A stretch of DNA of 64,000 nt, from NCBI GenBank assembly GCA_030698395.1, contig JAUYKW010000026.1, forward strand, positions 12,797 to 76,796, written 5' to 3'. Both the position numbers and the translations under genes were made by a program. Numbering within the stretch: position 1 is the first letter of the stretch; each line of letters begins with the position of its first letter. Origin of the DNA: a bacterium. GTDB lineage: Bacteria > Patescibacteriota > Patescibacteriia > UBA9570. Of this stretch, positions 1 to 64,000 are shown in pieces. Under the pieces are notes generated by a model. The model had not been told where the DNA came from. It did not search any database and was given only the letters and a program-made list of their open reading frames with translations.

Positions 1-186
1 GATATTTGGAAATGAAATGCCGTATTGTTTAATGGCTGCTCGAATTCGCTCTCGCGATTCTTGAATCGACGCATCTGGTAATCCTACAATGGTAAATGAA
101 GGAAAACCGGCTGATACATCTACCTGTACCTCTATAGGGTGAGCTGCTAAACCTTGTAACGATGCTGAATATACTTTTGTTAACAT
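1..186 (-). CDS. comM: ComM/YifB Mg-chelatase-like AAA+ ATPase, N-terminal part (runs off window)
   Basis: Manual translation MLTKVYSASLQGLAAHPIEVQVDVSAGFPSFTIVGLPDASIQESRERIRAA, the typical ComM N-terminus. Confidence 0.9.
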   Translation of the reverse strand, partial: MLTKVYSASLQGLAAHPIEVQVDVSAGFPSFTIVGLPDASIQESRERIRAAIKQYGISFPNI

Positions 187-264
187 AAAAAACGCCACCC
201 ATGATTGGTAGCGCTCAAAAATTAGACTAACACTCTTTATCTATACTTGTCTAGTACAAATTTC

Positions 265-588
265 TCACTTTAATAATTCCTCATTCAGTCTGGTTTGAAT
301 CTCGGATAATTTATTCATATTATCATTAGCATGTACCTTATTACGTTTAGAATATCCACATTTTTCACATGTATGTTTGATAATCCAATCTCCATGCTCG
401 AGCTGAATATCTGCAACAAACATTATGCCGCCACATTCTGCTGCACGATCTCCAGGCTTTACATCTACATGCTGAGATGAAAAACACTCAGGACAATGAT
501 TGGTATATCCATCACCTGATACATAAAATCCGCACTTAATACAATTAAAATCTTCTTTACGTCTTTGAAATCGTCTTTCCTTTAACAT
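265..588 (-). CDS. RNHCP-domain zinc-finger protein
   Basis: FNCIKCG..YTNHCPECFSSQHVD..PGDRAAECGG..HTCEKCG pattern. Confidence 0.85.
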   Translation of the reverse strand: MLKERRFQRRKEDFNCIKCGFYVSGDGYTNHCPECFSSQHVDVKPGDRAAECGGIMFVADIQLEHGDWIIKHTCEKCGYSKRNKVHANDNMNKLSEIQTRLNEELLK

Positions 589-1075
589 CTTTTTCTTCTA
601 AAAAAATCTTTATTAACCAAATCCCAATTGCACTAATTATATAAACATCAGCTAAATTAAATACACTCCAAAAAGATATAGAAATAAAATCAACCACCCC
701 CCCATAAATTGCCCGATCAACAAGATTTGCAAATGCTCCTGACAAAATAATTGTTACTACTGCAAACTCAAAATAATTCTTATGCTGCATGGCCTTTACC
801 AACAGAACCATCAATATAATTACCACAATAACTATCAAAGAATAATACAAGGGTGGAAACAAAGGTAGGCTCAATGCCATGTTCGTATTCAAATGCAATT
901 TTAAAAATAAAATATCAGAAATAATATCAAACTGTTCATCTGGATGCATGACAAAATACCACTTAGTAACTCTATCTAATAAAAATAGTCCAAGAGCAAA
1001 TGATAGTGTACCTGCCAATTTTGTTATAACAAAATTCCCACCATGAACAGAGGATGTTTGTGACTTTTTTTCCAT
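557..1075 (-). CDS. lspA: Signal peptidase II
   Basis: DRVTK, NxNMA, GAFANLVDR, VVDFI and FNLAD motifs; hydrophobic. Confidence 0.92.
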   Translation of the reverse strand: MEKKSQTSSVHGGNFVITKLAGTLSFALGLFLLDRVTKWYFVMHPDEQFDIISDILFLKLHLNTNMALSLPLFPPLYYSLIVIVVIILMVLLVKAMQHKNYFEFAVVTIILSGAFANLVDRAIYGGVVDFISISFWSVFNLADVYIISAIGIWLIKIFLEEKDVKGKTISKT

Positions 1076-1082
1076 GTTTACT

Positions 1083-1454
1083 TTACGGTTTTGGAATAGC
1101 AGTTTCTGCTGCTGGATTTACTTGCAAACGTTCTACAGAAATTGGCTCGCCTGTTTTAATATCCATACCATATGTACCATCCTCTATTCGTTCTAAAGCA
1201 GCTTCAACTTTTTTAAGATAATCTTCTAACTGACCTGTAATTGATACATTAACTTCGTATGCTTGAACTTCATCTGGCGAGTCTGATCCAGCATCTAAAT
1301 AGTTATCATCACCAAAGTTTGGAAACTTTGCTGCCCATTCACCTGGTACATGATCACCGATGTCTTTATCCGCAACCGAAGATAGTTCTTTTTCGATCTC
1401 TACTTTAAGATCTGAAAGTTTATTTTTAAATTCGTCTAATTGTACTTGTTCCAT
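1083..1454 (-). CDS. DksA/TraR-family protein lacking the C4 cysteines
   Basis: ALERIEDGTYG...GEPISVERL..P motif. Confidence 0.75.
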   Translation of the reverse strand: MEQVQLDEFKNKLSDLKVEIEKELSSVADKDIGDHVPGEWAAKFPNFGDDNYLDAGSDSPDEVQAYEVNVSITGQLEDYLKKVEAALERIEDGTYGMDIKTGEPISVERLQVNPAAETAIPKP

Positions 1455-1498
1455 GTTTATACTATATATAATAAAAATTGTTTTATCTAGTAGGAAGA

Positions 1499-1723
1499 CT
1501 ACTCTTTGGCAGTTGCATCCACCTCAGCTTGCTCTGCACCAGCTTTTCGTTCTGCATCACGTAATGCTCTAGCTGCTGCTATAGCATCTCGAATGTCACC
1601 TTCTCGAGCACGTTGTCCAGCATCACCTTGTGGCACATCCTCATGTTTTTTTTCTTCATCCACTTCTAAATCAAAGTCATTATCTGATTGAATATTAATA
1701 TTTTGATTATTTTGAAAATTCAT
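1499..1723 (-). CDS. Small acidic hypothetical protein (74 aa)
   Basis: ORF from ATG at 1723 (MNFQNNQ...); longer ORF-track start runs into the structured region. Confidence 0.55.
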   Translation of the reverse strand: MNFQNNQNINIQSDNDFDLEVDEEKKHEDVPQGDAGQRAREGDIRDAIAAARALRDAERKAGAEQAEVDATAKE

Positions 1724-1727
1724 ATTT

Positions 1728-2163
1728 ACCCCTAAAAAACACTTAGGGGTGTCCCCCCTGATTACTATGGCCACAAAGGACCAGTTTTTTTGTAATAGTG
1801 CGAAACACCCCGATATCTTCAAGTTAACCTTGTTTAATCCCTTTTACAAGGGATCAAGCAATGGATTTCCGCTTGAAGACGATTGGAAGTGCAACGTACC
1901 CACGTAAGCCGATGTCCGTAGGATACTCCCGCAAATGGGGACCCTCTAGTATGCCGCTGCCCCTCGATTTCACCTAGAGTGAAATATAATTGAGGGCTGG
2001 CGGAAAAATACATTTTTGTTTTTGTTTTAGTACGGCTTGCATACCAGAGAAATGATTATTTCCAAGTTGTAATACAGTTAGAAACAATGAGCTCTCTGTT
2101 ATTCGTACTGGTACGAAGCATTTAAGTTTTAAAGAACGACTTGTTTCTTCATTCGTTACTGTA
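1728..2163 (-). ncRNA. Candidate structured ncRNA or long leader, family unassigned
   Basis: ORF-poor, GC-enriched, multiple hairpins, downstream of a strong promoter and a boxA-like site. Confidence 0.5.
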
Positions 2164-2169
2164 GATTAA

Positions 2170-2198
2170 AGTATAGCATGATTTTTGTCTATGGTCAA
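2170..2198 (-). promoter_or_regulatory. Sigma70 promoter TTGACC-N17-TATACT with extended -10 TG
   Basis: ggtcaa 2193-2198 and agtata 2170-2175 on the + strand. Confidence 0.75.
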
Positions 2199-2205
2199 CT
2201 ATATA

Positions 2206-2241
2206 GATATAAAAATAGCTAACATTAGCTATTTTTATATC
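2206..2241. terminator. 17-bp perfect inverted repeat, likely terminator downstream of gmk
   Basis: GATATAAAAATAGCTAA-ca-TTAGCTATTTTTATATC. Confidence 0.55.
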
Positions 2242-2251
2242 CTTGACAACA

Positions 2252-2312
2252 CTATCAACAGGTTAATCCACAATGTTTTTATCCAATAAACTTATCCACA
2301 ATCTGTGCATAA
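2252..2312. promoter_or_regulatory. DnaA-box cluster
   Basis: TTATCCACA 2292-2300 (perfect); TGTGCATAA 2304-2312, TAATCCACA 2264-2272 and CTATCAACA 2252-2260 (near matches). Confidence 0.55.
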
Positions 2313-2326
2313 GTCATGTTATAGTT

Positions 2327-2893
2327 TTAAGATTGCTTTTTTATGATGTCCACTACCTCAGTTGCAGCGTCGTCTAGCTTTCCTTCCTCATTTACGACTA
2401 AATAATCCCAATCCAAGAGGTTTTTTAGCTCTTTTTCGGCTGTATTAAGCCTTTGTTTTATTACTTCTTTAGAGTCTGTCTCTCTATTAATCAATCTTTT
2501 CTCCAAATACTCATAAGAGGATGGCATGATAAATATAGTTTTTGCTTCTGGTAACATCTTTTTATATGATCTTGCACCCTGCGGATCTACTTTCACTATT
2601 ACTACATCGTGATCTGTTAGCTTCTGTTCCACCTCATCTTTTGTACAACCATAGAGATTTCCATAAACTTCGGCCCATTCAATCATTTTACCGTCATCAA
2701 TTAACTCTCTAAAGGATTCTTGATCGATAAAATAATAAGGAATACCTTCTGATTCATCTAATCGCATAGGCCTCGTACTAGTAGTAATAACCTGACTAAA
2801 AACTAAGCCTTGTTCTCTTACTTCATTAATCACAGAATCCTTACCTGCTCCAGATGGCCCTGTGACTACAAATAATTTACCTTTATTAGCCAT
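2327..2893 (-). CDS. gmk: Guanylate kinase
   Basis: GPSGAGKDS P-loop, TTSTRPMR, EWAEVYGNLYG. Confidence 0.95.
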   Translation of the reverse strand: MANKGKLFVVTGPSGAGKDSVINEVREQGLVFSQVITTSTRPMRLDESEGIPYYFIDQESFRELIDDGKMIEWAEVYGNLYGCTKDEVEQKLTDHDVVIVKVDPQGARSYKKMLPEAKTIFIMPSSYEYLEKRLINRETDSKEVIKQRLNTAEKELKNLLDWDYLVVNEEGKLDDAATEVVDIIKKQS

Positions 2894-2912
2894 AGTTTTG
2901 AGTATTTTAAGC

Positions 2913-5063
2913 TTATTTACCTAATAAAGCCTTACGTGATAGAGAAATTCTACCAGTTCTAGAATCTACTTCTAATACTTTAACTTCAATAACTTCTCCC
3001 TCTTTAACTACATCCGATACTTTATTAATTCTTTCCTGAGCTATTTCTGATATGTGAACCATACCATCTTGATTTGGTGTTAACTGTACAATTGCACCAA
3101 TTTCCTTTTCTACATTGTTTCTATCAGTAATAATCTTTAAAATCTTACCTTTATAAACTTCACCAGGCTGGATTTCTTTTACAATTCCTTCAATAATTTC
3201 TAGTGCTTCAGCTAAGGCAACGTTATCTTTGGTTGTAACGTATACAAGACCAGTCTCTTCAATGTCAATTTCCACGCCAGTTTTCTCAATAATACCATTG
3301 ATAACTTTTCCACCGGGACCAATAAGTTCACCAATTTTCAATGGATTAATTTGAATAGTCTTAATTTTTGGTGCATATTCTGATAATTCTGCACGCGGTT
3401 CTGGAATAACAGCTGTCATTTTCTCTAATAGCTCTAATCTAGCAGTTTTTGCCTTTTCCAGAGTATCACGTACCATATCTAGAGTTATTCCATCAAGCTT
3501 AATGTCTAATTGTACAGCAGTTACGCCTTCTTTAGTGCCTGCAACTTTAAAATCCATAGATTCTTCATGATCCTCAACATCTTGAATATCAGTAAGAATT
3601 TTATAATCTTCCTTATTACCTTCGCCATTTAGCGCTAATCCCATTGCAATTCCGGCAACTGGGCTTTTAATTGGTACACCAGCATCCATTAAGCATAAAG
3701 TTGAACCACAAATGGAGCCTTGTGATGATGAACCATTAGAAGATAATACATCTGATCGAACTCTAATAGTATATGGAAACTCACTTTTTGCAGGTAATAC
3801 AGGAACTAAAGCTTTTTCAGCTAATGCCCCATGTCCAATTTCACGTCTTCCTGGACCACGCATTGGTCTTGCTTCACCTACAGAAAATGGTGGGAAGCTA
3901 TAATGATGAAAATAATTTCTCTTCTCATCATGTCTCATAGTATCTAGAATCTGCTCATTACTTGGAGAACTTAAAGTAGCAACAGATAAGATCTGTGTAT
4001 CACCACGAGAAAACATACCAGAACCATGTACACGTGGCACTCCGCCAGCTTCTACATTAATTTCTCTAATCTCTTCAATTCCGCGATCATCTACTCGCTT
4101 TCCATCTGCAAAAATACGTTTAATCATTGCCTCTTGAAATAAAAAATCCAAGTGCTTAACAGCAAATTTAGCAGCATCTGCTTGTTCTTCAGTAAATGCT
4201 TCTTTTAATGCTAAATTAGCATTAGACATTCTAATGGCTTGTTCACGTTTATTACCAGGGCCAAATAATTCGCTACCTCTTTCTGCAAAATATTTTACTG
4301 CTGCTTCTTCACCAACTTTCTTCATCTCTAACTGCTCTGCAGTTAGTTCAGGATCGGTCATTACTCTCTTTTCTAGCCCAATTTCACTACCTATTTTATT
4401 AATTAATTCAATTACTGGTTCAATTTCTTTTAAGCCAAATTCAATTGAATTATATACTGCATCTTCACTTGCTTCACTACCATCTGCTTCAAGCATGATA
4501 GTCTCCATATCACGACCAGAAACAAACACATTCAAATCTGCCTCTTTAACTTCCTCTGCTGATGGATTTAATTTCATTTCACCATCCTTTGTGGTAACTA
4601 CACATCCACCCAAAGGTCCTGCCCATGGAATATCAGATACTGTTAAAGCAGCTGATGCACCAATTAAACCAGCAATATCTGGATCACATGAAGGATCATA
4701 AGATAAAACACTAACAGTTACTTGAATATCATTCCGAATTGACGTATTTGTAAATAATGGCCGGATACATCTATCAATTATACGAGCAGATAACATTGCT
4801 TGATCTGATGGTCTACCTTCACGCTTAATAAAACGAGAACCAGAAATTTTTCCGGCTGCAGACATACTTTCTTGAAATTCAACCATTAGAGGGAAATAGT
4901 CGATTTCTCCTCGGACAGATTCTGACATTACAGCTGTAACCAAAACCATGGTATCGCCATACTGGACAGTACATGACCCATTAGTTTGCCCTGCGTATCT
5001 ATTAAACTCAATAGCTAAAGGCTTTCCGCCCCATTCTAACTCGTATTTCTTAATATTTTTCAT
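2913..5063 (-). CDS. pnp: Polyribonucleotide nucleotidyltransferase
   Basis: FPLMVEF, GRREIGHGALAE, SNGSSS, DFKVAGT; KH and S1 domains. Confidence 0.97.
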   Translation of the reverse strand: MKNIKKYELEWGGKPLAIEFNRYAGQTNGSCTVQYGDTMVLVTAVMSESVRGEIDYFPLMVEFQESMSAAGKISGSRFIKREGRPSDQAMLSARIIDRCIRPLFTNTSIRNDIQVTVSVLSYDPSCDPDIAGLIGASAALTVSDIPWAGPLGGCVVTTKDGEMKLNPSAEEVKEADLNVFVSGRDMETIMLEADGSEASEDAVYNSIEFGLKEIEPVIELINKIGSEIGLEKRVMTDPELTAEQLEMKKVGEEAAVKYFAERGSELFGPGNKREQAIRMSNANLALKEAFTEEQADAAKFAVKHLDFLFQEAMIKRIFADGKRVDDRGIEEIREINVEAGGVPRVHGSGMFSRGDTQILSVATLSSPSNEQILDTMRHDEKRNYFHHYSFPPFSVGEARPMRGPGRREIGHGALAEKALVPVLPAKSEFPYTIRVRSDVLSSNGSSSQGSICGSTLCLMDAGVPIKSPVAGIAMGLALNGEGNKEDYKILTDIQDVEDHEESMDFKVAGTKEGVTAVQLDIKLDGITLDMVRDTLEKAKTARLELLEKMTAVIPEPRAELSEYAPKIKTIQINPLKIGELIGPGGKVINGIIEKTGVEIDIEETGLVYVTTKDNVALAEALEIIEGIVKEIQPGEVYKGKILKIITDRNNVEKEIGAIVQLTPNQDGMVHISEIAQERINKVSDVVKEGEVIEVKVLEVDSRTGRISLSRKALLGK

Positions 5064-5072
5064 AATATGTTG

Positions 5073-5131
5073 GCCTTACCGAGAGACTGTAGACTCCCTA
5101 AATGGAGAATCTAGATGTCTTTAGGTAAGGC
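5073..5131 (-). promoter_or_regulatory. Long pnp 5' leader hairpin (putative RNase III autoregulation site)
   Basis: GCCTTACC...GGTAAGGC arms with inner paired segments, ending 10 nt upstream of the pnp ATG. Confidence 0.6.
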
Positions 5132-5147
5132 ATTTAATTAATTGTTC

Positions 5148-5798
5148 TTAATTACTTATTTTTATATATTGATCTAAACTTTCCAGAAAATCATCTGAGC
5201 CTCGGAAATCGTACAAATAATCGTCTGAAATTACTTGAACCACTGATATTTCTGAACCATCCTTTGCACTTGCTATGGTTAATCTTTCAGCAACTTGATT
5301 ACCTACACTAATTGTTTCTCTATCTAGTACATCAGTTTCATTAAGAGAAATACCCTCATAACTACTAGGCATTACGCTTAAAGTATTCTCTGGTTCAAAT
5401 GTATATGTAGTTATCTCATCGTATTTAGCAGTAGTAGCAGGCACTAAGACTTCTAGGTTGAATTCTGTTAAATCTATTCCTGCTCCGCCTGTAGCAGTGA
5501 TATCGCTAACATCCTCTGCAAGTGTTTCATCTTGATTCTCTGCTTTATCTAAACTATCAGAATCATCTGTTTCTGAATCTGCTTCATTATTAATATTTGT
5601 ATCAACTGAATCTACCTCAGTATCAGAATCATCTGTGACAAATTCTTCGTCATTGGAATTGTTTGAATCTAGATAATTTTCTTCCTGCTTAAAATCAGTT
5701 GATTTTTGAGAAACCACAGTAACTGCAATGATTACAATCAATCCAGCGACGATAACGAATATTCCAAAAATTGTACCTTTTTGCTTTCGCTTAGACAC
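5148..5798 (-). CDS. Membrane-anchored acidic hypothetical protein
   Basis: N-terminal TM helix followed by a D/E/N-rich linker. Confidence 0.7.
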   Translation of the reverse strand: MSKRKQKGTIFGIFVIVAGLIVIIAVTVVSQKSTDFKQEENYLDSNNSNDEEFVTDDSDTEVDSVDTNINNEADSETDDSDSLDKAENQDETLAEDVSDITATGGAGIDLTEFNLEVLVPATTAKYDEITTYTFEPENTLSVMPSSYEGISLNETDVLDRETISVGNQVAERLTIASAKDGSEISVVQVISDDYLYDFRGSDDFLESLDQYIKISN

Positions 5799-6063
5799 TA
5801 TCCTTTAATTTAAGGGCTTTAATCAAAGTTTCGTAAGATCCTTTATCTTCCTTTTTTAAATATCTCATTAATCTACGACGTAAACCAACTTTCTTCAACA
5901 AACCACGCCGAGAAGAAAAATCCTTTTTATGTTGTTTTAAATGCCCAGTAAGATCCTCGATTTCGTATGTAAGTAACGCGATCTGTACCTGAGAAGATCC
6001 AGTATCACCTTCTTTGATGGCGTATTTCTGGATAATTTTGTTCTTTTGTTCTTTTGATATCAT
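5791..6063 (-). CDS. rpsO: 30S ribosomal protein S15
   Basis: GDTGSSQVQIALLT, HKKDFSSRRGLLKKVG; start moved to the ATG at 6063. Confidence 0.97.
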   Translation of the reverse strand: MISKEQKNKIIQKYAIKEGDTGSSQVQIALLTYEIEDLTGHLKQHKKDFSSRRGLLKKVGLRRRLMRYLKKEDKGSYETLIKALKLKDSV

Positions 6064-6162
6064 ATTGCTTCTACTGATCATAGCGATTATTCCGAGAAGT
6101 CGTTAGTTTTACGTAACGAAATCAACCAAGAATATCGACAGCTAATTAATTTTGTAGGCGTG

Positions 6163-6191
6163 AGTATACCAACCGAACCACAAAAGGTCAA
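6163..6191 (-). promoter_or_regulatory. rpsO promoter TTGACC-N17-TATACT
   Basis: ggtcaa 6186-6191, agtata 6163-6168. Confidence 0.7.
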
Positions 6192-6223
6192 GTGATCAAA
6201 ACAAGTTAAATTTCCTCACTAAT

Positions 6224-6790
6224 TTATTTCTTTGGAGACCTGCCAACTGGCCGAGGCTGGGCTCTTTTTTGCTGAACTCGAGGTTTTTGAGGTCGAGCAG
6301 TGCCAATTAATATATTGTCCTTTAATTCTGCTAAATCAATGAACTGGTCCGCTTCTTCTCGTAATTGAATTGATGAAGATGGTCCAAACGCTACTGCTTC
6401 AGCTCTGCAACCTAAAGATTTTACATGTTCCAATAAAGGAGCAAAATCACCATCACCCGAAACTACTGAAATTACATCTAACTTATCTGCCAACCGCATT
6501 ACATCCATCGCGATGCCAACATCCCAATCACCCTTCTTGTTGCCGTCGTAGAACGTTTGTAATTCTTTTGCCCTAACTTCTAAGCCCCTCTTCTTTAATG
6601 AATCAAAAAAAGATTGTTCTGCACTATGTTCTGCTCTTATAACATAAGCAATGGCTCGTACTAAGGTTCTATCACCCACTGCTACTTCCAATACTTTGCC
6701 AAAATCAACTTTCTGGTTATACAAAGCCTTGGCTGAATAATATAAGTTTTGAATGTCGATAAATACACCGACTCTTTGTTGAATATTCAT
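6224..6790 (-). CDS. NYN-domain (LabA/DUF88) protein
   Basis: VFIDIQNL, KGDWDVGIAMD, SGDGDFAPL, ADQFIDL. Confidence 0.9.
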   Translation of the reverse strand: MNIQQRVGVFIDIQNLYYSAKALYNQKVDFGKVLEVAVGDRTLVRAIAYVIRAEHSAEQSFFDSLKKRGLEVRAKELQTFYDGNKKGDWDVGIAMDVMRLADKLDVISVVSGDGDFAPLLEHVKSLGCRAEAVAFGPSSSIQLREEADQFIDLAELKDNILIGTARPQKPRVQQKRAQPRPVGRSPKK

Positions 6791-6968
6791 ATAATGATTA
6801 TAGCATAGTTATTAATTGTATCCGCATTCTAACCATTGACAAAACTGGTTTTTTAGTGTATGCTTCTTGCGCGTTAGTAGAGAAAGCTGCCATCCCGGTA
6901 GTAGTTCCTACCCAAGGAACTTGCTCTCTCCCCGAGAGTTTTTCTTCGAACCGCAGAAGGAAACACTG

Positions 6969-7238
6969 ATGCTGAAGTTGAATATGCTGTTCCGGAAGCT
7001 GATGGGCGCTGTGGCTTTTATCGGGTTCTTCCTGGTCGCCACCCTGGCGCCGGATGTCCCGGGTCACGAGATGTCCACTCTCGCCATGATCGTCGCCTAT
7101 GCGACTGGTCTGGCGATGATCATCATCCCCTTCGTCCTGAACTACTTCCTCGGCTGGGGATGGTTCGACGAGATGGAGAGCGACGACGAGATCGACACAA
7201 GGGAAGATCTCGAAACGAACGAGACCTGGTCGAAGTAG
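6969..7238 (+). CDS. GC-rich islet 1: small 2-TM membrane protein with acidic tail
   Basis: Promoter TTGACA(6836)-N17-TATGCT, SD AAGGA 7 nt before the ATG at 6969, GC-rich codons. Confidence 0.65.
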   Translation: MLKLNMLFRKLMGAVAFIGFFLVATLAPDVPGHEMSTLAMIVAYATGLAMIIIPFVLNYFLGWGWFDEMESDDEIDTREDLETNETWSK

Positions 7239-7360
7239 ACCGAACCCCCGTCCGAAAGGGCTGCCGCCTCTGGAGATCGCGCGATGCGATCGTTTGTACA
7301 GAGGCGGCGGCTACCCAACTTTTATATATTCCGATTCCCAATTTGGGAATTTTTTTATTT

Positions 7361-7676
7361 TCAATTTCGTGGATTGTTATAAATATATTTTCTTATTCTT
7401 TTTAATTCATATTCATTCCGAATTATTCTGTCATGAAAACGTGGTTGCCATGCGAAATGATTCCAATTATTTTTATTACCCCATCTTGTAACTGCAGATT
7501 TATATGATCGAACAATTGTTGATATGGAATTTGATTTTGGTGAAACATTAGAATAAAAATTTTATTTGTTACAGAATCGTTTCGTTTTTGGGTAGAGACG
7601 TTGCATGCAACGTCTCTACGACGATCATTAATCACAATGATCCCGTGTACATGATTTGGCATTATCACAAATGCTC
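7361..7676 (-). pseudogene. REP-associated tyrosine transposase (RAYT, Y1 HUH) remnant, 5'-truncated and frameshifted
   Basis: FVIMPNHVHGII in one frame; SISTIVRSYKSAVTR...WQPRFHDRIIRNEYELKRIRKYIYNNPRN* in another. Confidence 0.85.
7592..7619. repeat. GTAG-type REP palindrome inside the RAYT remnant
   Basis: GTAGAGACGTTGCATGCAACGTCTCTAC. Confidence 0.85.
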
Positions 7677-7852
7677 ATTAATTAATATATCAAAAAATAC
7701 ATTTTATACAAAAAACCGCTCATTATAATATGAAGCGATCTTTCAAAAAAATTCTGGAGGAAGCCCATGTGTATGTCATGCTGGGAATGAACCCACACGA
7801 TCATGTTCACACGAGCAATCCTCGTTACTGGTTCACTACCGCGGCTGCGACT

Positions 7853-8029
7853 CTACCAGAGGTACGTATTCTCAGTCCGAGACCGATCTTCTGCGTCAGG
7901 ATCATTCTCTTTCGCGTAATCGTCTGCCCAGTCCTGAGCCACAGCACCCAAGACCTTCGCGAAGAAAATCATGGTACCCAGGGACGCAACGCTAGCGCCA
8001 ACTTGCGCCAGCAACACAACAACAGTCAT
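7853..8029 (-). CDS. GC-rich islet 2: 58-aa single-TM protein with acidic tail
   Basis: SD GGAG 6 nt before the ATG at 8029; promoter TTGACA(8133-8128)-N16-TAAAAT. Confidence 0.5.
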   Translation of the reverse strand: MTVVVLLAQVGASVASLGTMIFFAKVLGAVAQDWADDYAKENDPDAEDRSRTENTYLW

Positions 8030-8365
8030 CTTCAGCTCCACAATACGCAGGTTCTGGAAGGAACTGCGGTAGGATTAACGAGGATTGGCTATGTAGCCAA
8101 AAAAAATTTTACTATATTAATAATATTTGTCAATAGTATTTTTTAGATAAAAATAAAAAACGACCGGTTCTGATTTCAGCAATGGTCGTGAAAGCTACAA
8201 ATTCAGTTGTTAAGTTTATGGGTACCTGTGACATTCAAAATGATTATCACAGGCGTTCCTCCTTGCAGCGTCAACCGCCAGAACGAACTAGCCCGTGGTG
8301 CATCAGTTTGAAGCCGAAATAAATCGAGCTCCTAACATCATTACACCACGAGCATCGTCCCAGCT

Positions 8366-8512
8366 TTACTCCTTCGGCTTCAGTCGATTTTCTTCGTACA
8401 CCGGATCGGTCCGGGCCCGATACATCATGAATGCTGCCAGACCGAGCGAGCCACCGATGAAAACGGTAATCAGGAGCAGAGTTAACAGGGGCGAGTTCTC
8501 GATGAATGTCAT
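8366..8512 (-). CDS. GC-rich islet 3: 48-aa single-TM protein
   Basis: GGAGG 6 nt before the ATG at 8512 (MTFIENSPLLTLLLITVFIGG...); promoter TTTACA-N17-TAAGGT at 8577-8549. Confidence 0.55.
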   Translation of the reverse strand: MTFIENSPLLTLLLITVFIGGSLGLAAFMMYRARTDPVYEENRLKPKE

Positions 8513-8613
8513 AACAGTCCTCCATAGACAGATATTATCGAGATGCACACCTTATTAAATAATCCGCTATCTGTAAAGTTCACAAGAATCATGAAGTGTC
8601 GTACAATAGTTAT

Positions 8614-9540
8614 ATGACTGTAAATAAATTAATTATAGAATTTCTAGAATACTTAGAAATTGAGCGCAATCGTTCTGCTCAAACTATTAAAAATTATGAT
8701 TATTACCTGAAAAGGTTCCTAAAACTTTCAAAAGTTAAAACTCCGCAAGATATTACTCAAGATAAGGTAAGAAAATATCGTCTACAATTAAACCGTATCA
8801 CCAACCCAAATACAGGAGAACCTCTTAAGAAAAAAACTCAAAATTATCACATGATTGCACTGCGAGCTTTTCTAAAGTATCTCGCTAAACGAGATATCAA
8901 ATCAATGGCAGCAGAAAAAATTGAATTAGCCAAACAAGAAGATCGTCAAATCGAATTTCTAGATGGTAGTGAACTTGAACGACTACTAGAAGCTCCACTT
9001 CAAGTAAAAGGTAATGAAATTATAAAATTACGAAATAAAGCAATCTTAGAACTGTTATTTTCTACAGGATTACGTGTTTCAGAATTAGCGCATTTAAAAA
9101 TTTCTGATATCAATTTAAAACGCGAAGAATTCTCTGTGCGTGGTAAAGGCGGTAAAGTAAGAATAGTATTTTTATCCGAACAAGCCAGATACTGGCTAAA
9201 AAAATATCTAGATAAAAGAACTGATATTTCGCCATACATGTTCGTTGCCCATGATCGCGCTCAATCAGCTCGTGAACAAACTGATAGCGCACCAATTACA
9301 TCACGATCCATTGAGCGTATGGTGAGTAAATATGCTAGAGTTGCCGGCATTATGAAAAAAATCACTCCACATACACTACGTCATAGTTATGCTACTGATC
9401 TACTACGTAATGGCGCAGATATTCGATCTGTTCAAAGTATGCTGGGTCACTCTTCTATTACCACAACTCAAGTTTATACTCACGTTACGGATCAACAATT
9501 AAAAAAGATCTATAAAAAATTCCACAACAAGAAGACATAG
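8614..9540 (+). CDS. XerC/XerD-family tyrosine recombinase
   Basis: TGLRVSEL, GKGGKVR, PHTLRHSYAT, LGHSSITTTQVYTHV; SAM-like N-terminal domain. Confidence 0.92.
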   Translation: MTVNKLIIEFLEYLEIERNRSAQTIKNYDYYLKRFLKLSKVKTPQDITQDKVRKYRLQLNRITNPNTGEPLKKKTQNYHMIALRAFLKYLAKRDIKSMAAEKIELAKQEDRQIEFLDGSELERLLEAPLQVKGNEIIKLRNKAILELLFSTGLRVSELAHLKISDINLKREEFSVRGKGGKVRIVFLSEQARYWLKKYLDKRTDISPYMFVAHDRAQSAREQTDSAPITSRSIERMVSKYARVAGIMKKITPHTLRHSYATDLLRNGADIRSVQSMLGHSSITTTQVYTHVTDQQLKKIYKKFHNKKT

Positions 9541-9560
9541 AAAATCGTAGCTTGTTTTCT

Positions 9561-11303
9561 TTATAAAGTTTGGAGATAACGCAAAGCTTTATTTCCACCC
9601 ACTTTAAACCTGCCATCACCAGAACTTTTTAACACATTGCTTTTTTGAAAAATCTTTACTCGCATTTGCCCCACTCCTGTTAAATCCAAAAGTAAACTTT
9701 TCGCACGTTGAGTATTCCAATATGCGTACATATCATAATGGCCTTTATGAAATCTATACAAATATGCATCCGCTATTTTAGACGCATATAATTCATCTAT
9801 ATAAACCGTACCCTCTTCCAAGCTACCGTCTGCATCATCCAAAATAAATGAATCGAATGTTAATGGATAATCTAACTTACCGTCGTTATTACCGCCCCAA
9901 CTTCCTTGATAATTCTTAAGTTGGATTGTATAGAACAACCATTCTTTTGGCATGTATCCTAAGTTGTATTGAAATGTTTCACCTTTATTATCAGTTATTC
10001 TAACTCTTAAAGTTGTATCATCATTATCTCCCTTTACTTTAAATTGCAAAGCTTTAATCCTTCCTGGCAACTGCTTCTGTAATGCAATCGGAGCATAACA
10101 ATTACCATTTCCTGTAAAATTATAGTACACCTTCATTGTGCCTCCATCATGATCATCTAGAGCTCCACTAGTACATTCAGTTTCAGAAAAATGCCATCCC
10201 TTGCTGGAAACAAAATTATCAATAATTCTATATTCTGGTAAATTCATTCCTTCAAAGTACTTTCTATTCAAATTACGTTGCATAAATTTGTAGGCATGAT
10301 ATGCAGGCTTAGGTTTATACTCATGATCCACTAATCCAAATTGAGATTCTAAATAGGACTCATCCGCAGAAGAATCTGTCATGGTGTACCAAAATACTTT
10401 TTTTACATTTGGAATAGATAGTGCAATAGTGTAAAATCGCATTAAATATTTAGCCTGCATATTCTCTGTGATACCTCCAGAATAAGTTGTCCATCCAGCT
10501 TCCGTAATCCAAATTGGTGTATCAGTAAAACCGTGTTTATTCATTACTGCCTTAACATTATAAATGTCTACATATAACGGATTCAATCCAGCACCAGTAC
10601 GCTCTGGCATATAGTTAAAATTTCCATCGATAGTTCGGTAAGGATGTATAGCCACAACTTCAATATCCGATTTATCATCTACTTCTGAAAAAAATTCATC
10701 TAACCAAACAGCATCTGCTCCTGATACACCACCCAAAATTACTTTTGCATCTGGATTGGCAGATTTGATTTCATCTACTGCTGAAGAATAATAGGTTGCG
10801 TACTCTTTCAAGCTACCTTTCCAAAAACCTTCATGATTTGGCTCATTCCAGATCTCCCATGTATCAACAGATCCAGCATAATGCTCTGCAACTTTACCAA
10901 CGTAATCTTTCCAAGCATCTAAATCTGGCGGATAAAATTCTGAATCTGATGCGCCCGGATTTGTTGATGCCCACGAACTACTATATGTTAATAATCCTAA
11001 CATCTCAATATTTTTGTCCTGATACGCTTGAAGCACATTATCATAAGTAGTCCAATTATAATTACCGTCAGATGGTTCTATAACATCCCAATTAAATTGC
11101 TCTCTACCCCACTGAGCTCCTGTAGCCTCTACCTTTCCCAATACTGTATCCCAATCCGCCTCATCAACTCGCTCTCGCAAATGAACATTCACGCCAAAAG
11201 CATCTTTGATTCTATCTGAATTCGCTGAAGCAATGCCTGGCATAAATAGTATGCTAAATAACATACCTATAAATACTGGGGCTATGATAGATTTTATGCG
11301 CAT
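9561..11303 (-). CDS. Secreted glycoside hydrolase (GH-A clan, GH39/GH5-like) with C-terminal carbohydrate-binding-like domain
   Basis: Signal peptide, WEIWNEPN acid/base, AIHPY, IWITEAGW nucleophile. Confidence 0.8.
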   Translation of the reverse strand: MRIKSIIAPVFIGMLFSILFMPGIASANSDRIKDAFGVNVHLRERVDEADWDTVLGKVEATGAQWGREQFNWDVIEPSDGNYNWTTYDNVLQAYQDKNIEMLGLLTYSSSWASTNPGASDSEFYPPDLDAWKDYVGKVAEHYAGSVDTWEIWNEPNHEGFWKGSLKEYATYYSSAVDEIKSANPDAKVILGGVSGADAVWLDEFFSEVDDKSDIEVVAIHPYRTIDGNFNYMPERTGAGLNPLYVDIYNVKAVMNKHGFTDTPIWITEAGWTTYSGGITENMQAKYLMRFYTIALSIPNVKKVFWYTMTDSSADESYLESQFGLVDHEYKPKPAYHAYKFMQRNLNRKYFEGMNLPEYRIIDNFVSSKGWHFSETECTSGALDDHDGGTMKVYYNFTGNGNCYAPIALQKQLPGRIKALQFKVKGDNDDTTLRVRITDNKGETFQYNLGYMPKEWLFYTIQLKNYQGSWGGNNDGKLDYPLTFDSFILDDADGSLEEGTVYIDELYASKIADAYLYRFHKGHYDMYAYWNTQRAKSLLLDLTGVGQMRVKIFQKSNVLKSSGDGRFKVGGNKALRYLQTL

Positions 11304-11307
11304 AATT

Positions 11308-12726
11308 TTAATCTTTATAAGCATTTAAGTCTGCTAATGCAGAACGATACTCCTTCATAATAGCACGAGCATCACTTTCTGACATCTCTTTAAAATCATC
11401 TACCAAAGCTTCTGCTCGGCTAGTTAAAAACTCAGCAGTATTTCGTTTTGGATCTTCCAATACTTCATCCAACAAACGATGGAGCACAACACCTATTTTT
11501 GCACCTGGCTTCATGCCATATTTCTTCATTAATTCATTGCCATCAATAGCTAACATGCTAGTTGATATTGGATCTTTCTGAACATGTTCTATTCTTTGCT
11601 CTAGCTCTATTAATTTGTAAGGTTTTTCTTTGTACACGCCAGACCCCATACGATCGGCAATTCTAACTGCCATTAAATCTTCTAAATGTTCCACACCAAC
11701 ACGCTGTAACAATCGTCTAACTCCAGCATCAGTAATTTCACCAACATTGTAATAAAACATATGATGTTTAACTAAATGAAAAATTCTCTTAATATCGTTA
11801 TTAGAAAAATTCATCCGTCGCATAATTTGGCGGGCAATTTTTGCACTAACATGTTCGTGTTGATAGAAAGTTGCATCCCTCCCAGATCCCTCCTTCACTT
11901 CAGGCTTGCCAATATCATGAAATAAAGAAGCAAGTCGTACCTGCCAATCATCAGAGGGACAAAACTGCATGGCTAACAAGTTATGAGAGAAAACAGTATA
12001 AATATGATGCAAGTTCTGTTCTACACCAACGCAATTTTCTAACTCTGGTATGATAATTGCTAATAACCCACTAGTATGGAGCTGCCAAAAAGCTTTGTAT
12101 GAATCATCCGTAGAAACCATTTTAATAATCTCGTCCCGAATACGCTCTTGAGAAACATGTTTGATAAGTTCTGTATTTTTTACAATTGCCTGCCAAGTTT
12201 CTGCTTCAATGGCAAAACCTAACTGGCTACTAAAACGAATCGCGCGCAACATTCTTAAAGCATCTTCTTGAAATCGTTCATTTGCATCACCAACTGCGCG
12301 GATTAATTCTTTATCAATATCCAAAATGCCGGCAAATTTATCAACCAGCTCTTCGCCATCATAAGCAAGTGCATTAATAGTGAAATCTCTCCGTTCTACA
12401 TCTTCTTGTAATGATACGCCAAACTTCACCTCATCTGGATGACGATGATCTGTATAACCACCCTCACTTCGATATGTGGTTATTTCAATTTCAGCCTTAC
12501 CAATTTTAACTGTTACCGTACCAAAAGTATTCAAATACAGTGTTTTTGGAAAAATCTTCTGTATTTCATCCGGCAAAGCATTAGTAGTAACATCCCAATC
12601 CTTTGGTGTCCGCTGCATAATTAGATCACGCAAACAACCACCTACTACATAGGCTTGATGCTCATTTTGGTGTAATATCTGTAACACCTGTTGAACTTCT
12701 TTCGGTAAGCTGATAGTATAATCCAT
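11308..12726 (-). CDS. cca: CCA tRNA nucleotidyltransferase/poly(A) polymerase family with HD domain
   Basis: VVGGCLRD..DWDVTT, RRDFTINA, EDALRMLRA, HDIGK. Confidence 0.9.
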   Translation of the reverse strand: MDYTISLPKEVQQVLQILHQNEHQAYVVGGCLRDLIMQRTPKDWDVTTNALPDEIQKIFPKTLYLNTFGTVTVKIGKAEIEITTYRSEGGYTDHRHPDEVKFGVSLQEDVERRDFTINALAYDGEELVDKFAGILDIDKELIRAVGDANERFQEDALRMLRAIRFSSQLGFAIEAETWQAIVKNTELIKHVSQERIRDEIIKMVSTDDSYKAFWQLHTSGLLAIIIPELENCVGVEQNLHHIYTVFSHNLLAMQFCPSDDWQVRLASLFHDIGKPEVKEGSGRDATFYQHEHVSAKIARQIMRRMNFSNNDIKRIFHLVKHHMFYYNVGEITDAGVRRLLQRVGVEHLEDLMAVRIADRMGSGVYKEKPYKLIELEQRIEHVQKDPISTSMLAIDGNELMKKYGMKPGAKIGVVLHRLLDEVLEDPKRNTAEFLTSRAEALVDDFKEMSESDARAIMKEYRSALADLNAYKD

Positions 12727-12749
12727 ACTGTTATTACAGTATCACGTCG

Positions 12750-12821
12750 GTCCCTGTAGTTCAACGGATAGAACAACGGCCTTCTAAGCCGTGGATGTAG
12801 GTTCGATTCCTGCCGGGGACA
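12750..12821 (+). tRNA. tRNA-Arg(TCT), CCA not encoded
   Basis: GTCCCTG/CGGGGAC acceptor stem, ACGGC-ctTCTaa-GCCGT anticodon arm, GTTCGA T-loop. Confidence 0.93.
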
Positions 12822-13032
12822 CAATTAGAAATCAACACAATATAAAATCTCTATTCAGAGCATTCAAAAAACTGGATAAAAAATGGCAAAATATTGCATA
12901 ATATCAATTCTTTTGTTAAAATATTTTAGCTCTTTTTATTGTAAATCAATCTGGAAACAGAAACTAGAAAAGGTTAAATTAAAGCATGATACGACTTATC
13001 GTGGTATAAATATAGTCAGACAAAACTTCTTA

Positions 13033-13244
13033 AGTTCGTAGCCGAACAGAAAGGCAATTGAATAATTCTCAATGGCAATTCCGTTCAGTTTCGAACTACT
13101 AAGTAAGATTCTGATTTTGACAGGGTAGCTTCTGAACAAGTTCTTGAAAACTCGAAATTGAACAGACAAGTAGCTAGTTAATAACACTAAGGCTTATCCG
13201 TTCAGTTTCGATCGATGTGAGAAACTGTTCGTGACAGGGTAGCT
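13033..13244 (+). repeat. Degenerate ~115-bp tandem duplication of a hairpin plus the tRNA-Met 5' end
   Basis: TCCGTTCAGTTTCGA at 13080 and 13197; TGACAGGGTAGCT at 13118 and 13232. Confidence 0.75.
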
Positions 13245-13309
13245 CAGCTGGTTAGAGCGCGGGACTCATAAGCCCGAGGTCGAGGGTTCAATCCCCTCTC
13301 CTGTCACCA
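13233..13309 (+). tRNA. tRNA with CAT anticodon (elongator Met or Ile2), CCA encoded
   Basis: GACAGGG/TCCTGTC stem, ctCATaa loop; the G1-C72 pair argues against an initiator tRNA. Confidence 0.9.
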
Positions 13310-13310
13310 T

Positions 13311-13386
13311 GGTGGGCGTGGCGCAGTGGTAGCGCAGCGGCTTGTGGTGCCGTTGGTCGGGGGTTCGAATCCCCTCGTTCACCCCA
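13311..13386 (+). tRNA. tRNA-His(GTG) with G-1 and CCA
   Basis: GCGGC-ttGTGgt-GCCGT anticodon arm, G-1:C73. Confidence 0.93.
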
Positions 13387-13393
13387 AATATTT

Positions 13394-13423
13394 AAACCAA
13401 CCTTTTTGGTTGGTTTTTATTTT
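13394..13423 (+). terminator. Intrinsic terminator after the tRNA pair
   Basis: AAACCAACC-ttttt-GGTTGGTTT followed by a T-tract. Confidence 0.75.
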
Positions 13424-13476
13424 GCAACCAGATTGGTAACAATAGATAAGAGTAATTAATAATTATTCATCTATGA

Positions 13477-14586
13477 ATGAGCCAAGAAAAAACAAATAGT
13501 AATGGCAGAGGCATATTGCCATCAGCATCAGTTTTACAAAAACTAGTTGTAGAATTCACAATTCGCGAACGTTGGTTTTTAGTAATTATTTTAGTTGGCT
13601 TAACTCTTGCTGGAGTTGCGCTTAGACTACCTCTAGGATTTACCATGGCAATTGGATTTATTTTTGCCAGTTATCCTGTAATTGCAAATGATTCAATCCA
13701 AACCCTCGGAACATTTATTGCATCCAACCGTGACGTTGCTTGGTGGAAAAAATGGCTCTTTATGGGCGGAATATTTATTATCACCATGGTTTTTTCATGG
13801 ATAATGTTCGACGGTGATCTTTCCTTTCAACGCCTAGCATCAAAAGGATTTAATGAAACACCTACTGCATTTCACTATCTACAAATCATCGCTCCTCTAG
13901 CATTGCTTGTATTAACACGATTACGGATTCCAGTTTCAACTAGCTTACTAATTCTTACTGCTTTTGCCACAGAAGCTAGTGCAATTCAAAAGGTTGTAAT
14001 GAAAAGTCTTAATGGATATGTATTAGCTTTTGTTGGTGCAGTTATTCTTTGGGGATTAATTACAAGATTAGAAGAAAAATTATTTACATCTCCTGCTAAA
14101 CCATATTGGCGTTGGTTACAATGGATTACGACTGGCATACTATGGTCTTTTTGGTGGCAACAGGATGCAGCCAATATAGCAGTTTACCTCCCACGACAAA
14201 TACCTCTGATAGGACTAATTGGATTTTTAGCTGTAATATTTTTTGGGCTTGGTTTGCTAATGAAAAAAGGAGGTGAACGCATTCAACAAATTGTTGAAGA
14301 AAAAAGTTACATAGTTGATATTCGTTCTGCAACAATAATTGACGCTCTCTACGCTGTAATTCTATGGTATTTTAAAGTTATTAGTAATATCCCAATGAGT
14401 ACAACCTGGGTATTTCTAGGACTACTTGCTGGAAGAGAATTAATGATCGCACTGCGTAGTAAACGAAAAGGCAAGAGATCTTTTTGGTCTGCTGGAAGAA
14501 TTATTGCTTTAGATGCAGTCGCGGCAACAATTGGCTTAATTATCAGCTTGATTATTGGAGCAAGTGTAAACGGAATTTCGTTTTAA
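13477..14586 (+). CDS. Polytopic membrane protein, PiT/PHO4-like transporter
   Basis: IANDSIQTLGTF and repeated IPVSTS/IPMSTT motifs. Confidence 0.6.
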   Translation: MSQEKTNSNGRGILPSASVLQKLVVEFTIRERWFLVIILVGLTLAGVALRLPLGFTMAIGFIFASYPVIANDSIQTLGTFIASNRDVAWWKKWLFMGGIFIITMVFSWIMFDGDLSFQRLASKGFNETPTAFHYLQIIAPLALLVLTRLRIPVSTSLLILTAFATEASAIQKVVMKSLNGYVLAFVGAVILWGLITRLEEKLFTSPAKPYWRWLQWITTGILWSFWWQQDAANIAVYLPRQIPLIGLIGFLAVIFFGLGLLMKKGGERIQQIVEEKSYIVDIRSATIIDALYAVILWYFKVISNIPMSTTWVFLGLLAGRELMIALRSKRKGKRSFWSAGRIIALDAVAATIGLIISLIIGASVNGISF

Positions 14587-14674
14587 GAAATAATTCAAAC
14601 AAGACATGTAAGTAATTATTGATATTTTTTGAATCTGACAATATTTAGAACTTCTGATAAAATAATAAATACAT

Positions 14675-15121
14675 ATGAAATTAATAATCAGAAAAATCAG
14701 AACCATTGATCACCCAGAGGTAATCAATCTAATTAAGGCCTTTTATCGAGAAGATACCGAGGGTTTGCCTACAAATATCCGAAAAATTCGAAAAACTTTT
14801 CGCCATTTACAAAATTCTCGGCGCGGAGAAATTATTGTGGCAAAAATGAATAATAAAGTTGTGGCATATTCTATTCTGGCGAATTATTGGAGTAATGAAT
14901 ATGGTGGTAACATTCTGCACATCGACGAACTATATGTTGCAGCAGACTATCGTAGCCATGGCATCGGAACGCGAATGTTAAAGTATATCAAGAAAGAATA
15001 CGGACAAGATGCCAAAGCTCTAATGCTGGAAGTAATACCCTCAAATACCCGAGCAGAACATCTATATAATAAAATGGGCTTTAAGCCTGTGCGCAATAAA
15101 TTCTTCATCCAAAAAATTTAG
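14675..15121 (+). CDS. GNAT acetyltransferase
   Basis: LYVAADYRSHGIG, NTRAEHLYNKMGF. Confidence 0.88.
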   Translation: MKLIIRKIRTIDHPEVINLIKAFYREDTEGLPTNIRKIRKTFRHLQNSRRGEIIVAKMNNKVVAYSILANYWSNEYGGNILHIDELYVAADYRSHGIGTRMLKYIKKEYGQDAKALMLEVIPSNTRAEHLYNKMGFKPVRNKFFIQKI

Positions 15122-15204
15122 AATAACAAAATACACCTAGTATATATCTCCTCTAATCTAGCTTATAGAAAAAAATTGAAATCAATCGATACAAAATATT
15201 AATA

Positions 15205-15525
15205 ATGTTACTAGTAGTTACTGGTGTTTTTTGGTTCATTAACTCAATACTCTTCTTACTTACTTCAAATGTTGATTCAACTTTAACTAAATATATTGTC
15301 TCTCTATTGTTACTTATAAATAGTGCTGGATTTTTTTTGTTACTTTACGGATTCCTGACGCGAAAAAGTTGGACTAATATATCAGCAATTGTTTTCTTGT
15401 TACTTAACATCGTACTTACGATAACAAATGATTTCGGCATGGCAGATTTTGGAATCATCATTATCTATGCAATTACTCTTATTATCTTTATAATGAATAT
15501 TAAATCAGTTACCAAAAAAAAATGA
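15205..15525 (+). CDS. Small multi-TM hypothetical protein
   Basis: Four hydrophobic segments. Confidence 0.6.
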   Translation: MLLVVTGVFWFINSILFLLTSNVDSTLTKYIVSLLLLINSAGFFLLLYGFLTRKSWTNISAIVFLLLNIVLTITNDFGMADFGIIIIYAITLIIFIMNIKSVTKKK

Positions 15526-16076
15526 CACCTCCTCACATCCAATGCAGTAATAGAAAAATTCTCTATTGGGAATTAATAGGAATAGTTTTTTTAGTTTGCG
15601 TCGGTTCGCTACTACATTTTACTTATGCTTGGTCTGATTATTCTCCGTTCGTTGGATTGTTCAGTTCTGTAAATGAAAGTGTTTGGGAACATCTTAAACT
15701 AGGCTTCACATCTCTAGTTATTTTTTCACTGATAGAGTTTTGGTTCATAAAAAAAGATGCGCAGAATTTTTTCCTTGCCAAAGCTGTTGGAATTCTATAC
15801 TTACAGCTATTTATTGTTATATTTTTTTACGGATATACTTTTCTAACCGGCACCGAAATTTTATTGGTTGATATATTATCTTATATAGTAGGCTGTATCA
15901 TCTGTCAGCTAGTTAGTTTTAGGATACTTATCAATAAAAAATTGCCTGAATCTTGGAATATTGCTGGAATGGTATTCCTCTTCTTGCATGCAATTATTTT
16001 AATGATGTTTACTTTCTATTCACCGGAATTACCGATCATCAAAAATCCTCATGCCGATGCTTATGGTACCACTTAG
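15522..16076 (+). CDS. Conserved membrane protein (DUF6512-like)
   Basis: LHFTYAWS...NESVWEHLKL motif. Confidence 0.65.
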   Translation: MTPPHIQCSNRKILYWELIGIVFLVCVGSLLHFTYAWSDYSPFVGLFSSVNESVWEHLKLGFTSLVIFSLIEFWFIKKDAQNFFLAKAVGILYLQLFIVIFFYGYTFLTGTEILLVDILSYIVGCIICQLVSFRILINKKLPESWNIAGMVFLFLHAIILMMFTFYSPELPIIKNPHADAYGTT

Positions 16077-16180
16077 GATTACATGCCGAGTGATAATGAT
16101 CAGGATCACTCATAATCAATAAAAAGAGCCGGCGATTAACCGACTCTTCACTTCTATATGGATTCGAAGCTTTTTAAATT

Positions 16181-16564
16181 TTAGGCGTCCATCATGAACC
16201 TTGCTCCATGGTGTCGCATTCCCTTATTGCCAAATGGATGCTCTCCAGATTTCATCTTTTCGAACCTATCTTCATTAATACTATCATTCATATTGTCAAA
16301 CATCTCTTGATTTCGTGTTTGCATCAACTCAACCCAAGCATCATAATTATCCTCATCTAGAACTTTCCTCATTTCCTCCATGTGCGTCTGATGCTCTGCT
16401 TTGTTTTCTTCTATTTGCTGTTGCTGTTCCACAGATAAATCCTCAAACGCTGGCTTGTCTCCATCAAAACCATGGGCATAAGCAGATGTGATTCCAGCTG
16501 TAAGAGCTAATCCTAAAGCGCTCGCTATTAAAGGTACATGTTTCTTGGACAAAATTTTCTTCAT
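16181..16564 (-). CDS. Secreted helical protein, putative ECF-regulon member
   Basis: Signal peptide ending AYA; upstream ECF promoter copy. Confidence 0.7.
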   Translation of the reverse strand: MKKILSKKHVPLIASALGLALTAGITSAYAHGFDGDKPAFEDLSVEQQQQIEENKAEHQTHMEEMRKVLDEDNYDAWVELMQTRNQEMFDNMNDSINEDRFEKMKSGEHPFGNKGMRHHGARFMMDA

Positions 16565-16612
16565 ATATTATTTACTTGTTATTATTTAGTTTAGCAGCTG
16601 CTCACTTAGAAG

Positions 16613-16640
16613 ATACGCAACTAGCGACTAAATTCTTTCA
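16613..16640 (-). promoter_or_regulatory. ECF-sigma promoter copy 2 (TGAAAG-N17-CGTA)
   Basis: TGAAAGAAtttagtcgctaGTTGCGTAT. Confidence 0.7.
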
Positions 16641-17379
16641 TTAACTGTTTACCCTGTTTGTATGGCTTGTGTGGAAAAAAATCATCACTATCCTCACGTA
16701 ATCTTATTTTAGTTGCTCTAAATATATATTCATCTTCTTGTTCTCCAATCATCCGCGCAAACATATCTGCATGTGGATCTCCTCTAACATCTGCACCCTC
16801 TATTACAATTATCTCCCACTCCTCTCCATAAATATCTTTTATCTGAAAATTCATCCCATCACTCGTTTCTATGATCATTCCAACTAACATTCCATCATCC
16901 GGATTCATCCAAAGCTCTGGTTTAGGTGCGGCCAATCTTAATAACGATGAATCGGATTGTAATAATAACCGTTCACTCATTCTTGCTACACCAGCTAAAT
17001 GAAGAATTACGCCTAACATTAATGTTAAAGATAGTAGCACCATGAAGAAAACCGAAAATCTATAATGATATCCCTTCTCTGTATGAACAATATTGTAATA
17101 AATAATACCAGCCAATATTGCTAGTAGCACCACCCAAAAATACGGCATCATAGACATAACATACCGGAATGTTCCAAACTCTGCTTCTCTTATAAAATCT
17201 AAATCACTAGTAGCAAAACGATGAATAATAACCGATACGGCTAAACCACCAACAATCACAGATACTCCAGCAGTTGACCACAAAACATACTCCTTCAATA
17301 AAAAGTTCCACCGTGGTTTCGGAGTTATATTTTCTTCTTGAATCTTATCTAAGATTTTTTTCTGAATATCGTCGATCAT
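16621..17379 (-). CDS. Membrane protein coupled to the ECF sigma (putative anti-sigma)
   Basis: 4-nt overlap with the sigma gene; 3 TM helices plus an extracellular domain. Confidence 0.6.
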   Translation of the reverse strand: MIDDIQKKILDKIQEENITPKPRWNFLLKEYVLWSTAGVSVIVGGLAVSVIIHRFATSDLDFIREAEFGTFRYVMSMMPYFWVVLLAILAGIIYYNIVHTEKGYHYRFSVFFMVLLSLTLMLGVILHLAGVARMSERLLLQSDSSLLRLAAPKPELWMNPDDGMLVGMIIETSDGMNFQIKDIYGEEWEIIVIEGADVRGDPHADMFARMIGEQEDEYIFRATKIRLREDSDDFFPHKPYKQGKQLMKEFSR

Positions 17380-17957
17380 TGTTGATTTATTACTTTTTTC
17401 AATTTTTTCTTAGCTCTATTAATTAGAGTAGCTATAGTTCCTTCTGGTTTTCTTAGAATATCAGAGATTTCTTTATAACTCTTTTCTTCTAAATATTTTA
17501 ACACCAATACATCTCGATATTTAGCGTCCAATTTTTGCAATGCTGTTTGCATGTGCTCTCGTAAAATTGCTTTATCTATATCCTGTTCAATATCTGTATC
17601 ATCTTGAAACATAGAATCGTATTGTTCATCTGAGATAACCACACTATTACCATGGGGACGTGCCTTCCGCGACCTAAAATCACTAATCACTTGATTATGA
17701 GCTATTCGGTAAATCCATGATGAGAAGGGCATTTTTGGATTATAACTATTCAGATTCTGATAAGCCTTTATAAACGTCTCTTGCAAAATATCCTCAGCAT
17801 CTTCATTTGTTACATTCGTTAGTCTTCTAATATAACGCAATAAAGGCTGTTCATATTTTTCTATAATGTACTTAAAACGCTCGTTGTTTTGAACACTTTG
17901 GCTCACCAACTCTTGATCTGAATATTTCTCACTATCTGTGGAATGCATAGTGTTCAT
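17376..17957 (-). CDS. ECF RNA polymerase sigma factor (SigW-like)
   Basis: DAEDILQETFIKAY, FSSWIYRIAHN, SYKEISDIL..PEGTIATLINRAK. Confidence 0.92.
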   Translation of the reverse strand: MNTMHSTDSEKYSDQELVSQSVQNNERFKYIIEKYEQPLLRYIRRLTNVTNEDAEDILQETFIKAYQNLNSYNPKMPFSSWIYRIAHNQVISDFRSRKARPHGNSVVISDEQYDSMFQDDTDIEQDIDKAILREHMQTALQKLDAKYRDVLVLKYLEEKSYKEISDILRKPEGTIATLINRAKKKLKKVINQQ

Positions 17958-17966
17958 CTTTAAGTA

Positions 17967-17994
17967 ATACGCAACAAATACACATTTTCTTTCA
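17967..17994 (-). promoter_or_regulatory. ECF-sigma autoregulatory promoter copy 1 (TGAAAG-N17-CGTA)
   Basis: TGAAAGAAaatgtgtatttGTTGCGTAT; same arms and spacing as 16613-16640. Confidence 0.7.
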
Positions 17995-18060
17995 TTTAAT
18001 TTTTGCTAGTATTAAGTATTTAGTTTATAATATAGCTAATTAATTCATAATTACCATAGC

Positions 18061-18552
18061 ATGAAATACAACAAAACAATCATTCTGGGTATCGGCGCAC
18101 TACTTAGTGCTATAGTACTAGCTGGCGCTGCTTGTGGTACTGATGCAGATACCACTACACCAGTAACTACAACAACTGACACCGCAACAACTAAAGTAGA
18201 AGTTGCTGATACCGCAGATGCAGGATTTGATCAAACAACTCCAGAAGGAACAATAGAGCTTGTTTTCTTAGCTGCTAGCATAGGAGATATGAGTCTCGTA
18301 GCCGACCTTTGTGATCCTACAGGAGACAACGACGGTGACACTCAAGCTATTTGTGATTTAGGCACAGACGCAATAGGTGAAGCAACTGAAGATGAATTCG
18401 TACAAGTCTTTGCAGCTGGTAAAGTTACCGGAGATGCGGTAATCGAGGCAGACGAAGCAACAGTCCCATTCATGTTCGGACAAGACGGAACGGATGAGGA
18501 AACCATGACTCTGATCAACAGAGATGGTATGTGGTATCTATACAGCTTCTAA
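18061..18552 (+). CDS. Acidic lipoprotein
   Basis: Lipobox LAGAAC, Thr-rich linker. Confidence 0.7.
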   Translation: MKYNKTIILGIGALLSAIVLAGAACGTDADTTTPVTTTTDTATTKVEVADTADAGFDQTTPEGTIELVFLAASIGDMSLVADLCDPTGDNDGDTQAICDLGTDAIGEATEDEFVQVFAAGKVTGDAVIEADEATVPFMFGQDGTDEETMTLINRDGMWYLYSF

Positions 18553-18628
18553 ATACTCCTCCATAAACCTAAAAGATTGTAATCAGAGATACTCTCTAGT
18601 TGCAATCTTTTTTTATGCCAGATAAACT

Positions 18629-19333
18629 ATGGTCTACATGACTAACTCTAAAGATAAAACTAAGCAGAAAGAAAACGCACTGATCAACATTGTGATTAAT
18701 ATTGTAATTCCATCAATTATCTTGATGAAATTTAGTGGCGATCAACAATTGGGTCCGGCTTATGGATTAATTATCGCCCTCTTATTTCCTTTTGGCTATG
18801 GCGTTTATGATTTTATCAAACGAAAAAAATATAATTTTATTTCTATACTAGGAATTATTAGTATATTTCTAACTGGTGGTATAGGATTATTACATTTAGA
18901 TATTAAATGGATTGCAGTAAAAGAAGCTGCTGTACCACTCATTATTGGACTGGCGATTTTATTTTCTACAAGAACAAAGTTTTCTTTTGTAGAAAAACTT
19001 CTAGCTGAAATGTTAGATATGGAAAAAATTAATACCTCACTCAAGCTCCATAAAGCAGAATTTGCTTATAAAAAACGCATGAAAATTGTGAATTATTTAA
19101 TAGTAGGATCCTTCATGCTATCAGCAACACTAAATTATATTCTAGCCAAAGTAATTGTTATTAGCCCTTCCGGTACACCAGAGTTTACTGCAGAACTAGG
19201 AAAATTAACTGCTCTTAGTTACCCGGTAATTGCTCTGCCATCGACCATTGTAATGATAGTAGCATTAGTATATTTGATTACCGGCATCACAAAAATTACT
19301 GATTTGGAAATTGAAGATTTGGTTAGTAAATAA
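18629..19333 (+). CDS. VC0807-like membrane protein
   Basis: NIVIPSIILMK, LTGGIGLL..KWIAVKEAAVP. Confidence 0.7.
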   Translation: MVYMTNSKDKTKQKENALINIVINIVIPSIILMKFSGDQQLGPAYGLIIALLFPFGYGVYDFIKRKKYNFISILGIISIFLTGGIGLLHLDIKWIAVKEAAVPLIIGLAILFSTRTKFSFVEKLLAEMLDMEKINTSLKLHKAEFAYKKRMKIVNYLIVGSFMLSATLNYILAKVIVISPSGTPEFTAELGKLTALSYPVIALPSTIVMIVALVYLITGITKITDLEIEDLVSK

Positions 19334-19353
19334 AAATGATTGTAAATAAATAA

Positions 19354-19381
19354 GTAGAGACATGCCATGGCATGTCTCTAC
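19354..19381. repeat. GTAG-type REP palindrome
   Basis: GTAGAGACATGCCATGGCATGTCTCTAC. Confidence 0.85.
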
Positions 19382-19680
19382 TTATTTTACGTTAGATCTT
19401 TTTAGGTAGCGTAATATTACAATCCTAGAAACACCCTCGCATATCCTACGGCTGTAGGATGTATACCAGCAAAGCCAGTTGCTAATGCTATAGCATCATC
19501 GTTGCCGTTATTATTCACATCTCCACATAAAATTAATGTTCCAAACAAACCATTTGAAATGGAAGATTTTTTATTTGACATTAATTTCGTTTTAAGCGAA
19601 TATTTAGCCACACTTTTTTCGAAATATGCCACCGCTTGTGTGATTCCTGTAAAGGAAACACCTAATGAGAGGACAGAGAG

Positions 19681-20040
19681 GTGATATTTTACAGAACATT
19701 GAGAGTCAGTGAAGCTACGGCTGCTTGGGCATACGGCATGGCCAGGCTCCGAACCCGTAAGCGAGAAACAGTCATCAATCCGAGGGACAACATCAGCACC
19801 TGCACGATCCACCGATCCGGACCGTCTAGTGCCGTCCTGATGCAGATCCCAAGGAGAAGAAACGCAACTCCGGTACGGTACCACCTGCACCTTCGAGTGT
19901 ACTCCCACCGTGGAGAACTGCTGGTGCGGAGTATTCTGGCCGACAGCGCCAGAAGCATTCCGAAAGTGAGGAGGAACAAGACCCGAGAACATCCTGCACC
20001 AATGGATTTCTCGGGTCGTGTTCTTATTTGCTATAATTAA
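19681..20040 (+). CDS. GC-rich islet 4: Arg-rich hypothetical protein (strand and end uncertain)
   Basis: TTGACA at 19575 (weak -10), AGGA before the GTG at 19681, C-ending codons; an antisense ORF 19689-19979 is an alternative. Confidence 0.35.
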   Translation: MIFYRTLRVSEATAAWAYGMARLRTRKRETVINPRDNISTCTIHRSGPSSAVLMQIPRRRNATPVRYHLHLRVYSHRGELLVRSILADSARSIPKVRRNKTREHPAPMDFSGRVLICYN

Positions 20041-20043
20041 GGC

Positions 20044-20694
20044 ATGATATTTAAAAACCGTGTAGACGCCGGAAAAAAATTAGCTACCGCTCTGACTGAT
20101 TATAAAAATCAAAAAGATACTATGGTTGTAGCTCTACCCAGAGGAGGGGTGATATTAGGCTATGAAGTTGCAAATAAATTAAACTGCCCACTAGATATTG
20201 TAGTGCCACGCAAAATAGGTGCACCCGGAAATGAAGAATTCGCAATCGGAGCAATCGCCGAAGATGGAGAAGGTTTTTTTGATGACAACACGATTTACAG
20301 CTCCAACGTATCACAAGAATACATCGATAAAACTGTAAAAACAGAAAAAGTAGAAGCAAATCGTAGACTTGTCACCTACCGAGGAAATCGTCCACCACTA
20401 GACTTAACAGACAAAACAGCAATCATTGTAGATGATGGCATAGCAACTGGATACACCATGCTAGCAGCAATTGAATCTGTAAAAATAAAAAATGCAAAAA
20501 AAATTATTGTAGCTGTACCAGTAACTGCCAAGGATTCTATAGAAACAATTATACCCAAAGTTGATGAAGTTATTTACCTAGATGCCCCAATCTTCTTTGG
20601 TGCAGTTGGTATGTTCTATACCGAGTTTAACCAAACTACAGACGAAGAAGTAATCGCTTTATTGCAAAAAGCTCAAAAGCTCTCTACCACGTAA
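20044..20694 (+). CDS. Phosphoribosyltransferase-family protein
   Basis: ALPRGGV, RKIGAP.NEEFAIGA, IIVDDGIATG. Confidence 0.88.
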   Translation: MIFKNRVDAGKKLATALTDYKNQKDTMVVALPRGGVILGYEVANKLNCPLDIVVPRKIGAPGNEEFAIGAIAEDGEGFFDDNTIYSSNVSQEYIDKTVKTEKVEANRRLVTYRGNRPPLDLTDKTAIIVDDGIATGYTMLAAIESVKIKNAKKIIVAVPVTAKDSIETIIPKVDEVIYLDAPIFFGAVGMFYTEFNQTTDEEVIALLQKAQKLSTT

Positions 20695-20701
20695 TTGCTT
20701 A

Positions 20702-22030
20702 TTACTTTTTTCTTAAATCTTTATACCACCGCCACACTGGCTTATTGGTAAAATCTTCCTGGAGTAATCCAAAATAGGCCTCATAAGCATCTAGATATGT
20801 CCGATCCCGGATAGTATATAGCAGAATAGGGCGAGTGTATTTATATGAACGCAACAATTTAACAGCCTGCTTTGTATATCGTCGTACTAATGTATCATCT
20901 ATGCCATACTCTCCAGTGGAACATCCCATTTCGGTAACCCAAATTTTCTCATTCTTGCGATATGTAGAAACTAATCTATTCAATGCTTCCCAATCCATCT
21001 GCAATCTTCCTAAATCTTCTCCATCGTCTCGAAATTCATCACAGTAATATAAATGTACGTTCAACTCATCGAAATATGGTTTACCTTCTTCGTACATCTG
21101 CTTAATAAAATCCTGATCATTGATATTTGCAATCGCTCCATTTAAAACTATGGCATCTTTATCATATTTCCTAATTACTCTGGATCCAACTTTTAAAATT
21201 GGCTTATATGTTTTCCAATTATTTGGCGTCATATAATCTGGGCTATCTGGTTCGTTCCAGATTTCCCAAACATCAACGTAATTACGATATCTTTTTACAA
21301 CCTTTGTTACATAACGCTGCCATTTTTCTTTTCCGGGAGGATGATGCTCGTTACTCGCTTCACCATATGCTAACATTCCAACTACTCGCATGTTTCTATC
21401 CTTATACTTCAACATTGTTTGATCGTATCTTTTTAACCAAGCACTAGAATCGTCTCCCATGATTAACTTATAACTAAAATGCTCCCGTGCCCATTTTGTA
21501 TTAGAGCTATCAAGCTTACTCGCAAATTGTTCATCGTCATTTGCATTACTTCCCAACGCCCAATGAACATTTAACCCCACAGTTCTCTTGGTAGACTTTT
21601 TTACATGAGGAGTATGATTCAGATATCTTTTTACGCGTTGTTTTTTATAGCTTCCTAAAAAAGGATCAAAAATCTGAATTTTTTTATCTGCGATTACAAC
21701 AGGTTCACCAGTATTCTTTATTACAAGTTCGTATGTTGCATTACGTCGCTCCAACAAAGAATGATCAACAGTAATAGTGATATTCATGCCAGTGGAATTT
21801 CCGGCAATACTTGTAGCTTCAAACGGCCCTAACCAAACTGAAACATCACCACCTAATAAATAATTAAAATTCTCACCATAAATTGCAAAAGTTGAGCTGT
21901 ATGGTTCTGTTTCTATTACAGATATAAAATCTGTAGAATAAGAATCTACCACTGGCAATACTTCCTGCGCCGATGCCATAACAGGTAAAAATATAATGAA
22001 TGATGCTATTGCTAATATAATATTTTTCAT
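20702..22030 (-). CDS. Secreted glycoside hydrolase (GH-A clan), paralog of 9561-11303
   Basis: GLNVH, WAREHF, WEIWNEPD, IWVTEMG. Confidence 0.78.
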   Translation of the reverse strand: MKNIILAIASFIIFLPVMASAQEVLPVVDSYSTDFISVIETEPYSSTFAIYGENFNYLLGGDVSVWLGPFEATSIAGNSTGMNITITVDHSLLERRNATYELVIKNTGEPVVIADKKIQIFDPFLGSYKKQRVKRYLNHTPHVKKSTKRTVGLNVHWALGSNANDDEQFASKLDSSNTKWAREHFSYKLIMGDDSSAWLKRYDQTMLKYKDRNMRVVGMLAYGEASNEHHPPGKEKWQRYVTKVVKRYRNYVDVWEIWNEPDSPDYMTPNNWKTYKPILKVGSRVIRKYDKDAIVLNGAIANINDQDFIKQMYEEGKPYFDELNVHLYYCDEFRDDGEDLGRLQMDWEALNRLVSTYRKNEKIWVTEMGCSTGEYGIDDTLVRRYTKQAVKLLRSYKYTRPILLYTIRDRTYLDAYEAYFGLLQEDFTNKPVWRWYKDLRKK

Positions 22031-22136
22031 GAGTATAACAGTATACCGTTCTTTTAGAGACTAATCAATTGTAATCTCTACAAGGACGGATCGAACATGA
22101 ACATGATAAATTATCAGTGGTTGTACGCCCTGGATC

Positions 22137-22547
22137 CTACTGTTTCATTCCCACCTGGATCGCATCAACCACATCCTGATGCATCAACGGTCCCTCCGCC
22201 AAGCCAGCATACACACCCTTGCAGAACTGAATCTCCAGTTCATGAAGAGCAACTCTCAAAATCAGGCTCAGCTCGTAATCATAGATCTGCGTCAGATCTG
22301 GGAATTGCGGGATACCCCATCGACTATCCAACTTCCCCGAGAATGGATTAGTGCCCGTCAGGTTGATATGATCCGTAATCACCATCAGCCGGTGTGGCTG
22401 AAAGGATGCATTGGTGAGTACCAACACCGAGGCACCCCACAACCGCATGACCCGTACTGCATGCACCACGACGTTCGCGAAATGACCTTCGTACAGATGC
22501 ACTCGACCACTGAGAACGACCACTGCGACATCATATGGCCTAATCAT
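22137..22547 (-). pseudogene. GC-rich islet 5: truncated purine nucleoside phosphorylase (PunA/XapA-type) fragment
   Basis: GRVHLYEG, LTNAS (deleted NAAGG), DHINLTGTNP, FPDL, GVY...GP; N- and C-terminal parts missing; promoter TTGACC-N17-TAATAT at 22624-22596. Confidence 0.75.
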
Positions 22548-22659
22548 TGTCTATCCCATCCTGTATTATTGATGAACATTAAGGTTAGCTCGATAATATT
22601 ATAGAAAAACTTAATTCAGGTCAATTTATTTTCCTAACCAATTCATGTACACTGTATTG

Positions 22660-23229
22660 ATGAGTAAATTTTTAGAAGACCTCCAAGCAGAAGGCCGGTG
22701 GCATCAATGGATGCGCAAATATAAAGATTTGATATTTCAACCTTTTGCCAAATTCTGTGTAGTATTAAAAATTTCGCCTTCAGCTGTTACGATAGCTGGT
22801 TTTATATTGGGAATACTTAGTATCTGGTTACTATTCATTAATTACTGGTACTTTGTGCTAGCTATGTTTTTAAGTTTATTTTTAGATGGCGTTGATGGTG
22901 CATTAGCTAGACACACAAATACAGTATCTAAATTTGGCAAAACTTTCGATTATTACGTTGATACTATATTAATGATCCTCATGTTTAGTGCTTTAACGTT
23001 TTGGTTAGGTGAACCATTATGGATAATTGGCCTTGATATTTATGGATTAGTTTTCTTATCGAACATGATAGCAGGTTCTCCTTTACGACCAGTTCCAGGC
23101 AGAACAGCAATGCTAATTCCTTGCATGTTAGGGTTACCGAAAGTTGGATTATTTCTACTATCTTTGTACGGTATAACTATGGCCATTGCTTTAACAAGGC
23201 ATTTACTAACAAAACAGACAAAAATGTAA
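22660..23229 (+). CDS. CDP-alcohol phosphatidyltransferase
   Basis: DGVDGALAR...SKFGKTFDYYVD motif. Confidence 0.88.
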   Translation: MSKFLEDLQAEGRWHQWMRKYKDLIFQPFAKFCVVLKISPSAVTIAGFILGILSIWLLFINYWYFVLAMFLSLFLDGVDGALARHTNTVSKFGKTFDYYVDTILMILMFSALTFWLGEPLWIIGLDIYGLVFLSNMIAGSPLRPVPGRTAMLIPCMLGLPKVGLFLLSLYGITMAIALTRHLLTKQTKM

Positions 23230-23253
23230 GGACATGCCATGGCGTGTCCTTAC
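23226..23253. repeat. REP-like palindrome overlapping two convergent stop codons
   Basis: GTAAGGACATGCCATGGCGTGTCCTTAC. Confidence 0.8.
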
Positions 23254-23813
23254 ATTTTTTGATAAATAAAGATTTTTTCTTTTTTATGATCAATTCTTTC
23301 TTTTGAAAAATACTTTTCTGCATCCTGTGGTAGTTCAAACATATTGCTTACAATTATACAACCAGGTTTACACTCTTTAATAAACTTTTCTGAAATTTTT
23401 GGCATCAATTTAGGAATCCAAAATCCAACAATTGCATCTGCATCGCTGATTGGATACATAAACATATCACCTTGTTCAATTTTTGGTTTACTTTTTGCTA
23501 ACAAAAATCGCAACCTTGCAATTCGTGCTAAATTAGAACTTATTTCCACTCCAAAAAACTCTGCATCTTTATACTTTTTCCTTAAGCCAGAAATTAAGAC
23601 ACCATCACCACAACCAAGATCAACAATATTTTTTTTATTTTTCAAAACTCCAGACTCAATAATCAAATTAACTACCTTTTGTTGAGTTGGTACAAATGGT
23701 AGGGGCCGATTATATAAAAAAATAATTGGTAGCACTCTCCATATTATTCCTAACAATGCTATTAGCAAAACACATTGTAATACGATATAAATCCAGATTA
23801 TTACGTTTGGCAT
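23250..23813 (-). CDS. Class I SAM-dependent methyltransferase, membrane-anchored
   Basis: PFVPT, VDLGCGDG, GVEIS, KPG..IVSNMF. Confidence 0.85.
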   Translation of the reverse strand: MPNVIIWIYIVLQCVLLIALLGIIWRVLPIIFLYNRPLPFVPTQQKVVNLIIESGVLKNKKNIVDLGCGDGVLISGLRKKYKDAEFFGVEISSNLARIARLRFLLAKSKPKIEQGDMFMYPISDADAIVGFWIPKLMPKISEKFIKECKPGCIIVSNMFELPQDAEKYFSKERIDHKKEKIFIYQKM

Positions 23814-23935
23814 AGTAATAGCATAACATACCTAAAAACATTGACTAGGTAATCCAAAACTAGTAATGTGTTGGGCACGATCTGTACATTTCACCGCCCA
23901 AATATTACAAAAGGGCACAAACCGAGAGGATTCTC

Positions 23936-25111
23936 ATGGGTACCCAGCACGTTAGTCGCAATGTCATCATCGTCGGCGATTCTCCCAACAAGAACGCTGG
24001 CGAACATCATCCCTTCACCATGGTAGACGGAGCCATCTACCACACTGACATGGTCGGCATCGATCCCCGAGCCAGCGCCGTCAACTACGGCCTCGCACGC
24101 ATCTCCGGCTATGGAGCCTGGCGCCGTCCCGAGGACGATACGCACTGGATGTTCCGCCCGGAAGACCACATGACGCGCATTCACCAGAACGCTTTGGCCA
24201 TTCCCGTTCTGGGAGATTTCCCGAGCACAAACATGCTCGTAGACTGGTCCATAACCAGTCTGGGCCTCGGCATCCCTCACCTCACGCGGGCCAAGGACGT
24301 CTACGGACGGACGCTAGTGGTGCAGGGTGGCGTCGCTCTCGGTGTTGGAACCCGCGGTCACGGCCACGTGATCAACTTCACGCGAGACCTGACAGAATAT
24401 GTTCCGGCTGAAGGGCTGGATCTGCTGTTCCCTGGCATGCTCTGTCGCCGACCCAACATTTTCATGGGTCGCCCCTTCGAAAAGGCGGCCGGCAACTACG
24501 ACTTGGCCCACTTCTGGAAAGGCGTCGTTGCCAAGGGACTAGGCTTCAACGAAATTCTGATGCTCAACTGGAACGGCACCGAAATCGCCGAGACCAGTGG
24601 TAGCATCCCGGTAGCCATCGTCCGCCTGTCGGACAAGAAAATTCAGATGCGTGTGCCACGCCTGGAATCCGGCCGACTGAATTCGATCACCACTGACACA
24701 CTCATCTACTTGGCCCATAAGCTGGGCTGGGAAGTAATCGTGAACCAACGCCTGACATTGGATCACCTGATCCATGCGGACGAACTCTGGGTGGCTGGTT
24801 CCTGGAGTGGTCTTGCTAGTGTGAGGAACATTAGCTTGGACCAACGCTGGATGCGTGAAGCACCCATCCTTCCACCTGAGATCTTCAGAGACGGAGTAGG
24901 GCCGGCATACAAAGCGTGGCTGGATGAAAATTTTCAGCCCGTGAATGCTCGCAAACTGGGCTGGACCCCTTCCTTCGCACCTGGTCCACTCGGTACTCAG
25001 CTCCGCGAACTCTACTGGGGCGTGGTGCGCAACCGCCCAGAATTCCGGCGCATCGATCGTCCCAGCAACTGGAATGTCAAGGTGAACCCGATCGTCCCAA
25101 ACACGGAATAA
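23936..25111 (+). CDS. GC-rich islet 6: divergent PLP fold-IV aminotransferase (IlvE-like)
   Basis: FRPEDHMTR, KAAGNY (catalytic Lys), GFNEILML, AETSGS, ADELWVAGS; promoter TTGACT(23841)-N17-TAATGT; SD GAGG. Confidence 0.8.
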   Translation: MGTQHVSRNVIIVGDSPNKNAGEHHPFTMVDGAIYHTDMVGIDPRASAVNYGLARISGYGAWRRPEDDTHWMFRPEDHMTRIHQNALAIPVLGDFPSTNMLVDWSITSLGLGIPHLTRAKDVYGRTLVVQGGVALGVGTRGHGHVINFTRDLTEYVPAEGLDLLFPGMLCRRPNIFMGRPFEKAAGNYDLAHFWKGVVAKGLGFNEILMLNWNGTEIAETSGSIPVAIVRLSDKKIQMRVPRLESGRLNSITTDTLIYLAHKLGWEVIVNQRLTLDHLIHADELWVAGSWSGLASVRNISLDQRWMREAPILPPEIFRDGVGPAYKAWLDENFQPVNARKLGWTPSFAPGPLGTQLRELYWGVVRNRPEFRRIDRPSNWNVKVNPIVPNTE

Positions 25112-25263
25112 AGATCTAGGAGGACACCTGGAGCCACGTACCAATGTACGTAGCAACAGGTGGGGGAAATTGTTATGCATGCATAACGTTTCCCCGCCTC
25201 CCCAATGGTTATTAGCTACTTAATAGCTATCGGTGAGAATCAAAATAACTTAAATAAAAAACA

Positions 25264-25291
25264 GTAGAGACATTCCATGGCATGTCTCTAC
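25264..25291. repeat. GTAG-type REP palindrome
   Basis: GTAGAGACATTCCATGGCATGTCTCTAC. Confidence 0.85.
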
Positions 25292-25330
25292 TGTTTATCA
25301 TGTCCCTACTTTATAAATTTCTCTATCTAA

Positions 25331-26392
25331 TTATTCATTATACTGTGCCGCTCTTGATTCCGGTCTTCTATCTTTATGTGGCATAGCTGCTCTAGCATCT
25401 CTAGGGCTCATAGCATTTGAACCTCTTGAAGTTTTTCTTGATACACCTTTATGTTTTCCTGCTAAATAGGTTTCTAACTTACCAACTGCATCAGCTCTAT
25501 TCTCTGGATCATCTAAATTTCTAGATAGTTGTTCTTTATATCGTAAATCATTTTCAACTGTATCAGTATCATCTATTGGATACCCATTAGCATCCATTTT
25601 TTCTCCAGCTATTGGCACTACTTCACCCGTCAATTCTCCATATGCAGTATTCCAATTTTCTCCAGCAAACTGAAGACTTGCCGCAACTGCATAAGCCTCT
25701 CTTGCAGCTTTAGCTCTTCGTATATTAACTTCAGAATTAGAATCAAGTACAGCTTGGCCAGCTTTCGCTAACTCCTGTCTTAACTGTACAACTGTTTCTG
25801 CTTGAGCTTTTACAAAATTTGCTTGCTCTTCTAAAAGTGAATTCGTTTCAACTGCTTCTGAAGTTCGAACTTCTCGTATTCCACTTGCTGCATTTTCTCG
25901 TACTACATCTTCACTTACTCTACTAGCAAAATCTGATCCTGCTGACTCTGGACTAGCTGATGGACCTGCATCAGTCTCTATTTCATCTTCATTAATTGCT
26001 TCCATAATTCCTTTATCAAGCACTTTCAATTCCCTAACAGCGCCTTGAAATAAAGAATATGCTTCATCCCTAGCCTGCTTTGCAGCAGTAACTGCTTCTT
26101 CATATTGTGTTAAATCCCCACTCCCAGAAAATTTACTTGATTCATCCAAAATAGATTGAGCTACAACTAGATTTTCATTTTCCGCATCATAGCCAGCTTT
26201 CAAGCTATCAATTTTCGTTATTAATGCAGCTCTTTGTTCTCCTGCAGATACTTGTGCCGATTCATCACCATCTCTGGCACCTTGCATCATCACATCTTCT
26301 CTAGATCTACTAACTGGCATTCCAGAATCTCTACGAGGTTCTGCTGGAGTAGTTGGCATTTTTAATCTTGGTTCTCTCTTTGGTTCTCCCAT
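25331..26392 (-). CDS. Helical/coiled-coil hypothetical protein
   Basis: 353-aa ORF with host-like codon usage; promoter TTGACA-N17-TATATT at 26461-26433. Confidence 0.75.
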   Translation of the reverse strand: MGEPKREPRLKMPTTPAEPRRDSGMPVSRSREDVMMQGARDGDESAQVSAGEQRAALITKIDSLKAGYDAENENLVVAQSILDESSKFSGSGDLTQYEEAVTAAKQARDEAYSLFQGAVRELKVLDKGIMEAINEDEIETDAGPSASPESAGSDFASRVSEDVVRENAASGIREVRTSEAVETNSLLEEQANFVKAQAETVVQLRQELAKAGQAVLDSNSEVNIRRAKAAREAYAVAASLQFAGENWNTAYGELTGEVVPIAGEKMDANGYPIDDTDTVENDLRYKEQLSRNLDDPENRADAVGKLETYLAGKHKGVSRKTSRGSNAMSPRDARAAMPHKDRRPESRAAQYNE

Positions 26393-26580
26393 ATGTTTAT
26401 AAATCCAATATTTATCAATAAAATTACTAACAAATATACCCTATAATAGGGCTTTTGTCAATACCTAAAGCATAAATAGATAACTTCCGGCCAATAAGAA
26501 CCATATATGATTCGCATTGGGGGAAGACGGAACCAGCTGTTTGAGAGCGTAATTCCGTCTGCCGTGTCCTCCTCACGGCA

Positions 26581-26952
26581 TCATGCCGACTGTTGGCACG
26601 TGAACACGAAGTGCGTCCTGTCCCATTTCACTTCCAGTCTGGTACCGACCTGAATGTTCAGCTCATCTCGAATCCTGCTGGGAATCGTCAAACGACGCTG
26701 ACCGTCCGTATTTACGGGTTCACCAGCGAAGGCCTGAACTCCGTCCAGAATCCGACCAGCCGGCGTCTGGACCATCTCGATCCACTCGGACATAGGAAAC
26801 ACATGGAGTGAACCATCCCGGAACGAAGTCATGTAGAACGTTTCGTCCGGTCCGTACTCTCCGTACAGTGGATTCATGAAGTGATTGGCAAGCATCAGAC
26901 GACCCTTCTGATCGACTGTCGCAGTTCGGACACCAAAAATATAAACACACAT
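26581..26952 (-). CDS. GC-rich islet 7: MraZ-like tandem AbrB-fold DNA-binding protein
   Basis: FG..TATVDQKGRL and DGQRRLTIPSRIR repeats; GAGGAGG SD; promoter TTGACA-N17-TAATCT at 27078-27050. Confidence 0.7.
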   Translation of the reverse strand: MCVYIFGVRTATVDQKGRLMLANHFMNPLYGEYGPDETFYMTSFRDGSLHVFPMSEWIEMVQTPAGRILDGVQAFAGEPVNTDGQRRLTIPSRIRDELNIQVGTRLEVKWDRTHFVFTCQQSA

Positions 26953-27084
26953 CTTGCACATCCTCCTCTTCTGTTGGGTGCAGAAACTCCCAGGGGACGG
27001 GAGTAGTTCCAAGGGATAGGAACGTCGTTGATGCCACAGTGGCCCCTATAGATTAAAGACCATATACGGCCTTGTCAACACAAA

Positions 27085-27549
27085 TTATTCCTCGATAATG
27101 TCGATTGGAATATCCAAAGATTCCTGCAACTCTTGCAATGGAGAACCAAATAATAATCTAGAAAATTTAGAACGATCTCTTTTTGTAATAATAATTCTAT
27201 TAATATCTTTCTCTTGCGTAATTTTTTTAACTTCTGTAATCAAGGAGCCTGTTTTTAATATTTTTTCTGATGCAACACCGCGTTGTTCTGCTAGCTCTGC
27301 AATTTCCAGCAACATCCTATCTCCCCGTTCAATATATTCATCAGCTAACACCTTAGCTACTACCTGACTAGCAGCTCTATCTAAAAAACTATTTTGTTTA
27401 ATATCGGAAATTGCTTCATTTGTAATAACATCATCTACTACAAATAAAATTATCAACTTTGTTTTATCTTGTTCCGCTAAATCTAAAGCTTGTTTAACTG
27501 TAGCTTTAGATTGTCTTAATGTTGATAATACTAATAAATTCATATTCAC
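27085..27549 (-). CDS. Universal stress protein
   Basis: USP fold pattern, RLLFGS. Confidence 0.8.
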   Translation of the reverse strand: MNMNLLVLSTLRQSKATVKQALDLAEQDKTKLIILFVVDDVITNEAISDIKQNSFLDRAASQVVAKVLADEYIERGDRMLLEIAELAEQRGVASEKILKTGSLITEVKKITQEKDINRIIITKRDRSKFSRLLFGSPLQELQESLDIPIDIIEE

Positions 27550-27552
27550 ATT

Positions 27553-28962
27553 CTAAAAAATAGAAACCCCTACTAACGGCCACCAAACTAAAGCGCCAAT
27601 AATAAAAATTACTAAAGCAATAATATTCATAAATATACCAGCTCTAATAGTATCCTTTAATGTATAAAAGTTTGCCGAATATGCCAGTGCATTCGGAGGG
27701 CTCCCCATTGGCATCATAAAAGCAAATCCAGCAGGCACCGCGATAATAAATGCTATACCAATAGGATTCAAATTATAAGTTAGTGCAATACTTAATGCTA
27801 CTGGCATTAACATAGCTACCACTGCAGCATTAGACATTACCTCCGTAAAAGCCAATGTACAAATAATCAAACCTATCACAAGCACCCAAGGATGAACCGG
27901 GATAATATCCAAAACACTATTTGTAATAAATAATGCAGCTCCTGTTCTTTCTAAAGCAACTCCCAAAGCAATAGCACCACCATACATTAAAATAATTCCC
28001 CAATTCACATGCTCTTCTGCATCTTGCCAACGCACAACTCGAAATAAAAACATTACGACTACAGAAATTATCGCAATATTGGCCAAGCCAAGACTTTCGC
28101 TTAAAAATATCCATGCTCCAACTGTAGCAACCAAGATTGCTAACATTGTAATTTCATCATCAGATAATTTACCAAGTGATTTCCTTTTCTCTATTAATTT
28201 TATATGCACAGATTCGGTAGTATCAATTTCAATTGGAAACATTTTCTGTAACAAGAAGAAACCAACAATTGCAATTACAATACTTATGGGTAAAATCGCA
28301 ACAGCCCAATCAGTGAAAGAAATTGATAAACCAGTATTTTCTTCTAAGATAGCTACAGCTAATATATTTCTAGCCCCACCTAAAAATGTAGCCACACCAC
28401 CAGTAAGCGTTCCCCAAACAATTGCGAGCAATAATGCTTTACCGAAATTTGATTTATATGGTTCCAACTTTAACCAATGAATCATCTGTAAAACAATTGG
28501 CAACATCATTGCAGCTACTGCATGTTCTGGCATGATAAAGGAAGTAACTACACATAAAAAATAAACCCCAGCTAGCAATCTTTTTGGTTTATTTCCGGAA
28601 CGTCGCAATACCCATAAAGCTATCCGTTCTGCTAATCCGGTAGTAACTAATCCGGTAGAAAGAATCAACGCTCCAATAATAAAAAAGACAGCTGAATTTC
28701 CAAATAGGCTATAAGCTTCCGCTGTCTCTAAAATTCCAAATAAAGGTAATAAAACAATTGCCAATAATGATGTAATGGCTAATGGCAAAACATGTGCTAC
28801 CCAAAACACTACGCACATACCAAATACAACCACGGCACGATAACCAGCCACAGACAAGCCAGCAGGAGGATTCTGCATTAAAGCAATACCAGCCAAAACC
28901 GCAACTATAAGGAAAAGAATTCCTTTATAATTTTCTTTCAATAGGGTATATCGAGAAATCAT
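27553..28962 (-). CDS. SLC13/DASS sodium:anion symporter
   Basis: GGVATFLGGARN, TEVMSNAA, PMGSPPNA. Confidence 0.9.
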   Translation of the reverse strand: MISRYTLLKENYKGILFLIVAVLAGIALMQNPPAGLSVAGYRAVVVFGMCVVFWVAHVLPLAITSLLAIVLLPLFGILETAEAYSLFGNSAVFFIIGALILSTGLVTTGLAERIALWVLRRSGNKPKRLLAGVYFLCVVTSFIMPEHAVAAMMLPIVLQMIHWLKLEPYKSNFGKALLLAIVWGTLTGGVATFLGGARNILAVAILEENTGLSISFTDWAVAILPISIVIAIVGFFLLQKMFPIEIDTTESVHIKLIEKRKSLGKLSDDEITMLAILVATVGAWIFLSESLGLANIAIISVVVMFLFRVVRWQDAEEHVNWGIILMYGGAIALGVALERTGAALFITNSVLDIIPVHPWVLVIGLIICTLAFTEVMSNAAVVAMLMPVALSIALTYNLNPIGIAFIIAVPAGFAFMMPMGSPPNALAYSANFYTLKDTIRAGIFMNIIALVIFIIGALVWWPLVGVSIF

Positions 28963-29182
28963 CTAAACGATTATAGCATGGCCTTATTATTGTATAAAGC
29001 TACTTATTTTAGCAGTAAATAGTTATAAAAATAGCTAATAATAACACCCCTTGACATAATCTTAAATTGTGTTACGTTAACCTATTCTTTTGGCGAAAAC
29101 CAAAGGAATAGGGCTAAAATAATGGTTTACAGTGGCGTTTTTAACGCAATATCTGTTCTCTATTTATATTTTATATTATTTA

Positions 29183-30328
29183 ATGTCATTATCGATTGAA
29201 GATCAAATTACATCGCTGATTAACCAGCATTCTAATATTTTAGTGTGTTTACCAGCAAACCCCACAACGGATGCAATTGCATCTGGTTTAGCTATACATA
29301 GCATATTACAAAAGATGGGAAAATACAGTAAAGTTGTTTCTGATGGTTTTGCATTACCTAATAACCACAAATTCTTGCCAAAAAGCGAAGAAATTGAAAA
29401 TAATCTAGCCGCTGCGAAGAAATTTGTTATTTCCTTAGATATTACAGATACTTCAGTACAAAACCTTACTTATGATATTCAAGGTAATAAACTCCAAATC
29501 TACGTTACTCCACAACGAGGTCAATTTGATAACAATAGTATAAATACTTCAACCAGCCAGTACTCATACGATTTAATAATAGTACTTGATAGCAGAGATT
29601 TAAACTCAATTGGAAAAGTATTTGAAGATAATGCTGAATTCTTTTATCACACGCCAATTCTTAATATCGATCACCATCCTGGAAATGAACAGTTTGGACA
29701 AATTAATGTAGTAAATGTAACAGCAACTAGTATATCTGAAATTATATTTGAATTATCAACTAATCTTAGTGGTGGTTTACTTGATGAATTCATTGCAACT
29801 AACCTGCTTACTGGAATTATTTCTAAAACCAAATCATTCAAAACTAATGATGTTACTCCCCGATCGCTAGCAATAGCCAGTCATTTAATATCTAATGGTG
29901 CGCGCCGTGAAGATATTGTAAAACATCTTTATCAAACAAAATCATTACAATCTCTTAAACTATGGGGCAGAGCTTTATCTAAGTTAGAAGTAGATTCTGA
30001 GTATAAAATTGTATGGTCTGTCTTAAAACGAGAAGATTTTGTAGAAACCGATAGTAGCCCGCTAGATTTAGAATCTGTCATTGATGAATTAATTGTGAAT
30101 ACACCTGATGCCAAAAATATCTATATTGTTTATGAACAACCTGATGAGCGAGGTCACATGCAAATAAATGCAATTATCTATACAGCGCCATATATTAATG
30201 GGCTAACCGAATTCAAAGACTGGTCTGCACATGGCTCAAACAATTTTGTATATGCATCTGTGCCGCACAGTTCATTACAAATGGCTCAAACTTTAATCCA
30301 TGACAAAATCAGATCTCTAGTAAAATAA
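29183..30328 (+). CDS. DHH phosphoesterase (NrnA-like)
   Basis: DLIIVLD, NIDHH, ATNLLTGI; start moved to the ATG at 29183. Confidence 0.85.
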   Translation: MSLSIEDQITSLINQHSNILVCLPANPTTDAIASGLAIHSILQKMGKYSKVVSDGFALPNNHKFLPKSEEIENNLAAAKKFVISLDITDTSVQNLTYDIQGNKLQIYVTPQRGQFDNNSINTSTSQYSYDLIIVLDSRDLNSIGKVFEDNAEFFYHTPILNIDHHPGNEQFGQINVVNVTATSISEIIFELSTNLSGGLLDEFIATNLLTGIISKTKSFKTNDVTPRSLAIASHLISNGARREDIVKHLYQTKSLQSLKLWGRALSKLEVDSEYKIVWSVLKREDFVETDSSPLDLESVIDELIVNTPDAKNIYIVYEQPDERGHMQINAIIYTAPYINGLTEFKDWSAHGSNNFVYASVPHSSLQMAQTLIHDKIRSLVK

Positions 30329-30334
30329 GATTTC

Positions 30335-30371
30335 AAAAGCAGGTGCATCATATGCGATAAACCTGCTTTTT
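30335..30371 (+). terminator. Intrinsic terminator
   Basis: AAAAGCAGGT...ACCTGCTTTT. Confidence 0.6.
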
Positions 30372-30387
30372 ATGTTATAATCATTTT

Positions 30388-32160
30388 ATGGTTCAACGCA
30401 TAGAAGACTTACTAGCTGCTAACAAAAAAAGTCAGCAGTCTACAAGCACTACAACAACTCAACAGCCAGCCAAGGGTGGTAATAAGCCCAATGTTACTGA
30501 AGATGATCCTGCAGAAAAGTTGATAGAGAAAATGCAAGCAATGGGGCTGGATAAAAAAGAAGAGCTAATTCAACAAAGAGCTGCCGAGTTGAGTATGGAA
30601 TATATCAATCTCCAAGGATTTCCTGTTGGTCCTGAAGTATTGTCATTAATAAAAGAAGATCAGGCGCGGAAAATGCAAACTGTAGCCTTCTTCAAATTAG
30701 GTGGCCAAATAAGATTAGCTACTAGATTACCAGATCATCCAGAATTAAATGACACTATTTCAGACATCCAAAAAACATTCCCTGGGATCAACATTGCTAT
30801 TTATCTAACTTCTGAACACAGCCTAAATGAGGCTTTTAAGTTATATAAAAATATTGCGCGAGTAAAAAAAATAGAAACAGAAGTTAAAATAACCAAAGAA
30901 GATCTAGAGCGTTTTCAAGAGGAAATCAAAGATTATCCAACCATGGAGAAACGACTCGCGGAAGTGAATATGACAGAAGCGTTCGCCATTATCATTGCCA
31001 TGGCTTTAAATGTTAACTCATCTGATATTCATATAGAAGCAGAGGAAACCTACATAACAATACGTTATCGTGTAGATGGCATTCTTCAAATTGCTGCAAA
31101 AATCCCCAAAAGTATTTGGCACCGATTGATTGCTCGTATCAAGACTATCTCGGGATTAAAAATTAACATCAACCACATACCTCAGGATGGTAGAATTACC
31201 ATTAAGTTTGAAACCGACAAGATGGATATTCGTGTTTCTACTATGCCAACTGCTTATGGCGAATCAGTAGTAATGCGTTTATTAAAATCATCATCGGTTG
31301 GTTTAAGTTTCGAGCAACTTGGTTTCCGAGATTCTGCATTTAATCGTTTAAAATATGAAATCGAAAAACCACAGGGAATGATTGTAACCACCGGACCAAC
31401 CGGTTCTGGTAAAACTACAACTTTGTATGCCATATTAAATAAATTAAATACGCCTGATACAAAGATTATTACCTTAGAAAATCCTATTGAGTATAGATTA
31501 CCTGGTGTTGCTCAATCACAAATTGATCATTCCAAAGGCTATACATTTAGTAAAGGTTTAAGAGCTATTTTACGTCAGGATCCAGATGTAATCATGGTTG
31601 GTGAAATCCGTGATTTAGAAACTGCTGAAACTGCAATTCAAGCAGCTCTTACTGGTCACTTAGTACTATCCACCATTCATACCAATGATGCTGCTGGTGC
31701 AATTCCTAGATTCTTATCCATGGGTGTACCACCATTCTTATTAGCTCCTGCAATGAACGCTATTCTAGGACAACGTTTGGTACGTAAAATATGTAAAGAT
31801 TGTAAAACTGAAGTTACTCTTGATTTAGAAACATTAGAGCGCGTGAAAAAACTAATTTTAGATATTCCAGAAAATTCTGGTGAAGAAAAAGTTGATGTTG
31901 AGAACATGACTTTTTATGAAGGAAAAGGTTGTGCAACTTGCGGTGACGTAGGTTATAAAGGACGCGTAGGTATCTATGAAGTATTTACAATGAATAAAGA
32001 TATCGAAGCACTAACTTTATCTGGTAATGTTTCCGAATATCAAATGAAAGAAATTACACATAAAACTGGTATGGTAGGCATGGCACAAGATGGTATTCTA
32101 AAAGCTCTCGCAGGAGATACATCTGTTTCGGAAGTACTACGCGTTGCAGTAATTGATTAA
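30388..32160 (+). CDS. pilB: Type IV pilus/T2SS assembly ATPase PilB/GspE
   Basis: SDIHIE, PQDGR, GPTGSGKTTTLY, LRQDPDVIMVGEIRD, tetracysteine motif. Confidence 0.9.
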   Translation: MVQRIEDLLAANKKSQQSTSTTTTQQPAKGGNKPNVTEDDPAEKLIEKMQAMGLDKKEELIQQRAAELSMEYINLQGFPVGPEVLSLIKEDQARKMQTVAFFKLGGQIRLATRLPDHPELNDTISDIQKTFPGINIAIYLTSEHSLNEAFKLYKNIARVKKIETEVKITKEDLERFQEEIKDYPTMEKRLAEVNMTEAFAIIIAMALNVNSSDIHIEAEETYITIRYRVDGILQIAAKIPKSIWHRLIARIKTISGLKININHIPQDGRITIKFETDKMDIRVSTMPTAYGESVVMRLLKSSSVGLSFEQLGFRDSAFNRLKYEIEKPQGMIVTTGPTGSGKTTTLYAILNKLNTPDTKIITLENPIEYRLPGVAQSQIDHSKGYTFSKGLRAILRQDPDVIMVGEIRDLETAETAIQAALTGHLVLSTIHTNDAAGAIPRFLSMGVPPFLLAPAMNAILGQRLVRKICKDCKTEVTLDLETLERVKKLILDIPENSGEEKVDVENMTFYEGKGCATCGDVGYKGRVGIYEVFTMNKDIEALTLSGNVSEYQMKEITHKTGMVGMAQDGILKALAGDTSVSEVLRVAVID

Positions 32161-32162
32161 TA

Positions 32163-32197
32163 CCTCTCCCCCAGCCCCTCTCCTCATCAAGAGAGGG
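32163..32197. repeat. CCCTCTC...GAGAGGG intergenic palindromic repeat between convergent genes
   Basis: cctctcccccagCCCCTCTCctcatcaaGAGAGGG. Confidence 0.5.
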
Positions 32198-32201
32198 TAG
32201 T

Positions 32202-34763
32202 TTAACTCAATGCTTCAAACGATTCTCGTAAAATAGTAAGCGTTTCTTTTTTTTCTGCTAGATTTTTTTTATCTCGCTCCACCACATCTGCAGGAGCATT
32301 ACCTGTATAACTTTCATTACCCAGCTTCTTTTCTAATCCAATTACATATCCGTTCAGTTTATCTATTTCTTTCTGCAATCTTTTCTGTTCTGCCACCACA
32401 TCAATCACATCACCTAGATTTATAGTAAGTGAGTATTTAGCATTTGTAATTTCCGTAGACGCACTATCCTTTATTTTATCTCCAAAATCAACTTTACATA
32501 ATTTCTCAATAATTTCACGCACTTGTGGAGATATATTGTTTGCAGAATATACAGAAATTTGTTTTGCATAACTAATTTTATATTGACCCCGCAAATTTCT
32601 AATTTGAATAACAATATCTTGCAACAAAGCAAACTCTTTTTCCATTTTTTTATCCCGATCAATCTCACTAGCTTGTGGCCACTCGGAAATTAACAACATC
32701 TGCTCTTTGCCTAGCTCTTGCCATAACACCTCAGTTACAAATGGTACAAATGGATGTAATAATTTTAATGTTGTCTCTAACACTTCTTGCGCCAATAAAG
32801 GATTTGGCTGAAACTTTGTAATCTCTACATACCAATCTGCAAACTCATGCCAAAGAAAATCATAAGCTAACTCTGCAGCTGCACTAAACCGATAATTTTC
32901 TATATCTGCAGTAACTTTATTAATCACGTCTGCTAATCTAGATTTAATCCACTTATCTGCCAACGACTCTTCTTTAATTTGATCACCTACCTCTTGTAAC
33001 AAAACATAGCGCGATACATTCCAAATTTTATTTACGAAATTTCGGTAGCCAGCAATTTTTTCCTCATACAAACGAGAATCATTTCCTGGAGTTGTGCCAA
33101 CCATTAAAGCTAACCTTAAGGCATCGGTACCATACTTCTCAATCATATCCAAAGGATCAATTGCATTATCTAAAGATTTAGACATCTTGCGTCCATCCTT
33201 ATCTCGCACCAATCCATGTAGATAAACATTTTTAAATGGCACATCACCCACTGCATAAGTAGTCATCAAAATCATTCGAGCTACCCAAAAAAATAAAATA
33301 TCATAACCAGTTTCCAAAACATTAGTTGGATGAAACATTTTATAATCTTCCGTTTTGTCTGGCCAACCCAGAGTAGAAAATGTCCATAAACCAGAACTAA
33401 ACCAAGTATCAAGTGTATCTGGATCCTGCTCCCAACCTTCACCTGCTGGCTCCTCAACTCCTACATATATTTCATCACCTTTATACCAAACCGGAACTCT
33501 ATGGCCATACCAGATTTGCCGGCTGATATTCCAATCTCGTAAATTATCTATCCAATGAAAATATATTTTGTTAAAACGATCTGGAATAATTTGAATATCA
33601 TCTGATTTAACTGCTTCTTGCATTAACTGTTTTAATGATACCTCTTTTCCAGACACGTGGTGTTTAAATTTTTTATTCACATCAATGAACCACTGAATTT
33701 TTGGCAAAGGCTCTATTGCCGAATCGCAACGATAGCAAATAGAAAGATTATGTACATAATCCTCATCAATTCTGTCTACCAATCCCTTTTCTTGTAATCG
33801 CGCTACAATCTCATCTCGTGATTCCCTGGCATTCTTACCAGCAAATTCACCAGCTGCCTTGGTAAAATTTCCGTCTTCATCAATAATCTTAACAATTGGT
33901 AAATCATGCTTCTTAGCTAATTCAAAATCCACCATGCTATGTCCTGGTGTTATTGTCATCGCCCCGCTACCAAAATCTTTATCTGCTGCTTCATCAGCAA
34001 TCATATTAGCTGCAACTTTGCCATCAATCCATTCCACATCAAACTCCTTGCCTATCATATCTTGATAACGCTCATCAGCTGGATGCACAATAATGGTTTT
34101 ATCTAAAAACTTTGTTTCTGGCCGAGCAGTACCAATTATTACAGGCCCATACTTAAAATAATAAAACTTACTTTTTTCTTCTCGATACTCTACCTCATCA
34201 TCAGATAAAGTTGATTTACATCTTGGACACCAATTAACAACCCGATCTCCTTTATAAATCAAATCATCTTCGTACATCATTTTAAATACTGTTTTTACAG
34301 CCTTGCTTCTTGCTTCATCAAAAGTATATGCCTCTCGTGACCAATCCAAAGACGCTCCCATTTTTTTTGCTTGATTCACAATAGTGTCATGCGATTCAGC
34401 AGCAAACTCCTCCACTCTCTTTAAGAACGCCTCTCTGCCAAGCTCATGCCTAGGATCAGCAATGCCTTCTTTTATGAGTATCTTTTCTACTTTAGTTTGA
34501 GTGGCAATTCCTGCGTGATCTGTGCCCGGAATCCATAAGGCTTTTTTACCTTGCATCCGTTGATATCGAATCATCACATCTTCAATCGCCAACATTACTG
34601 CATGCCCTAAATGCAACGTACCGGTAACATTAGGTGGTGGCAAAGCAATCGTATATGGCTCTCCATCAGGTAAATTATCTGGATTAAACATTCCAGAATC
34701 TTCCCAACTTTGATAAATTTTATCTTCATGCTCTTTCCACTCGTAAGCTTTAGGTAATGTCAT
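32202..34763 (-). CDS. valS: Valine--tRNA ligase
   Basis: PPPNVTGTLHLGH, DHAGIATQ, DTWFSSGLW, KMSKS, C-terminal coiled coil. Confidence 0.96.
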   Translation of the reverse strand: MTLPKAYEWKEHEDKIYQSWEDSGMFNPDNLPDGEPYTIALPPPNVTGTLHLGHAVMLAIEDVMIRYQRMQGKKALWIPGTDHAGIATQTKVEKILIKEGIADPRHELGREAFLKRVEEFAAESHDTIVNQAKKMGASLDWSREAYTFDEARSKAVKTVFKMMYEDDLIYKGDRVVNWCPRCKSTLSDDEVEYREEKSKFYYFKYGPVIIGTARPETKFLDKTIIVHPADERYQDMIGKEFDVEWIDGKVAANMIADEAADKDFGSGAMTITPGHSMVDFELAKKHDLPIVKIIDEDGNFTKAAGEFAGKNARESRDEIVARLQEKGLVDRIDEDYVHNLSICYRCDSAIEPLPKIQWFIDVNKKFKHHVSGKEVSLKQLMQEAVKSDDIQIIPDRFNKIYFHWIDNLRDWNISRQIWYGHRVPVWYKGDEIYVGVEEPAGEGWEQDPDTLDTWFSSGLWTFSTLGWPDKTEDYKMFHPTNVLETGYDILFFWVARMILMTTYAVGDVPFKNVYLHGLVRDKDGRKMSKSLDNAIDPLDMIEKYGTDALRLALMVGTTPGNDSRLYEEKIAGYRNFVNKIWNVSRYVLLQEVGDQIKEESLADKWIKSRLADVINKVTADIENYRFSAAAELAYDFLWHEFADWYVEITKFQPNPLLAQEVLETTLKLLHPFVPFVTEVLWQELGKEQMLLISEWPQASEIDRDKKMEKEFALLQDIVIQIRNLRGQYKISYAKQISVYSANNISPQVREIIEKLCKVDFGDKIKDSASTEITNAKYSLTINLGDVIDVVAEQKRLQKEIDKLNGYVIGLEKKLGNESYTGNAPADVVERDKKNLAEKKETLTILRESFEALS

Positions 34764-34766
34764 ACA

Positions 34767-35747
34767 CTATTTCTTATTTAAAATTCTCAAGTAATATCCG
34801 GCCTGTCTTTTTATTCGATAAGCCTCATTGTTTTGTTTAAATTCATCATCTAAATCTGACAACCTGACTAATTCATTATCCTGCATCACATAAGGATCTA
34901 CAATTCTAATTTTCGTCTTGATAAAAAAATCATAATTAATTGGATCTTCCTCTACTTTAAGATGATTCACTAGCTCTAAGTTACCTACAATTTTCTCATG
35001 TTGCGATTGAGCTAATTTCTCATACACAATTTCATCAACTGAGAATAAATCTTTAAATGTAATAACATTTTCAAACAAAGCTATCTTAATTGCCTCGGCA
35101 AATAAATAATAAAGTGCCGCTTGTAAAGGATGGCCCCACAATCGCGCATCACCTTCTCTATATTTATCTGCAAATTGTCTAGCCACCGCTTCGTGTTCAA
35201 AAGCAATATTGTCTTCCACACGAATCATGTCATCTAAAATCTTCATAGCTTCTGGAGTGGTTAACATATTATCTGTAACCAAATCTCGAAAGAAGTAATC
35301 CACTCTATCCATGCATAAATCTGGCAAATCTCGCTCTAATAAATGAAATCGATGTTTATCTAGCAACTCATCAACAGAAAAATTATGTTTCTTTAAAATC
35401 TCTGGAATTTGAGAATTCAACACAACTTCTTTATGAAATTCTTCATGGAACGTTCCCACTTCAGACCCACCAAACACAAAATCAATCACATGAGAAAACG
35501 CTGTATGAGGAACGTCATGTAATAAGCCAGCAATCTGCTCTTCTAAAGTTGCATTAAACTTACGCAACAATAAATACACTCCTACACAATGCTCAAATCT
35601 ATTAGTAGTTAAATGTGAAAATCGATAAAAGCTAGCTCCATACTGATTAACTTTTTTAAGACGCTGCATAGCATCCGAAGCCATGATCTCTAAAATCGCA
35701 GGTTCGATAATATCTGTTGTGCCGTATATTCTATCTTGATAATTCAT
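34767..35747 (-). CDS. HD-domain phosphohydrolase (YwfO/dNTPase-like)
   Basis: RFEHCVG, LLHDVPHTAFSH, DRVDYFFRD; start moved to the ATG at 35747. Confidence 0.85.
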   Translation of the reverse strand: MNYQDRIYGTTDIIEPAILEIMASDAMQRLKKVNQYGASFYRFSHLTTNRFEHCVGVYLLLRKFNATLEEQIAGLLHDVPHTAFSHVIDFVFGGSEVGTFHEEFHKEVVLNSQIPEILKKHNFSVDELLDKHRFHLLERDLPDLCMDRVDYFFRDLVTDNMLTTPEAMKILDDMIRVEDNIAFEHEAVARQFADKYREGDARLWGHPLQAALYYLFAEAIKIALFENVITFKDLFSVDEIVYEKLAQSQHEKIVGNLELVNHLKVEEDPINYDFFIKTKIRIVDPYVMQDNELVRLSDLDDEFKQNNEAYRIKRQAGYYLRILNKK

Positions 35748-35754
35748 AAAAAAT

Positions 35755-35885
35755 AAAAAAAGTGAATCGGTAGATGGGGCCAAGCGTGGCGGTACCACCC
35801 ATCAGTTTCACTTCATTAATTGGAGATTACGGATCCACCGTGATTTATTAAATCCAGCTCGCCTGGTGACACTACTCCAGGGTCA
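35755..35885 (-). promoter_or_regulatory. T-box riboswitch with putative Val (GUA) specifier
   Basis: GGTGGTACCGC T-box (35799-35789) within a GATGGG/CCCATC antiterminator; AGTA...GTA stem I; upstream of HD gene and valS. Confidence 0.8.
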
Positions 35886-35933
35886 GAACTTTTATAATTG
35901 TAAGCTAATAATATGTTAAATTAGTGTTACCTG

Positions 35934-36350
35934 TCAAGTTGTTTCATCTAGCTCCAATAACTGCAAACCACTGTAATCATCATGTGTCCGGTGCGTCTCT
36001 TGATAAGGAGAAATCATCACTTCCAGTGTTGGATTCGCTATAGCCCTGTTACAATGACCAGCAAAAGCTTGAAAATTTTCATCTCCAATCGTCATGTGAA
36101 TGTGCAACTTTTCTGCCGAAATATTTCCGGTTAGATTTGATACCTCAAATTCTCCGGTAAAAGTTTTCTTTTTATATTCCTTAGTATCAACACTAAAAAA
36201 TCCCAGTTCCACTTCTTTAGCTGCTCCTAAACCAATAATTGTTCCACCAGAAATATTATGTTCTTTACAAAAAGTTGTTAAACTTTCAACTAATTCCTCA
36301 TCTGGCATTAAACGAATTAAGTATTTACCGTTATCTTTTGAATAAGTCAT
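35934..36350 (-). CDS. PPC/DUF296-domain protein
   Basis: GLGA, EVSNLTGNIS, HIH, GH, PTLEV. Confidence 0.85.
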   Translation of the reverse strand: MTYSKDNGKYLIRLMPDEELVESLTTFCKEHNISGGTIIGLGAAKEVELGFFSVDTKEYKKKTFTGEFEVSNLTGNISAEKLHIHMTIGDENFQAFAGHCNRAIANPTLEVMISPYQETHRTHDDYSGLQLLELDETT

Positions 36351-36353
36351 ATT

Positions 36354-37103
36354 TTAATAAATTCCGAATGTATAGTTAGCAATTTGTCTTAATAATTTAT
36401 TTGGATCTCTTTCAATATCCGATCTCCTTAATCCACTCTTTTTTTCAAACTCTTCAAATACAGAAGTATAAAATTCATCATTTATTATGTCTTCCGGATT
36501 AACTTCAGCTATCAATTCCAGCCAAGCAACTCGAGCTTTAAAATCTTCATTTAAATGCACGTCAGACATTTCTGAATAACGCCGAATGGAAAAACCAGAA
36601 TCAATATATCTAACATCTCCATCCTTAGTAACCATTAAATTTGTATCACCTAATAAATCAAATGGCAAATTACCTTCATCAGTTCCGGTTTCTTCATATT
36701 CTCGATAACTAGTTTTTAGTAAACCTGCTATCTCTGCTAATTGGACACGACTTTTTTCCTGTAAACCACCAATTTCATATTCATATACATCTGCTGGTTC
36801 TGCTGGCTGTAATCTCTCCTGAGCCAAAAAAAAACTTTTCCTAGGTTTCTCACTATAATGTGGCATCACCCATTGCCGTGGAATATATTTTCCATAGTGT
36901 TTCTGCAGACTTTTATACCGATCCCGCAATTCATATGCAGTTTCTTCATCAAATCCTTCTTCAGATCCTTTACCAAATCTTCCTTCTAAATGTTTGATTA
37001 CCAATTTACTATCAGTACCATCTTCTTTCTTTACACCATAAACCATGGTTTCATTTCCCATGCTTAATAGACTCTTCCTTTTACTACCTCTTCTATCATC
37101 CAT
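36354..37103 (-). CDS. Hypothetical protein, possible protein-kinase-like fold
   Basis: LVIK, FDLLGDTNLMV, YIDSG. Confidence 0.5.
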   Translation of the reverse strand: MDDRRGSKRKSLLSMGNETMVYGVKKEDGTDSKLVIKHLEGRFGKGSEEGFDEETAYELRDRYKSLQKHYGKYIPRQWVMPHYSEKPRKSFFLAQERLQPAEPADVYEYEIGGLQEKSRVQLAEIAGLLKTSYREYEETGTDEGNLPFDLLGDTNLMVTKDGDVRYIDSGFSIRRYSEMSDVHLNEDFKARVAWLELIAEVNPEDIINDEFYTSVFEEFEKKSGLRRSDIERDPNKLLRQIANYTFGIY

Positions 37104-37107
37104 ATAA

Positions 37108-38082
37108 TCAGCGTGGTGTTAATTCCCAATTTGGATTAGCTTTAAATGAAAATAAATCTGTAGGTTGTTCATGAAATCTACAAGCTGCCGCAATCATCGC
37201 TGCATTATCTGTACAAAATTCTGGCGCTGGAATGTAAATATTAGCATTCAAGTTTTCTAATTCTGTACGTAATGCAGAATTTGCTGCCACACCACCTCCA
37301 ACTAACAATGATTTTGCGCCATGCACCTTTAACGCTTTTTTTGTTTTAGCTACCAAAACATTTACAATCGCATTTTCAATGGATGCGCATACATCTTCTA
37401 ATTTTGCATCAGGATTATCACGATGGAAATATAATACCGCTGTCTTCAAACCAGAAAAAGAAAAATCAGAATTATCGCTATCTAACATCGGGCTTGGTAA
37501 ATGATGAATTGTCGAATCTCCTTTAGCTGCTAATTTCGAAATTTCTGGACCGCCCGGATAATCTAATCCCAAAATGCGGGCACATTTATCAAAACACTCT
37601 CCTGCTGCATCATCTCTTGTTGCACCTATTAATTCATATGTTCCCGGTTTTGGTACAAATAGTAATTCAGTGTGTCCACCAGATACAACTAATGCCACTG
37701 CTGGAAATTCAATATCTGGATTCCCAATAAAGTTTGCAGCTATATGTCCTTCAATATGATTAATAGAAAACAATGGTTTATTCCAGCTATATGCCAATGT
37801 CCGCGCTGTCTCCACTCCCACCATCAATGATGTTATCAAGCCAGGACCAGAGGTTACCGCAATTCTATCAATATCATCCGGTATTAAAACAGTTTTCTGC
37901 ATAATTTCTTTTATTATTGGAATCATTACTTGAACATGTTCTCGAGCAGCAACTTCTGGTACGATTCCTCCGGTAATTCTATGAACGTCTATTTGCGATG
38001 CAGTAACATGAGTTACGTCATCACCATTCAAAATAGCAACACTCGTTTCATCGCACGATGTTTCAATAGCCAAAATCTTCAT
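37108..38082 (-). CDS. tsaD: tRNA N6-threonylcarbamoyltransferase
   Basis: IETSCDET, GPGL, HIEGH, SGGHT, DDAAGE, TDNAAMIA. Confidence 0.96.
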   Translation of the reverse strand: MKILAIETSCDETSVAILNGDDVTHVTASQIDVHRITGGIVPEVAAREHVQVMIPIIKEIMQKTVLIPDDIDRIAVTSGPGLITSLMVGVETARTLAYSWNKPLFSINHIEGHIAANFIGNPDIEFPAVALVVSGGHTELLFVPKPGTYELIGATRDDAAGECFDKCARILGLDYPGGPEISKLAAKGDSTIHHLPSPMLDSDNSDFSFSGLKTAVLYFHRDNPDAKLEDVCASIENAIVNVLVAKTKKALKVHGAKSLLVGGGVAANSALRTELENLNANIYIPAPEFCTDNAAMIAAACRFHEQPTDLFSFKANPNWELTPR

Positions 38083-38681
38083 ATTACAGAAAAAGCAAAT
38101 GGTGAAATACTAAATATATAAAAACATCCAAAAACTACCATAGCGGTAAATACAGAACCGGAAATTGCTTGAGCAACTGTGTGTTTTTTTCGCACAACTC
38201 GAGCCCACATCAATGCAGGTAGTAACAATAATAATGGCCACCATTGCCATCCAAATGCAACATTCAAAATCAATACCGTCATTGTGAATGCGGCTGTATG
38301 TACACTTATCTTCCAGAAAAAAGTAACTGCCGTGCCCAAGACCTCAATTACCAAAGCTATTGCCCTAATTTTCCAGGCAATATCATTTCCCCAAAAATAC
38401 AAACATAATAAAGCAACAACATGCACTATAACTACCAAAGTAAAATAAACCCTACGTTCATTAACGTCTGTCATTTCCCAATCACTCACCTTACCAGTTC
38501 GATGAAAATACGCCAGAATTACAACTGGCGTTAAAAGCTCTAGCACAAATAAAGGTATCAATAATATTTTAACCTGTTCTGAAGATAGGCCCGTTCCTAA
38601 TAAAATAATCAATACAAATAAAGGCCACATCAATGATGGATCTAGTGCGTGTGATATAATTTTAGCGCAAGTTTGTTTCAT
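38079..38681 (-). CDS. PAP2-like membrane protein
   Basis: WKISVH, WARVVRKKHT..Q. Confidence 0.7.
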   Translation of the reverse strand: MKQTCAKIISHALDPSLMWPLFVLIILLGTGLSSEQVKILLIPLFVLELLTPVVILAYFHRTGKVSDWEMTDVNERRVYFTLVVIVHVVALLCLYFWGNDIAWKIRAIALVIEVLGTAVTFFWKISVHTAAFTMTVLILNVAFGWQWWPLLLLLPALMWARVVRKKHTVAQAISGSVFTAMVVFGCFYIFSISPFAFSVI

Positions 38682-38713
38682 AATTCTGAATACAGTATAC
38701 AATAGCATATATC

Positions 38714-39787
38714 ATGATGAAAGCATTAAAACAATTCTACTACCTATATAGATGGCCACTCATAATAATGTTATCTATCTTTATACTATCGGTAATTTTA
38801 GGTATAGTTTTGCCCTCAGCTTGGAAACTAATCATGTTCGAATCTATTGCTGACAAGTTTGATCAAATTCTATCAGGTGCAACCAACGATCTTCATCTAA
38901 CCCAAAGAGTCTTCTTAAACAACTTAATGGTAAGTACAATTTTATATGCTTTAGGTTTTAGCGTAATTTTGCCAATCTTCATAATTATTAGCAATGGCAT
39001 AATGATAGGTATCTTCATTTCCTTACTAGTTCGAGCCGAAGCAATAATGCCAGGAGTTTTTACCAGCTCGATCATATCATTAATACCACATGGCATATTT
39101 GAACTTAGTGCATTTTTTATTGCAGGAGCATTAAGTATAATCGCTACTATCAAAGTTATATTTACAAAAATTGTTGAACCCACAAAATCACGCAAGTTTG
39201 TTCTCTATGAATCATTTATGCGTTTCTTTATTTTAGTCATGCCCCTACTAATTATCGCTGCTTTTGTTGAAGTCTATATATCAAACAACGTAAGAGAAGC
39301 ATATCTAAACTTAAACGCAAAACGTCATATTAACGATAAATTACAGGTAGCTATTAATCCAAAATTTATTTCCGATAAAAATTGTCATCCAAATACAAAA
39401 TCTAATGCATCAGAGGATGATAATGCTGGCACAAATCTTACTAGCATTGCCACTATTTTATATGATGAAGATATTAATGTTCAATTAAAAAAACGCAAAC
39501 AAGGGTCATATTGGAATACAAATTATAAATGTGATGATAATTTCTTTATCGCCATTCAAGTATGGTCTGGAGATTCTTGGAGTATAGATCAAGGAATTGA
39601 CTTGCAAAAAAAGATCTTAAACATCTCTAATGCGGATTTTAAAATAAGTAACTATAATACTAATAGGATTATATTAAACTCTGAAAATCCAGATAATAAA
39701 TCTATTATTGAATTTCTTGAATTAAACAATAAAGTTGTTATGTTGGAAGCACCTTACTTTGAAACAAATGAAATTATTTCTCAGTAA
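38714..39787 (+). CDS. SpoIIM-family membrane protein with C-terminal extension
   Basis: FLNN, NG, PHGIFEL, AAFVEVYIS. Confidence 0.8.
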   Translation: MMKALKQFYYLYRWPLIIMLSIFILSVILGIVLPSAWKLIMFESIADKFDQILSGATNDLHLTQRVFLNNLMVSTILYALGFSVILPIFIIISNGIMIGIFISLLVRAEAIMPGVFTSSIISLIPHGIFELSAFFIAGALSIIATIKVIFTKIVEPTKSRKFVLYESFMRFFILVMPLLIIAAFVEVYISNNVREAYLNLNAKRHINDKLQVAINPKFISDKNCHPNTKSNASEDDNAGTNLTSIATILYDEDINVQLKKRKQGSYWNTNYKCDDNFFIAIQVWSGDSWSIDQGIDLQKKILNISNADFKISNYNTNRIILNSENPDNKSIIEFLELNNKVVMLEAPYFETNEIISQ

Positions 39788-39795
39788 ATTCTAGG

Positions 39796-41505
39796 TTAAA
39801 ATGATTGACGCTCTCGATATTCTGTAACTTTATCCGATAACCGCATTAATACACCGTCTCTTTGCTCTGATCCTAATTTATCAATAACTTGAGCATACTC
39901 TTCAACTTCACTCGGATTGTCAATACCGTTTCTTTCCAAATAATGTGAAAACTCTTGTCTAGCGATTAACTCATTTTCATTACCTTTCTGGTATTCATCT
40001 AGACGTATCCCTAACCTAACTAATACTTCATATAATCTAATTACTCTGATCGGGCGTGATAAAATATCTACTTCTTCAATAGATTCTCGCCGTAATTGTT
40101 TACTTAAAAAATCAAATGCTTCCTGATTTCTTTCTGTATGAGTTTTATTATTAGTAGATTCCTCAGCATGCTTGGCATAAGCATATAACAATTCCCTATC
40201 CACAATTGCTCTTGGTACTGAATTCATGTCATGACCATATTCAGCTAATATGGTTTCGTAAAACAATATACTATCTGCCGGTGATTTAAAATGTTCTTTG
40301 CCGAATTGTTGAGTATGCCACGCTAAAACTGATTGTGGATCACTATCAATTAATGAATTTGAAACATCAGAGCGAGAATTTGTAGTATCTACACCTATTA
40401 CGTCAACGCTATTATCTGGTTTTGCCAAAACAAACATACCCCTGGTATGTTTTGCATCACTTGCCTGAGCAACTGGGACATACAACAAACCACGATCTGC
40501 CAAATCAAACATTTCATTAGCTACCACCCAACTGCTAATATTAACCCTCTCAATATCTCTACATACACCTTTACGCTCGATCATTAACTCCTCGATAGTT
40601 AAATTCACATGACTGCTAGTTAGTTCTGGATCATAATCAGCGTAACCACTGGCTAATCTAGTATCGTAATCAAATTCAGATGCGGGGGTCTGTAATAAAA
40701 CCATCCACTGATAAGTTGTTAACCCCTCGAACGCTTCCAGACTATCAAGATCATTCCAACCGAATCTTTCCGCAGCACTACTCCATTCCTCCATCATTTG
40801 CGTCTGTACAAAATCAGGATTACCAAATTCCATATTTCCATACATTCCTGCATAAGATGGATACTCACCTGGTTCCATAATCCTTGGCTCGAAACCTCCG
40901 GAAGGTGTACCAACTAAAGCTGGTACATCAATAAGAGATTGACTATATTGTAAATCAAATACATCTTTATACATCTGAAATGTTGTGTTGTCTGGTACAT
41001 ACCACGCATCTTCTCTGGCCGGTAATTCTATATCCCAATTATGGGGTTTATTATAATCTTGAATAAATATTGAATATTCCCCAGCATTAATATCTACCTC
41101 TATCGCGCTTTCTCTTTCGATATAATTAATTGAACTTATAGCTTGTGCAGTGGATATTGTTTCTGCAGATCCTTTATCCATTCCTCTATTTTGAATAGTC
41201 AAAGCCGAAGCCATACCCAAAGAACCAATTACTGCTAATCCAGTAATCAACTGATTTAATCTAGCACGTGATATTGCTGGTAAATTAATTTCTGGTTGAG
41301 TATCAATATCATCATAAGAAGTGGGTGTCAAAAAAACACCAAGTGAATCATTAGCTCGTACCTCAAAATAACTATCCATCAAAGCGTGCATCACGTCTCC
41401 ATCGCTCGGCTCTAATAATTCAGCAGAAAAATGACGCCCTTGTTCAACACCACTACTATTATTTCCTTTATCTCTTTTATTTAATCTGTCTGGTGATATT
41501 GGCAT
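39796..41505 (-). CDS. Membrane-anchored hypothetical protein, possible transglutaminase-like domain
   Basis: TM helix near residue 90-100; GVCRD...H...VDTT spacing. Confidence 0.55.
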   Translation of the reverse strand: MPISPDRLNKRDKGNNSSGVEQGRHFSAELLEPSDGDVMHALMDSYFEVRANDSLGVFLTPTSYDDIDTQPEINLPAISRARLNQLITGLAVIGSLGMASALTIQNRGMDKGSAETISTAQAISSINYIERESAIEVDINAGEYSIFIQDYNKPHNWDIELPAREDAWYVPDNTTFQMYKDVFDLQYSQSLIDVPALVGTPSGGFEPRIMEPGEYPSYAGMYGNMEFGNPDFVQTQMMEEWSSAAERFGWNDLDSLEAFEGLTTYQWMVLLQTPASEFDYDTRLASGYADYDPELTSSHVNLTIEELMIERKGVCRDIERVNISSWVVANEMFDLADRGLLYVPVAQASDAKHTRGMFVLAKPDNSVDVIGVDTTNSRSDVSNSLIDSDPQSVLAWHTQQFGKEHFKSPADSILFYETILAEYGHDMNSVPRAIVDRELLYAYAKHAEESTNNKTHTERNQEAFDFLSKQLRRESIEEVDILSRPIRVIRLYEVLVRLGIRLDEYQKGNENELIARQEFSHYLERNGIDNPSEVEEYAQVIDKLGSEQRDGVLMRLSDKVTEYRERQSF

Positions 41506-41647
41506 ATTTTTACTTCTGGCTTATAAAAATAACTAGACAAGATACACTTTTAATACATAAATGTCAATTCCTTTCTAACCACTATATTATATCAACTTGA
41601 CCAGAAAATATACATCGTGTAGTATTTTTAAGCTGATTATACAGCGT

Positions 41648-42021
41648 GGCCCGTTCGCCCGCCTGCAACGCTTTGCGTAGCGTAGCGTAGCAATGCGGGC
41701 AGGTCTAGTTAATCCTTTCGCAACAATTCATAATTAAATTACGTTTTGTTGTGAACGGATTAGAGCAAAAATATGTTCTATACTTACGTTCTAAAAAGCC
41801 ATAAAGACGGAAAGCTATACATCGGATGGACAAATAACCTCCAACTACGTATAAAACTCCATAACTATGGTAAAGTGAAATCAACCAAAAATCGCAGACC
41901 TTTAAATCTAGTTTATTATGAAGCTTGTCTAAATAAGACAAACGCAATTGCGAGAGAAAAAGCTCTGAAGACTGGTTTCGGAAGGTCGTATTTAAAAAAA
42001 CGGATAAGCGATTTATAACAT
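41648..42021 (+). mobile_element. GIY-YIG mini-element bounded by a duplicated tRNA-Glu 5' end
   Basis: GGCCCGTTCG[46-bp palindromic insert]TCTAGT at 41648-41709 equals the tRNA-Glu 5' end at 42022. Confidence 0.7.
41773..42018 (+). CDS. Stand-alone GIY-YIG nuclease
   Basis: FYTYVL..LYIGWT.NL..R...HN.G, YYEA, A..REK.LK.G.GR. Confidence 0.9.
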   Translation: MFYTYVLKSHKDGKLYIGWTNNLQLRIKLHNYGKVKSTKNRRPLNLVYYEACLNKTNAIAREKALKTGFGRSYLKKRISDL

Positions 42022-42093
42022 GGCCCGTTCGTCTAGTGGTTAGGACATCAGGTTTTCATCCTGAAAACAGGGGTTCAATTCCCCTACGGGCTA
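42022..42093 (+). tRNA. tRNA-Glu(TTC), CCA not encoded
   Basis: GGCCCGT/ACGGGCT stem, TCAGG-ttTTCat-CCTGA anticodon arm. Confidence 0.93.
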
Positions 42094-42098
42094 CATGG

Positions 42099-42129
42099 AA
42101 AAATTCACGTCTGAAAGACGTGGATTTTT
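42099..42129 (+). terminator. Intrinsic terminator after tRNA-Glu
   Basis: AAAATTCACGTCT-gaa-AGACGTGGATTTT. Confidence 0.7.
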
Positions 42130-42190
42130 ATTAAATTGGATTTTTTCTCTTACCTATGTTACTGTCTTTATGATTAGCATAAGCACTGAA

Positions 42191-42901
42191 ATGAAACGTA
42201 TTACTAAACATTCTCTATCATTTACCCTTGTTCTCAGTCTTCTGTGGATTCCTTTTATTACTCAAGCAAATGTAATTCCTGTTGATGGCCCAACTTGGTA
42301 TCCTCAAATACAAGTTACCATAGATGATGAACCTATTGATAACTCATATGTACTCCGACTAGCACATCCATATCCTTCTACTAACGCAAAAGGTGTAACT
42401 AAAATAGGTTACGAACGTAAAGTTATGCGTTGCGATCAAGGTTTATGTTTCATTTTTCCATATGCCAAATATGATGATGAAAAGCCAAAATACTATGTAG
42501 AAAAACTCTCCAAACAAGTTCCAGAGAGCGCTATTGAAGATTTTGTTCATATAGATAAAGGTTTCTACAAAAAACAAAAAAACACTATCGAAGAAACTTA
42601 TGATGTAACCGAACAATTACAGAACCTAGATTTTGATAAGCAATATCTATTATCAGTAGATTCTCTTTCTGGATTTAGTAAAGTTGAAAATCAAAATTTC
42701 CATGACAATCCTCTATACAAAGAGTACAAAGATATGTATCAAGGCCAGTTAAGAGATAGTGTTTTTTCAATCATCGGCCTATTCCTAAAATCCTTTGGCA
42801 TACCAATATTTGTTATTCTAGTAATCATCTTTGGAATACTCACATATACTAGTAAACGTAGAGCAGATAAAAAGAATAAAGATAAAAAAGGCTCTCTATA
42901 A
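42191..42901 (+). CDS. Secreted protein with C-terminal TM anchor
   Basis: Signal peptide from the ATG at 42191; C-terminal TM plus basic tail. Confidence 0.7.
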   Translation: MKRITKHSLSFTLVLSLLWIPFITQANVIPVDGPTWYPQIQVTIDDEPIDNSYVLRLAHPYPSTNAKGVTKIGYERKVMRCDQGLCFIFPYAKYDDEKPKYYVEKLSKQVPESAIEDFVHIDKGFYKKQKNTIEETYDVTEQLQNLDFDKQYLLSVDSLSGFSKVENQNFHDNPLYKEYKDMYQGQLRDSVFSIIGLFLKSFGIPIFVILVIIFGILTYTSKRRADKKNKDKKGSL

Positions 42902-43036
42902 TTTTTTTCATCTGTTTTAACTACAACATATCACTTTTTTTGTTCTCTTTCTACGAAGAGAAAATCATATAAATTGATTAAATAACTGTTAGAATGTTAT
43001 ACTTTTTATAATTATTATTGCTAAATAAAAACTAAT

Positions 43037-44953
43037 ATGAGAAAATTTTTCTTCTACCTCATAAGCATTTCAATAGGACTATTTGCGTTTACAGCATCTG
43101 CACAAGCAGCTGCAACGCTAAATGGTACCATACACGATATTAATGGCGATGTTATCACAGGTACATCTTGCGTAACATATACAGTTTCTGGAACGGATAC
43201 TGACACAGGAACCATAACTACTAATGGTACTTTTAGCGCAACGGTAAATGGTGGTGAAATATATACGATTGCATTTAGTTCAGCCACAACAGACTGTATT
43301 CCAGTAGAGCGAACACAACGCTCTTATTATTTGACGAACGGGAATACAATAGATGATAATTTCTATTTGGATGTTCCCGAAAGAAGAGGAAGAATTCGTG
43401 GAAAAGTCGTAAATGCCAGAAAAGATAATGTACCTATCGATGACATAGAAGTTAGAATCTATGGTGAAGACGCAGAAGAAATAACATCCAACTACAATAC
43501 AACTACAAATAGTACAGGTAATTTTAATACAACAGTACCTGTTGGCAATTACGACATTGTTATTAAAGTAAATAATGATAAACCATGTCCTTTAGAATCT
43601 GATAGTGAGCTATGGTTCGAAACTAAATGTTATGATTACGTATTACTAGACCAAGAAATTTCTGCTGGTGAAGATCTTAATTTAGGAACAGTTAACTTCA
43701 CCGGTGGTGATGATTTAACAGTTTTCTATATAACGAAACGTAATAGTCAGGGAAATTTTGACTACATTAACTTTGATCAACTATATGTAATAGCTCACTC
43801 AAATTCTGGTAAGCTTATTCAATATGCAACTAGTGGTGCAACTCTTCTTGGTAATACCGCCTTTGGACGTATCATACAATCCGACACACAACCTTATGCA
43901 AGCTTTGTCCTAGATGCTGATGAAGATTGGACATTTGATGCTTTCGCTATCGAAGGAACAAAAGCATATCACGGTGTCTTATCTTTAAATGCAGAGCAAA
44001 TCCCAGAAGTTGATTGGACAGAACCAAGATTGAATGAACCCAATCAAAGAGGAAATGCAGGACAAGCAGACATTCTTGTTAGTGAAGTTTACACCTACGA
44101 TGCTACTGCAGGAGTTGATGTAACGTTTAATTCAACTACGGCTAGAACAATAAATTCTAGCGATGGTCTACCAACTGGTACTGAAGTAGTGATACCTGCT
44201 TATGCAATTGATGATGGTGGAAATGTAAATGTTGTCATGGAACCAGCGTTCGATATCCTTACACCTCAATATCCACTTAATGGCTTCTCCTGGAATTTAA
44301 CAGCTTATGACAACATTAATGAAACTGTTAGCGAATTCAACAGACCAATCACTATCACTTTACCTTATGATGAAGCAGAACTTGTGGTATTAGGAGTTAA
44401 TGAAAGCGATGTTCAGCCTTGGTACTATAATGAAACTTCTGAAAGATGGAAAAGAGTTCCAACACCAAATGTAACTGTTGATACTGTGGCTAATACAGTA
44501 ACATTTACAACTTATCATTTTTCTCAATATGGTTTACTAGCAGACCGAATAACAGACTTGGATATCGAATACACAATGGGTAATGCAAAAAAGCAAGTTC
44601 GCGCTACACCCAGAAAAGTACGCAAAGTCCGCATAGATGAACTTACGTATGATGCCGTTAATAATAACGTAAAGATGAGAGTTTCCTGGCAGCACAAAAA
44701 AAGAAATAATGGTTATTTAGTAGATGTTATTAAAGTAAATAGCAATGACAGGGTTGTTAGAAAAAATAAAGAAAGAAATAAAAAAACCAAACTGGACAAA
44801 AGAATGCATGTCAAATTTAAAAACAGTTCTGGTTTAAAAACAAATAAAACCTACAGATTAAGAGTGAAAGCATATAAATGGGTTCATAGTAAATATATAT
44901 ACGGCAAGTGGAGTAAAAAGATAAAATTCCATACACCGGAAAAACCAGTATAA
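43037..44953 (+). CDS. Secreted beta-rich surface protein (carboxypeptidase-regulatory-like and FN3-like modules)
   Basis: Signal peptide, GRIRGKVVN, TTYHFSQYGL, basic C-terminal YRLRVKAY..YGKWS. Confidence 0.7.
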   Translation: MRKFFFYLISISIGLFAFTASAQAAATLNGTIHDINGDVITGTSCVTYTVSGTDTDTGTITTNGTFSATVNGGEIYTIAFSSATTDCIPVERTQRSYYLTNGNTIDDNFYLDVPERRGRIRGKVVNARKDNVPIDDIEVRIYGEDAEEITSNYNTTTNSTGNFNTTVPVGNYDIVIKVNNDKPCPLESDSELWFETKCYDYVLLDQEISAGEDLNLGTVNFTGGDDLTVFYITKRNSQGNFDYINFDQLYVIAHSNSGKLIQYATSGATLLGNTAFGRIIQSDTQPYASFVLDADEDWTFDAFAIEGTKAYHGVLSLNAEQIPEVDWTEPRLNEPNQRGNAGQADILVSEVYTYDATAGVDVTFNSTTARTINSSDGLPTGTEVVIPAYAIDDGGNVNVVMEPAFDILTPQYPLNGFSWNLTAYDNINETVSEFNRPITITLPYDEAELVVLGVNESDVQPWYYNETSERWKRVPTPNVTVDTVANTVTFTTYHFSQYGLLADRITDLDIEYTMGNAKKQVRATPRKVRKVRIDELTYDAVNNNVKMRVSWQHKKRNNGYLVDVIKVNSNDRVVRKNKERNKKTKLDKRMHVKFKNSSGLKTNKTYRLRVKAYKWVHSKYIYGKWSKKIKFHTPEKPV

Positions 44954-44963
44954 GAGAATAAAT

Positions 44964-44993
44964 AAAGAGGTGTCTAAAATAGTCACCTCTTTT
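44964..44993 (+). terminator. Intrinsic terminator
   Basis: AAAGAGGTG...CACCTCTTTT. Confidence 0.6.
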
Positions 44994-45048
44994 GTTACCA
45001 AAAAAAATATCCTTGCATTAATTATCGAGGATCAGTATAATATATTTA

Positions 45049-45591
45049 ATGGCGACTAAACATAAAGAGTTCAAAAATAAAATAAAAGATCTACAAACGG
45101 AGGACTTCGAGCATCCAGAAGATTTTTTTAGTCGTGCGCATGAACTAAACGAATCCAGCGCTCAACCAGGAACTCTATATACAGACGAAACTCCACCATC
45201 TCAAAGATTAACCAATGCAGATGAAATGTGGATTGATGCTAGCAATGAAGGCTATGAAGGGCAACTTGCTATTGATGTTTACCAAGACGACAAATTTTTA
45301 TATGTAAAAGCAATCGTTGGCGGTGTACCACCAGATGATATTGAAATACACCTAAACAATGATATGTTAACAATCAAAGGAAAACGATCTCAGCCTGATA
45401 TGGGTATAGACCCAGAGAATTATTATATTCAAGAATGTTACTGGGGTGGTTTCTCTAGATCCGTAATCCTACCTGTAGATATCCAAAACGAACAAGTTGA
45501 AGCAATTACAGAGAATGGTGTACTCACAATTACTCTACCAAAATCAAATCGACCAAAAAACGCAAGAATTCCGATTAAGGAAATAAAGTAG
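45049..45591 (+). CDS. Hsp20/alpha-crystallin small heat-shock protein
   Basis: LAIDVYQ, LTIKGKR, ECYWGGFSRSVILP, NGVLTITLPK. Confidence 0.92.
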   Translation: MATKHKEFKNKIKDLQTEDFEHPEDFFSRAHELNESSAQPGTLYTDETPPSQRLTNADEMWIDASNEGYEGQLAIDVYQDDKFLYVKAIVGGVPPDDIEIHLNNDMLTIKGKRSQPDMGIDPENYYIQECYWGGFSRSVILPVDIQNEQVEAITENGVLTITLPKSNRPKNARIPIKEIK

Positions 45592-45747
45592 CAATCGTTT
45601 AGAACCAGGAGGGTACAAAGATTAATATTTTGTTAACGAGCGCTGTGTCGAAATGCATACTGCGCTATTTAATATTGACGTTTTTCCCGATTACTGGTAA
45701 ACAGGTCTAGTTACAAATAATAATAAATACAGAAAGTGTAAAAAATA

Positions 45748-47784
45748 ATGACAAATCAAGAATCAAAAAAGAAACAACCTCCAGTTGATGAGAAGAAATC
45801 TACAGAAAAAAAGGTTATTGAAGAACAACCTACAGAAAAAACATCTCCTGAAAAAAAGAAATTCCCTATCAAAAAAACTCTTGGCATTATCGCCGGAAGC
45901 ATCGTCGTGCTTATACTACTTATTATTGTTGGTTATTTTATTTATGAATACACCTACCAAGATAAAATTTATCCAGGCGTAACGTTAAACAATGAAGACA
46001 TGTCTGGAAAAACCTATTCAGACATAACTAGTGAAATAAATACCTATAAAGCATCATTAGATAATACAGGTTTAAATTTTAGCTACGAAGAAAAAGAATA
46101 TTCTATCAAACCACAAACAAAGGATGAAGAAAGTGGTGATATTATGTATTTAGTTAATATTAATACTGACGAAACAGCACAGGCAATATATGGTATAGGT
46201 AGAAGCGATGATGAGCAAACAAATCTAAAAAACAAAGTTAGTGCTTTATTTGGTGGGTATGACGTTACACCAAATTATTCTGTAGATAAAGAAACACTGA
46301 TAGCGTTATTGAGTAACGAATTCAGTGAATTCGAACAACCAGATGAAAATGCTAAACTTAGTTTTTCAGAAAACGGTGAAATACAAATTAGTGACCATAA
46401 AGATGGCTACACTTTTGATTGGGAATCATATCTGGATGAAGTGGAAAGCAATTTAAACAGTTTTGAACCTGTTAATATTAAGCTAGAACTTACTGCTAAT
46501 CCTGCACCAATTACTACGGAAACTGCCGAAAATATGCGTACCGAAATTGAGGCTATCTCAGATCTCTCTCCAATAACACTTACTTATGAAGATCAAACAT
46601 TTGAAATTGAAAGTGAAGAATTTAATTCTTGGTTAATGCTCACAGAAAATGGAGTTAGTTTTGATGAAGAACTTGTTGATTCATCACTCGATACTATTGC
46701 AGGTAAAATTGATATTCCCGTTAAAGAAGGACGCTTTAGCTTAGACATAGTAAACGATGTGGTGGAACTAACTCAATTCGAAGAAGGCGCTGATGGACTG
46801 GAAGTAAATATCGAAAAAACCATTACAGAAGTAAACGCATCAATTCTTGATAATAAACAAAGTAAATCAGAGCTTATAGTTGAAGTGACAACTCCCCGCG
46901 TAACACCAGGCAACCTAAACGAACTAGGAGTTAAAGAAATCTTAGGAACCGGAACTACTAGCTTTGCCGGAAGCCCATATAACCGTATTGGTAATATTCA
47001 AAAAGGTGCAGATTTATTAAATGGTTTGTTAATAGCCCCTGGAGAAACTTTCTCATTAATGAAATTACTATCACCAGTTGATATTGCTCATGGTTGGCTT
47101 TCAGAATTAGTTATTAAAGGAGATAAATTGGAAAAAGAAGCTGGCGGTGGGCTATGCCAGATTGGTACAACGGTTTTTAGAGCAACTATGATGTCTGGAT
47201 TAGAAGTAGTAGAACGACGTAATCATTCTTGGGCAGTATCATATTATAATTACAATGGAAAAGCTGGAGTTGATGCAACCATTTATGAACCATCTCCTGA
47301 TTATAAATTTAAAAATGATACTGAAAATTATATATTGATCCGTAGTAGAATAGAAGGTAGTGATATATACTTTGAATTCTGGGGTACATCTGATGGTAGA
47401 AAAGGTAGCTTTACTGAGCCTACAAACTACGGCTATGTATATCCTGGTCCAACCGAAGAAATAGTTGATCCTAGTTTACCGCCGGGTGCCAGAAATTGTC
47501 CTACTCATGCTTTTACCGGAGTTAGCGCATCATTTGATTATATTATTGAACGTCCAGATGGTTCCATAGACACAACTAATTACACTAGTGTATACAAATC
47601 ACGATCTGCCGTGTGTATGGTTGGTCCAGAAGCTGAAAAAACACCTACTGAAGAAACTACTCAAGATATTACTGAAACAGTCGACACAACGACTCCAGTT
47701 GTAACTCCGGAAGTTGATGTTCCTACCGAAACAACAAAAGATACAACTAAGAAAGATACGACAAAAAAGAAAAAGAAGAATTAA
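45748..47784 (+). CDS. VanW-family protein with PG-binding repeats
   Basis: IYPGV, PGETFS, GGGLCQIGTT, ERRNHS, GVDATI. Confidence 0.88.
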   Translation: MTNQESKKKQPPVDEKKSTEKKVIEEQPTEKTSPEKKKFPIKKTLGIIAGSIVVLILLIIVGYFIYEYTYQDKIYPGVTLNNEDMSGKTYSDITSEINTYKASLDNTGLNFSYEEKEYSIKPQTKDEESGDIMYLVNINTDETAQAIYGIGRSDDEQTNLKNKVSALFGGYDVTPNYSVDKETLIALLSNEFSEFEQPDENAKLSFSENGEIQISDHKDGYTFDWESYLDEVESNLNSFEPVNIKLELTANPAPITTETAENMRTEIEAISDLSPITLTYEDQTFEIESEEFNSWLMLTENGVSFDEELVDSSLDTIAGKIDIPVKEGRFSLDIVNDVVELTQFEEGADGLEVNIEKTITEVNASILDNKQSKSELIVEVTTPRVTPGNLNELGVKEILGTGTTSFAGSPYNRIGNIQKGADLLNGLLIAPGETFSLMKLLSPVDIAHGWLSELVIKGDKLEKEAGGGLCQIGTTVFRATMMSGLEVVERRNHSWAVSYYNYNGKAGVDATIYEPSPDYKFKNDTENYILIRSRIEGSDIYFEFWGTSDGRKGSFTEPTNYGYVYPGPTEEIVDPSLPPGARNCPTHAFTGVSASFDYIIERPDGSIDTTNYTSVYKSRSAVCMVGPEAEKTPTEETTQDITETVDTTTPVVTPEVDVPTETTKDTTKKDTTKKKKKN

Positions 47785-47816
47785 TCATAAACAAAATCGT
47801 ATCTACTATTTATTGT

Positions 47817-48000
47817 GTCGTTTTTAATTTTTAGTTTCAAAAATCCCCGAAGTCTGTAGGCAAGAGAACTTGCGGAAGGGATGCATAGAGCTTGCGCCTT
47901 ATATATCCTTCCTACACGTTCCCATGCTCGTCGTGCCTACAGGAGTCAGGGATTTTTGCTTTTAAATTTATGCCGATCGAATACAAATTATTCAAACGAC
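47817..48000 (-). ncRNA. Candidate ~184-nt rod-shaped ncRNA (6S-like?)
   Basis: Promoter TTGACA-N17-TATACT (48034-48006); nested stems; no ORF. Confidence 0.55.
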
Positions 48001-48256
48001 CAAATAGTATAGCGGACTCTTGCCTATTTGTCAAGAGGTATGATAAAGCCAAGCATCAATAATGTACGTATTTAAGCTAACATTAGCAAAATTCTATGTT
48101 TTTAAACTCTTTATAAGAACGTATCAATAAATACGAACTTGACTCATATCTAGTTATTCACTACGGTGATGGTCCGGTTGCACTCATAGCTATGTGTGCG
48201 ATGACTGGGCCTTGAAAAACACTCACGAAGCCACTGTGCTTCTAGCGGAGACGAAA

Positions 48257-48721
48257 TTGCAGACCGACGCCCCAACCCCTGACCTCACCCCCCGCCCTCA
48301 GAACTCTACGAAGACGCTCCCGACCGCACAGATCATCGCCGAAATCGTGATGGCTACTGGCGAAGACCGCAACCGCCTCGTGGTCATGCTGGCCATCGAG
48401 ATCGAGCTCCGGCGGATCGCGTACGAGCTGCTCACGCTCGCGCCGAACAAGATCCACGACGTCGGACAGCTGACCCCCTGCTTGGAACAGGCCGAAGCAC
48501 TGGACGAACTGATCCTCAAGCACCAGCTCGATGAGCGTGTGACCGACGTGATCGTACTGCTCGATGAGCGTGTGACCGACTCGTCAACCATCATCCGGGC
48601 CGCGAACATGCTCGCCCAGGCCGCGAACCGGATCGCGACGCAGGCCAAGGAGGTGGCGGATGATCTGCGCAAGGATCGCCTCAAGCCCCCCGAGCCGTTC
48701 GTAGCGATCAACGGCTGCTGA
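48257..48721 (+). CDS. GC-rich islet 8: helical orphan protein
   Basis: TTGACT(48139)-N17-TACGGT, GGAG before the TTG at 48257; internal 22-bp repeat. Confidence 0.65.
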   Translation: MQTDAPTPDLTPRPQNSTKTLPTAQIIAEIVMATGEDRNRLVVMLAIEIELRRIAYELLTLAPNKIHDVGQLTPCLEQAEALDELILKHQLDERVTDVIVLLDERVTDSSTIIRAANMLAQAANRIATQAKEVADDLRKDRLKPPEPFVAINGC

Positions 48722-48861
48722 CTCACAAGTCAACCGGACAGGAGGAGTTCCGGACGAAATCACACTAGCAGGCATGGTAGCAATACCCACCCGCAAAGAG
48801 ATCTCGTCCGGTACCCCGCACACAATCTTTTTCAACATCTTCAACTTATTTCATCTATTCC

Positions 48862-48886
48862 AAGACGCGATAAATCGCGTCTTTAC
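48862..48886 (-). repeat. REP-like palindrome
   Basis: GTAAAGACGCGATTTATCGCGTCTT on the minus strand. Confidence 0.7.
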
Positions 48887-49002
48887 TCTTTTTCAATACA
48901 TACTGCCCTTGACTTTAGGGTCTTTTTTTACTACGGTTGTAGCCTGGTCGCAAGCAAATGTAACCAGATTCCACTGAAACTCTCACCTCCAAAGGAGCAG
49001 AA

Positions 49003-49434
49003 ATGCGCCTTCCCTCCGCGGCAAGCACCATGCTTCGCTGTCACCGCCTTCTCGCCAAGATCGAGCTCACCGACCACAACCGCACCCTGCAGTTGTGTGC
49101 CATCCCGGCACTTCAGGTGGAGCTCTACCGCATTGCGTCTATGATGACGCGACGCGAAGATGTGAGACCTGAACAGGTTCACAAGATTCTCAAGGAGATT
49201 CGCGATATCGTGACTCTCGCCGAAACGCACCAAATGCTGATCGGCAATACGAATGAAATCGAAGATCTCCTCAACCAAGCTGAGGTCCGCGAACTGGCAT
49301 GGTCCGTTGTTCGGCACCTGGTCACCAATGCGATCGATGCATTGGACCTGTACGCTGATCAACTGGACGCCGACGTGGACGTCGAGCTACTGAGTATCGG
49401 CATGATGGCACTCGCTCCGAGTGTCCACGCCTGA
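49003..49434 (+). CDS. GC-rich islet 9: helical orphan protein
   Basis: TTGACT(48909)-N17-TACGGT, SD AAGGAG. Confidence 0.7.
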   Translation: MRLPSAASTMLRCHRLLAKIELTDHNRTLQLCAIPALQVELYRIASMMTRREDVRPEQVHKILKEIRDIVTLAETHQMLIGNTNEIEDLLNQAEVRELAWSVVRHLVTNAIDALDLYADQLDADVDVELLSIGMMALAPSVHA

Positions 49435-49746
49435 TCATGCTCAGCTATGGTAGCTCTCCTCCTCCAGAGGGCTAGGCTCCAAGCCATCCGGGGAAGAGTG
49501 TTCGCTGATTCTGCACCGTGCAGGAACATCGACGCTCTCCCCGGATCCTACCCCCCCTGTATATGTAAACCAACTAAATTGCATATAGAGGAAAGAAAAT
49601 AACCCAACAATCGGGTTATTTTTTATTACTAAAAAACATTATTATCAGGTCTCAAATGATTGACAATTACCCTATTTTACATTACGGTTATGGGGCTTTT
49701 CAGTTTGTAAACATCCCATTTCGGGACAATAGAGAGGACCAAATAG

Positions 49747-50166
49747 ATGACTGACCAGTACCTGTCGTGGGCGAGAAATGCTTTGCGGAGCACAGATGAG
49801 AACCTGCGTATCGCATCTACCGTGCCGAACCTGAACACGAACTTTGTCAGACGACTCCTCGTGAGTCGTAACCAGATCAACGTCTTCCTGACCGGTCCGC
49901 TCACGCAGCCGGGACTGGTGACGTTCGACCTGCACATCACCTGCCAGGAAGAACTGGCTGATCTGGTCGCCAAGTTGCTGCACATCTTCGAAGACATCGG
50001 CCACGAGGACATGCTCGAGGCGCAGTATGTGAGCGGCCTGCTCACTTCGGCCGTCGGGCAGACCACAGTCGCTTCAGCACTCTTGCAGAAGGCTCTGCGA
50101 GACGGCGAGGAGATCAAGAAGGTCGAGTCCATCGAAGGACCGTCGATCTGGTCCGCTGGTTGCTGA
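49747..50166 (+). CDS. GC-rich islet 10: helical orphan protein
   Basis: TTGACA(49660)-N17-TACGGT, SD GAGGA. Confidence 0.7.
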   Translation: MTDQYLSWARNALRSTDENLRIASTVPNLNTNFVRRLLVSRNQINVFLTGPLTQPGLVTFDLHITCQEELADLVAKLLHIFEDIGHEDMLEAQYVSGLLTSAVGQTTVASALLQKALRDGEEIKKVESIEGPSIWSAGC

Positions 50167-50337
50167 AAAGCGCCACCCGCGGAGGACGGGAATCCAGGGT
50201 GGAACGACTGCAACAAGCATCGTTCTCCCTGGCCCCACCCACACTTGAAATAATTCCTCTTTTTATCTATAATATATTAACAGCGCGCCACTTGGGCGCT
50301 TTTAATTTCATAATTATTCACTTAATTAAAAGTACAT

Positions 50338-51363
50338 ATGATGACTGTAGAACAAATATATAAACTAGGTATAGAATTAGGTATAGAATCAGATCCAAGA
50401 GGAAAAGCATTCGTAAAAAAACAGCTCAAACGAACTCAACTTGAATATGATGAAATGCCAAAAAAGAATAAACAATACTTCGATAAAGAGTATTTGACAA
50501 ATCCTTATTCAGATAGTCGCATTCTCTATACTCCATCGCTAGATCATGAAGTTAAAAAAATATTTGCCGGTATTGATTGTGATGCACCAGAGCTAATGGT
50601 AGCAAATCAACTAGGAGATATTGATTTGGTGCTTTCTCATCATCCAGAAGGTACTGCTCTAGCAGACCTACATACAGTGATGGACCTGCAGGTTGAAATG
50701 CTTGAAAGAGCTGGAGTGCCAATTCATATTGCAGAAAGCTTAATGGACGCAAGAAGTGCAGAGGTAGGCCGAGGAATTCATCCACTCAACGATCAAAAAT
50801 CTGTAGATATAGCCAGAGTACTGAATATACCTTTTATGTGTACACACACCATCACCGACAATATGGTAACAATGTTCTTTGAAGACTTAATAGAAAAAAA
50901 CCGCAAAAAAATTGATACCATTGGCGATATTATGGATATTCTAATGGAAATCCCCGAATATCAAGTAGCTACTCGTCTTAAATCAGGACCAGCGATTTTT
51001 ATTGGTAGCCGTAAACGCCGAACTGGTAGAATTGCCATCACCGAAATGACTGGCGGAACTAATGGTGCTAAAGAAATGTTTGAACAATTATCTCGAGCAG
51101 GAGTTGGCACTGTTATCGGAATGCACATGCGAGAAGACTATAAAACAGAAGCGCAAAAACACCATATTAATGTTATTGTAGCTGGCCACATGTCTTCTGA
51201 TTCACTTGGCATGAATCTATTTTTAGATGAACTTGAAAAGAAAGGTATAGAAATTGTACCAATTGGTGGTCTAATTCGTGCAAAACGTTTTAAAGAAAAA
51301 AAAGCAAGCAAGAAAATTAAACCTAAGAAAAAAAGTACTACAGCAAAAAAGAAAAAGAAATAA
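50338..51363 (+). CDS. NIF3 (NGG1p-interacting factor)-like protein
   Basis: NPYSDSRIL, SHHPEG, HT.TDN, AGHMSSDSLGMN. Confidence 0.8.
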   Translation: MMTVEQIYKLGIELGIESDPRGKAFVKKQLKRTQLEYDEMPKKNKQYFDKEYLTNPYSDSRILYTPSLDHEVKKIFAGIDCDAPELMVANQLGDIDLVLSHHPEGTALADLHTVMDLQVEMLERAGVPIHIAESLMDARSAEVGRGIHPLNDQKSVDIARVLNIPFMCTHTITDNMVTMFFEDLIEKNRKKIDTIGDIMDILMEIPEYQVATRLKSGPAIFIGSRKRRTGRIAITEMTGGTNGAKEMFEQLSRAGVGTVIGMHMREDYKTEAQKHHINVIVAGHMSSDSLGMNLFLDELEKKGIEIVPIGGLIRAKRFKEKKASKKIKPKKKSTTAKKKKK

Positions 51364-51366
51364 GCC

Positions 51367-52395
51367 ATGGAAGACGCTGACCGTATTATAGCTCCAGCTC
51401 AACAATCTGATGAATCTTCATTAGAGAATACTTTGCGTCCAACAACGCTGGATGAATATATTGGTCAGCAAGCTGTAAAAGATAACCTTAAAATTTTTCT
51501 AACAGCCGCCCAACAAAGAAAAGAATCCATCGAACATGTTCTACTTCATGGTGGACCAGGCTTAGGAAAAACAACTTTGGCTCATATTATTGCCAAAGAA
51601 ATGAATGTGAACATTAGAGTAACTAGTGGACCAGCCATTGAACGAGCAGGTGACCTCGCAGCAATATTAACTAATCTTGGTGAAGGAGATATCTTATTCA
51701 TTGACGAAATTCATCGCTTACAAAAAACTATCGAAGAAGTGTTATATCCAGCTATGGAAGATTATTCTTTAGATATGATCATTGGTAAAGGACCAAGTGC
51801 TCGCACCTTACGCTTAGATCTACCACGCTTCACTGTAATAGGAGCAACTACTCGCATGAGCTTACTATCATCCCCACTCCGTGATCGTTTTGGAGTGCAT
51901 CACAAATTACAATTTTATGTACTTGAAGAAATGATGCAAATAGTAAGTCGTTCTGCTAAAATCCTCAATGTACAAGCAACAGATGATTCACTAGAAACCA
52001 TCGCCAAAAGATCTCGTAGTACACCTAGAATAGCTAACCGTCTATTAAAAAGGGTTCGTGATTATGCACAAGTTAAGAGTTCTGATGATGTTATTAGTCC
52101 AGAAATCGCTCAGCAGGCACTCGATATGATGAGTATAGATGAATCAGGACTTGATCAAGTAGACAGATTAATTCTTACGTCTATCATCGAAACATTTAAA
52201 GGTGGTCCCGTAGGTGGTTCAACCTTGGCAGCAACCATTGGAGAGGATATTGATACCTTAGAAACTGTTTATGAGCCTTTTTTAATGCAACAAGGCTTAC
52301 TTGCCAGAACCCCCCGCGGTCGAGTTACCACGGAAAAAGCATATCAACATCTTGGTTTCACCGCTCCAGAAGATTTGCAGTCTAGACTGCTCTAA
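51367..52395 (+). CDS. ruvB: Holliday junction branch-migration helicase
   Basis: [39 protein letters not shown]. Confidence 0.97.
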
Positions 52396-52410
52396 AGCTA
52401 TACTAAACTT

Positions 52411-52674
52411 ATGGATATTCCTTACTACATATTCGGAATCATTTACTTAATCGCCCTATTAATATTCTTTGCTTTTGCTTTTACCAATATTTACCACATG
52501 GTCCGATTTGGATTTTTTGATTTTGTTGGCCGACTACATACATTACTCTTAACTGCCGTGATAGCAGTAGTACTATTTTTTACAATTCTGCTCCTGAAAG
52601 ATATAGATTGGCTAGGAAGTTTTACCATTTTTGAAGATACCCTAAATAGTTTAGGAGGTAATTTTGAATTATGA
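52411..52674 (+). CDS. Small 2-TM membrane protein
   Basis: Hydrophobic ORF with NIYHMVRFG. Confidence 0.65.
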   Translation: MDIPYYIFGIIYLIALLIFFAFAFTNIYHMVRFGFFDFVGRLHTLLLTAVIAVVLFFTILLLKDIDWLGSFTIFEDTLNSLGGNFEL

Positions 52675-53306
52675 GTAATAATCCCACAAAACCTAAAGAT
52701 AGGATAAAATTTTTTCCAACCCAAAGAGTTGATGAGCATATTGTTGTCATGCTCCGACGTCACTGGATTATCTGGTCTAAATACGTTATGCAACTAATAC
52801 TCTTTAACATCATACCTGCTGGAATATTTGCTTTTTTATATTATTTACTTGATTGGACTATTCCAAATGAAGGGCCAATATTTGTCGGACTTGTTTTATT
52901 ATTGTCTTTCTATTATCTAAGTATTTGGCTCGTTTATTTTCATCAATTTGTTGATTATCGCCTTGATGTCTGGATACTAACCGATCAAAGAATTATTAAC
53001 ATTGAACAACAGGGATTATTCGATCGAGTTATCTCTGAACTAAACATCCAAAAAGTTCAGGATGTCACATCTGAAATTCGTGGACAAGCTCAAACTTTCC
53101 TTGATTACGGCGATGTTTTTGTACAAACAGCTGGTGAGCAACAACGCTTTGTATTCCAAAATGTACCACATCCAGAAGAAGTTGCCCGCTTAGTAATAAA
53201 AACTAACGATGCGTCAACTCAAATAAATAATGTAAATATAAATCATCAACAGTCACCTCAAATTCAACATGAACCCAGCAGTAAATCAGACACTGAGATT
53301 AAGTGA
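52671..53306 (+). CDS. Membrane protein with bacterial PH (bPH_2) domain
   Basis: ILTDQRII..Q.GLF.R, VQDVT, YGDVFVQTAG. Confidence 0.8.
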   Translation: MSNNPTKPKDRIKFFPTQRVDEHIVVMLRRHWIIWSKYVMQLILFNIIPAGIFAFLYYLLDWTIPNEGPIFVGLVLLLSFYYLSIWLVYFHQFVDYRLDVWILTDQRIINIEQQGLFDRVISELNIQKVQDVTSEIRGQAQTFLDYGDVFVQTAGEQQRFVFQNVPHPEEVARLVIKTNDASTQINNVNINHQQSPQIQHEPSSKSDTEIK

Positions 53307-54276
53307 TTTCGATTACACTCTTCCAAAAAAATTAATCGCCCAGCATCCAGTTAAGCCTCGTGACCACTCTAGATTAATGATTTTAGATCGCGTAAAAAAA
53401 GATTTTGTTCATCAAAAGTTTTTTAATTGCCTAGATTATTTTAATCCGGGAGATATTTTAGTTGTAAACAACTCCAAAGTAATTCCCGCTCGTTTAATCG
53501 GACATAAATTAACTGGCGGAAAAATTGAAATTTTCTTACTTCAAAATATTAAGGATAATTTATGGGAATGCTTAGTTGGCGGAAAAAAAATGAAGCCAAC
53601 CACAATCATAGAATTTGATAATGATTTTAAAGGAAAATTAATCAAAAAAATATCAGACCAAACTTGGGAAATCGAGTTCAATAAACCTAACATCACATCA
53701 ATTGGTGACACTCCACTTCCTCCATATATCACAGAATCTAGTTCTCCCGAAGATTATCAAACAGTTTATGCCAAAACTGACGGTTCAGTTGCCGCACCCA
53801 CTGCTGGTTTACACTTCACTCCTGAATTAATGAAAAAAATTAAAGCCAAAGGAATTGAAATTTTCGATGTCACTCTGCATGTTGGTTTAGGAACGTTTGC
53901 CCCTGTAAAAACAGAAAAAATCAGCGAACACAAAATCCACAAAGAATATGGAGAACTATCAAGAGAAACAGCTGTAGCAATAAAAGAAGCTAAAGCAAAA
54001 AATAAACGAGTAATTGCCGTAGGTACAACATCCGTTCGTACTTTAGAAGCATTCGCAGGAAAAGAAAAAAAAGATTGGATTGATTTATTTATTACACCTG
54101 GCTATAAATTTCAAATAGTTGATGCCATGCTAACAAATTTTCATCTACCAAAATCAACACTCCTAATGTTGGTAGGAGCGTTTGCTGAAAAAAAATATAT
54201 GGAAGAAGCTTACCAAGAAGCAATTAAAAAAGAATATCGCTTTTACAGTTTCGGTGATGCTATGCTAATTCTTTAA
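53269..54276 (+). CDS. queA: S-adenosylmethionine:tRNA ribosyltransferase-isomerase
   Basis: DFDYTLP..LIAQ, AAPTAGLHFT, VGTTSVR, YRFYSFGDAM. Confidence 0.96.
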   Translation: MNPAVNQTLRLSDFDYTLPKKLIAQHPVKPRDHSRLMILDRVKKDFVHQKFFNCLDYFNPGDILVVNNSKVIPARLIGHKLTGGKIEIFLLQNIKDNLWECLVGGKKMKPTTIIEFDNDFKGKLIKKISDQTWEIEFNKPNITSIGDTPLPPYITESSSPEDYQTVYAKTDGSVAAPTAGLHFTPELMKKIKAKGIEIFDVTLHVGLGTFAPVKTEKISEHKIHKEYGELSRETAVAIKEAKAKNKRVIAVGTTSVRTLEAFAGKEKKDWIDLFITPGYKFQIVDAMLTNFHLPKSTLLMLVGAFAEKKYMEEAYQEAIKKEYRFYSFGDAMLIL

Positions 54277-55448
54277 TTCCAAAGTTTATTTAAAGTAATA
54301 CCTTGATAATAATATTTCAGAATTTTTTTCCAACCCCAATCTTTTTCTTCAGCAAAGTATCGGGCACCCTTAGCACTTAAACCTACACCGTGTCCTAACA
54401 ATTCTTCATCAGTGCAACAAGGATCATTAACTGAATTCAAATACGGATAATCTCCAGACCATACTTCAGACCATGCTCTCGTACGTCCATCTGTTTGCGA
54501 AAAATATGGTGTAACAACTGGAACACCATTGTAATGTATAATTTTTCCCCGCGTTGCATCAACTGCAGCTGCAATATTGGGTGCTCTTTGAGTAAAACCA
54601 TATCCCCTATAAACTTGGTCATTAGCAGTAGTATCTACTAAATATGGTTCATCCGCATGTTTAGTAGGATGTAAATAATGATAATTCACATAGCTACGAG
54701 CTGCCGTATATAAAGTTTTTAAATAAGCTATATCATTAATATCACCTGCCTCAGAAACGCCTTTAACATAATTTTCAATTCCTAACTCATTGATCATCCA
54801 TACTTTATCAGTACTGCTAGCATACTGCATCTCCAACATTCCTAAGAATTGATTATCATTATAATCTGTATTCCAAGTTGGCCGATTCTCATAACTATGA
54901 ATAGTTATAACTTTGTTGCTATACTCGGGCACTATCCTTACAAACTGATCAACCGACTTTCTCCATAAACCTCGTTTAATAATATATTTACCTGAAAATC
55001 GATTATATCTAATAGATATTTTTTTATCTTTTGCTACTTTTTTTATTTCTGATCCGTCGGCTAATACAATCTTCGAACTACTATTAACAGAAGCTACCAC
55101 TTTTTCTTCTCCAGCATCATACAAGCCAACTCTTATCCATGGCCTATTATTTGCTTTTTGAGGGGCCTTCGTTCTAGCTGGCGCACTAACTGCAGGAATT
55201 TTCTGATTTATTTCCGGTAAATGGGAAATCTGTATACTATCTCCTTGAGGCAATGGTGCTATGTAGCCAAATTCTCCAATATGTCCTGCTCTTAAATCAA
55301 TATCACCAGATTGTTGAGTGGCCGCCGTTACCAACTGTATTTGTAATAGATTTTTTCCAACTAAACTAAAAACACCAGCCGCCGTAATTACTATTACGAA
55401 TGCTAGTGCGAATGTAAAAAAATTGTTCAAAGCTACACTAAGTTTCAT
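54273..55448 (-). CDS. SpoIID/LytB-domain peptidoglycan hydrolase
   Basis: ENYVKGVSE, AARSY, DQVYRG, GHGVGLS, ILKYYY.G. Confidence 0.85.
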   Translation of the reverse strand: MKLSVALNNFFTFALAFVIVITAAGVFSLVGKNLLQIQLVTAATQQSGDIDLRAGHIGEFGYIAPLPQGDSIQISHLPEINQKIPAVSAPARTKAPQKANNRPWIRVGLYDAGEEKVVASVNSSSKIVLADGSEIKKVAKDKKISIRYNRFSGKYIIKRGLWRKSVDQFVRIVPEYSNKVITIHSYENRPTWNTDYNDNQFLGMLEMQYASSTDKVWMINELGIENYVKGVSEAGDINDIAYLKTLYTAARSYVNYHYLHPTKHADEPYLVDTTANDQVYRGYGFTQRAPNIAAAVDATRGKIIHYNGVPVVTPYFSQTDGRTRAWSEVWSGDYPYLNSVNDPCCTDEELLGHGVGLSAKGARYFAEEKDWGWKKILKYYYQGITLNKLWN

Positions 55449-55573
55449 CTCCTTATTTTATTTTTATTTTCTGTGATAATTTTAGCATAAAAATAGGCTT
55501 TTGTAAAGGTCATCAACTTCAGCGAAAACATTGACCAGACGCTCTTTCTAGGCTATAGTGAGAGCTGATTTTT

Positions 55574-57019
55574 ATGTCAATTATGCAAAAAGTAGCGCAA
55601 AATACTGCGCTACAATTTATTGGAAAAATATTAGGAACAGTACTAGGTTTTAGTGCTACGCTTTTTTTATTGAGGTATTTAGGAGATGAAAAATACGGCA
55701 ACTATACCACCGCCTTAGCATATCTTCAGTTATTTGGAATAGTAATGGATCTTGGTCTATACATTGTACTCCTCAAACATATTTCAAGTGATGAAAATAA
55801 AAATGGTAAATTACAAAATAATATTTTCTCGGCTCGGTTAGTAACAGCCATTTTCTTTCTTGTGACTTCCTGTATTCTAGTTTGGTTTATTCCTACATAT
55901 CCAACCATTGTTAAGTGGTGCGTCATAGTAGTAGCAGCAAATTTTTTCTTTATCACCATGAATCAACTACTCATGGGTATATACCAAAAGAATTTTGCTA
56001 TGGGTAAAGTGGCGATTGCTGAAGTTGTTGGCAAAACATTTTTATTTATAAGCACCTTACTAGTTGTGTTTGTATTTAAAGCTGGCTTATTAGCAGTAAT
56101 GCTAACAGTTGTGCTAGCTGGTGGCATAAACTTCCTTATACTATGGATAGGTGTTAGAAAATATACTCGCATCAATTTCGCTTTTGATCTATCCGTATGG
56201 AAACGCATTTTTAAAGAGAGTTGGCCCGTTGCTTTATCTATAGCACTTAATCTTATTTACTTTAAAGCAGATACAATTATTCTTGGTTTTTTTCAATCCC
56301 AAGCCGAAGTTGGCATATACGGTGCGCCTTACAAAATATTAGAAGTCATTATCACTCTACCCGCAATGATCGTTGGTTTAGTCATGCCTGTTCTGGGTAA
56401 AGCCTTTGCTAGTAAAGACATGGGACAATTTAAAAAAATATATCAACAATCCTTCAATGCTGTGATCATGATAGCCGCTCCATTAGTAGCTGGAACTTTA
56501 GTAGTAGCACATCCATTCATGCAATTAGTAGCTGGTAATGATTTCACTGATAAACAAAATGATCTAGGTTCAATTTTACAAATTCTAATTCTAGCAGTTG
56601 GAGCCATTTTTATCGGCACACTTACTGGTTATCTAATTGTCGTTATTAATAAACAAAAAAGTATGTTATGGGGCTACGGTTTTATTGCAATTACTGCATT
56701 TATAGGGTACCTATATTTTATTCCTAAGTATTCTTACTTTGGCGCTGCTTGGGTAACAGTCTATTCCGAGATAGCCATTATGTTAATTGCATTCATTATT
56801 ATCTGGAGGAGCACCGGGGTTGTACCATCATTCAATATTCCTCTCAGAATTATCTTGGCCAGCATTGTGATGGGAGTCATTCTTCTTTTACTTGGCAGCA
56901 TTAATGTAGTAATCGTTATTCTGGTTGGATTAATTGTTTATCCAGCAGCACTACTTGTACTGAAAGCAATATCAAAACAAGAAATAATGTCTATATTGAA
57001 ACTTCGTACCAATGAATAA
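55574..57019 (+). CDS. Wzx/MOP-family flippase
   Basis: RYLG...YG, DLGL, DTIILG, VGIYG; about 14 TM. Confidence 0.85.
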   Translation: MSIMQKVAQNTALQFIGKILGTVLGFSATLFLLRYLGDEKYGNYTTALAYLQLFGIVMDLGLYIVLLKHISSDENKNGKLQNNIFSARLVTAIFFLVTSCILVWFIPTYPTIVKWCVIVVAANFFFITMNQLLMGIYQKNFAMGKVAIAEVVGKTFLFISTLLVVFVFKAGLLAVMLTVVLAGGINFLILWIGVRKYTRINFAFDLSVWKRIFKESWPVALSIALNLIYFKADTIILGFFQSQAEVGIYGAPYKILEVIITLPAMIVGLVMPVLGKAFASKDMGQFKKIYQQSFNAVIMIAAPLVAGTLVVAHPFMQLVAGNDFTDKQNDLGSILQILILAVGAIFIGTLTGYLIVVINKQKSMLWGYGFIAITAFIGYLYFIPKYSYFGAAWVTVYSEIAIMLIAFIIIWRSTGVVPSFNIPLRIILASIVMGVILLLLGSINVVIVILVGLIVYPAALLVLKAISKQEIMSILKLRTNE

Positions 57020-58136
57020 CTCTAAACGACATAATATATTAATTCTGAAATTCCCCTACTCCTCTACTTATGGTGGTGGTGAAAAACACACCATTCGCTT
57101 AGTAGAAAAGCTAGATAATTATAATTTCTATTTATTATCAACCTGTTCAGTGCTAATTTCGGAATTCAAAAAACGTGATTGGAATGTAAATACTGCTTGG
57201 GCTGGCACAGAACCTGTAACTCCCACGTCTCTAGTGTTATTTTTCTTTACTGCGCCATTTGTATCACTAAATTTACTAAGGCTTTTAATTTTATATAAGC
57301 GCAAACACAATATTGATACCATATATTGTCTATCGCTTACTGAGAAAATTTTATTAACCCCATGGGCCAAACTAATGGGAATAAGAATTTTTTGGATGGA
57401 ACATCTACAGATAGAACGATGGCTTTTAAAAAGTCCCCTACGAATATTCTATGTCTTATGGTCTAAATTTGTCACAATCATTACAGTAGTGGAAGCTGTT
57501 CAGGATCAATTAACAAAGATTGGAATTGCCAAAGAAAATACACAGGTAATCTACAATTCTGTAAATATAAAACAGTTTATTCAGCATCCCTCGGAACCTG
57601 AGAAAGTAAAAAATAATTACTCAATTTTATTCGTTGGTCGCTTAGCAAGAGAAAAGGGAATAGATGATCTACTCCAAGCAATTAAAATAGTTAAATTACA
57701 AATACCTCACATCAATCTAACCATCGTGGGAAAAGGTGAACAAAAAGAACAATTAGAAAAAATAACTGAAGAATTGCAGTTATCAGATACTATAACTTTT
57801 ACCGGATTTCAAGATGATATTGTATCCTCAATGCAACAGTGTGATGCTTTAGTATTACCATCCACTCGGCGCGAAACATTTGGTATTGTAACTGCAGAAG
57901 CTCTAGCAAGTATGAAGCCAGTAATCGCCACAACAACTGGGGGATTAAGTGAAGTTGTTGGTAAACATGGTTGGTTGGTAGAACCAAGTAAACCTACACA
58001 GATAGCAGATGCATTATTAGAAATTTATCATGATTATCCAGCTGCTTTAGAAAAAACACGTCGTGGCCGTTTGCACGTATTGGAATTATTTCGAGAAGAA
58101 CGTATGTTAAAAGAATATGATAATATCTTCGCGTAA
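57012..58136 (+). CDS. Glycosyltransferase family 4
   Basis: GGGE, FVGRL..EKG, ETFGIV.AEA. Confidence 0.9.
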   Translation: MNNSKRHNILILKFPYSSTYGGGEKHTIRLVEKLDNYNFYLLSTCSVLISEFKKRDWNVNTAWAGTEPVTPTSLVLFFFTAPFVSLNLLRLLILYKRKHNIDTIYCLSLTEKILLTPWAKLMGIRIFWMEHLQIERWLLKSPLRIFYVLWSKFVTIITVVEAVQDQLTKIGIAKENTQVIYNSVNIKQFIQHPSEPEKVKNNYSILFVGRLAREKGIDDLLQAIKIVKLQIPHINLTIVGKGEQKEQLEKITEELQLSDTITFTGFQDDIVSSMQQCDALVLPSTRRETFGIVTAEALASMKPVIATTTGGLSEVVGKHGWLVEPSKPTQIADALLEIYHDYPAALEKTRRGRLHVLELFREERMLKEYDNIFA

Positions 58137-59535
58137 AATATTATATTACATCATTAGTATTATAATACTATGCCTTGTAGCATATAGTTTAGGCTACACA
58201 GCTGCCTTTATAGATCCAAAATTAATCATTGGCGCTATCATCGGCTTAATACTGTGTGGTTTAATCTTAAAACAACCCTTAGCAGGAATTTACTTATTAA
58301 TCTTCTTTCTCCCCTTCGAACGCATTGGATCGCTAGATTTAGCCGGAGTTACAATTCGCATCAGTCATGTAATTACCATTCTAACAATAATTTCTTGGAT
58401 AGTACGCGGTTTTGTTATGGGTAAATTTAAATTTCGCCCAAATCCAGTCATCATACCAATAGCATTATTTCTATCAGTAAATATTATCAGCCTAACTAAC
58501 TCTCCAAATCTAGACAGATCAATTTTTGTATTGTTATTTACATTATTTACAATTTCAGTAGCTTTAGCAATTCCAAACTTATTACGTCACCGTTCTCAAT
58601 TACACACCGCTGTAGTCGTTTTATTAATTAGTATGACTGTTGTTAGCATATTTGGTATATATCAGTTCCTAGGCGACCTGGTGGGTCTACCAGAGACGTT
58701 AACAGGCTTACGTCCTCAATATACCAAAGATATCCTGGGATTCCCTAGAATTCAATCTACTGCGCTAGAACCTTTATATTTTGCCAACTATCTATTAATT
58801 CCACTTGGCGTAGCAATTGCTTTATTTTTAAGTAAGTACAAAAAAATAAAACCCATATTTTTATTGGGTGCAATTATTTTGGGAGGTTTAAATTTAGTGC
58901 TAACAGTATCTCGCGGAGGCTACATTGCTTTTGCTGGTACACTGGCCATTCTTGCTCTAATATATTGGAAAGAATTAATCAGACCACATAATGTTATCGC
59001 TGGATTAGTTATTGTTGCAGTTGTAAGCATGGTTGCTGTTAGAGTTTTGAACGTAGAAGAGCAACTCGAAACATTCACAACCCATGTTGGTAATCTATTT
59101 GAAGGAGCATCGTACTCTGAAAGAGTAGATACATTTGAAACAGCAAATACAATTTGGAATCAACACCCTTGGATTGGCATTGGTCCCGGAGGTTTTGGTC
59201 CCTACACTTCTTATCACCCTCTAATTGTTCCTGGCGATGGTTATAAAATTGTAAATAATGAATACATAGAATTACTAGCTGAAACCGGCATGCTAGGTTT
59301 GGCATTCTATATATTAATCATCATTACTTTAATGGTCCGATCTATCAAGGCTCTTAAAATAGGTAAAGATCCTTTTTTACGAAATCTTCTAATTGGTCTT
59401 CTAGCTGCATACACAGGAATACTCATCCAATACAATACCTTCTCTATTCTCTATATCATCCATATTTGGTTTACAATTGGTATAATAATAGCAGTCCAAA
59501 ATTTACTGCTTAGCCCCAATGAAAAAGAAAGATAG
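58117..59535 (+). CDS. O-antigen ligase/polymerase-like protein
   Basis: TVSRGG, HPWIGIGPG, N.YIELLAETG. Confidence 0.8.
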   Translation: MIISSRKILYYIISIIILCLVAYSLGYTAAFIDPKLIIGAIIGLILCGLILKQPLAGIYLLIFFLPFERIGSLDLAGVTIRISHVITILTIISWIVRGFVMGKFKFRPNPVIIPIALFLSVNIISLTNSPNLDRSIFVLLFTLFTISVALAIPNLLRHRSQLHTAVVVLLISMTVVSIFGIYQFLGDLVGLPETLTGLRPQYTKDILGFPRIQSTALEPLYFANYLLIPLGVAIALFLSKYKKIKPIFLLGAIILGGLNLVLTVSRGGYIAFAGTLAILALIYWKELIRPHNVIAGLVIVAVVSMVAVRVLNVEEQLETFTTHVGNLFEGASYSERVDTFETANTIWNQHPWIGIGPGGFGPYTSYHPLIVPGDGYKIVNNEYIELLAETGMLGLAFYILIIITLMVRSIKALKIGKDPFLRNLLIGLLAAYTGILIQYNTFSILYIIHIWFTIGIIIAVQNLLLSPNEKER

Positions 59536-60652
59536 TATACTAATCTATTCAATTTTACTACTACTACCAACCTATCTGGTAAATTTTCAATTTGGTGCTA
59601 TCTCACTAAACTTATTAGACGTAATAATTTTAATCAATTTTTCCATATTTTTATTTAGATTTCGAAATAATATTCAGCTCGGTAACTGGAAATATTTAAT
59701 GGGGTTATTTTTAATCCTAGGCGCCACAGCAGCTTTGATTTCACCAAATTTATTATCTGCTATTGGCATCTACAAAAGCTATATTTTAGAGCCCGTGTTA
59801 GTGGGAATTATGATTTTGACGCTAAAACCACCGTTTCATAAAATTATTTATGCACTGTCTAGTCTAGCATTATTCATTATGATCATTGGATTATTTCAAT
59901 ATATCAGTGGCTATGGCATTCCTGCGCCGTGGAATGTTAGAGGCGATGGTTTTAGAATCACCAGCATATATCCTTATCCAAATGCTGTTGGCTTAATTAT
60001 TGCTCCAATTTTGGCAATGTTAACCGCCTGGCTTATTCATATAAAAAACCATCGCCAAATATTTATCTATCTTGTATTGTTTGGCTTCGCAATACTATTA
60101 TTTGCCCGCGCTGATGGCGCAATAGTAGCTCTACTGGCAGCCATGATTGTTAGCATGCTTTACACAAGATGGCGCTGGATTGCAATTGTTAGTTTTCTAA
60201 TTGTCCTTGCACTAGGTTTTTTATGGCAACCTACAAGAGAAATACTATTATTTCAAGATACATCAGGCGAAGTTCGGCTTGCCATTTGGGAAGGAACCTT
60301 TAACCTATTAAAAGATCATCCAATAGTAGGAGCTGGACTTGCGGGTTTTCCTGATGCTTACCAGAACTATAAATTAGATAGACACGTAGAACTATTACTC
60401 TATCCGCATAATATATTTTTAAATTTTTGGGTAGAGTTAGGAATTGCCGGATTAATTTGGTTACTGTTCGCATTGGTAACTTTCTTAAAAAATATTATTA
60501 CTAGTAAATCAAATCAAAAAATTATTTTACTAGCTGGCATGACAGCAATAATAGTTTATGGATTAGTTGATGTACCATACTTCAAAAATGATTTAGCTAT
60601 TATTTTTTGGACATTACTTACCATGAGTAGTGTTATTGCTGAAAAAAAATAA
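59519..60652 (+). CDS. O-antigen ligase-like protein
   Basis: R..IW, HPIVGAG, PHNIFLNFWVELG. Confidence 0.82.
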   Translation: MKKKDSILIYSILLLLPTYLVNFQFGAISLNLLDVIILINFSIFLFRFRNNIQLGNWKYLMGLFLILGATAALISPNLLSAIGIYKSYILEPVLVGIMILTLKPPFHKIIYALSSLALFIMIIGLFQYISGYGIPAPWNVRGDGFRITSIYPYPNAVGLIIAPILAMLTAWLIHIKNHRQIFIYLVLFGFAILLFARADGAIVALLAAMIVSMLYTRWRWIAIVSFLIVLALGFLWQPTREILLFQDTSGEVRLAIWEGTFNLLKDHPIVGAGLAGFPDAYQNYKLDRHVELLLYPHNIFLNFWVELGIAGLIWLLFALVTFLKNIITSKSNQKIILLAGMTAIIVYGLVDVPYFKNDLAIIFWTLLTMSSVIAEKK

Positions 60653-60743
60653 GTTAACTATTTTTCCATGGCCTTTACAAAAGGTCTTTTTTTTGATATA
60701 ATAATTGTAATTCAAGTTTCTCTGCAGCCAAAATAAAAACAAA

Positions 60744-62519
60744 ATGTACTACTTAAAACATCAAATAAAATTTGTAGGAGTCTTTGTAACTGTTTTTTGT
60801 TTACTAACAGCCCTAGCCTTAATAGACACAGTATCTGCTGATCAACCAGGTACAGTTGCTACTACCATATCTCACACACCAACGGATGAAGAATTATCAT
60901 CTGTTTTATTTTCTAATGACATTGATTCAAATCAAGAATATATATCTCCTGAATTCAATACAGAATTTGAATTTAATGGAGCTGGTCTTACCTGGATAGG
61001 TAATGCAAAAGCAAAAGTAAATTTCTTTATCAGGATTGTAGATGGAGAATGGATAGAAGTTCCGATGATGAATAGTGAAGCTAAGGATAAAAATGAGACA
61101 AATGTTTCTGCTCCTATATTCTTCCAAGGTAACACTTTACAATATAAATTAGTCGGAAAAGATATAAAACAAATACAAAATGTTCGTCTTACATATTTTG
61201 ATTCTACACCACCACCAGAAACATCAACTTTAAAATCTATTAAAACTGCTTTTAATCGTAAACTAACTCAATCCTATAAATTAAATATAATTAGTCGCGA
61301 AGAATGGGGTGCCGATGAATCATATCAAACATGGTCTCCTAGTTACACAGATCCACAAATGTTTATCATTCATCATACCGCAGGTGGTGATAGCAATTCC
61401 GATCCAGCTGCCATGATTAGAGGAATTTATTATTGGCATGCAATTGTATTAGGCTGGGGAGATATTGGCTACAATTATATTATTGATCAACAAGGTAATG
61501 TATATGAAGGTAGATACGGAGGCGATGGAGTTATTGGTGCACACACATACAACGATGCAACAAACACAAATTACAATCTAAATAGCATTGGCATTGCCAT
61601 ACTTGGATGCTATGAAGACAAAACTGGTGCATGTGGAACTACTAGCGAATACAGCACACCGATTCATCAGGCAATTACAGACCTTATTTCAAAAAAGGCC
61701 AATAAATTCAAAATAAAACCGCAAGGTACAAACCTTTATGCATCAACTGAAATATCAAATGTACTTGGACACAGTGATGTAGATCAAACCTACTGCCCCG
61801 GCAGTATCGTACATAACAAGTTAGTAAATGTTAGAAACACTGCAGCAATAAAATATCAAAAATTAGTAAATAAAAAACCACCTTATAGAACAGAGTTAGT
61901 AAATAGCACCCTACCTCAATCCTATATAGTAGGAAACGACACTGATTTATCAATAACATACAAAAACACTGGATTGTATAAATGGAATCCAACTGAAGTA
62001 GTTGCTCAAATTTCTGTAATGCGAAAAAATAAGCGGAAACGAATTGAAATTCCAGAAATAATATATAAAAGAGCTGAATTAAATATATCTACCGATTTAG
62101 ATAAATTAACTCAAAAAAGCGGCGACTACACAGCTCTAATTAAATTGTATCGCAAAGGAAAAGTTATTAAAGGAAGTAGAGTAAAATACGTATATTCAGT
62201 ATCAAATCCTTATCGAGCAAAAATAATTGGATCAAGTCTACCAATCGCAATTAAAAATAATTGGTCGCCAACTACAAATATTACTTTACGGAATACAGGA
62301 GAAATAGATTGGGACAAAAAAACCGAAATTATCGTGAATGGCAATACGGCAGGCTATCTAAAAAAGGATATTCCTACAGGAGAAAAAGTTACAATAAAAA
62401 TAATACTTAATCCAAATCAAGACTGGGATATTGGGAATAAGAATGTTGAGATTCGCTTACAAAATAATGGGGCACGAATCCAAGGATCTAGAATAAAACA
62501 AACGATACGCGTAGACTAA
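60744..62519 (+). CDS. N-acetylmuramoyl-L-alanine amidase (PGRP/Amidase_2) with C-terminal Ig-like repeats
   Basis: ISREEWGA, IHHTA, WGDIGYNY, YEGR, GAH, GH.D...T.CPG. Confidence 0.88.
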   Translation: MYYLKHQIKFVGVFVTVFCLLTALALIDTVSADQPGTVATTISHTPTDEELSSVLFSNDIDSNQEYISPEFNTEFEFNGAGLTWIGNAKAKVNFFIRIVDGEWIEVPMMNSEAKDKNETNVSAPIFFQGNTLQYKLVGKDIKQIQNVRLTYFDSTPPPETSTLKSIKTAFNRKLTQSYKLNIISREEWGADESYQTWSPSYTDPQMFIIHHTAGGDSNSDPAAMIRGIYYWHAIVLGWGDIGYNYIIDQQGNVYEGRYGGDGVIGAHTYNDATNTNYNLNSIGIAILGCYEDKTGACGTTSEYSTPIHQAITDLISKKANKFKIKPQGTNLYASTEISNVLGHSDVDQTYCPGSIVHNKLVNVRNTAAIKYQKLVNKKPPYRTELVNSTLPQSYIVGNDTDLSITYKNTGLYKWNPTEVVAQISVMRKNKRKRIEIPEIIYKRAELNISTDLDKLTQKSGDYTALIKLYRKGKVIKGSRVKYVYSVSNPYRAKIIGSSLPIAIKNNWSPTTNITLRNTGEIDWDKKTEIIVNGNTAGYLKKDIPTGEKVTIKIILNPNQDWDIGNKNVEIRLQNNGARIQGSRIKQTIRVD

Positions 62520-62547
62520 AATAGCCCCAGTTTTTCTGGGGCTATTT
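62518..62547. terminator. Bidirectional terminator
   Basis: AAATAGCCCCAG-ttttt-CTGGGGCTATTT between convergent genes. Confidence 0.8.
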
Positions 62548-62559
62548 CTTTTCCTGTTA

Positions 62560-62751
62560 CTACTTTTTCTTTCGCTTTTTTGCCGGTTTACGCTTAGCTA
62601 CTTTCTTTTTAGCTGGTTTTTTCGCAACCTTCTTTTTAGCTGGTTTACGTTTTGCCGGTTTACGCTTAGCTACTTTCTTTTTAGCTGGTTTTTTCGCAAC
62701 CGCCTTTTTAGCTGGCTTACGCTTAGCTACTTTCTTTTTTTTCACTGGCAT
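62560..62751 (-). CDS. Histone H1-like Lys/Ala/Pro repeat protein
   Basis: KKVAKRKPAK repeats; strong SD AAAGGAGGT. Confidence 0.75.
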   Translation of the reverse strand: MPVKKKKVAKRKPAKKAVAKKPAKKKVAKRKPAKRKPAKKKVAKKPAKKKVAKRKPAKKRKKK

Positions 62752-62844
62752 TTTTTTCCACCTCCTTTCAAATTTATATAAAATTTTCTTGCTTTCTTAA
62801 TTATAATTTTAAAAGCAATTATCTGTCAATGTATTTTATAATAA

Positions 62845-63219
62845 TTATGCTAAATATTTTTTTATTTTTTCTAATAACTCATCAATTGATGTTGAATTCT
62901 TTATACAATAATCAACTGCACCTAACTCTAAACCTTTTGCTATATCTGAATCTTGTCCAAGATTAGATAAAATAATAACGGGAATATTTTTTATTGATGC
63001 ATCCTTTTTAATTTTTTTTAAAAACATAAAGCCATCCATAACTGGTAATAAAATATCCAACAAAACCAAATCAGGTTTTTCTTTTCGCAATATTTTATAC
63101 CCTTTCTTCCCATTATTAGCTAAAATAACATTATATCCACGTTCAGTTAACATCTTAATATAAATATCATAAAGAATTTCTTCATCTTCTACAAGTAATA
63201 TATTTTTGCTTATAGCCAT
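62845..63219 (-). CDS. Single-domain response regulator (CheY-like)
   Basis: LLVEDE, DLVLLDILLP.MDG, GAVDY.IK. Confidence 0.92.
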   Translation of the reverse strand: MAISKNILLVEDEEILYDIYIKMLTERGYNVILANNGKKGYKILRKEKPDLVLLDILLPVMDGFMFLKKIKKDASIKNIPVIILSNLGQDSDIAKGLELGAVDYCIKNSTSIDELLEKIKKYLA

Positions 63220-63227
63220 ATATTTAT

Positions 63228-64000
63228 TTATTTAATTTTCTTTAATTTTGGTATGCTAATGTAAATTTTAGTACCCTTCCCTTCAATACTATCAAGCCAC
63301 ATATCTCCTCCAGATAATTCTACTATCTGTTTAGCAATAGATAATCCCAAGCCTGTACCAACTGTGCTTAAACTTAAAACATTTTCCGCTCTGAAAAACT
63401 CTGTAAATACTCTTTTTTGCTGATCATCAGGAATACCTACGCCAGTATCCTCAAATGCAAAAATTACATTGCGTTGACTTGTTTCACTGGTTATTATAAT
63501 TTTCCCATGCAGTTTATTATACTTTATTGCATTACTAATAATATTCTGAATTACTATCCGAATCATAGCCGGATCAATATTAACTAGTGGTGTCTTATCT
63601 ACTTTATTCTCCATAACAATCTGGATATCTTTTTCATCAATTACAAAATGTTCTTCCTTAATAATTTCTGCAATTAATTTTTGTAATGCAACCGGCTTTT
63701 TAGCAAATTTTATTCTTCCTTGTTCAATTTGTGAACTTTTGAGCAAATTATTTACTAAAGTAATTGCCCGTTTAGAACTTTGATCTATATGCTTTATATA
63801 TTTTGATTGTTCCTTATTCAATTTACCTAAATAACCATTAATAAATAATTCGCTTGATAATTTAATAGCTGATAATGGCGTTTGTAATTGATGCGAAGCA
63901 ATGGAAATAAATTCGGCGCGCATTTTACTTAATTCCTTCCGTACACTACAATCTCTAACAATACTAACAACTCCTACCACCTTATTTTTTATTGAAATGG
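63228..64000 (-). CDS. Sensor histidine kinase, C-terminal part (begins beyond window)
   Basis: ASHQLQTPL, NAIKY, DTGVGI, GTGLGL. Confidence 0.9.
   Translation of the reverse strand, partial: ISIKNKVVGVVSIVRDCSVRKELSKMRAEFISIASHQLQTPLSAIKLSSELFINGYLGKLNKEQSKYIKHIDQSSKRAITLVNNLLKSSQIEQGRIKFAKKPVALQKLIAEIIKEEHFVIDEKDIQIVMENKVDKTPLVNIDPAMIRIVIQNIISNAIKYNKLHGKIIITSETSQRNVIFAFEDTGVGIPDDQQKRVFTEFFRAENVLSLSTVGTGLGLSIAKQIVELSGGDMWLDSIEGKGTKIYISIPKLKKIK

Follow-up and report, generated by a model that had tools for sequence, protein, structure and literature searches.

Atypical genomic islets, or single transferred genes, are described in terms of Lawrence-Ochman amelioration. Phage morons are autonomous units consisting of a promoter, an SD, a gene and a terminator that lie amid conserved genes, with cargo that often acts on the host or against defence. 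Bacteroidota possess SD-less genomes in which the anti-SD is retained and an SD is used at few genes such as rpsU. At the mRNA level, 3' stem-loops or U-less terminators are known to protect transcripts, and type I toxin mRNAs fold back 5' to 3'.

The ten islets described here are found on a 64,000-nucleotide stretch of a Patescibacteria genome (G000), the whole of which is termed the window. Like atypical genomic islets, they are single genes of odd composition with patchy presence and empty sites in relatives, but they have no donor and few compositional intermediates, are GC-richer rather than AT-richer than the genome, and have same-site homologs that are still GC-rich at about 30% identity; furthermore, the HsdM genes are patchy without possessing the format. 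As with phage morons, each lies amid conserved genes and brings its own promoter, SD and 3' stem. However, their setting is a cellular chromosome with housekeeping genes on either side, close-relative searches turned up neither a phage context nor phage homologs, and they show a persistent GC-rich dialect and, in this bacterial order, 3' hairpins that are long, lack the U's and carry a C-rich tail. The resemblance to Bacteroidota lies in core starts that are A/U-rich and SD-less, a retained 16S anti-SD and a small SD gene set, although this set here consists of about 40 fast-changing accessory units with their own composition and not of an autoregulated ribosomal protein. The parts of the ten islets are as follows.

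Islet 1, 6836..7319, + strand: promoter 6836-6864, leader, SD, CDS 6969-7238 (89 aa, two hydrophobic segments, GC3 0.83), 3' hairpin 7259-7312, short C-rich tail.
Islet 2, 7755..8133, - strand: promoter 8133-8106, SD, CDS 7853-8029 (58 aa, one hydrophobic segment), 3' hairpin 7757-7823.
Islet 3, 8246..8577, - strand: promoter 8577-8549, SD, CDS 8366-8512 (48 aa, one hydrophobic segment), structured 3' UTR 8251-8361.
Islet 4, 19575..20025, + strand: -35 at 19575, weak -10, SD, CDS 19681-19969 (apparently broken, the GC3-rich frame switching near 19850), 3' hairpin 19972-20025.
Islet 5, 22080..22624, - strand: promoter 22624-22598, SD, CDS 22137-22547 (136 aa, shortened purine nucleoside phosphorylase homolog), weak 3' stem 22089-22136.
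Islet 6, 23841..25205, + strand: promoter 23841-23869, SD, CDS 23936-25111 (391 aa, class IV aminotransferase, IlvE-like, scoring below family cut-offs), two 3' hairpins 25119-25201, C-rich tail.
Islet 7, 26515..27078, - strand: promoter 27078-27050, SD, CDS 26581-26952 (123 aa, diverged second MraZ-like protein, the core mraZ being located elsewhere), 3' hairpins 26525-26579, C-rich tail.
Islet 8, 48139..48822, + strand: promoter 48139-48167, orphan CDS starting at 48257 (with SD) or 48194 and ending at 48721, 3' hairpin 48741-48819.
Islet 9, 48909..49557, + strand: promoter 48909-48937, SD, CDS 49003-49434 (143-aa orphan), long 3' hairpin, C7 tail.
Islet 10, 49660..50243, + strand: promoter 49660-49688, SD, CDS 49747-50166 (139-aa orphan, TPR-like lead only), 3' hairpin 50184-50240, C-rich tail.

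The initial annotation had described these islets as GC-rich, single-transcript units of one architecture. Its five hand counts of G+C were exact (40, 41, 40, 21 and 14 of 60), and the ten spans were found to have a GC of 0.526-0.608 compared to 0.349 elsewhere in the window (sd 0.036 and maximum 0.50 over windows of 300 nt). Promoters matching the pattern TT[GT]AC-N15-18-TAnnnT were identified where proposed in nine islets (6836, 8133, 8577, 22624, 23841, 27078, 48139, 48909, 49660), with islet 4 having no -10 match to the pattern, in agreement with the weak -10 noted for it. An SD of -5.6 to -11.9 kcal/mol was present at all ten chosen starts, but the frame that follows is not intact in islet 4. 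Stems were found in all ten 3' UTRs, with 3' UTR folding at a mean z of -3.6 (n=35 units), but the leader, proposed to be structured, is barely so (mean z -0.5, n=37 units).

The ten islets were confirmed to be real and not chimeras. Logan contigs of run X1, which may be the source run, span the junctions of islets 1, 2, 4, 5 and 6 at a flat depth of approximately 10-11, with no gap in the contig covering the broken CDS of islet 4. For islets 1, 5 and 6, the 5' junctions are also bridged in a second sample (X2), a confirmation that does not extend to islets 3, 7, 8, 9 and 10. The proposal that the GC-rich span equals the predicted transcript is clearest in the window, since among the 27 units genome-wide with a scored promoter only ten have a GC edge within 10 nt of the start site, as predicted from sequence. 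Likewise, the units are one-gene in the window, but some two-gene operons exist elsewhere in the genome. A Xer-type recombinase adjoins islet 3, contrary to the reported lack of integrases; it is a core gene present in 28 of the 32 genomes of the order. As to cargo, islet 5 was corrected to a shortened purine nucleoside phosphorylase.

Across the genome, approximately 40 islet-type genes were identified. An SD was found at the first in-frame ATG of 33 of 40 islet genes and of 71 of 1015 core genes, against a background at internal Met codons of 21% and 15%, respectively. In a blind run, it was present in 22 of the 31 genes with a GC3 of at least 0.55 and in 63 of the 984 with a GC3 below 0.30. 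GC3 is approximately 0.7 in islet genes compared to 0.24 in the core and is bimodal genome-wide, with only four of 936 genes (of at least 150 aa) in the gap at 0.40-0.50. The r-proteins, EF-Tu, GroEL, seven pilins, a methyltransferase and Fic are all of the core-type format. The islets are members of a second gene class, of which the format, the bounds, the same-site persistence and the cargo sorting are demonstrated. The bimodal GC3, the SD dichotomy, the upkeep at the same sites and the lack of att sites, flanking repeats or shared UTR sequence bear out the earlier proposal of a distinct mRNA class rather than a DNA island. No description of such an SD/GC two-format split in Patescibacteria was found in literature searches.

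Comparison to related genomes, which are not independent samples, showed that the class persists at given sites. The site of islet 1 holds a GC-rich SD-led homolog in G002 (30% identity) and another GC-rich SD-led gene in G006, and is empty in G001, G004 and G007, as seen with acquired islets. The islet 5 homolog of G002 (258 aa) is also GC-rich and SD-led. For islet 6, same-site homologs were found in G006 and G010 (28% identity, GC3 0.79-0.83), between which the 3' UTR is visibly conserved with the proteins being 42% identical, and GC-rich homologs were also found in G016 and G024. At the site of islet 10, upstream of the NIF3 gene, G006 has three unrelated GC-rich SD-led genes and G001 has none. 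Querying with the islet 7 MraZ-like protein gave no homolog in the other 31 genomes of the order. At 28-30% identity, same-site genes keep a GC3 of 0.68-0.90, with core GC3 in those genomes being 0.24-0.45. That GC-rich genes with an SD occupy these sites in relatives at about 30% protein identity indicates that the format is maintained and not recently imported. Ordinary recent HGT, the alternative named in the initial annotation, was not supported, and no close donor homolog was found for the two proteins searched.

These data bear on the possibility that the islets are flexible cassettes drawn from a GC-rich, SD-using pool (hosts, phages, GC-rich Patescibacteria) and swapped by recombination in the flanking core faster than they ameliorate. 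Patchy presence, empty sites, unrelated genes at one site and decayed units (islets 4 and 5) agree with this, as does the LOG islet, whose protein resembles those of Myxococcota and other non-Patescibacteria (50-54%) more closely than the LOG of the genome itself (39%). The exchange of single genes between Patescibacteria has also been documented (PMC12455944), in a text whose accessible part mentions neither 'codon' nor 'ribosome binding'. This explanation is nevertheless improbable. For the two proteins searched, no close full-length donor of matching composition was found (LOG best 54%; the IlvE-like protein had two relatives only, at 58% and 54%, among the candidates scored, and none in phages in a close-relative search). 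Islets 8-10 had no plasmid match, and PHROGs matched four of 36 islet proteins, mostly via general enzyme families. Furthermore, the GC3 gap between classes, the GC-richness of same-site homologs in every genome and the SD-less state of the patchy HsdM genes at any GC3 are not expected of such cassettes.

Among 40 units, no shared att sites or flanking repeats were identified, the longest shared flanking words being 5-8 nt and mostly A/T-rich, and nothing was shared in the UTRs beyond chance matches of 15-18 nt. An insertion sequence or MITE was rejected, there being no common termini or target-site duplication. RNA-templated capture or integron-like cassettes, including A-to-N rewriting of the diversity-generating-retroelement type, had been offered as an option and would fit with edges near transcript ends, with sense-strand A falling below T at fourfold sites (0.13 vs 0.20) and with the RT found in G016 and G024. 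This origin is largely refuted and highly improbable. RVT_1 is absent from G000 and from G002, G006 and G010, islet-bearing relatives of the same family (genomes 90-97% complete), and none of the window's 20 largest repeat families contained a template repeat, whereby a DGR or retro-captured gene was rejected. An integron cassette was also rejected, with an attC-like pattern in one of 40 units, the Xer-type recombinase beside islet 3 scoring 142 against the TIGR02249 integron integrase cut-off of 265, and each unit carrying its own promoter.

The synonymous bias of the islets acts at the nucleotide level and not at the codon level, as the next codon influences it no less than the codon in question. 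Runs of four or more A/T occur at 0.66 of expectation in islets compared to 0.99 in the core, and the loss of A/T runs and TpA is strand-symmetric (TAA 0.44, TTA 0.51; AAA 0.77, TTT 0.84). The r-protein operon shows neither a compositional shift nor codon bias; with the islet bias following the next codon, a class of translationally optimised (highly expressed) genes was rejected. A DNA-level regime bounded by the transcription unit may be considered, whether a transcription-linked GC bias in mutation, repair or gene conversion, or release from a nucleoid or silencing protein that binds A/T, with the SD arising afterwards as a repair of initiation. The symmetric losses, the context effects across codon borders, fast protein change and unpaired UTR bases that are GC-richer than core upstream DNA (0.36-0.41 vs approximately 0.25) are consistent with it. 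It is, however, slightly more improbable than the cassettes, as the r-protein operon is unshifted, GC runs are depleted in islets as well (0.78-0.87), and the 3' hairpins, the cargo sorting and SD-led genes of background GC (G197) are left unexplained.

Selection for transcript stability, another option raised at the outset, gained support at the 3' end (z -3.6) but only mildly in the coding region (z -0.62+-0.13 vs -0.01+-0.09). The 3' ends of islets in this order consist of a long U-less hairpin with a C-rich tail. We tentatively prefer, as possible though short of probable, the explanation that the islets are stabilised mRNAs for host-directed proteins that are read by the cell's own ribosomes. 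Each islet would be transcribed from a sigma70-type promoter as a unit of one or two genes, kept by selection, with stability as the selected trait. Its mRNA would be made durable by the purging of A/T runs and UpA and by the 3' hairpin and tail, and would be translated through an SD because it lacks the A/U-rich landing zone used by core genes. The messages would be read by own ribosomes, most likely from a stored pool upon host contact, and the proteins would then act at or in the host. Some observations sit against this preferred reading: the strand-symmetric purge of A/T runs does not single out RNA, islet-type units of other lineages end in ordinary U-tailed terminators, and the Csx3 gene of G197 is SD-like but not GC-rich.

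The cargo of the class would be fast-turning and host-directed, comprising enzymes that counter cyclic-oligonucleotide defence signals, metabolic enzymes and a division regulator present as diverged additional copies, and small membrane proteins. Outside the window, an islet operon (G000:C25) encodes a tandem Csx3-like protein (PF09620 36.7, cut-off 21; TIGR02579 35 bits, cut-off 55; weak PDB match to solved Csx3, E 0.08) and a membrane-anchored Csx15 (NF040560 40.3 bits, above the cut-off of 35), with no RAMP or SMODS hit in this genome. Among 18 other genomes of the class with Csx3 genes, these had an SD in 14 when the first start was taken, or in 16 with the best start, and RAMP and SMODS were each found in none of the 18. 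Three AcrIII-1-like genes were all SD-led, two of them with the SD at the first ATG and the third with it at a later ATG, whereas type I HsdM genes had an SD at the first ATG in none of 15, at GC3 0.25-0.84. The format thus tracks cargo, with ring nucleases mostly SD-led and HsdM SD-less, and this sorting favours an action in a host.

Csx15 is mostly found with Cas10 according to the accessible parts of bioRxiv 2024.09.24.614671 and bioRxiv 2026.10.26.761840, and no Patescibacteria appear in the main text of either, as far as available. Like viral anti-CRISPR ring nucleases (AcrIII-1/DUF1874; Crn3/Csx3, Csx15), the homologs here occur without a detected cyclic-oligonucleotide synthase, as would be expected of a parasite muting host alarms. 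Unlike those, the carrier is a cell and not a virus, and the ring nucleases are putative. The Csx3-ATPase modules might instead work in some unknown system belonging to the cell itself, and signal-less and integral-membrane cargo would require a delivery route, both of which speak against the preferred reading. A Pfam family was absent for 22 of the 29 islet proteins examined; with most of the cargo being orphan, the host-directed reading rests on few families.

As the format goes with proteins seemingly useful inside a host, the messages or the products may be meant for it. A close rival to reading by own ribosomes is that the epibiont passes islet mRNA (less likely DNA) into the attached host, where SD, GC-rich coding and a 3' hairpin would form a readable, durable message, with SD-less core mRNAs being silent there. 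Though unlikely, translation of this kind would have host ribosomes make anti-defence and metabolic enzymes, a division regulator and membrane proteins, and mRNAs would be the effectors of a cellular parasite. All of the cargo sorting speaks for it, the cell's own highly expressed genes lack both SD and codon bias, and mRNA delivery would solve the membrane-cargo problem; a tube linking a Saccharibacterium and its host has been imaged, as reported in the accessible part of PMC11880426. One codon dialect is common to the islets of eight genomes (RMS distance 0.07-0.16) and differs from the core of the GC3-matched relative G174 (0.16-0.26). GC-rich core genes of G081 are mostly SD-less (33% with SD), which argues that the SD is not mere compensation for GC. 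In G197, where the anti-SD is altered, four of five SD-led genes read GGAGG and none GGAGA, compared to 13:12 here, a weak indication, and G.U wobble still lets the altered anti-SD pair.

Own ribosomes nonetheless appear equipped for these messages. The anti-SD of this genome's 16S is intact, as is the CCUCC core in 28 of 30 Patescibacteria, core CDS avoid GGAGG (0.61 of expectation), the tRNAs read every codon with wobble, and both RF1 and RF2 are encoded. Further points against host ribosomes are a bias that follows the next codon and is therefore not codon-anticodon tuning, a dialect that also resembles G081 core usage (0.09-0.13), no common packaging sequence in 40 units, no specific 5'-3' pairing, and secreted M23/FG-GAP and vWA proteins of the class, which make sense on the cell's own surface.

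Most accessory genes of Patescibacteria are orphans. Should the SD/GC format indeed mark host-directed genes, filtering on sequence would be enough to list candidate effectors in every class-bearing genome (approximately 40 here), including the putative ring nucleases, which suggest that epibionts may suppress host cyclic-oligonucleotide immunity. If host ribosomes were to read islet messages, bacterium-to-bacterium mRNA delivery would be a parasitic strategy, with two dialects in one chromosome and a class recognisable genome-wide by format alone. Even on a cautious reading, GC-based calls of 'recent transfer' or 'contamination' misread islet genes.

As in stem-protected mRNAs, islets have long 3' hairpins and anti-SD-like tails but, unlike type I toxin mRNAs, the tail shows no specific pairing with its own SD or leader. 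A fold-back mRNA with 5'-3' end pairing was rejected for 32 monocistronic units (own-versus-other duplex mean rank 0.49-0.54). Anti-SD-like tails were present in 62% of islet units compared to 32% of CDS windows, and in islet 6 a GGAGG follows the stop codon.

The islets make up a second gene format, which is maintained at fixed sites and assorts with cargo. The ten GC-rich spans reported in the initial annotation were confirmed, with a GC content of 0.526-0.608 against 0.349 elsewhere in the window, all 300-nt windows of the remainder lying at or below 0.50. Its hand-counted G+C lines were all exact on recount, and promoters were found where it had placed them in nine of the ten islets. Two-state segmentation of the 1.32-Mb, 97%-complete genome of the window (G000) gave 64 segments, including all ten islets (8 and 9 merged into one), part of the 64 being rRNA, tRNA or low-complexity core genes. 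Removal of the latter left 42 curated coding units, of which 40 were used, with islet 4 and one unit without a credible frame being dropped. Among genes of at least 150 aa GC3 was bimodal (909 below 0.40, 4 at 0.40-0.50 and 23 above 0.50). In islet 4 (window 19681-19969) the frame switches near 19850 and the second half reads as a Cys-rich peptide, which may represent a pseudogene or a programmed shift.

Chimeric assembly was ruled out for the islets covered by contigs of sequencing run X1, possibly the source run, which span islets 1, 2, 4, 5 and 6 at even depth; contigs of X2, a further sample from that study, bridge three islet 5' junctions. Contig ends of G000 were not enriched in islets (5/40 vs 3.8). 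Several contigs of the related genome G002 start at an islet. Several G002 contigs (L163, L166, L168 and L170) also open with one common short, AT-rich stretch that lies immediately 3' of different GC-rich genes and may be an insertion element or repeat located where islets end. The islet class is real, non-random and lineage-wide, and it fails the tests for genomic islets, cassettes, diversity-generating retroelements (DGRs) and morons. Retro-capture, by which the islets would be captured from RNA, is considered very improbable.

The sharpest mark of the class was the Shine-Dalgarno (SD) sequence. As the original start choice carried an SD bonus, starts were retested at the first in-frame ATG, where anti-SD pairing of -4.4 kcal/mol or stronger was found for 33/40 islet genes vs 71/1015 core genes. 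Internal Met codons gave a background of 21% (islet) and 15% (core), and core starts, falling below this, are therefore depleted of SD. A blind longest-ORF call placed an SD before 22 of the 31 genes with GC3 of at least 0.55 vs 63 of the 984 below 0.30. EF-Tu, the ribosomal proteins and GroEL of G000 lack an SD and have a GC3 near 0.2, codon bias is absent from the ribosomal protein operon, and the pilins, a methyltransferase and Fic are of the core type.

The tentative best explanation is that islet messages, selected for durability, are translated by the cell's own ribosomes and that their products act on a host. Reading by these ribosomes is favoured by an anti-SD core intact in 28/30 genomes, by the intact anti-SD of G000, by the avoidance of GGAGG inside core coding sequences (0.61 of expectation), by the absence of any packaging motif common to the islets and by some cargo being plausibly surface protein. 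A lost anti-SD was not seen. No codon barrier exists: the G000 set of 40 tRNAs, with its two release factors, can read every codon. Translation of islet mRNAs by host ribosomes is a close, somewhat less likely rival. It is consistent with the cell's own abundant proteins ignoring SD and with the convergence of the islet codon dialect across lineages, and membrane and signal-less cargo would then need no protein export. In G197 and G034 (L253, L257), which represent two families of the class, two positions of the 16S tail deviate from the standard anti-SD. The SD-led genes of G197 carry GGAGG in 4/5 cases and GGAGA in 0/5, which speaks for host reading; however, wobble would still allow pairing with the altered tail. 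In other lineages, imaging has revealed a conduit that joins a Saccharibacterium to its host (PMC11880426) and hosts have been described to mount defences against epibionts (PMC13622651). To see whether SD-class genes end at TGA in code-25 lineages, a code-25 pattern was searched for and matched 0/401 genomes; 15 of 18 metagenome loci proved to be code 25 (about 113 kb), with no GC-rich SD-led unit there.

The synonymous bias of the islets is not codon tuning, as shown by its dependence on the next codon and by the loss of A/T runs. In the choice between C and T, the bases of the next codon (+1.0 for A, +0.5 for T) weigh as much as those of the codon itself, and A/T runs of at least 4 occur at 0.66 of expectation in islets vs 0.99 in core genes and 0.86-1.13 in GC-rich cores, the loss being strand-symmetric. 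The dialect is common to islets of eight genomes; it is unlike the GC3-matched core of G174 and resembles core usage of the 63%-GC genome G081. A regime acting on the DNA itself is considered quite unlikely as the explanation of the class.

The initial annotation had described a structured leader and a long 3' stem for each islet. Folding of the 3' UTR was upheld (mean z -3.6, n=35) and that of the leader was not (z -0.5); the coding region folds slightly (z -0.62 vs -0.01). Of the islet starts, 12/37 have a consensus promoter no more than 150 nt away, as do 49/382 leading core genes, thus the two classes use the same promoter type. Islets 8, 9 and 10 have one unusual -10 hexamer in common (window 48162, 48932 and 49683) before unrelated genes, possibly reflecting co-regulation or an old duplication. 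A T4 run just past the GC edge was found in only 8/36 units, and a canonical terminator downstream of this edge was ruled out as the rule (7/35 islet vs 82/278 core ends). The tails are C-rich, with CCCC in 11 of 36 units vs 2.1 expected and CCCAC in 6/36 vs 0.6. A CCA-ended, tRNA-like or levivirus-like 3' end was not adopted, as CCCAC is absent from most units, not every 5' end is GGG and the way the edge was called is biased towards C. An SD-like motif after the stop codon was enriched (23/36 vs 12, shuffle maximum 22) and frequently closes a stem with the tail. A 5'-3' panhandle or SD sequestration, spotted by eye, was unsupported, the tails pairing non-specifically with their own 5' ends. 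The islet units of G000 have no sequence in common, known RNA families in the window were limited to 4 tRNAs, and neither Rho nor RNase E/G was matched in G000. Two adjacent islets (G000:C1:37998-39374; L182:1-1400) have near-identical 3' UTRs and unrelated coding parts, which suggests that the 3' end may be reused as a module.

The hairpin and C-rich tail also occur in the relatives G002, G006, G016 and G024. In G006, G010, G016 and G024, the counterparts of the islet 6 IlvE-like gene are GC-rich (GC3 0.78-0.89), those of G006 and G010 adjoining the same methyltransferase at 28% identity; ordinary ilvE in G004, G006 and G009 has background GC. At the islet 1 site, the G002 counterpart is 30% identical between flanks of 65-77% identity, G006 has a GC-rich gene, and G001, G004 and G007 are empty. 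Where G000 has islets 8-10, three unrelated units are found in G006, and G001 has none. Sites and format thus persist while cargo turns over. Across 418 kb of G002 an SD precedes 11/15 GC3 outliers vs 7% of other genes. Among 14 stretches of 100-200 kb from farther lineages, 16 outliers (12 SD-led, mostly with ordinary terminators) were found in five, and none in the other nine.

A transfer pool, through which islet genes would be exchanged, is considered unlikely. Searches with two proteins (IlvE-like and LOG) gave no close donor, and there were no phage or plasmid matches; a metagenome scan for LOG relatives and a viral scan for Csx3 relatives were empty, and an Atlas search gave only a TPR-like lead for islet 10 and no match for islet 1.

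Islet cargo is mostly orphan. Named products include IlvE-, PurN-, PNP-, LOG-, MgtE- and aminotransferase-like proteins, a receiver domain, M23/FG-GAP and a second MraZ-like protein, several with a core-type paralog in G000. One unit outside the window was as follows:

G000:C25:10050-11456 (L197:1050-2456), minus strand, SD-led GC-rich two-gene operon encoding a tandem Csx3-like protein and a membrane-anchored Csx15

Csx3 and Csx15 are families reported as ring nucleases, usually found with Cas10 (bioRxiv 2026.10.26.761840; bioRxiv 2024.09.24.614671). Csx3 is present in 19/401 genomes of the class. Among the 18 besides G000, an SD precedes it in 14 when the first start is taken and in 16 when the best one is; in this set two starts stayed ambiguous and one gene is truncated at the end of its contig. 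RAMP and SMODS, the two families searched for, had no hit in G000 and 0/18 each in the others. Csx3 is often fused to or located after a P-loop ATPase in SD-led units (L202-L220), without cas genes in the surrounding 1.5 kb. An SD also precedes three AcrIII-1-like genes, in one case only at a later ATG. Type I HsdM served as the control, with 15 of its 30 matches fetched (GC3 0.25-0.84); an SD was found at the first ATG in 0/15 and among the first three ATGs in 3/15. Set against the SD-led ring-nuclease genes, HsdM and the core-type genes without SD indicate that patchy or foreign status is not what confers the islet format; a missing home substrate appears to go with it.

Literature searches, with subscription papers mostly outside their coverage and supplements excluded, returned no description of the islet class. 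The available part of PMC6851277 holds nothing on it, and that of PMC12455944 documents that Patescibacteria exchange single genes but does not analyse codons or ribosome sites. The present analysis adds a test of whether the format is maintained, the finding that the bias acts on nucleotides, a 3' architecture that is an order-level trait, and a link, checked against a control, between the format and ring nucleases as cargo.

Contig G000:C21 (7.8 kb) looks phage-like: besides one ORF of great length it has capsid-like genes bearing an SD at low GC3. It may be a prophage or mis-binned. Two repeat families were also identified in the window, the core words of the first having 16 matches genome-wide on both strands:

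7586-7620, 35-nt palindromic REP-like repeat, intergenic
19348-19382, same repeat, intergenic
23220-23254, same repeat, intergenic
25258-25292, same repeat, intergenic
62560-62751, tandem 72-nt repeats encoding a histone-like Lys/Pro/Ala-rich short ORF

Follow-up and report, generated by a model that had tools for sequence, protein, structure and literature searches.

Why should a group of GC-rich genes in a tiny groundwater CPR bacterium carry a Shine-Dalgarno (SD)-like word behind their stop codons, in a genome whose ordinary genes largely begin without one? The window considered here is a 64,000-nucleotide stretch of a chromosome of 36% GC, from a genome that is 97% complete. We refer to the ordinary genes of this CPR genome as resident genes, and to the GC-rich add-on genes, which number approximately 35 genome-wide, as units or islets. 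Resident genes are SD-less (1.9% of 903 first ATGs have an SD at <=-8 kcal/mol), whereas 68% of 37 unit genes are SD-led under a best-candidate rule by which 11% of resident genes would also qualify. The same division is seen in related genomes, where an SD at <=-5 is present in 87/954 resident versus 19/26 unit genes.

Assembly chimerism does not explain the islets: in run X1, possibly the source sample, raw contigs cross islet borders at an even depth of about 10x, and two contigs of run X2, from the same study, cross them with zero differing letters; the DNA sequencing runs gave no usable polymorphism. Among relatives the same slots are occupied by different units or by none, and units are sharply bounded at their predicted RNA ends, with GC content falling directly 3' of a C-rich tail.

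GC-rich units of the window

The initial annotation described a 3' module shared by the islets, formed by AGGAGGA or GGAGGA, a long stem and a closing C-rich sequence, and we located all six motifs, a complementary hairpin (49451-49474), eight stems and their tails as it had reported. Islet 1 (plus strand) opens with a sigma70-type promoter at 6836-6864, its GC-rich stretch beginning at the predicted start site, and encodes an SD-led predicted membrane protein of 89 amino acids (6969-7238); the corresponding slot of genome G002 encodes a distant homolog (30%). Its 19 bp terminal stem and TACCC tail (7260-7316) occur without the SD word, which is absent from the islets at 6867-7316, 7753-8100 and 22100-22550, and an ordinary terminator-like site lies at 7333-7351. 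Islet 3 (minus strand) combines an SD-led ORF of 48 amino acids (8366-8512) with a module at 8220-8263, comprising AGGAGGA (8263-8257), a stem (8253-8225) and TACCC, and a terminator-like hairpin with U residues is found further 3'. An atypical module at 19969-20023 (plus strand), of uncertain gene assignment, has AGGAGGA and a stem (19980-20017) followed by a U-rich tail.

On the plus strand, a sigma70-type promoter (23841-23869) precedes a divergent class IV (branched-chain-type) aminotransferase gene (23936-25111; GC3 0.69), the module of which (25118-25203) contains AGGAGGA, two hairpins and CCCC, and here GGAGG pairs fully with a CCUCC preceding the tail. A divergent, SD-led MraZ/AbrB-like gene (26581-26952, minus strand; promoter 27078-27050) is present in addition to a canonical mraZ on contig C19, and its module (26519-26573) places AGGAGGA in a hairpin loop ahead of a stem (26560-26525) and CCCCC; as the word usually lies outside hairpin loops, this placement (26567-26573) is an exception.

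Further along the plus strand, islet 8 (48139-48721) has a promoter at 48139-48167 and a 175-amino-acid ORF with no SD found at its start, followed by a module at 48740-48817 (AGGAGGA, a stem at 48750-48811 and TACCCC) and a terminator-like site at 48862-48883. Islet 9 (48909-49434; promoter 48909-48937) encodes an SD-led protein of 143 amino acids that belongs to no family, and carries a variant module (49451-49557) with an anti-SD-like CUCCUCC in a hairpin, a 26-bp stem at 49486-49546 and TACCCCCCC. Islet 10 (49660-50166; promoter 49660-49688, ORF of 139 amino acids) has its module at 50181-50240, with GGAGGA, a stem at 50194-50232 and CCCCACCC, and a terminator-like site at 50285-50299.

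Using the MraZ-like and islet 9 proteins as queries, we detected no orthologs in 31 genomes of the order, and the islet 9 protein had no atlas match at 0.9. The aminotransferase belongs to a fast-evolving clade, all six genome-located members of which are GC-rich islets. The islet aminotransferases form one clade (support 100/99), and the tree path between those of two same-genus genomes is 1.49, as against 0.26 for the canonical copies there. Metagenome scans for this protein gave first no match and then 19 distant ones (26-33%), and recovered no close islet loci. The motif is nonetheless kept in the aminotransferase UTRs of genomes G000, G006, G010 and G003, although the compared proteins are only 28-52% identical.

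Enrichment and position of the word

The word is strongly enriched behind unit genes. GGAGGA occurs in 6/9 unit UTRs of the window, the richest sample, where 0.37 are expected, and in 4/21 other units of this genome (0.91 expected, p=0.008), 11/37 units of relatives (0.98 expected) and 6/26 of a held-out set that replicates the result (0.92 expected). Outside the window, the two leading hexamers of 84 unit 3' UTRs are GGAGGA and AGGAGG, the former being found in 21 against 2.7 expected, while only 3/223 resident gene ends contain it. Carriers thus make up about a quarter of units by the independent count (21/84), or 38/93 under the looser definition AGGRGG/GGAGGA; a genome-wide scan for GGAGGA plus a hairpin was too permissive, with 127 of 394 sites among the matches listed.

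The link to the anti-SD drawn in the initial annotation remains plausible, given that the 16S tail contains CACCUCCUUU, an intact anti-SD, and that the wobble-compatible AGGGGG is the most enriched of 18 single-letter variants of AGGAGG (10 versus 4.2, p=0.01 uncorrected). AGGAGG and AGGGGG are also exchanged between two paralogous modules of G006. The antisense strand shows the same rise in best anti-SD duplex energy, and strand specificity is consequently confined to the exact word.

The word lies 0-8 nt 5' of the terminal stem in 30/32 cases, compared with 64% of control positions (p=1e-4). Sites range from -1 to 128 nt past the stop codon, and in long UTRs (sites 58-128 nt from the stop) the word tracks the stem rather than the stop. 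A start codon follows the word in 9/26 sites versus 27% of controls, and this lack of excess argues against a hidden gene behind it; for a gene behind a looped-out stem, the raw, uncontrolled count of start codons 3' of the stem is 11/32.

Terminal stems were found in 60/67 units. The eight stems of the window span 12-26 bp, at -13 to -37 kcal/mol, and their z values of -4.8 to -6.7 (200 dinucleotide shuffles each) are inflated because the stem ends were picked in the initial annotation. The last 70 nt of units have a median fold z of -3.1 (67 units) and -2.1 (26 held-out units), while unit coding DNA stands at -0.2. Over tail positions 1-8, C makes up 33-38% and G 8-15%. Folding models leave the word mostly unpaired in 6/26 sites (median unpaired 0.26).

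It is the layout that is common to the islets and not the stem sequence, as had been proposed: six aligned window modules yield no consensus pairs, and an alignment of four sequences combined two pairs that are unrelated. Only tRNAs matched Rfam in the window, and five loci had no match at E<=1. With no consensus pairs in the six modules and no Rfam match in the five loci, a REP/BIME element or a known Rfam family is not supported.

A possible 3'-end stabiliser

We tentatively favour the view that the module of these GC-rich, SD-led units is a 3'-end stabiliser, in which a stem is combined with a start-less SD that parks a 30S subunit; this is in line with the stability or processing signal named in the initial annotation. 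Transcription would pass the stem and run to an ordinary terminator, and the RNA would be trimmed back to a C-rich stub, with the stem stopping PNPase. The 30S subunit would bind the word through the 16S anti-SD and remain parked at the foot of the stem. No bS21 was found in the genome, and for this reason the anti-SD should be free; it would also meet little competition in an SD-less transcriptome. A bound subunit would additionally block RNase J, as in the STAB-SD system, leaving a stable 3' fragment of 45-95 nt, and when no subunit is bound the word could pair loosely with the C-rich tail. Several elements of this proposal are directly supported: the layout, the replicated enrichment, the missing start codon and U-tract, the SD-less state of the other genes and the nucleases encoded. 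The genome has RNase J, RNase III and PNPase (2913-5063, minus strand), and a search of it for the RNB family (RNase R/II) gave no match.

The closest known parallel is STAB-SD of Bacillus thuringiensis cry3A, in which, as far as the consulted part of PMC4113751 goes, an SD-like word starts no translation and is proposed to bind 30S, and RNase J and an intact anti-SD are likewise present in this genome. However, the STAB-SD described there shields the coding region from a position in the 5' UTR, whereas the word here follows the stop codon, is fixed against a terminal stem and marks a single gene class while the rest of the genome is SD-less. Because the protection given by a STAB-SD extends downstream, the word would here protect the tail only, and not the coding part. 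Also against a stabiliser, folding models mostly pair the word, only 21/84 units carry GGAGGA, and our scan located an ordinary terminator downstream of only 22/67 units. Moreover, A follows GGAGG in 28/35 3' sites versus 10/25 5' SD sites (p=0.003), where the U that pairs with the anti-SD is common, and this rigidity fits a protein that reads GGA better than it fits 16S pairing.

If the stabiliser reading is correct, a ribosome-recognition word serves at the 3' end of these mRNAs although the genome is otherwise SD-less, a new use of the anti-SD that would partly answer why SD-less bacteria retain it. A comparable background is described, in the portions of PMC7797042 and PMC13000453 consulted, for the SD-less Bacteroidia, which have an intact anti-SD and keep an SD on rpsU as a small SD-led exception; there, however, the anti-SD is hidden by bS21, which we did not find here, and in the present genome the exception extends to an entire class of GC-rich genes, which have an additional SD on the 3' side. 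The module also offers a sequence handle on an unexplained class of CPR genes that are GC-rich, SD-led and fast-evolving; in a search that covered mainly the main texts of the open literature, we found no published description of the module or of the gene class.

Alternative explanations

A less probable explanation is that a protein reads the module as an export tag, the units being messages translated by the ribosomes of a host cell that carries the CPR bacterium. The rigidity of the 3' word would suit such a reader, and all translation signals, namely SDs, codons and dinucleotides, set units apart from resident genes. Compared with resident genes they use little ATA (2% versus 28%), TTA (1% versus 47%) and AGA (5% versus 37%), TpA at codon junctions is depleted (0.61 versus 0.94), GATC is unavoided (1.02 versus 0.79), and they favour CCC, CTG, GTG and CGG, codons with no exact counterpart among the 40 tRNAs found; however, wobble can read these "missing" codons, and some tRNAs are perhaps unassembled. 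The cargo also invites this explanation, since it includes a second, divergent MraZ, a branched-chain-type aminotransferase that keeps its catalytic lysine although IlvD was not found in the genome, and a Csx3 ring-nuclease domain where Cas10 was not found. Csx3 degrades cA4, the messenger of type III CRISPR systems, according to the part of PMC8284326 that we consulted. The long path within the well-supported islet aminotransferase clade points the same way, yet long branches may attract in that tree.

Conversely, no transport system is linked to the units, and many unit proteins are of secreted types (M23, MopE repeats), which the CPR cell could produce on its own, while the lack of bS21 suggests that the CPR ribosome can use SDs. 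Unit stop codons (TAG 47, TGA 37, TAA 9) argue no differently, the TAG:TGA ratio of units in this genome (18:14) resembling that of resident genes (202:121). It is possible but unlikely that GC-rich units are effector mRNAs delivered into a host with the module as an export or survival tag, and similarly doubtful that host-type SDs, codons and dinucleotide signature let host ribosomes translate them. Were it so, bacterium-to-bacterium mRNA injection would be implied, through which the Csx3 ring nuclease, the extra MraZ and orphan metabolic enzymes would rewire host defence, division and metabolism, and the idea points to a direct test of host manipulation by CPR bacteria.

It is rather unlikely that the module acts only through its structure as a barrier to exonucleases, the word simply pairing with the C-rich tail as the purine-rich 5' side of a basal helix. 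Distal 3' sequence is indeed the best predicted partner in 11/26 sites, two of which are 0.93-1.0 paired, CCTCCT is mildly enriched (9 versus 2.65), and stems begin with G in 68% and finish with C in 63%. Nevertheless, the word is unpaired or paired upstream in 14/26 sites, TCCTCC occurs in 0/21, 5/37 and 0/26 units (this genome, relatives and held-out set), and a helix has no need of one exact word, yet GGAGGA exceeds expectation as reported above.

We consider it improbable that stem and tail act as a non-canonical intrinsic terminator without U residues, with the SD-like word coupling the trailing ribosome to termination. The initial annotation had held that the module is not a standard intrinsic terminator, which agrees with our finding of a U-tract at the stem in only 11/67 units under a loose rule. 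Rho was not found in the genome, 45/67 units lack an ordinary terminator within 110 nt in our scan, and GC content drops just past the tail, all of which would suit such a function. Against it, RNA:DNA hybrids rich in C are stable, and unit stems, at 11-29 bp, are longer than usual terminator stems; furthermore, ordinary hairpin-plus-U terminators further downstream are about as frequent for units (22/67) as for resident gene ends (47/120). Like the module, intrinsic terminators and 3' stabilising stem-loops close a transcription unit with a GC-rich stem, but the module has longer stems, a C-rich tail and an SD-like word, and ordinary terminators often lie further downstream.

The suggestion that the word is a CsrA/RsmA binding site now appears very unlikely. 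As in CsrA/RsmA targets, GGA occurs in untranslated RNA, here twice per word, one window copy sits in a hairpin loop (unpaired 0.93), and the protein could come from a host; but GGA is no more frequent in hairpin loops (8/84) than in shuffles (8.2), most UTRs have a single site, and the CsrA family PF02599 was not found in the 97% complete genome, in a search where controls matched in 3/14. We give scarcely any credence to a DNA recombination or retro-copying signal (an attC-like cassette end or the 3' end of an RNA replicon), of which the initial annotation had raised recombination: variable slot occupancy, sharp unit borders and tails such as ACCCA, which resemble RNA-phage 3' ends, would fit, yet an attC core pair (RYYYAAC/GTTRRRY) occurs in 1/93 units, the neighbouring recombinase (8596-9540) is XerC/D-like and below the integron cut-off, no reverse transcriptase was found, 5' ends have no regular GGG start, and run X1 has no extra DNA depth over islets. 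With regard to leviviral or RQ replicon features, 3' CCC is common and 5' GGG irregular, and the PF03431 search matched no control.

Pairing between unit ends and unit composition

C-rich or SD-related words in 3' UTRs are also known from icaR of Staphylococcus aureus and hbs of Bacillus subtilis (PMC3868564 and PMC5737220, as far as the consulted parts describe them), from which the units differ in showing neither enriched pairing between their own ends nor predicted capture of the 5' SD. Pairing of 5' and 3' ends stands at -12.2 kcal/mol for own and -12.5 for swapped partners (p=0.68, 31 units), which leaves specific pairing of the icaR, hbs or hok type unsupported; a 9-bp pairing in islet 8 vanishes against swapped partners, and icaR-type capture is not predicted, pairing of the 5' SD to the 3' UTR reaching at most 0.16 (16 units).

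Two candidate causes of the high GC content were likewise rejected. DGR-type A-directed mutation is not supported, as T-ending codons are depleted too and no reverse transcriptase was found, and hyper-folding of coding regions is not seen in six units of this genome (z -1.3 to +0.3 against synonymous shuffles), whereas 3/10 units of relatives fall below -4.

GC-rich units and their genomic setting

The source genome (G000; 1.32 Mb, 97% complete, from groundwater) is that of a CPR (Patescibacteria) bacterium, as its gene content and size indicate; the window covers C31:12797-76796. Two-state GC segmentation yielded 87 segments of at least 150 nt, from which 34 gene units were kept (10 inside the window and 24 outside) once RNA genes and low-complexity coding stretches had been taken out by hand. 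GC3 is 0.5-0.88 in the units versus near 0.26 in resident genes. Raw contigs span the unit borders at even depth, and the units are therefore not misassemblies. In units with a clear promoter, the GC-rich stretch runs from the predicted start site, or from a point no more than about 110 nt away from it, to a C-rich tail. A GC-rich purine nucleoside phosphorylase fragment of 136 aa is also present (window 22137-22547), and a relative, G002, has a 258-aa GC-rich homolog (L081).

The aminotransferases carried by units in six genomes of three families form one clade (support 100/99), with long branches for which attraction is possible. All are GC-rich relative to their flanks, and their rate of evolution, measured in one genus, is about five times that of canonical copies. 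Only two relatives, at 54-58%, came out of a word-based search across 5.8 billion proteins. Such a fast-evolving, GC-rich clade extending across families, with few relatives elsewhere, argues that the units are not recent imports.

Enrichment of the 3' word

The initial annotation described a layout shared by units of the window, in which an AGGAGGA-like word 3' of the ORF is followed by a long stem and a C-rich tail, and its coordinates for all three parts proved correct on re-checking. Chance was tested on three sets of units that the annotation had not drawn on, and GGAGGA lies above the dinucleotide-shuffle expectation in each. Set A comprises 21 of the 24 G000 units outside the window, whose orientation was assigned by hand after their ends were seen, such that bias is possible, and 4 of them carry GGAGGA (0.91 expected); three further units, in which the automatically placed boundary gave a UTR below 25 nt, were left out, and two of them (C3c and C22) do have AGGAGG. 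Set B consists of 37 automatically called units from about 1.5 Mb of related genomes (104 segments, 69 with an ORF, 37 past score and UTR-length filters), with GGAGGA in 11 (0.98 expected). Set C was fetched later, with the motif already fixed, and its 39 segments, less 6 without a confident ORF and 7 with a UTR out of range, gave 26 units, 6 of them with GGAGGA (0.92 expected). Over all 84 units the top two hexamers are GGAGGA (21 versus 2.7) and AGGAGG (18 versus 3.2). By comparison, 3 of 223 resident gene ends contain GGAGGA. Unit UTRs hold 3.5 copies per kb, five times the density across the final 147 nt of unit coding sequence (0.7 per kb).

Six relatives also have the word; four belong to the same family and the others to family f5, where one occurrence is probably a true gene start. 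It was not seen among the few filter-passing units of G016, G017, G013, G004, G003 and G010, yet the aminotransferase UTRs of G003 and G010 nevertheless show AGGAGG(A/G). The genomes compared are kin, and p values overstate their independence; the 3' module is a real, replicated, lineage-level feature, and between roughly one quarter and two fifths of units carry it complete. A literature search limited to main texts found no published description of it.

Anatomy of the module

The word has the consensus (U)AGG(A/G)GGA, and a start codon after it shows no excess. A stem follows in 32 of 35 motif-bearing units, starting within 8 nt of the word in 30 of the 32 (control 64%). Stems are present in 60 of 67 units (median 14 bp, -27 kcal/mol), three long UTRs having boundaries that overshoot, and the last 70 nt fold far more stably than shuffled sequence, with median z of -3.1 and -2.1 against -0.2 for unit coding DNA. 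Beyond the stem come about 8 nt high in C and A and low in G, then AT-rich DNA; C exceeds G in the final six letters of all four sets compared (27:10, 58:27, 108:66, 74:43). As initially proposed, the layout recurs while stem sequences are unrelated across units, paralog and ortholog pairs excepted. The view that this is not a standard intrinsic terminator also holds, given a U-tract at the stem in only 11 of 67 units; an ordinary terminator lies within 110 nt further on in 22 of 67 units, versus 47 of 120 resident gene ends and 15 of 120 shuffles.

A variant displays the complement, an anti-SD-like CUCCU, in a hairpin loop instead of the word, as in islet 9 of the window (49451-49474) and in aminotransferase 3' UTRs of G016 and G024 (L002, L003). 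On contig C22 of G000, AGGAGGA with a hairpin occurs twice (at about 10700 and 15990), with stem-base sequence in common and one copy in AT-rich DNA.

Potential functions of the module

The mechanism we tentatively favour is that of a 3'-end stabiliser, in which the long stem would halt PNPase and leave a C-rich stub, while the start-less Shine-Dalgarno (SD) word at the stem foot would park a 30S subunit. Resident genes do not use SDs, their first ATGs having a weaker median anti-SD energy (-0.7 kcal/mol) than internal ATGs (-2.1). Of 37 unit genes, 35 have a candidate start with an energy of -5 or better, under a best-candidate rule that yields 44% for resident genes, and the split repeats in relatives (19 of 26 unit versus 87 of 954 resident genes). 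The 16S anti-SD of G000 is intact, and bS21, described as hiding the anti-SD in Bacteroidia (PMC7797042) and as often lost in Parcubacteria (PMC9297842), was not found in G000. G000 encodes RNase J, RNase III and PNPase; Rho, RNase R/II, reverse transcriptase and tmRNA (ARAGORN) were not found in it. The closest parallel in working is STAB-SD, the start-less SD of the Bacillus thuringiensis cry3A 5' UTR, described as parking a 30S subunit at 5' ends (PMC4113751); the module would shift this to the 3' end but does not belong to that family.

Pairing of AGGAGG with the 16S anti-SD, as initially suggested, has modest sequence support. Among single variants, enrichment is highest for AGGGGG, which is compatible with wobble pairing (10 versus 4.2; p=0.01, uncorrected for 18 tests) and which stands in for AGGAGG between two paralogous modules. 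Against such pairing, duplex energy on the sense strand is no better than on the antisense, the terminal A is far more regular in 3' words (28 of 35) than in real SDs of the same genes (10 of 25), and the word is often predicted to be paired, with distal 3' sequence in 11 of 26 cases. Consequently, the word may instead be read by a protein, a reading favoured by the terminal-A bias, or form part of a plain basal helix, as the predicted pairing would suggest.

A less likely explanation is that unit mRNAs are delivered into the host cell on which the bacterium lives, with the module as delivery tag. The units seem designed for a different translation system. Apart from being SD-led, they avoid ATA, TTA and AGA and favour codons that none of the 40 tRNAs found matches exactly; this tRNA set has a UAU anticodon for tRNA-Ile, GCG and UCG in place of ACG for tRNA-Arg, and a single tRNA-Pro. 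The dinucleotide and GATC signature of the chromosome is also missing from the units. The cargo includes a Csx3 (ring nuclease) domain that seems to be duplicated, in the first protein of a two-gene unit (C25:10050-11456, L165), no Cas10 being found in G000; a divergent MraZ-like islet gene (window 26581-26952) in addition to canonical mraZ (C19:13783-14193); and an aminotransferase without IlvD. Delivery would explain this apparent fit to another system, the age of the units, the fast evolution of their aminotransferases, and their cargo. However, unit stop codons match the resident TAG:TGA ratio, many unit proteins are of secreted types, 55 of 77 sampled unit proteins of relatives have no Pfam family, and nothing ties the units to a transport machine. 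Moreover, the parasite's own ribosome can probably use SDs.

MopE-type repeats (PF11617) are common in GC-rich units of relatives (L014, L027, L030, L045, L084, L125, L126), one of these proteins also having M23 peptidase and FG-GAP domains; the taxonomic placement of these proteins may give a clue to the host.

The initially suggested CsrA/RsmA target and recombination signal are very unlikely, as CsrA-type loops and attC sites failed when tested and CsrA was not found in G000; pairing between 5' and 3' ends likewise failed.

Other elements

Two unrelated large units (C14:16420-16690 and C30:3790-4050) have in common a multi-hairpin 3' trailer of 230-270 nt, at 71-74% identity. Two similar 150-nt GC-rich structured elements with no clear ORF lie on C6 (36737-36886, plus strand; about 6820-6970, minus strand) and may represent a small repeat or a family of non-coding RNAs. 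Both are similar, over part of their length, to an insertion in a putative RNase P-like RNA (C11:20039-20493), assigned by its motifs. A REP-like 35-nt palindrome family occurs in the window (7586-7620, 19348-19382, 23220-23254, 25258-25292) and in relatives. An SD-led gene at C21:6288-7160 is phage capsid-like by eye, and C21 is a possible prophage contig. Finally, a 72-nt tandem repeat on the minus strand of the window (62578-62739) codes for a Lys/Ala-rich histone-like stretch.
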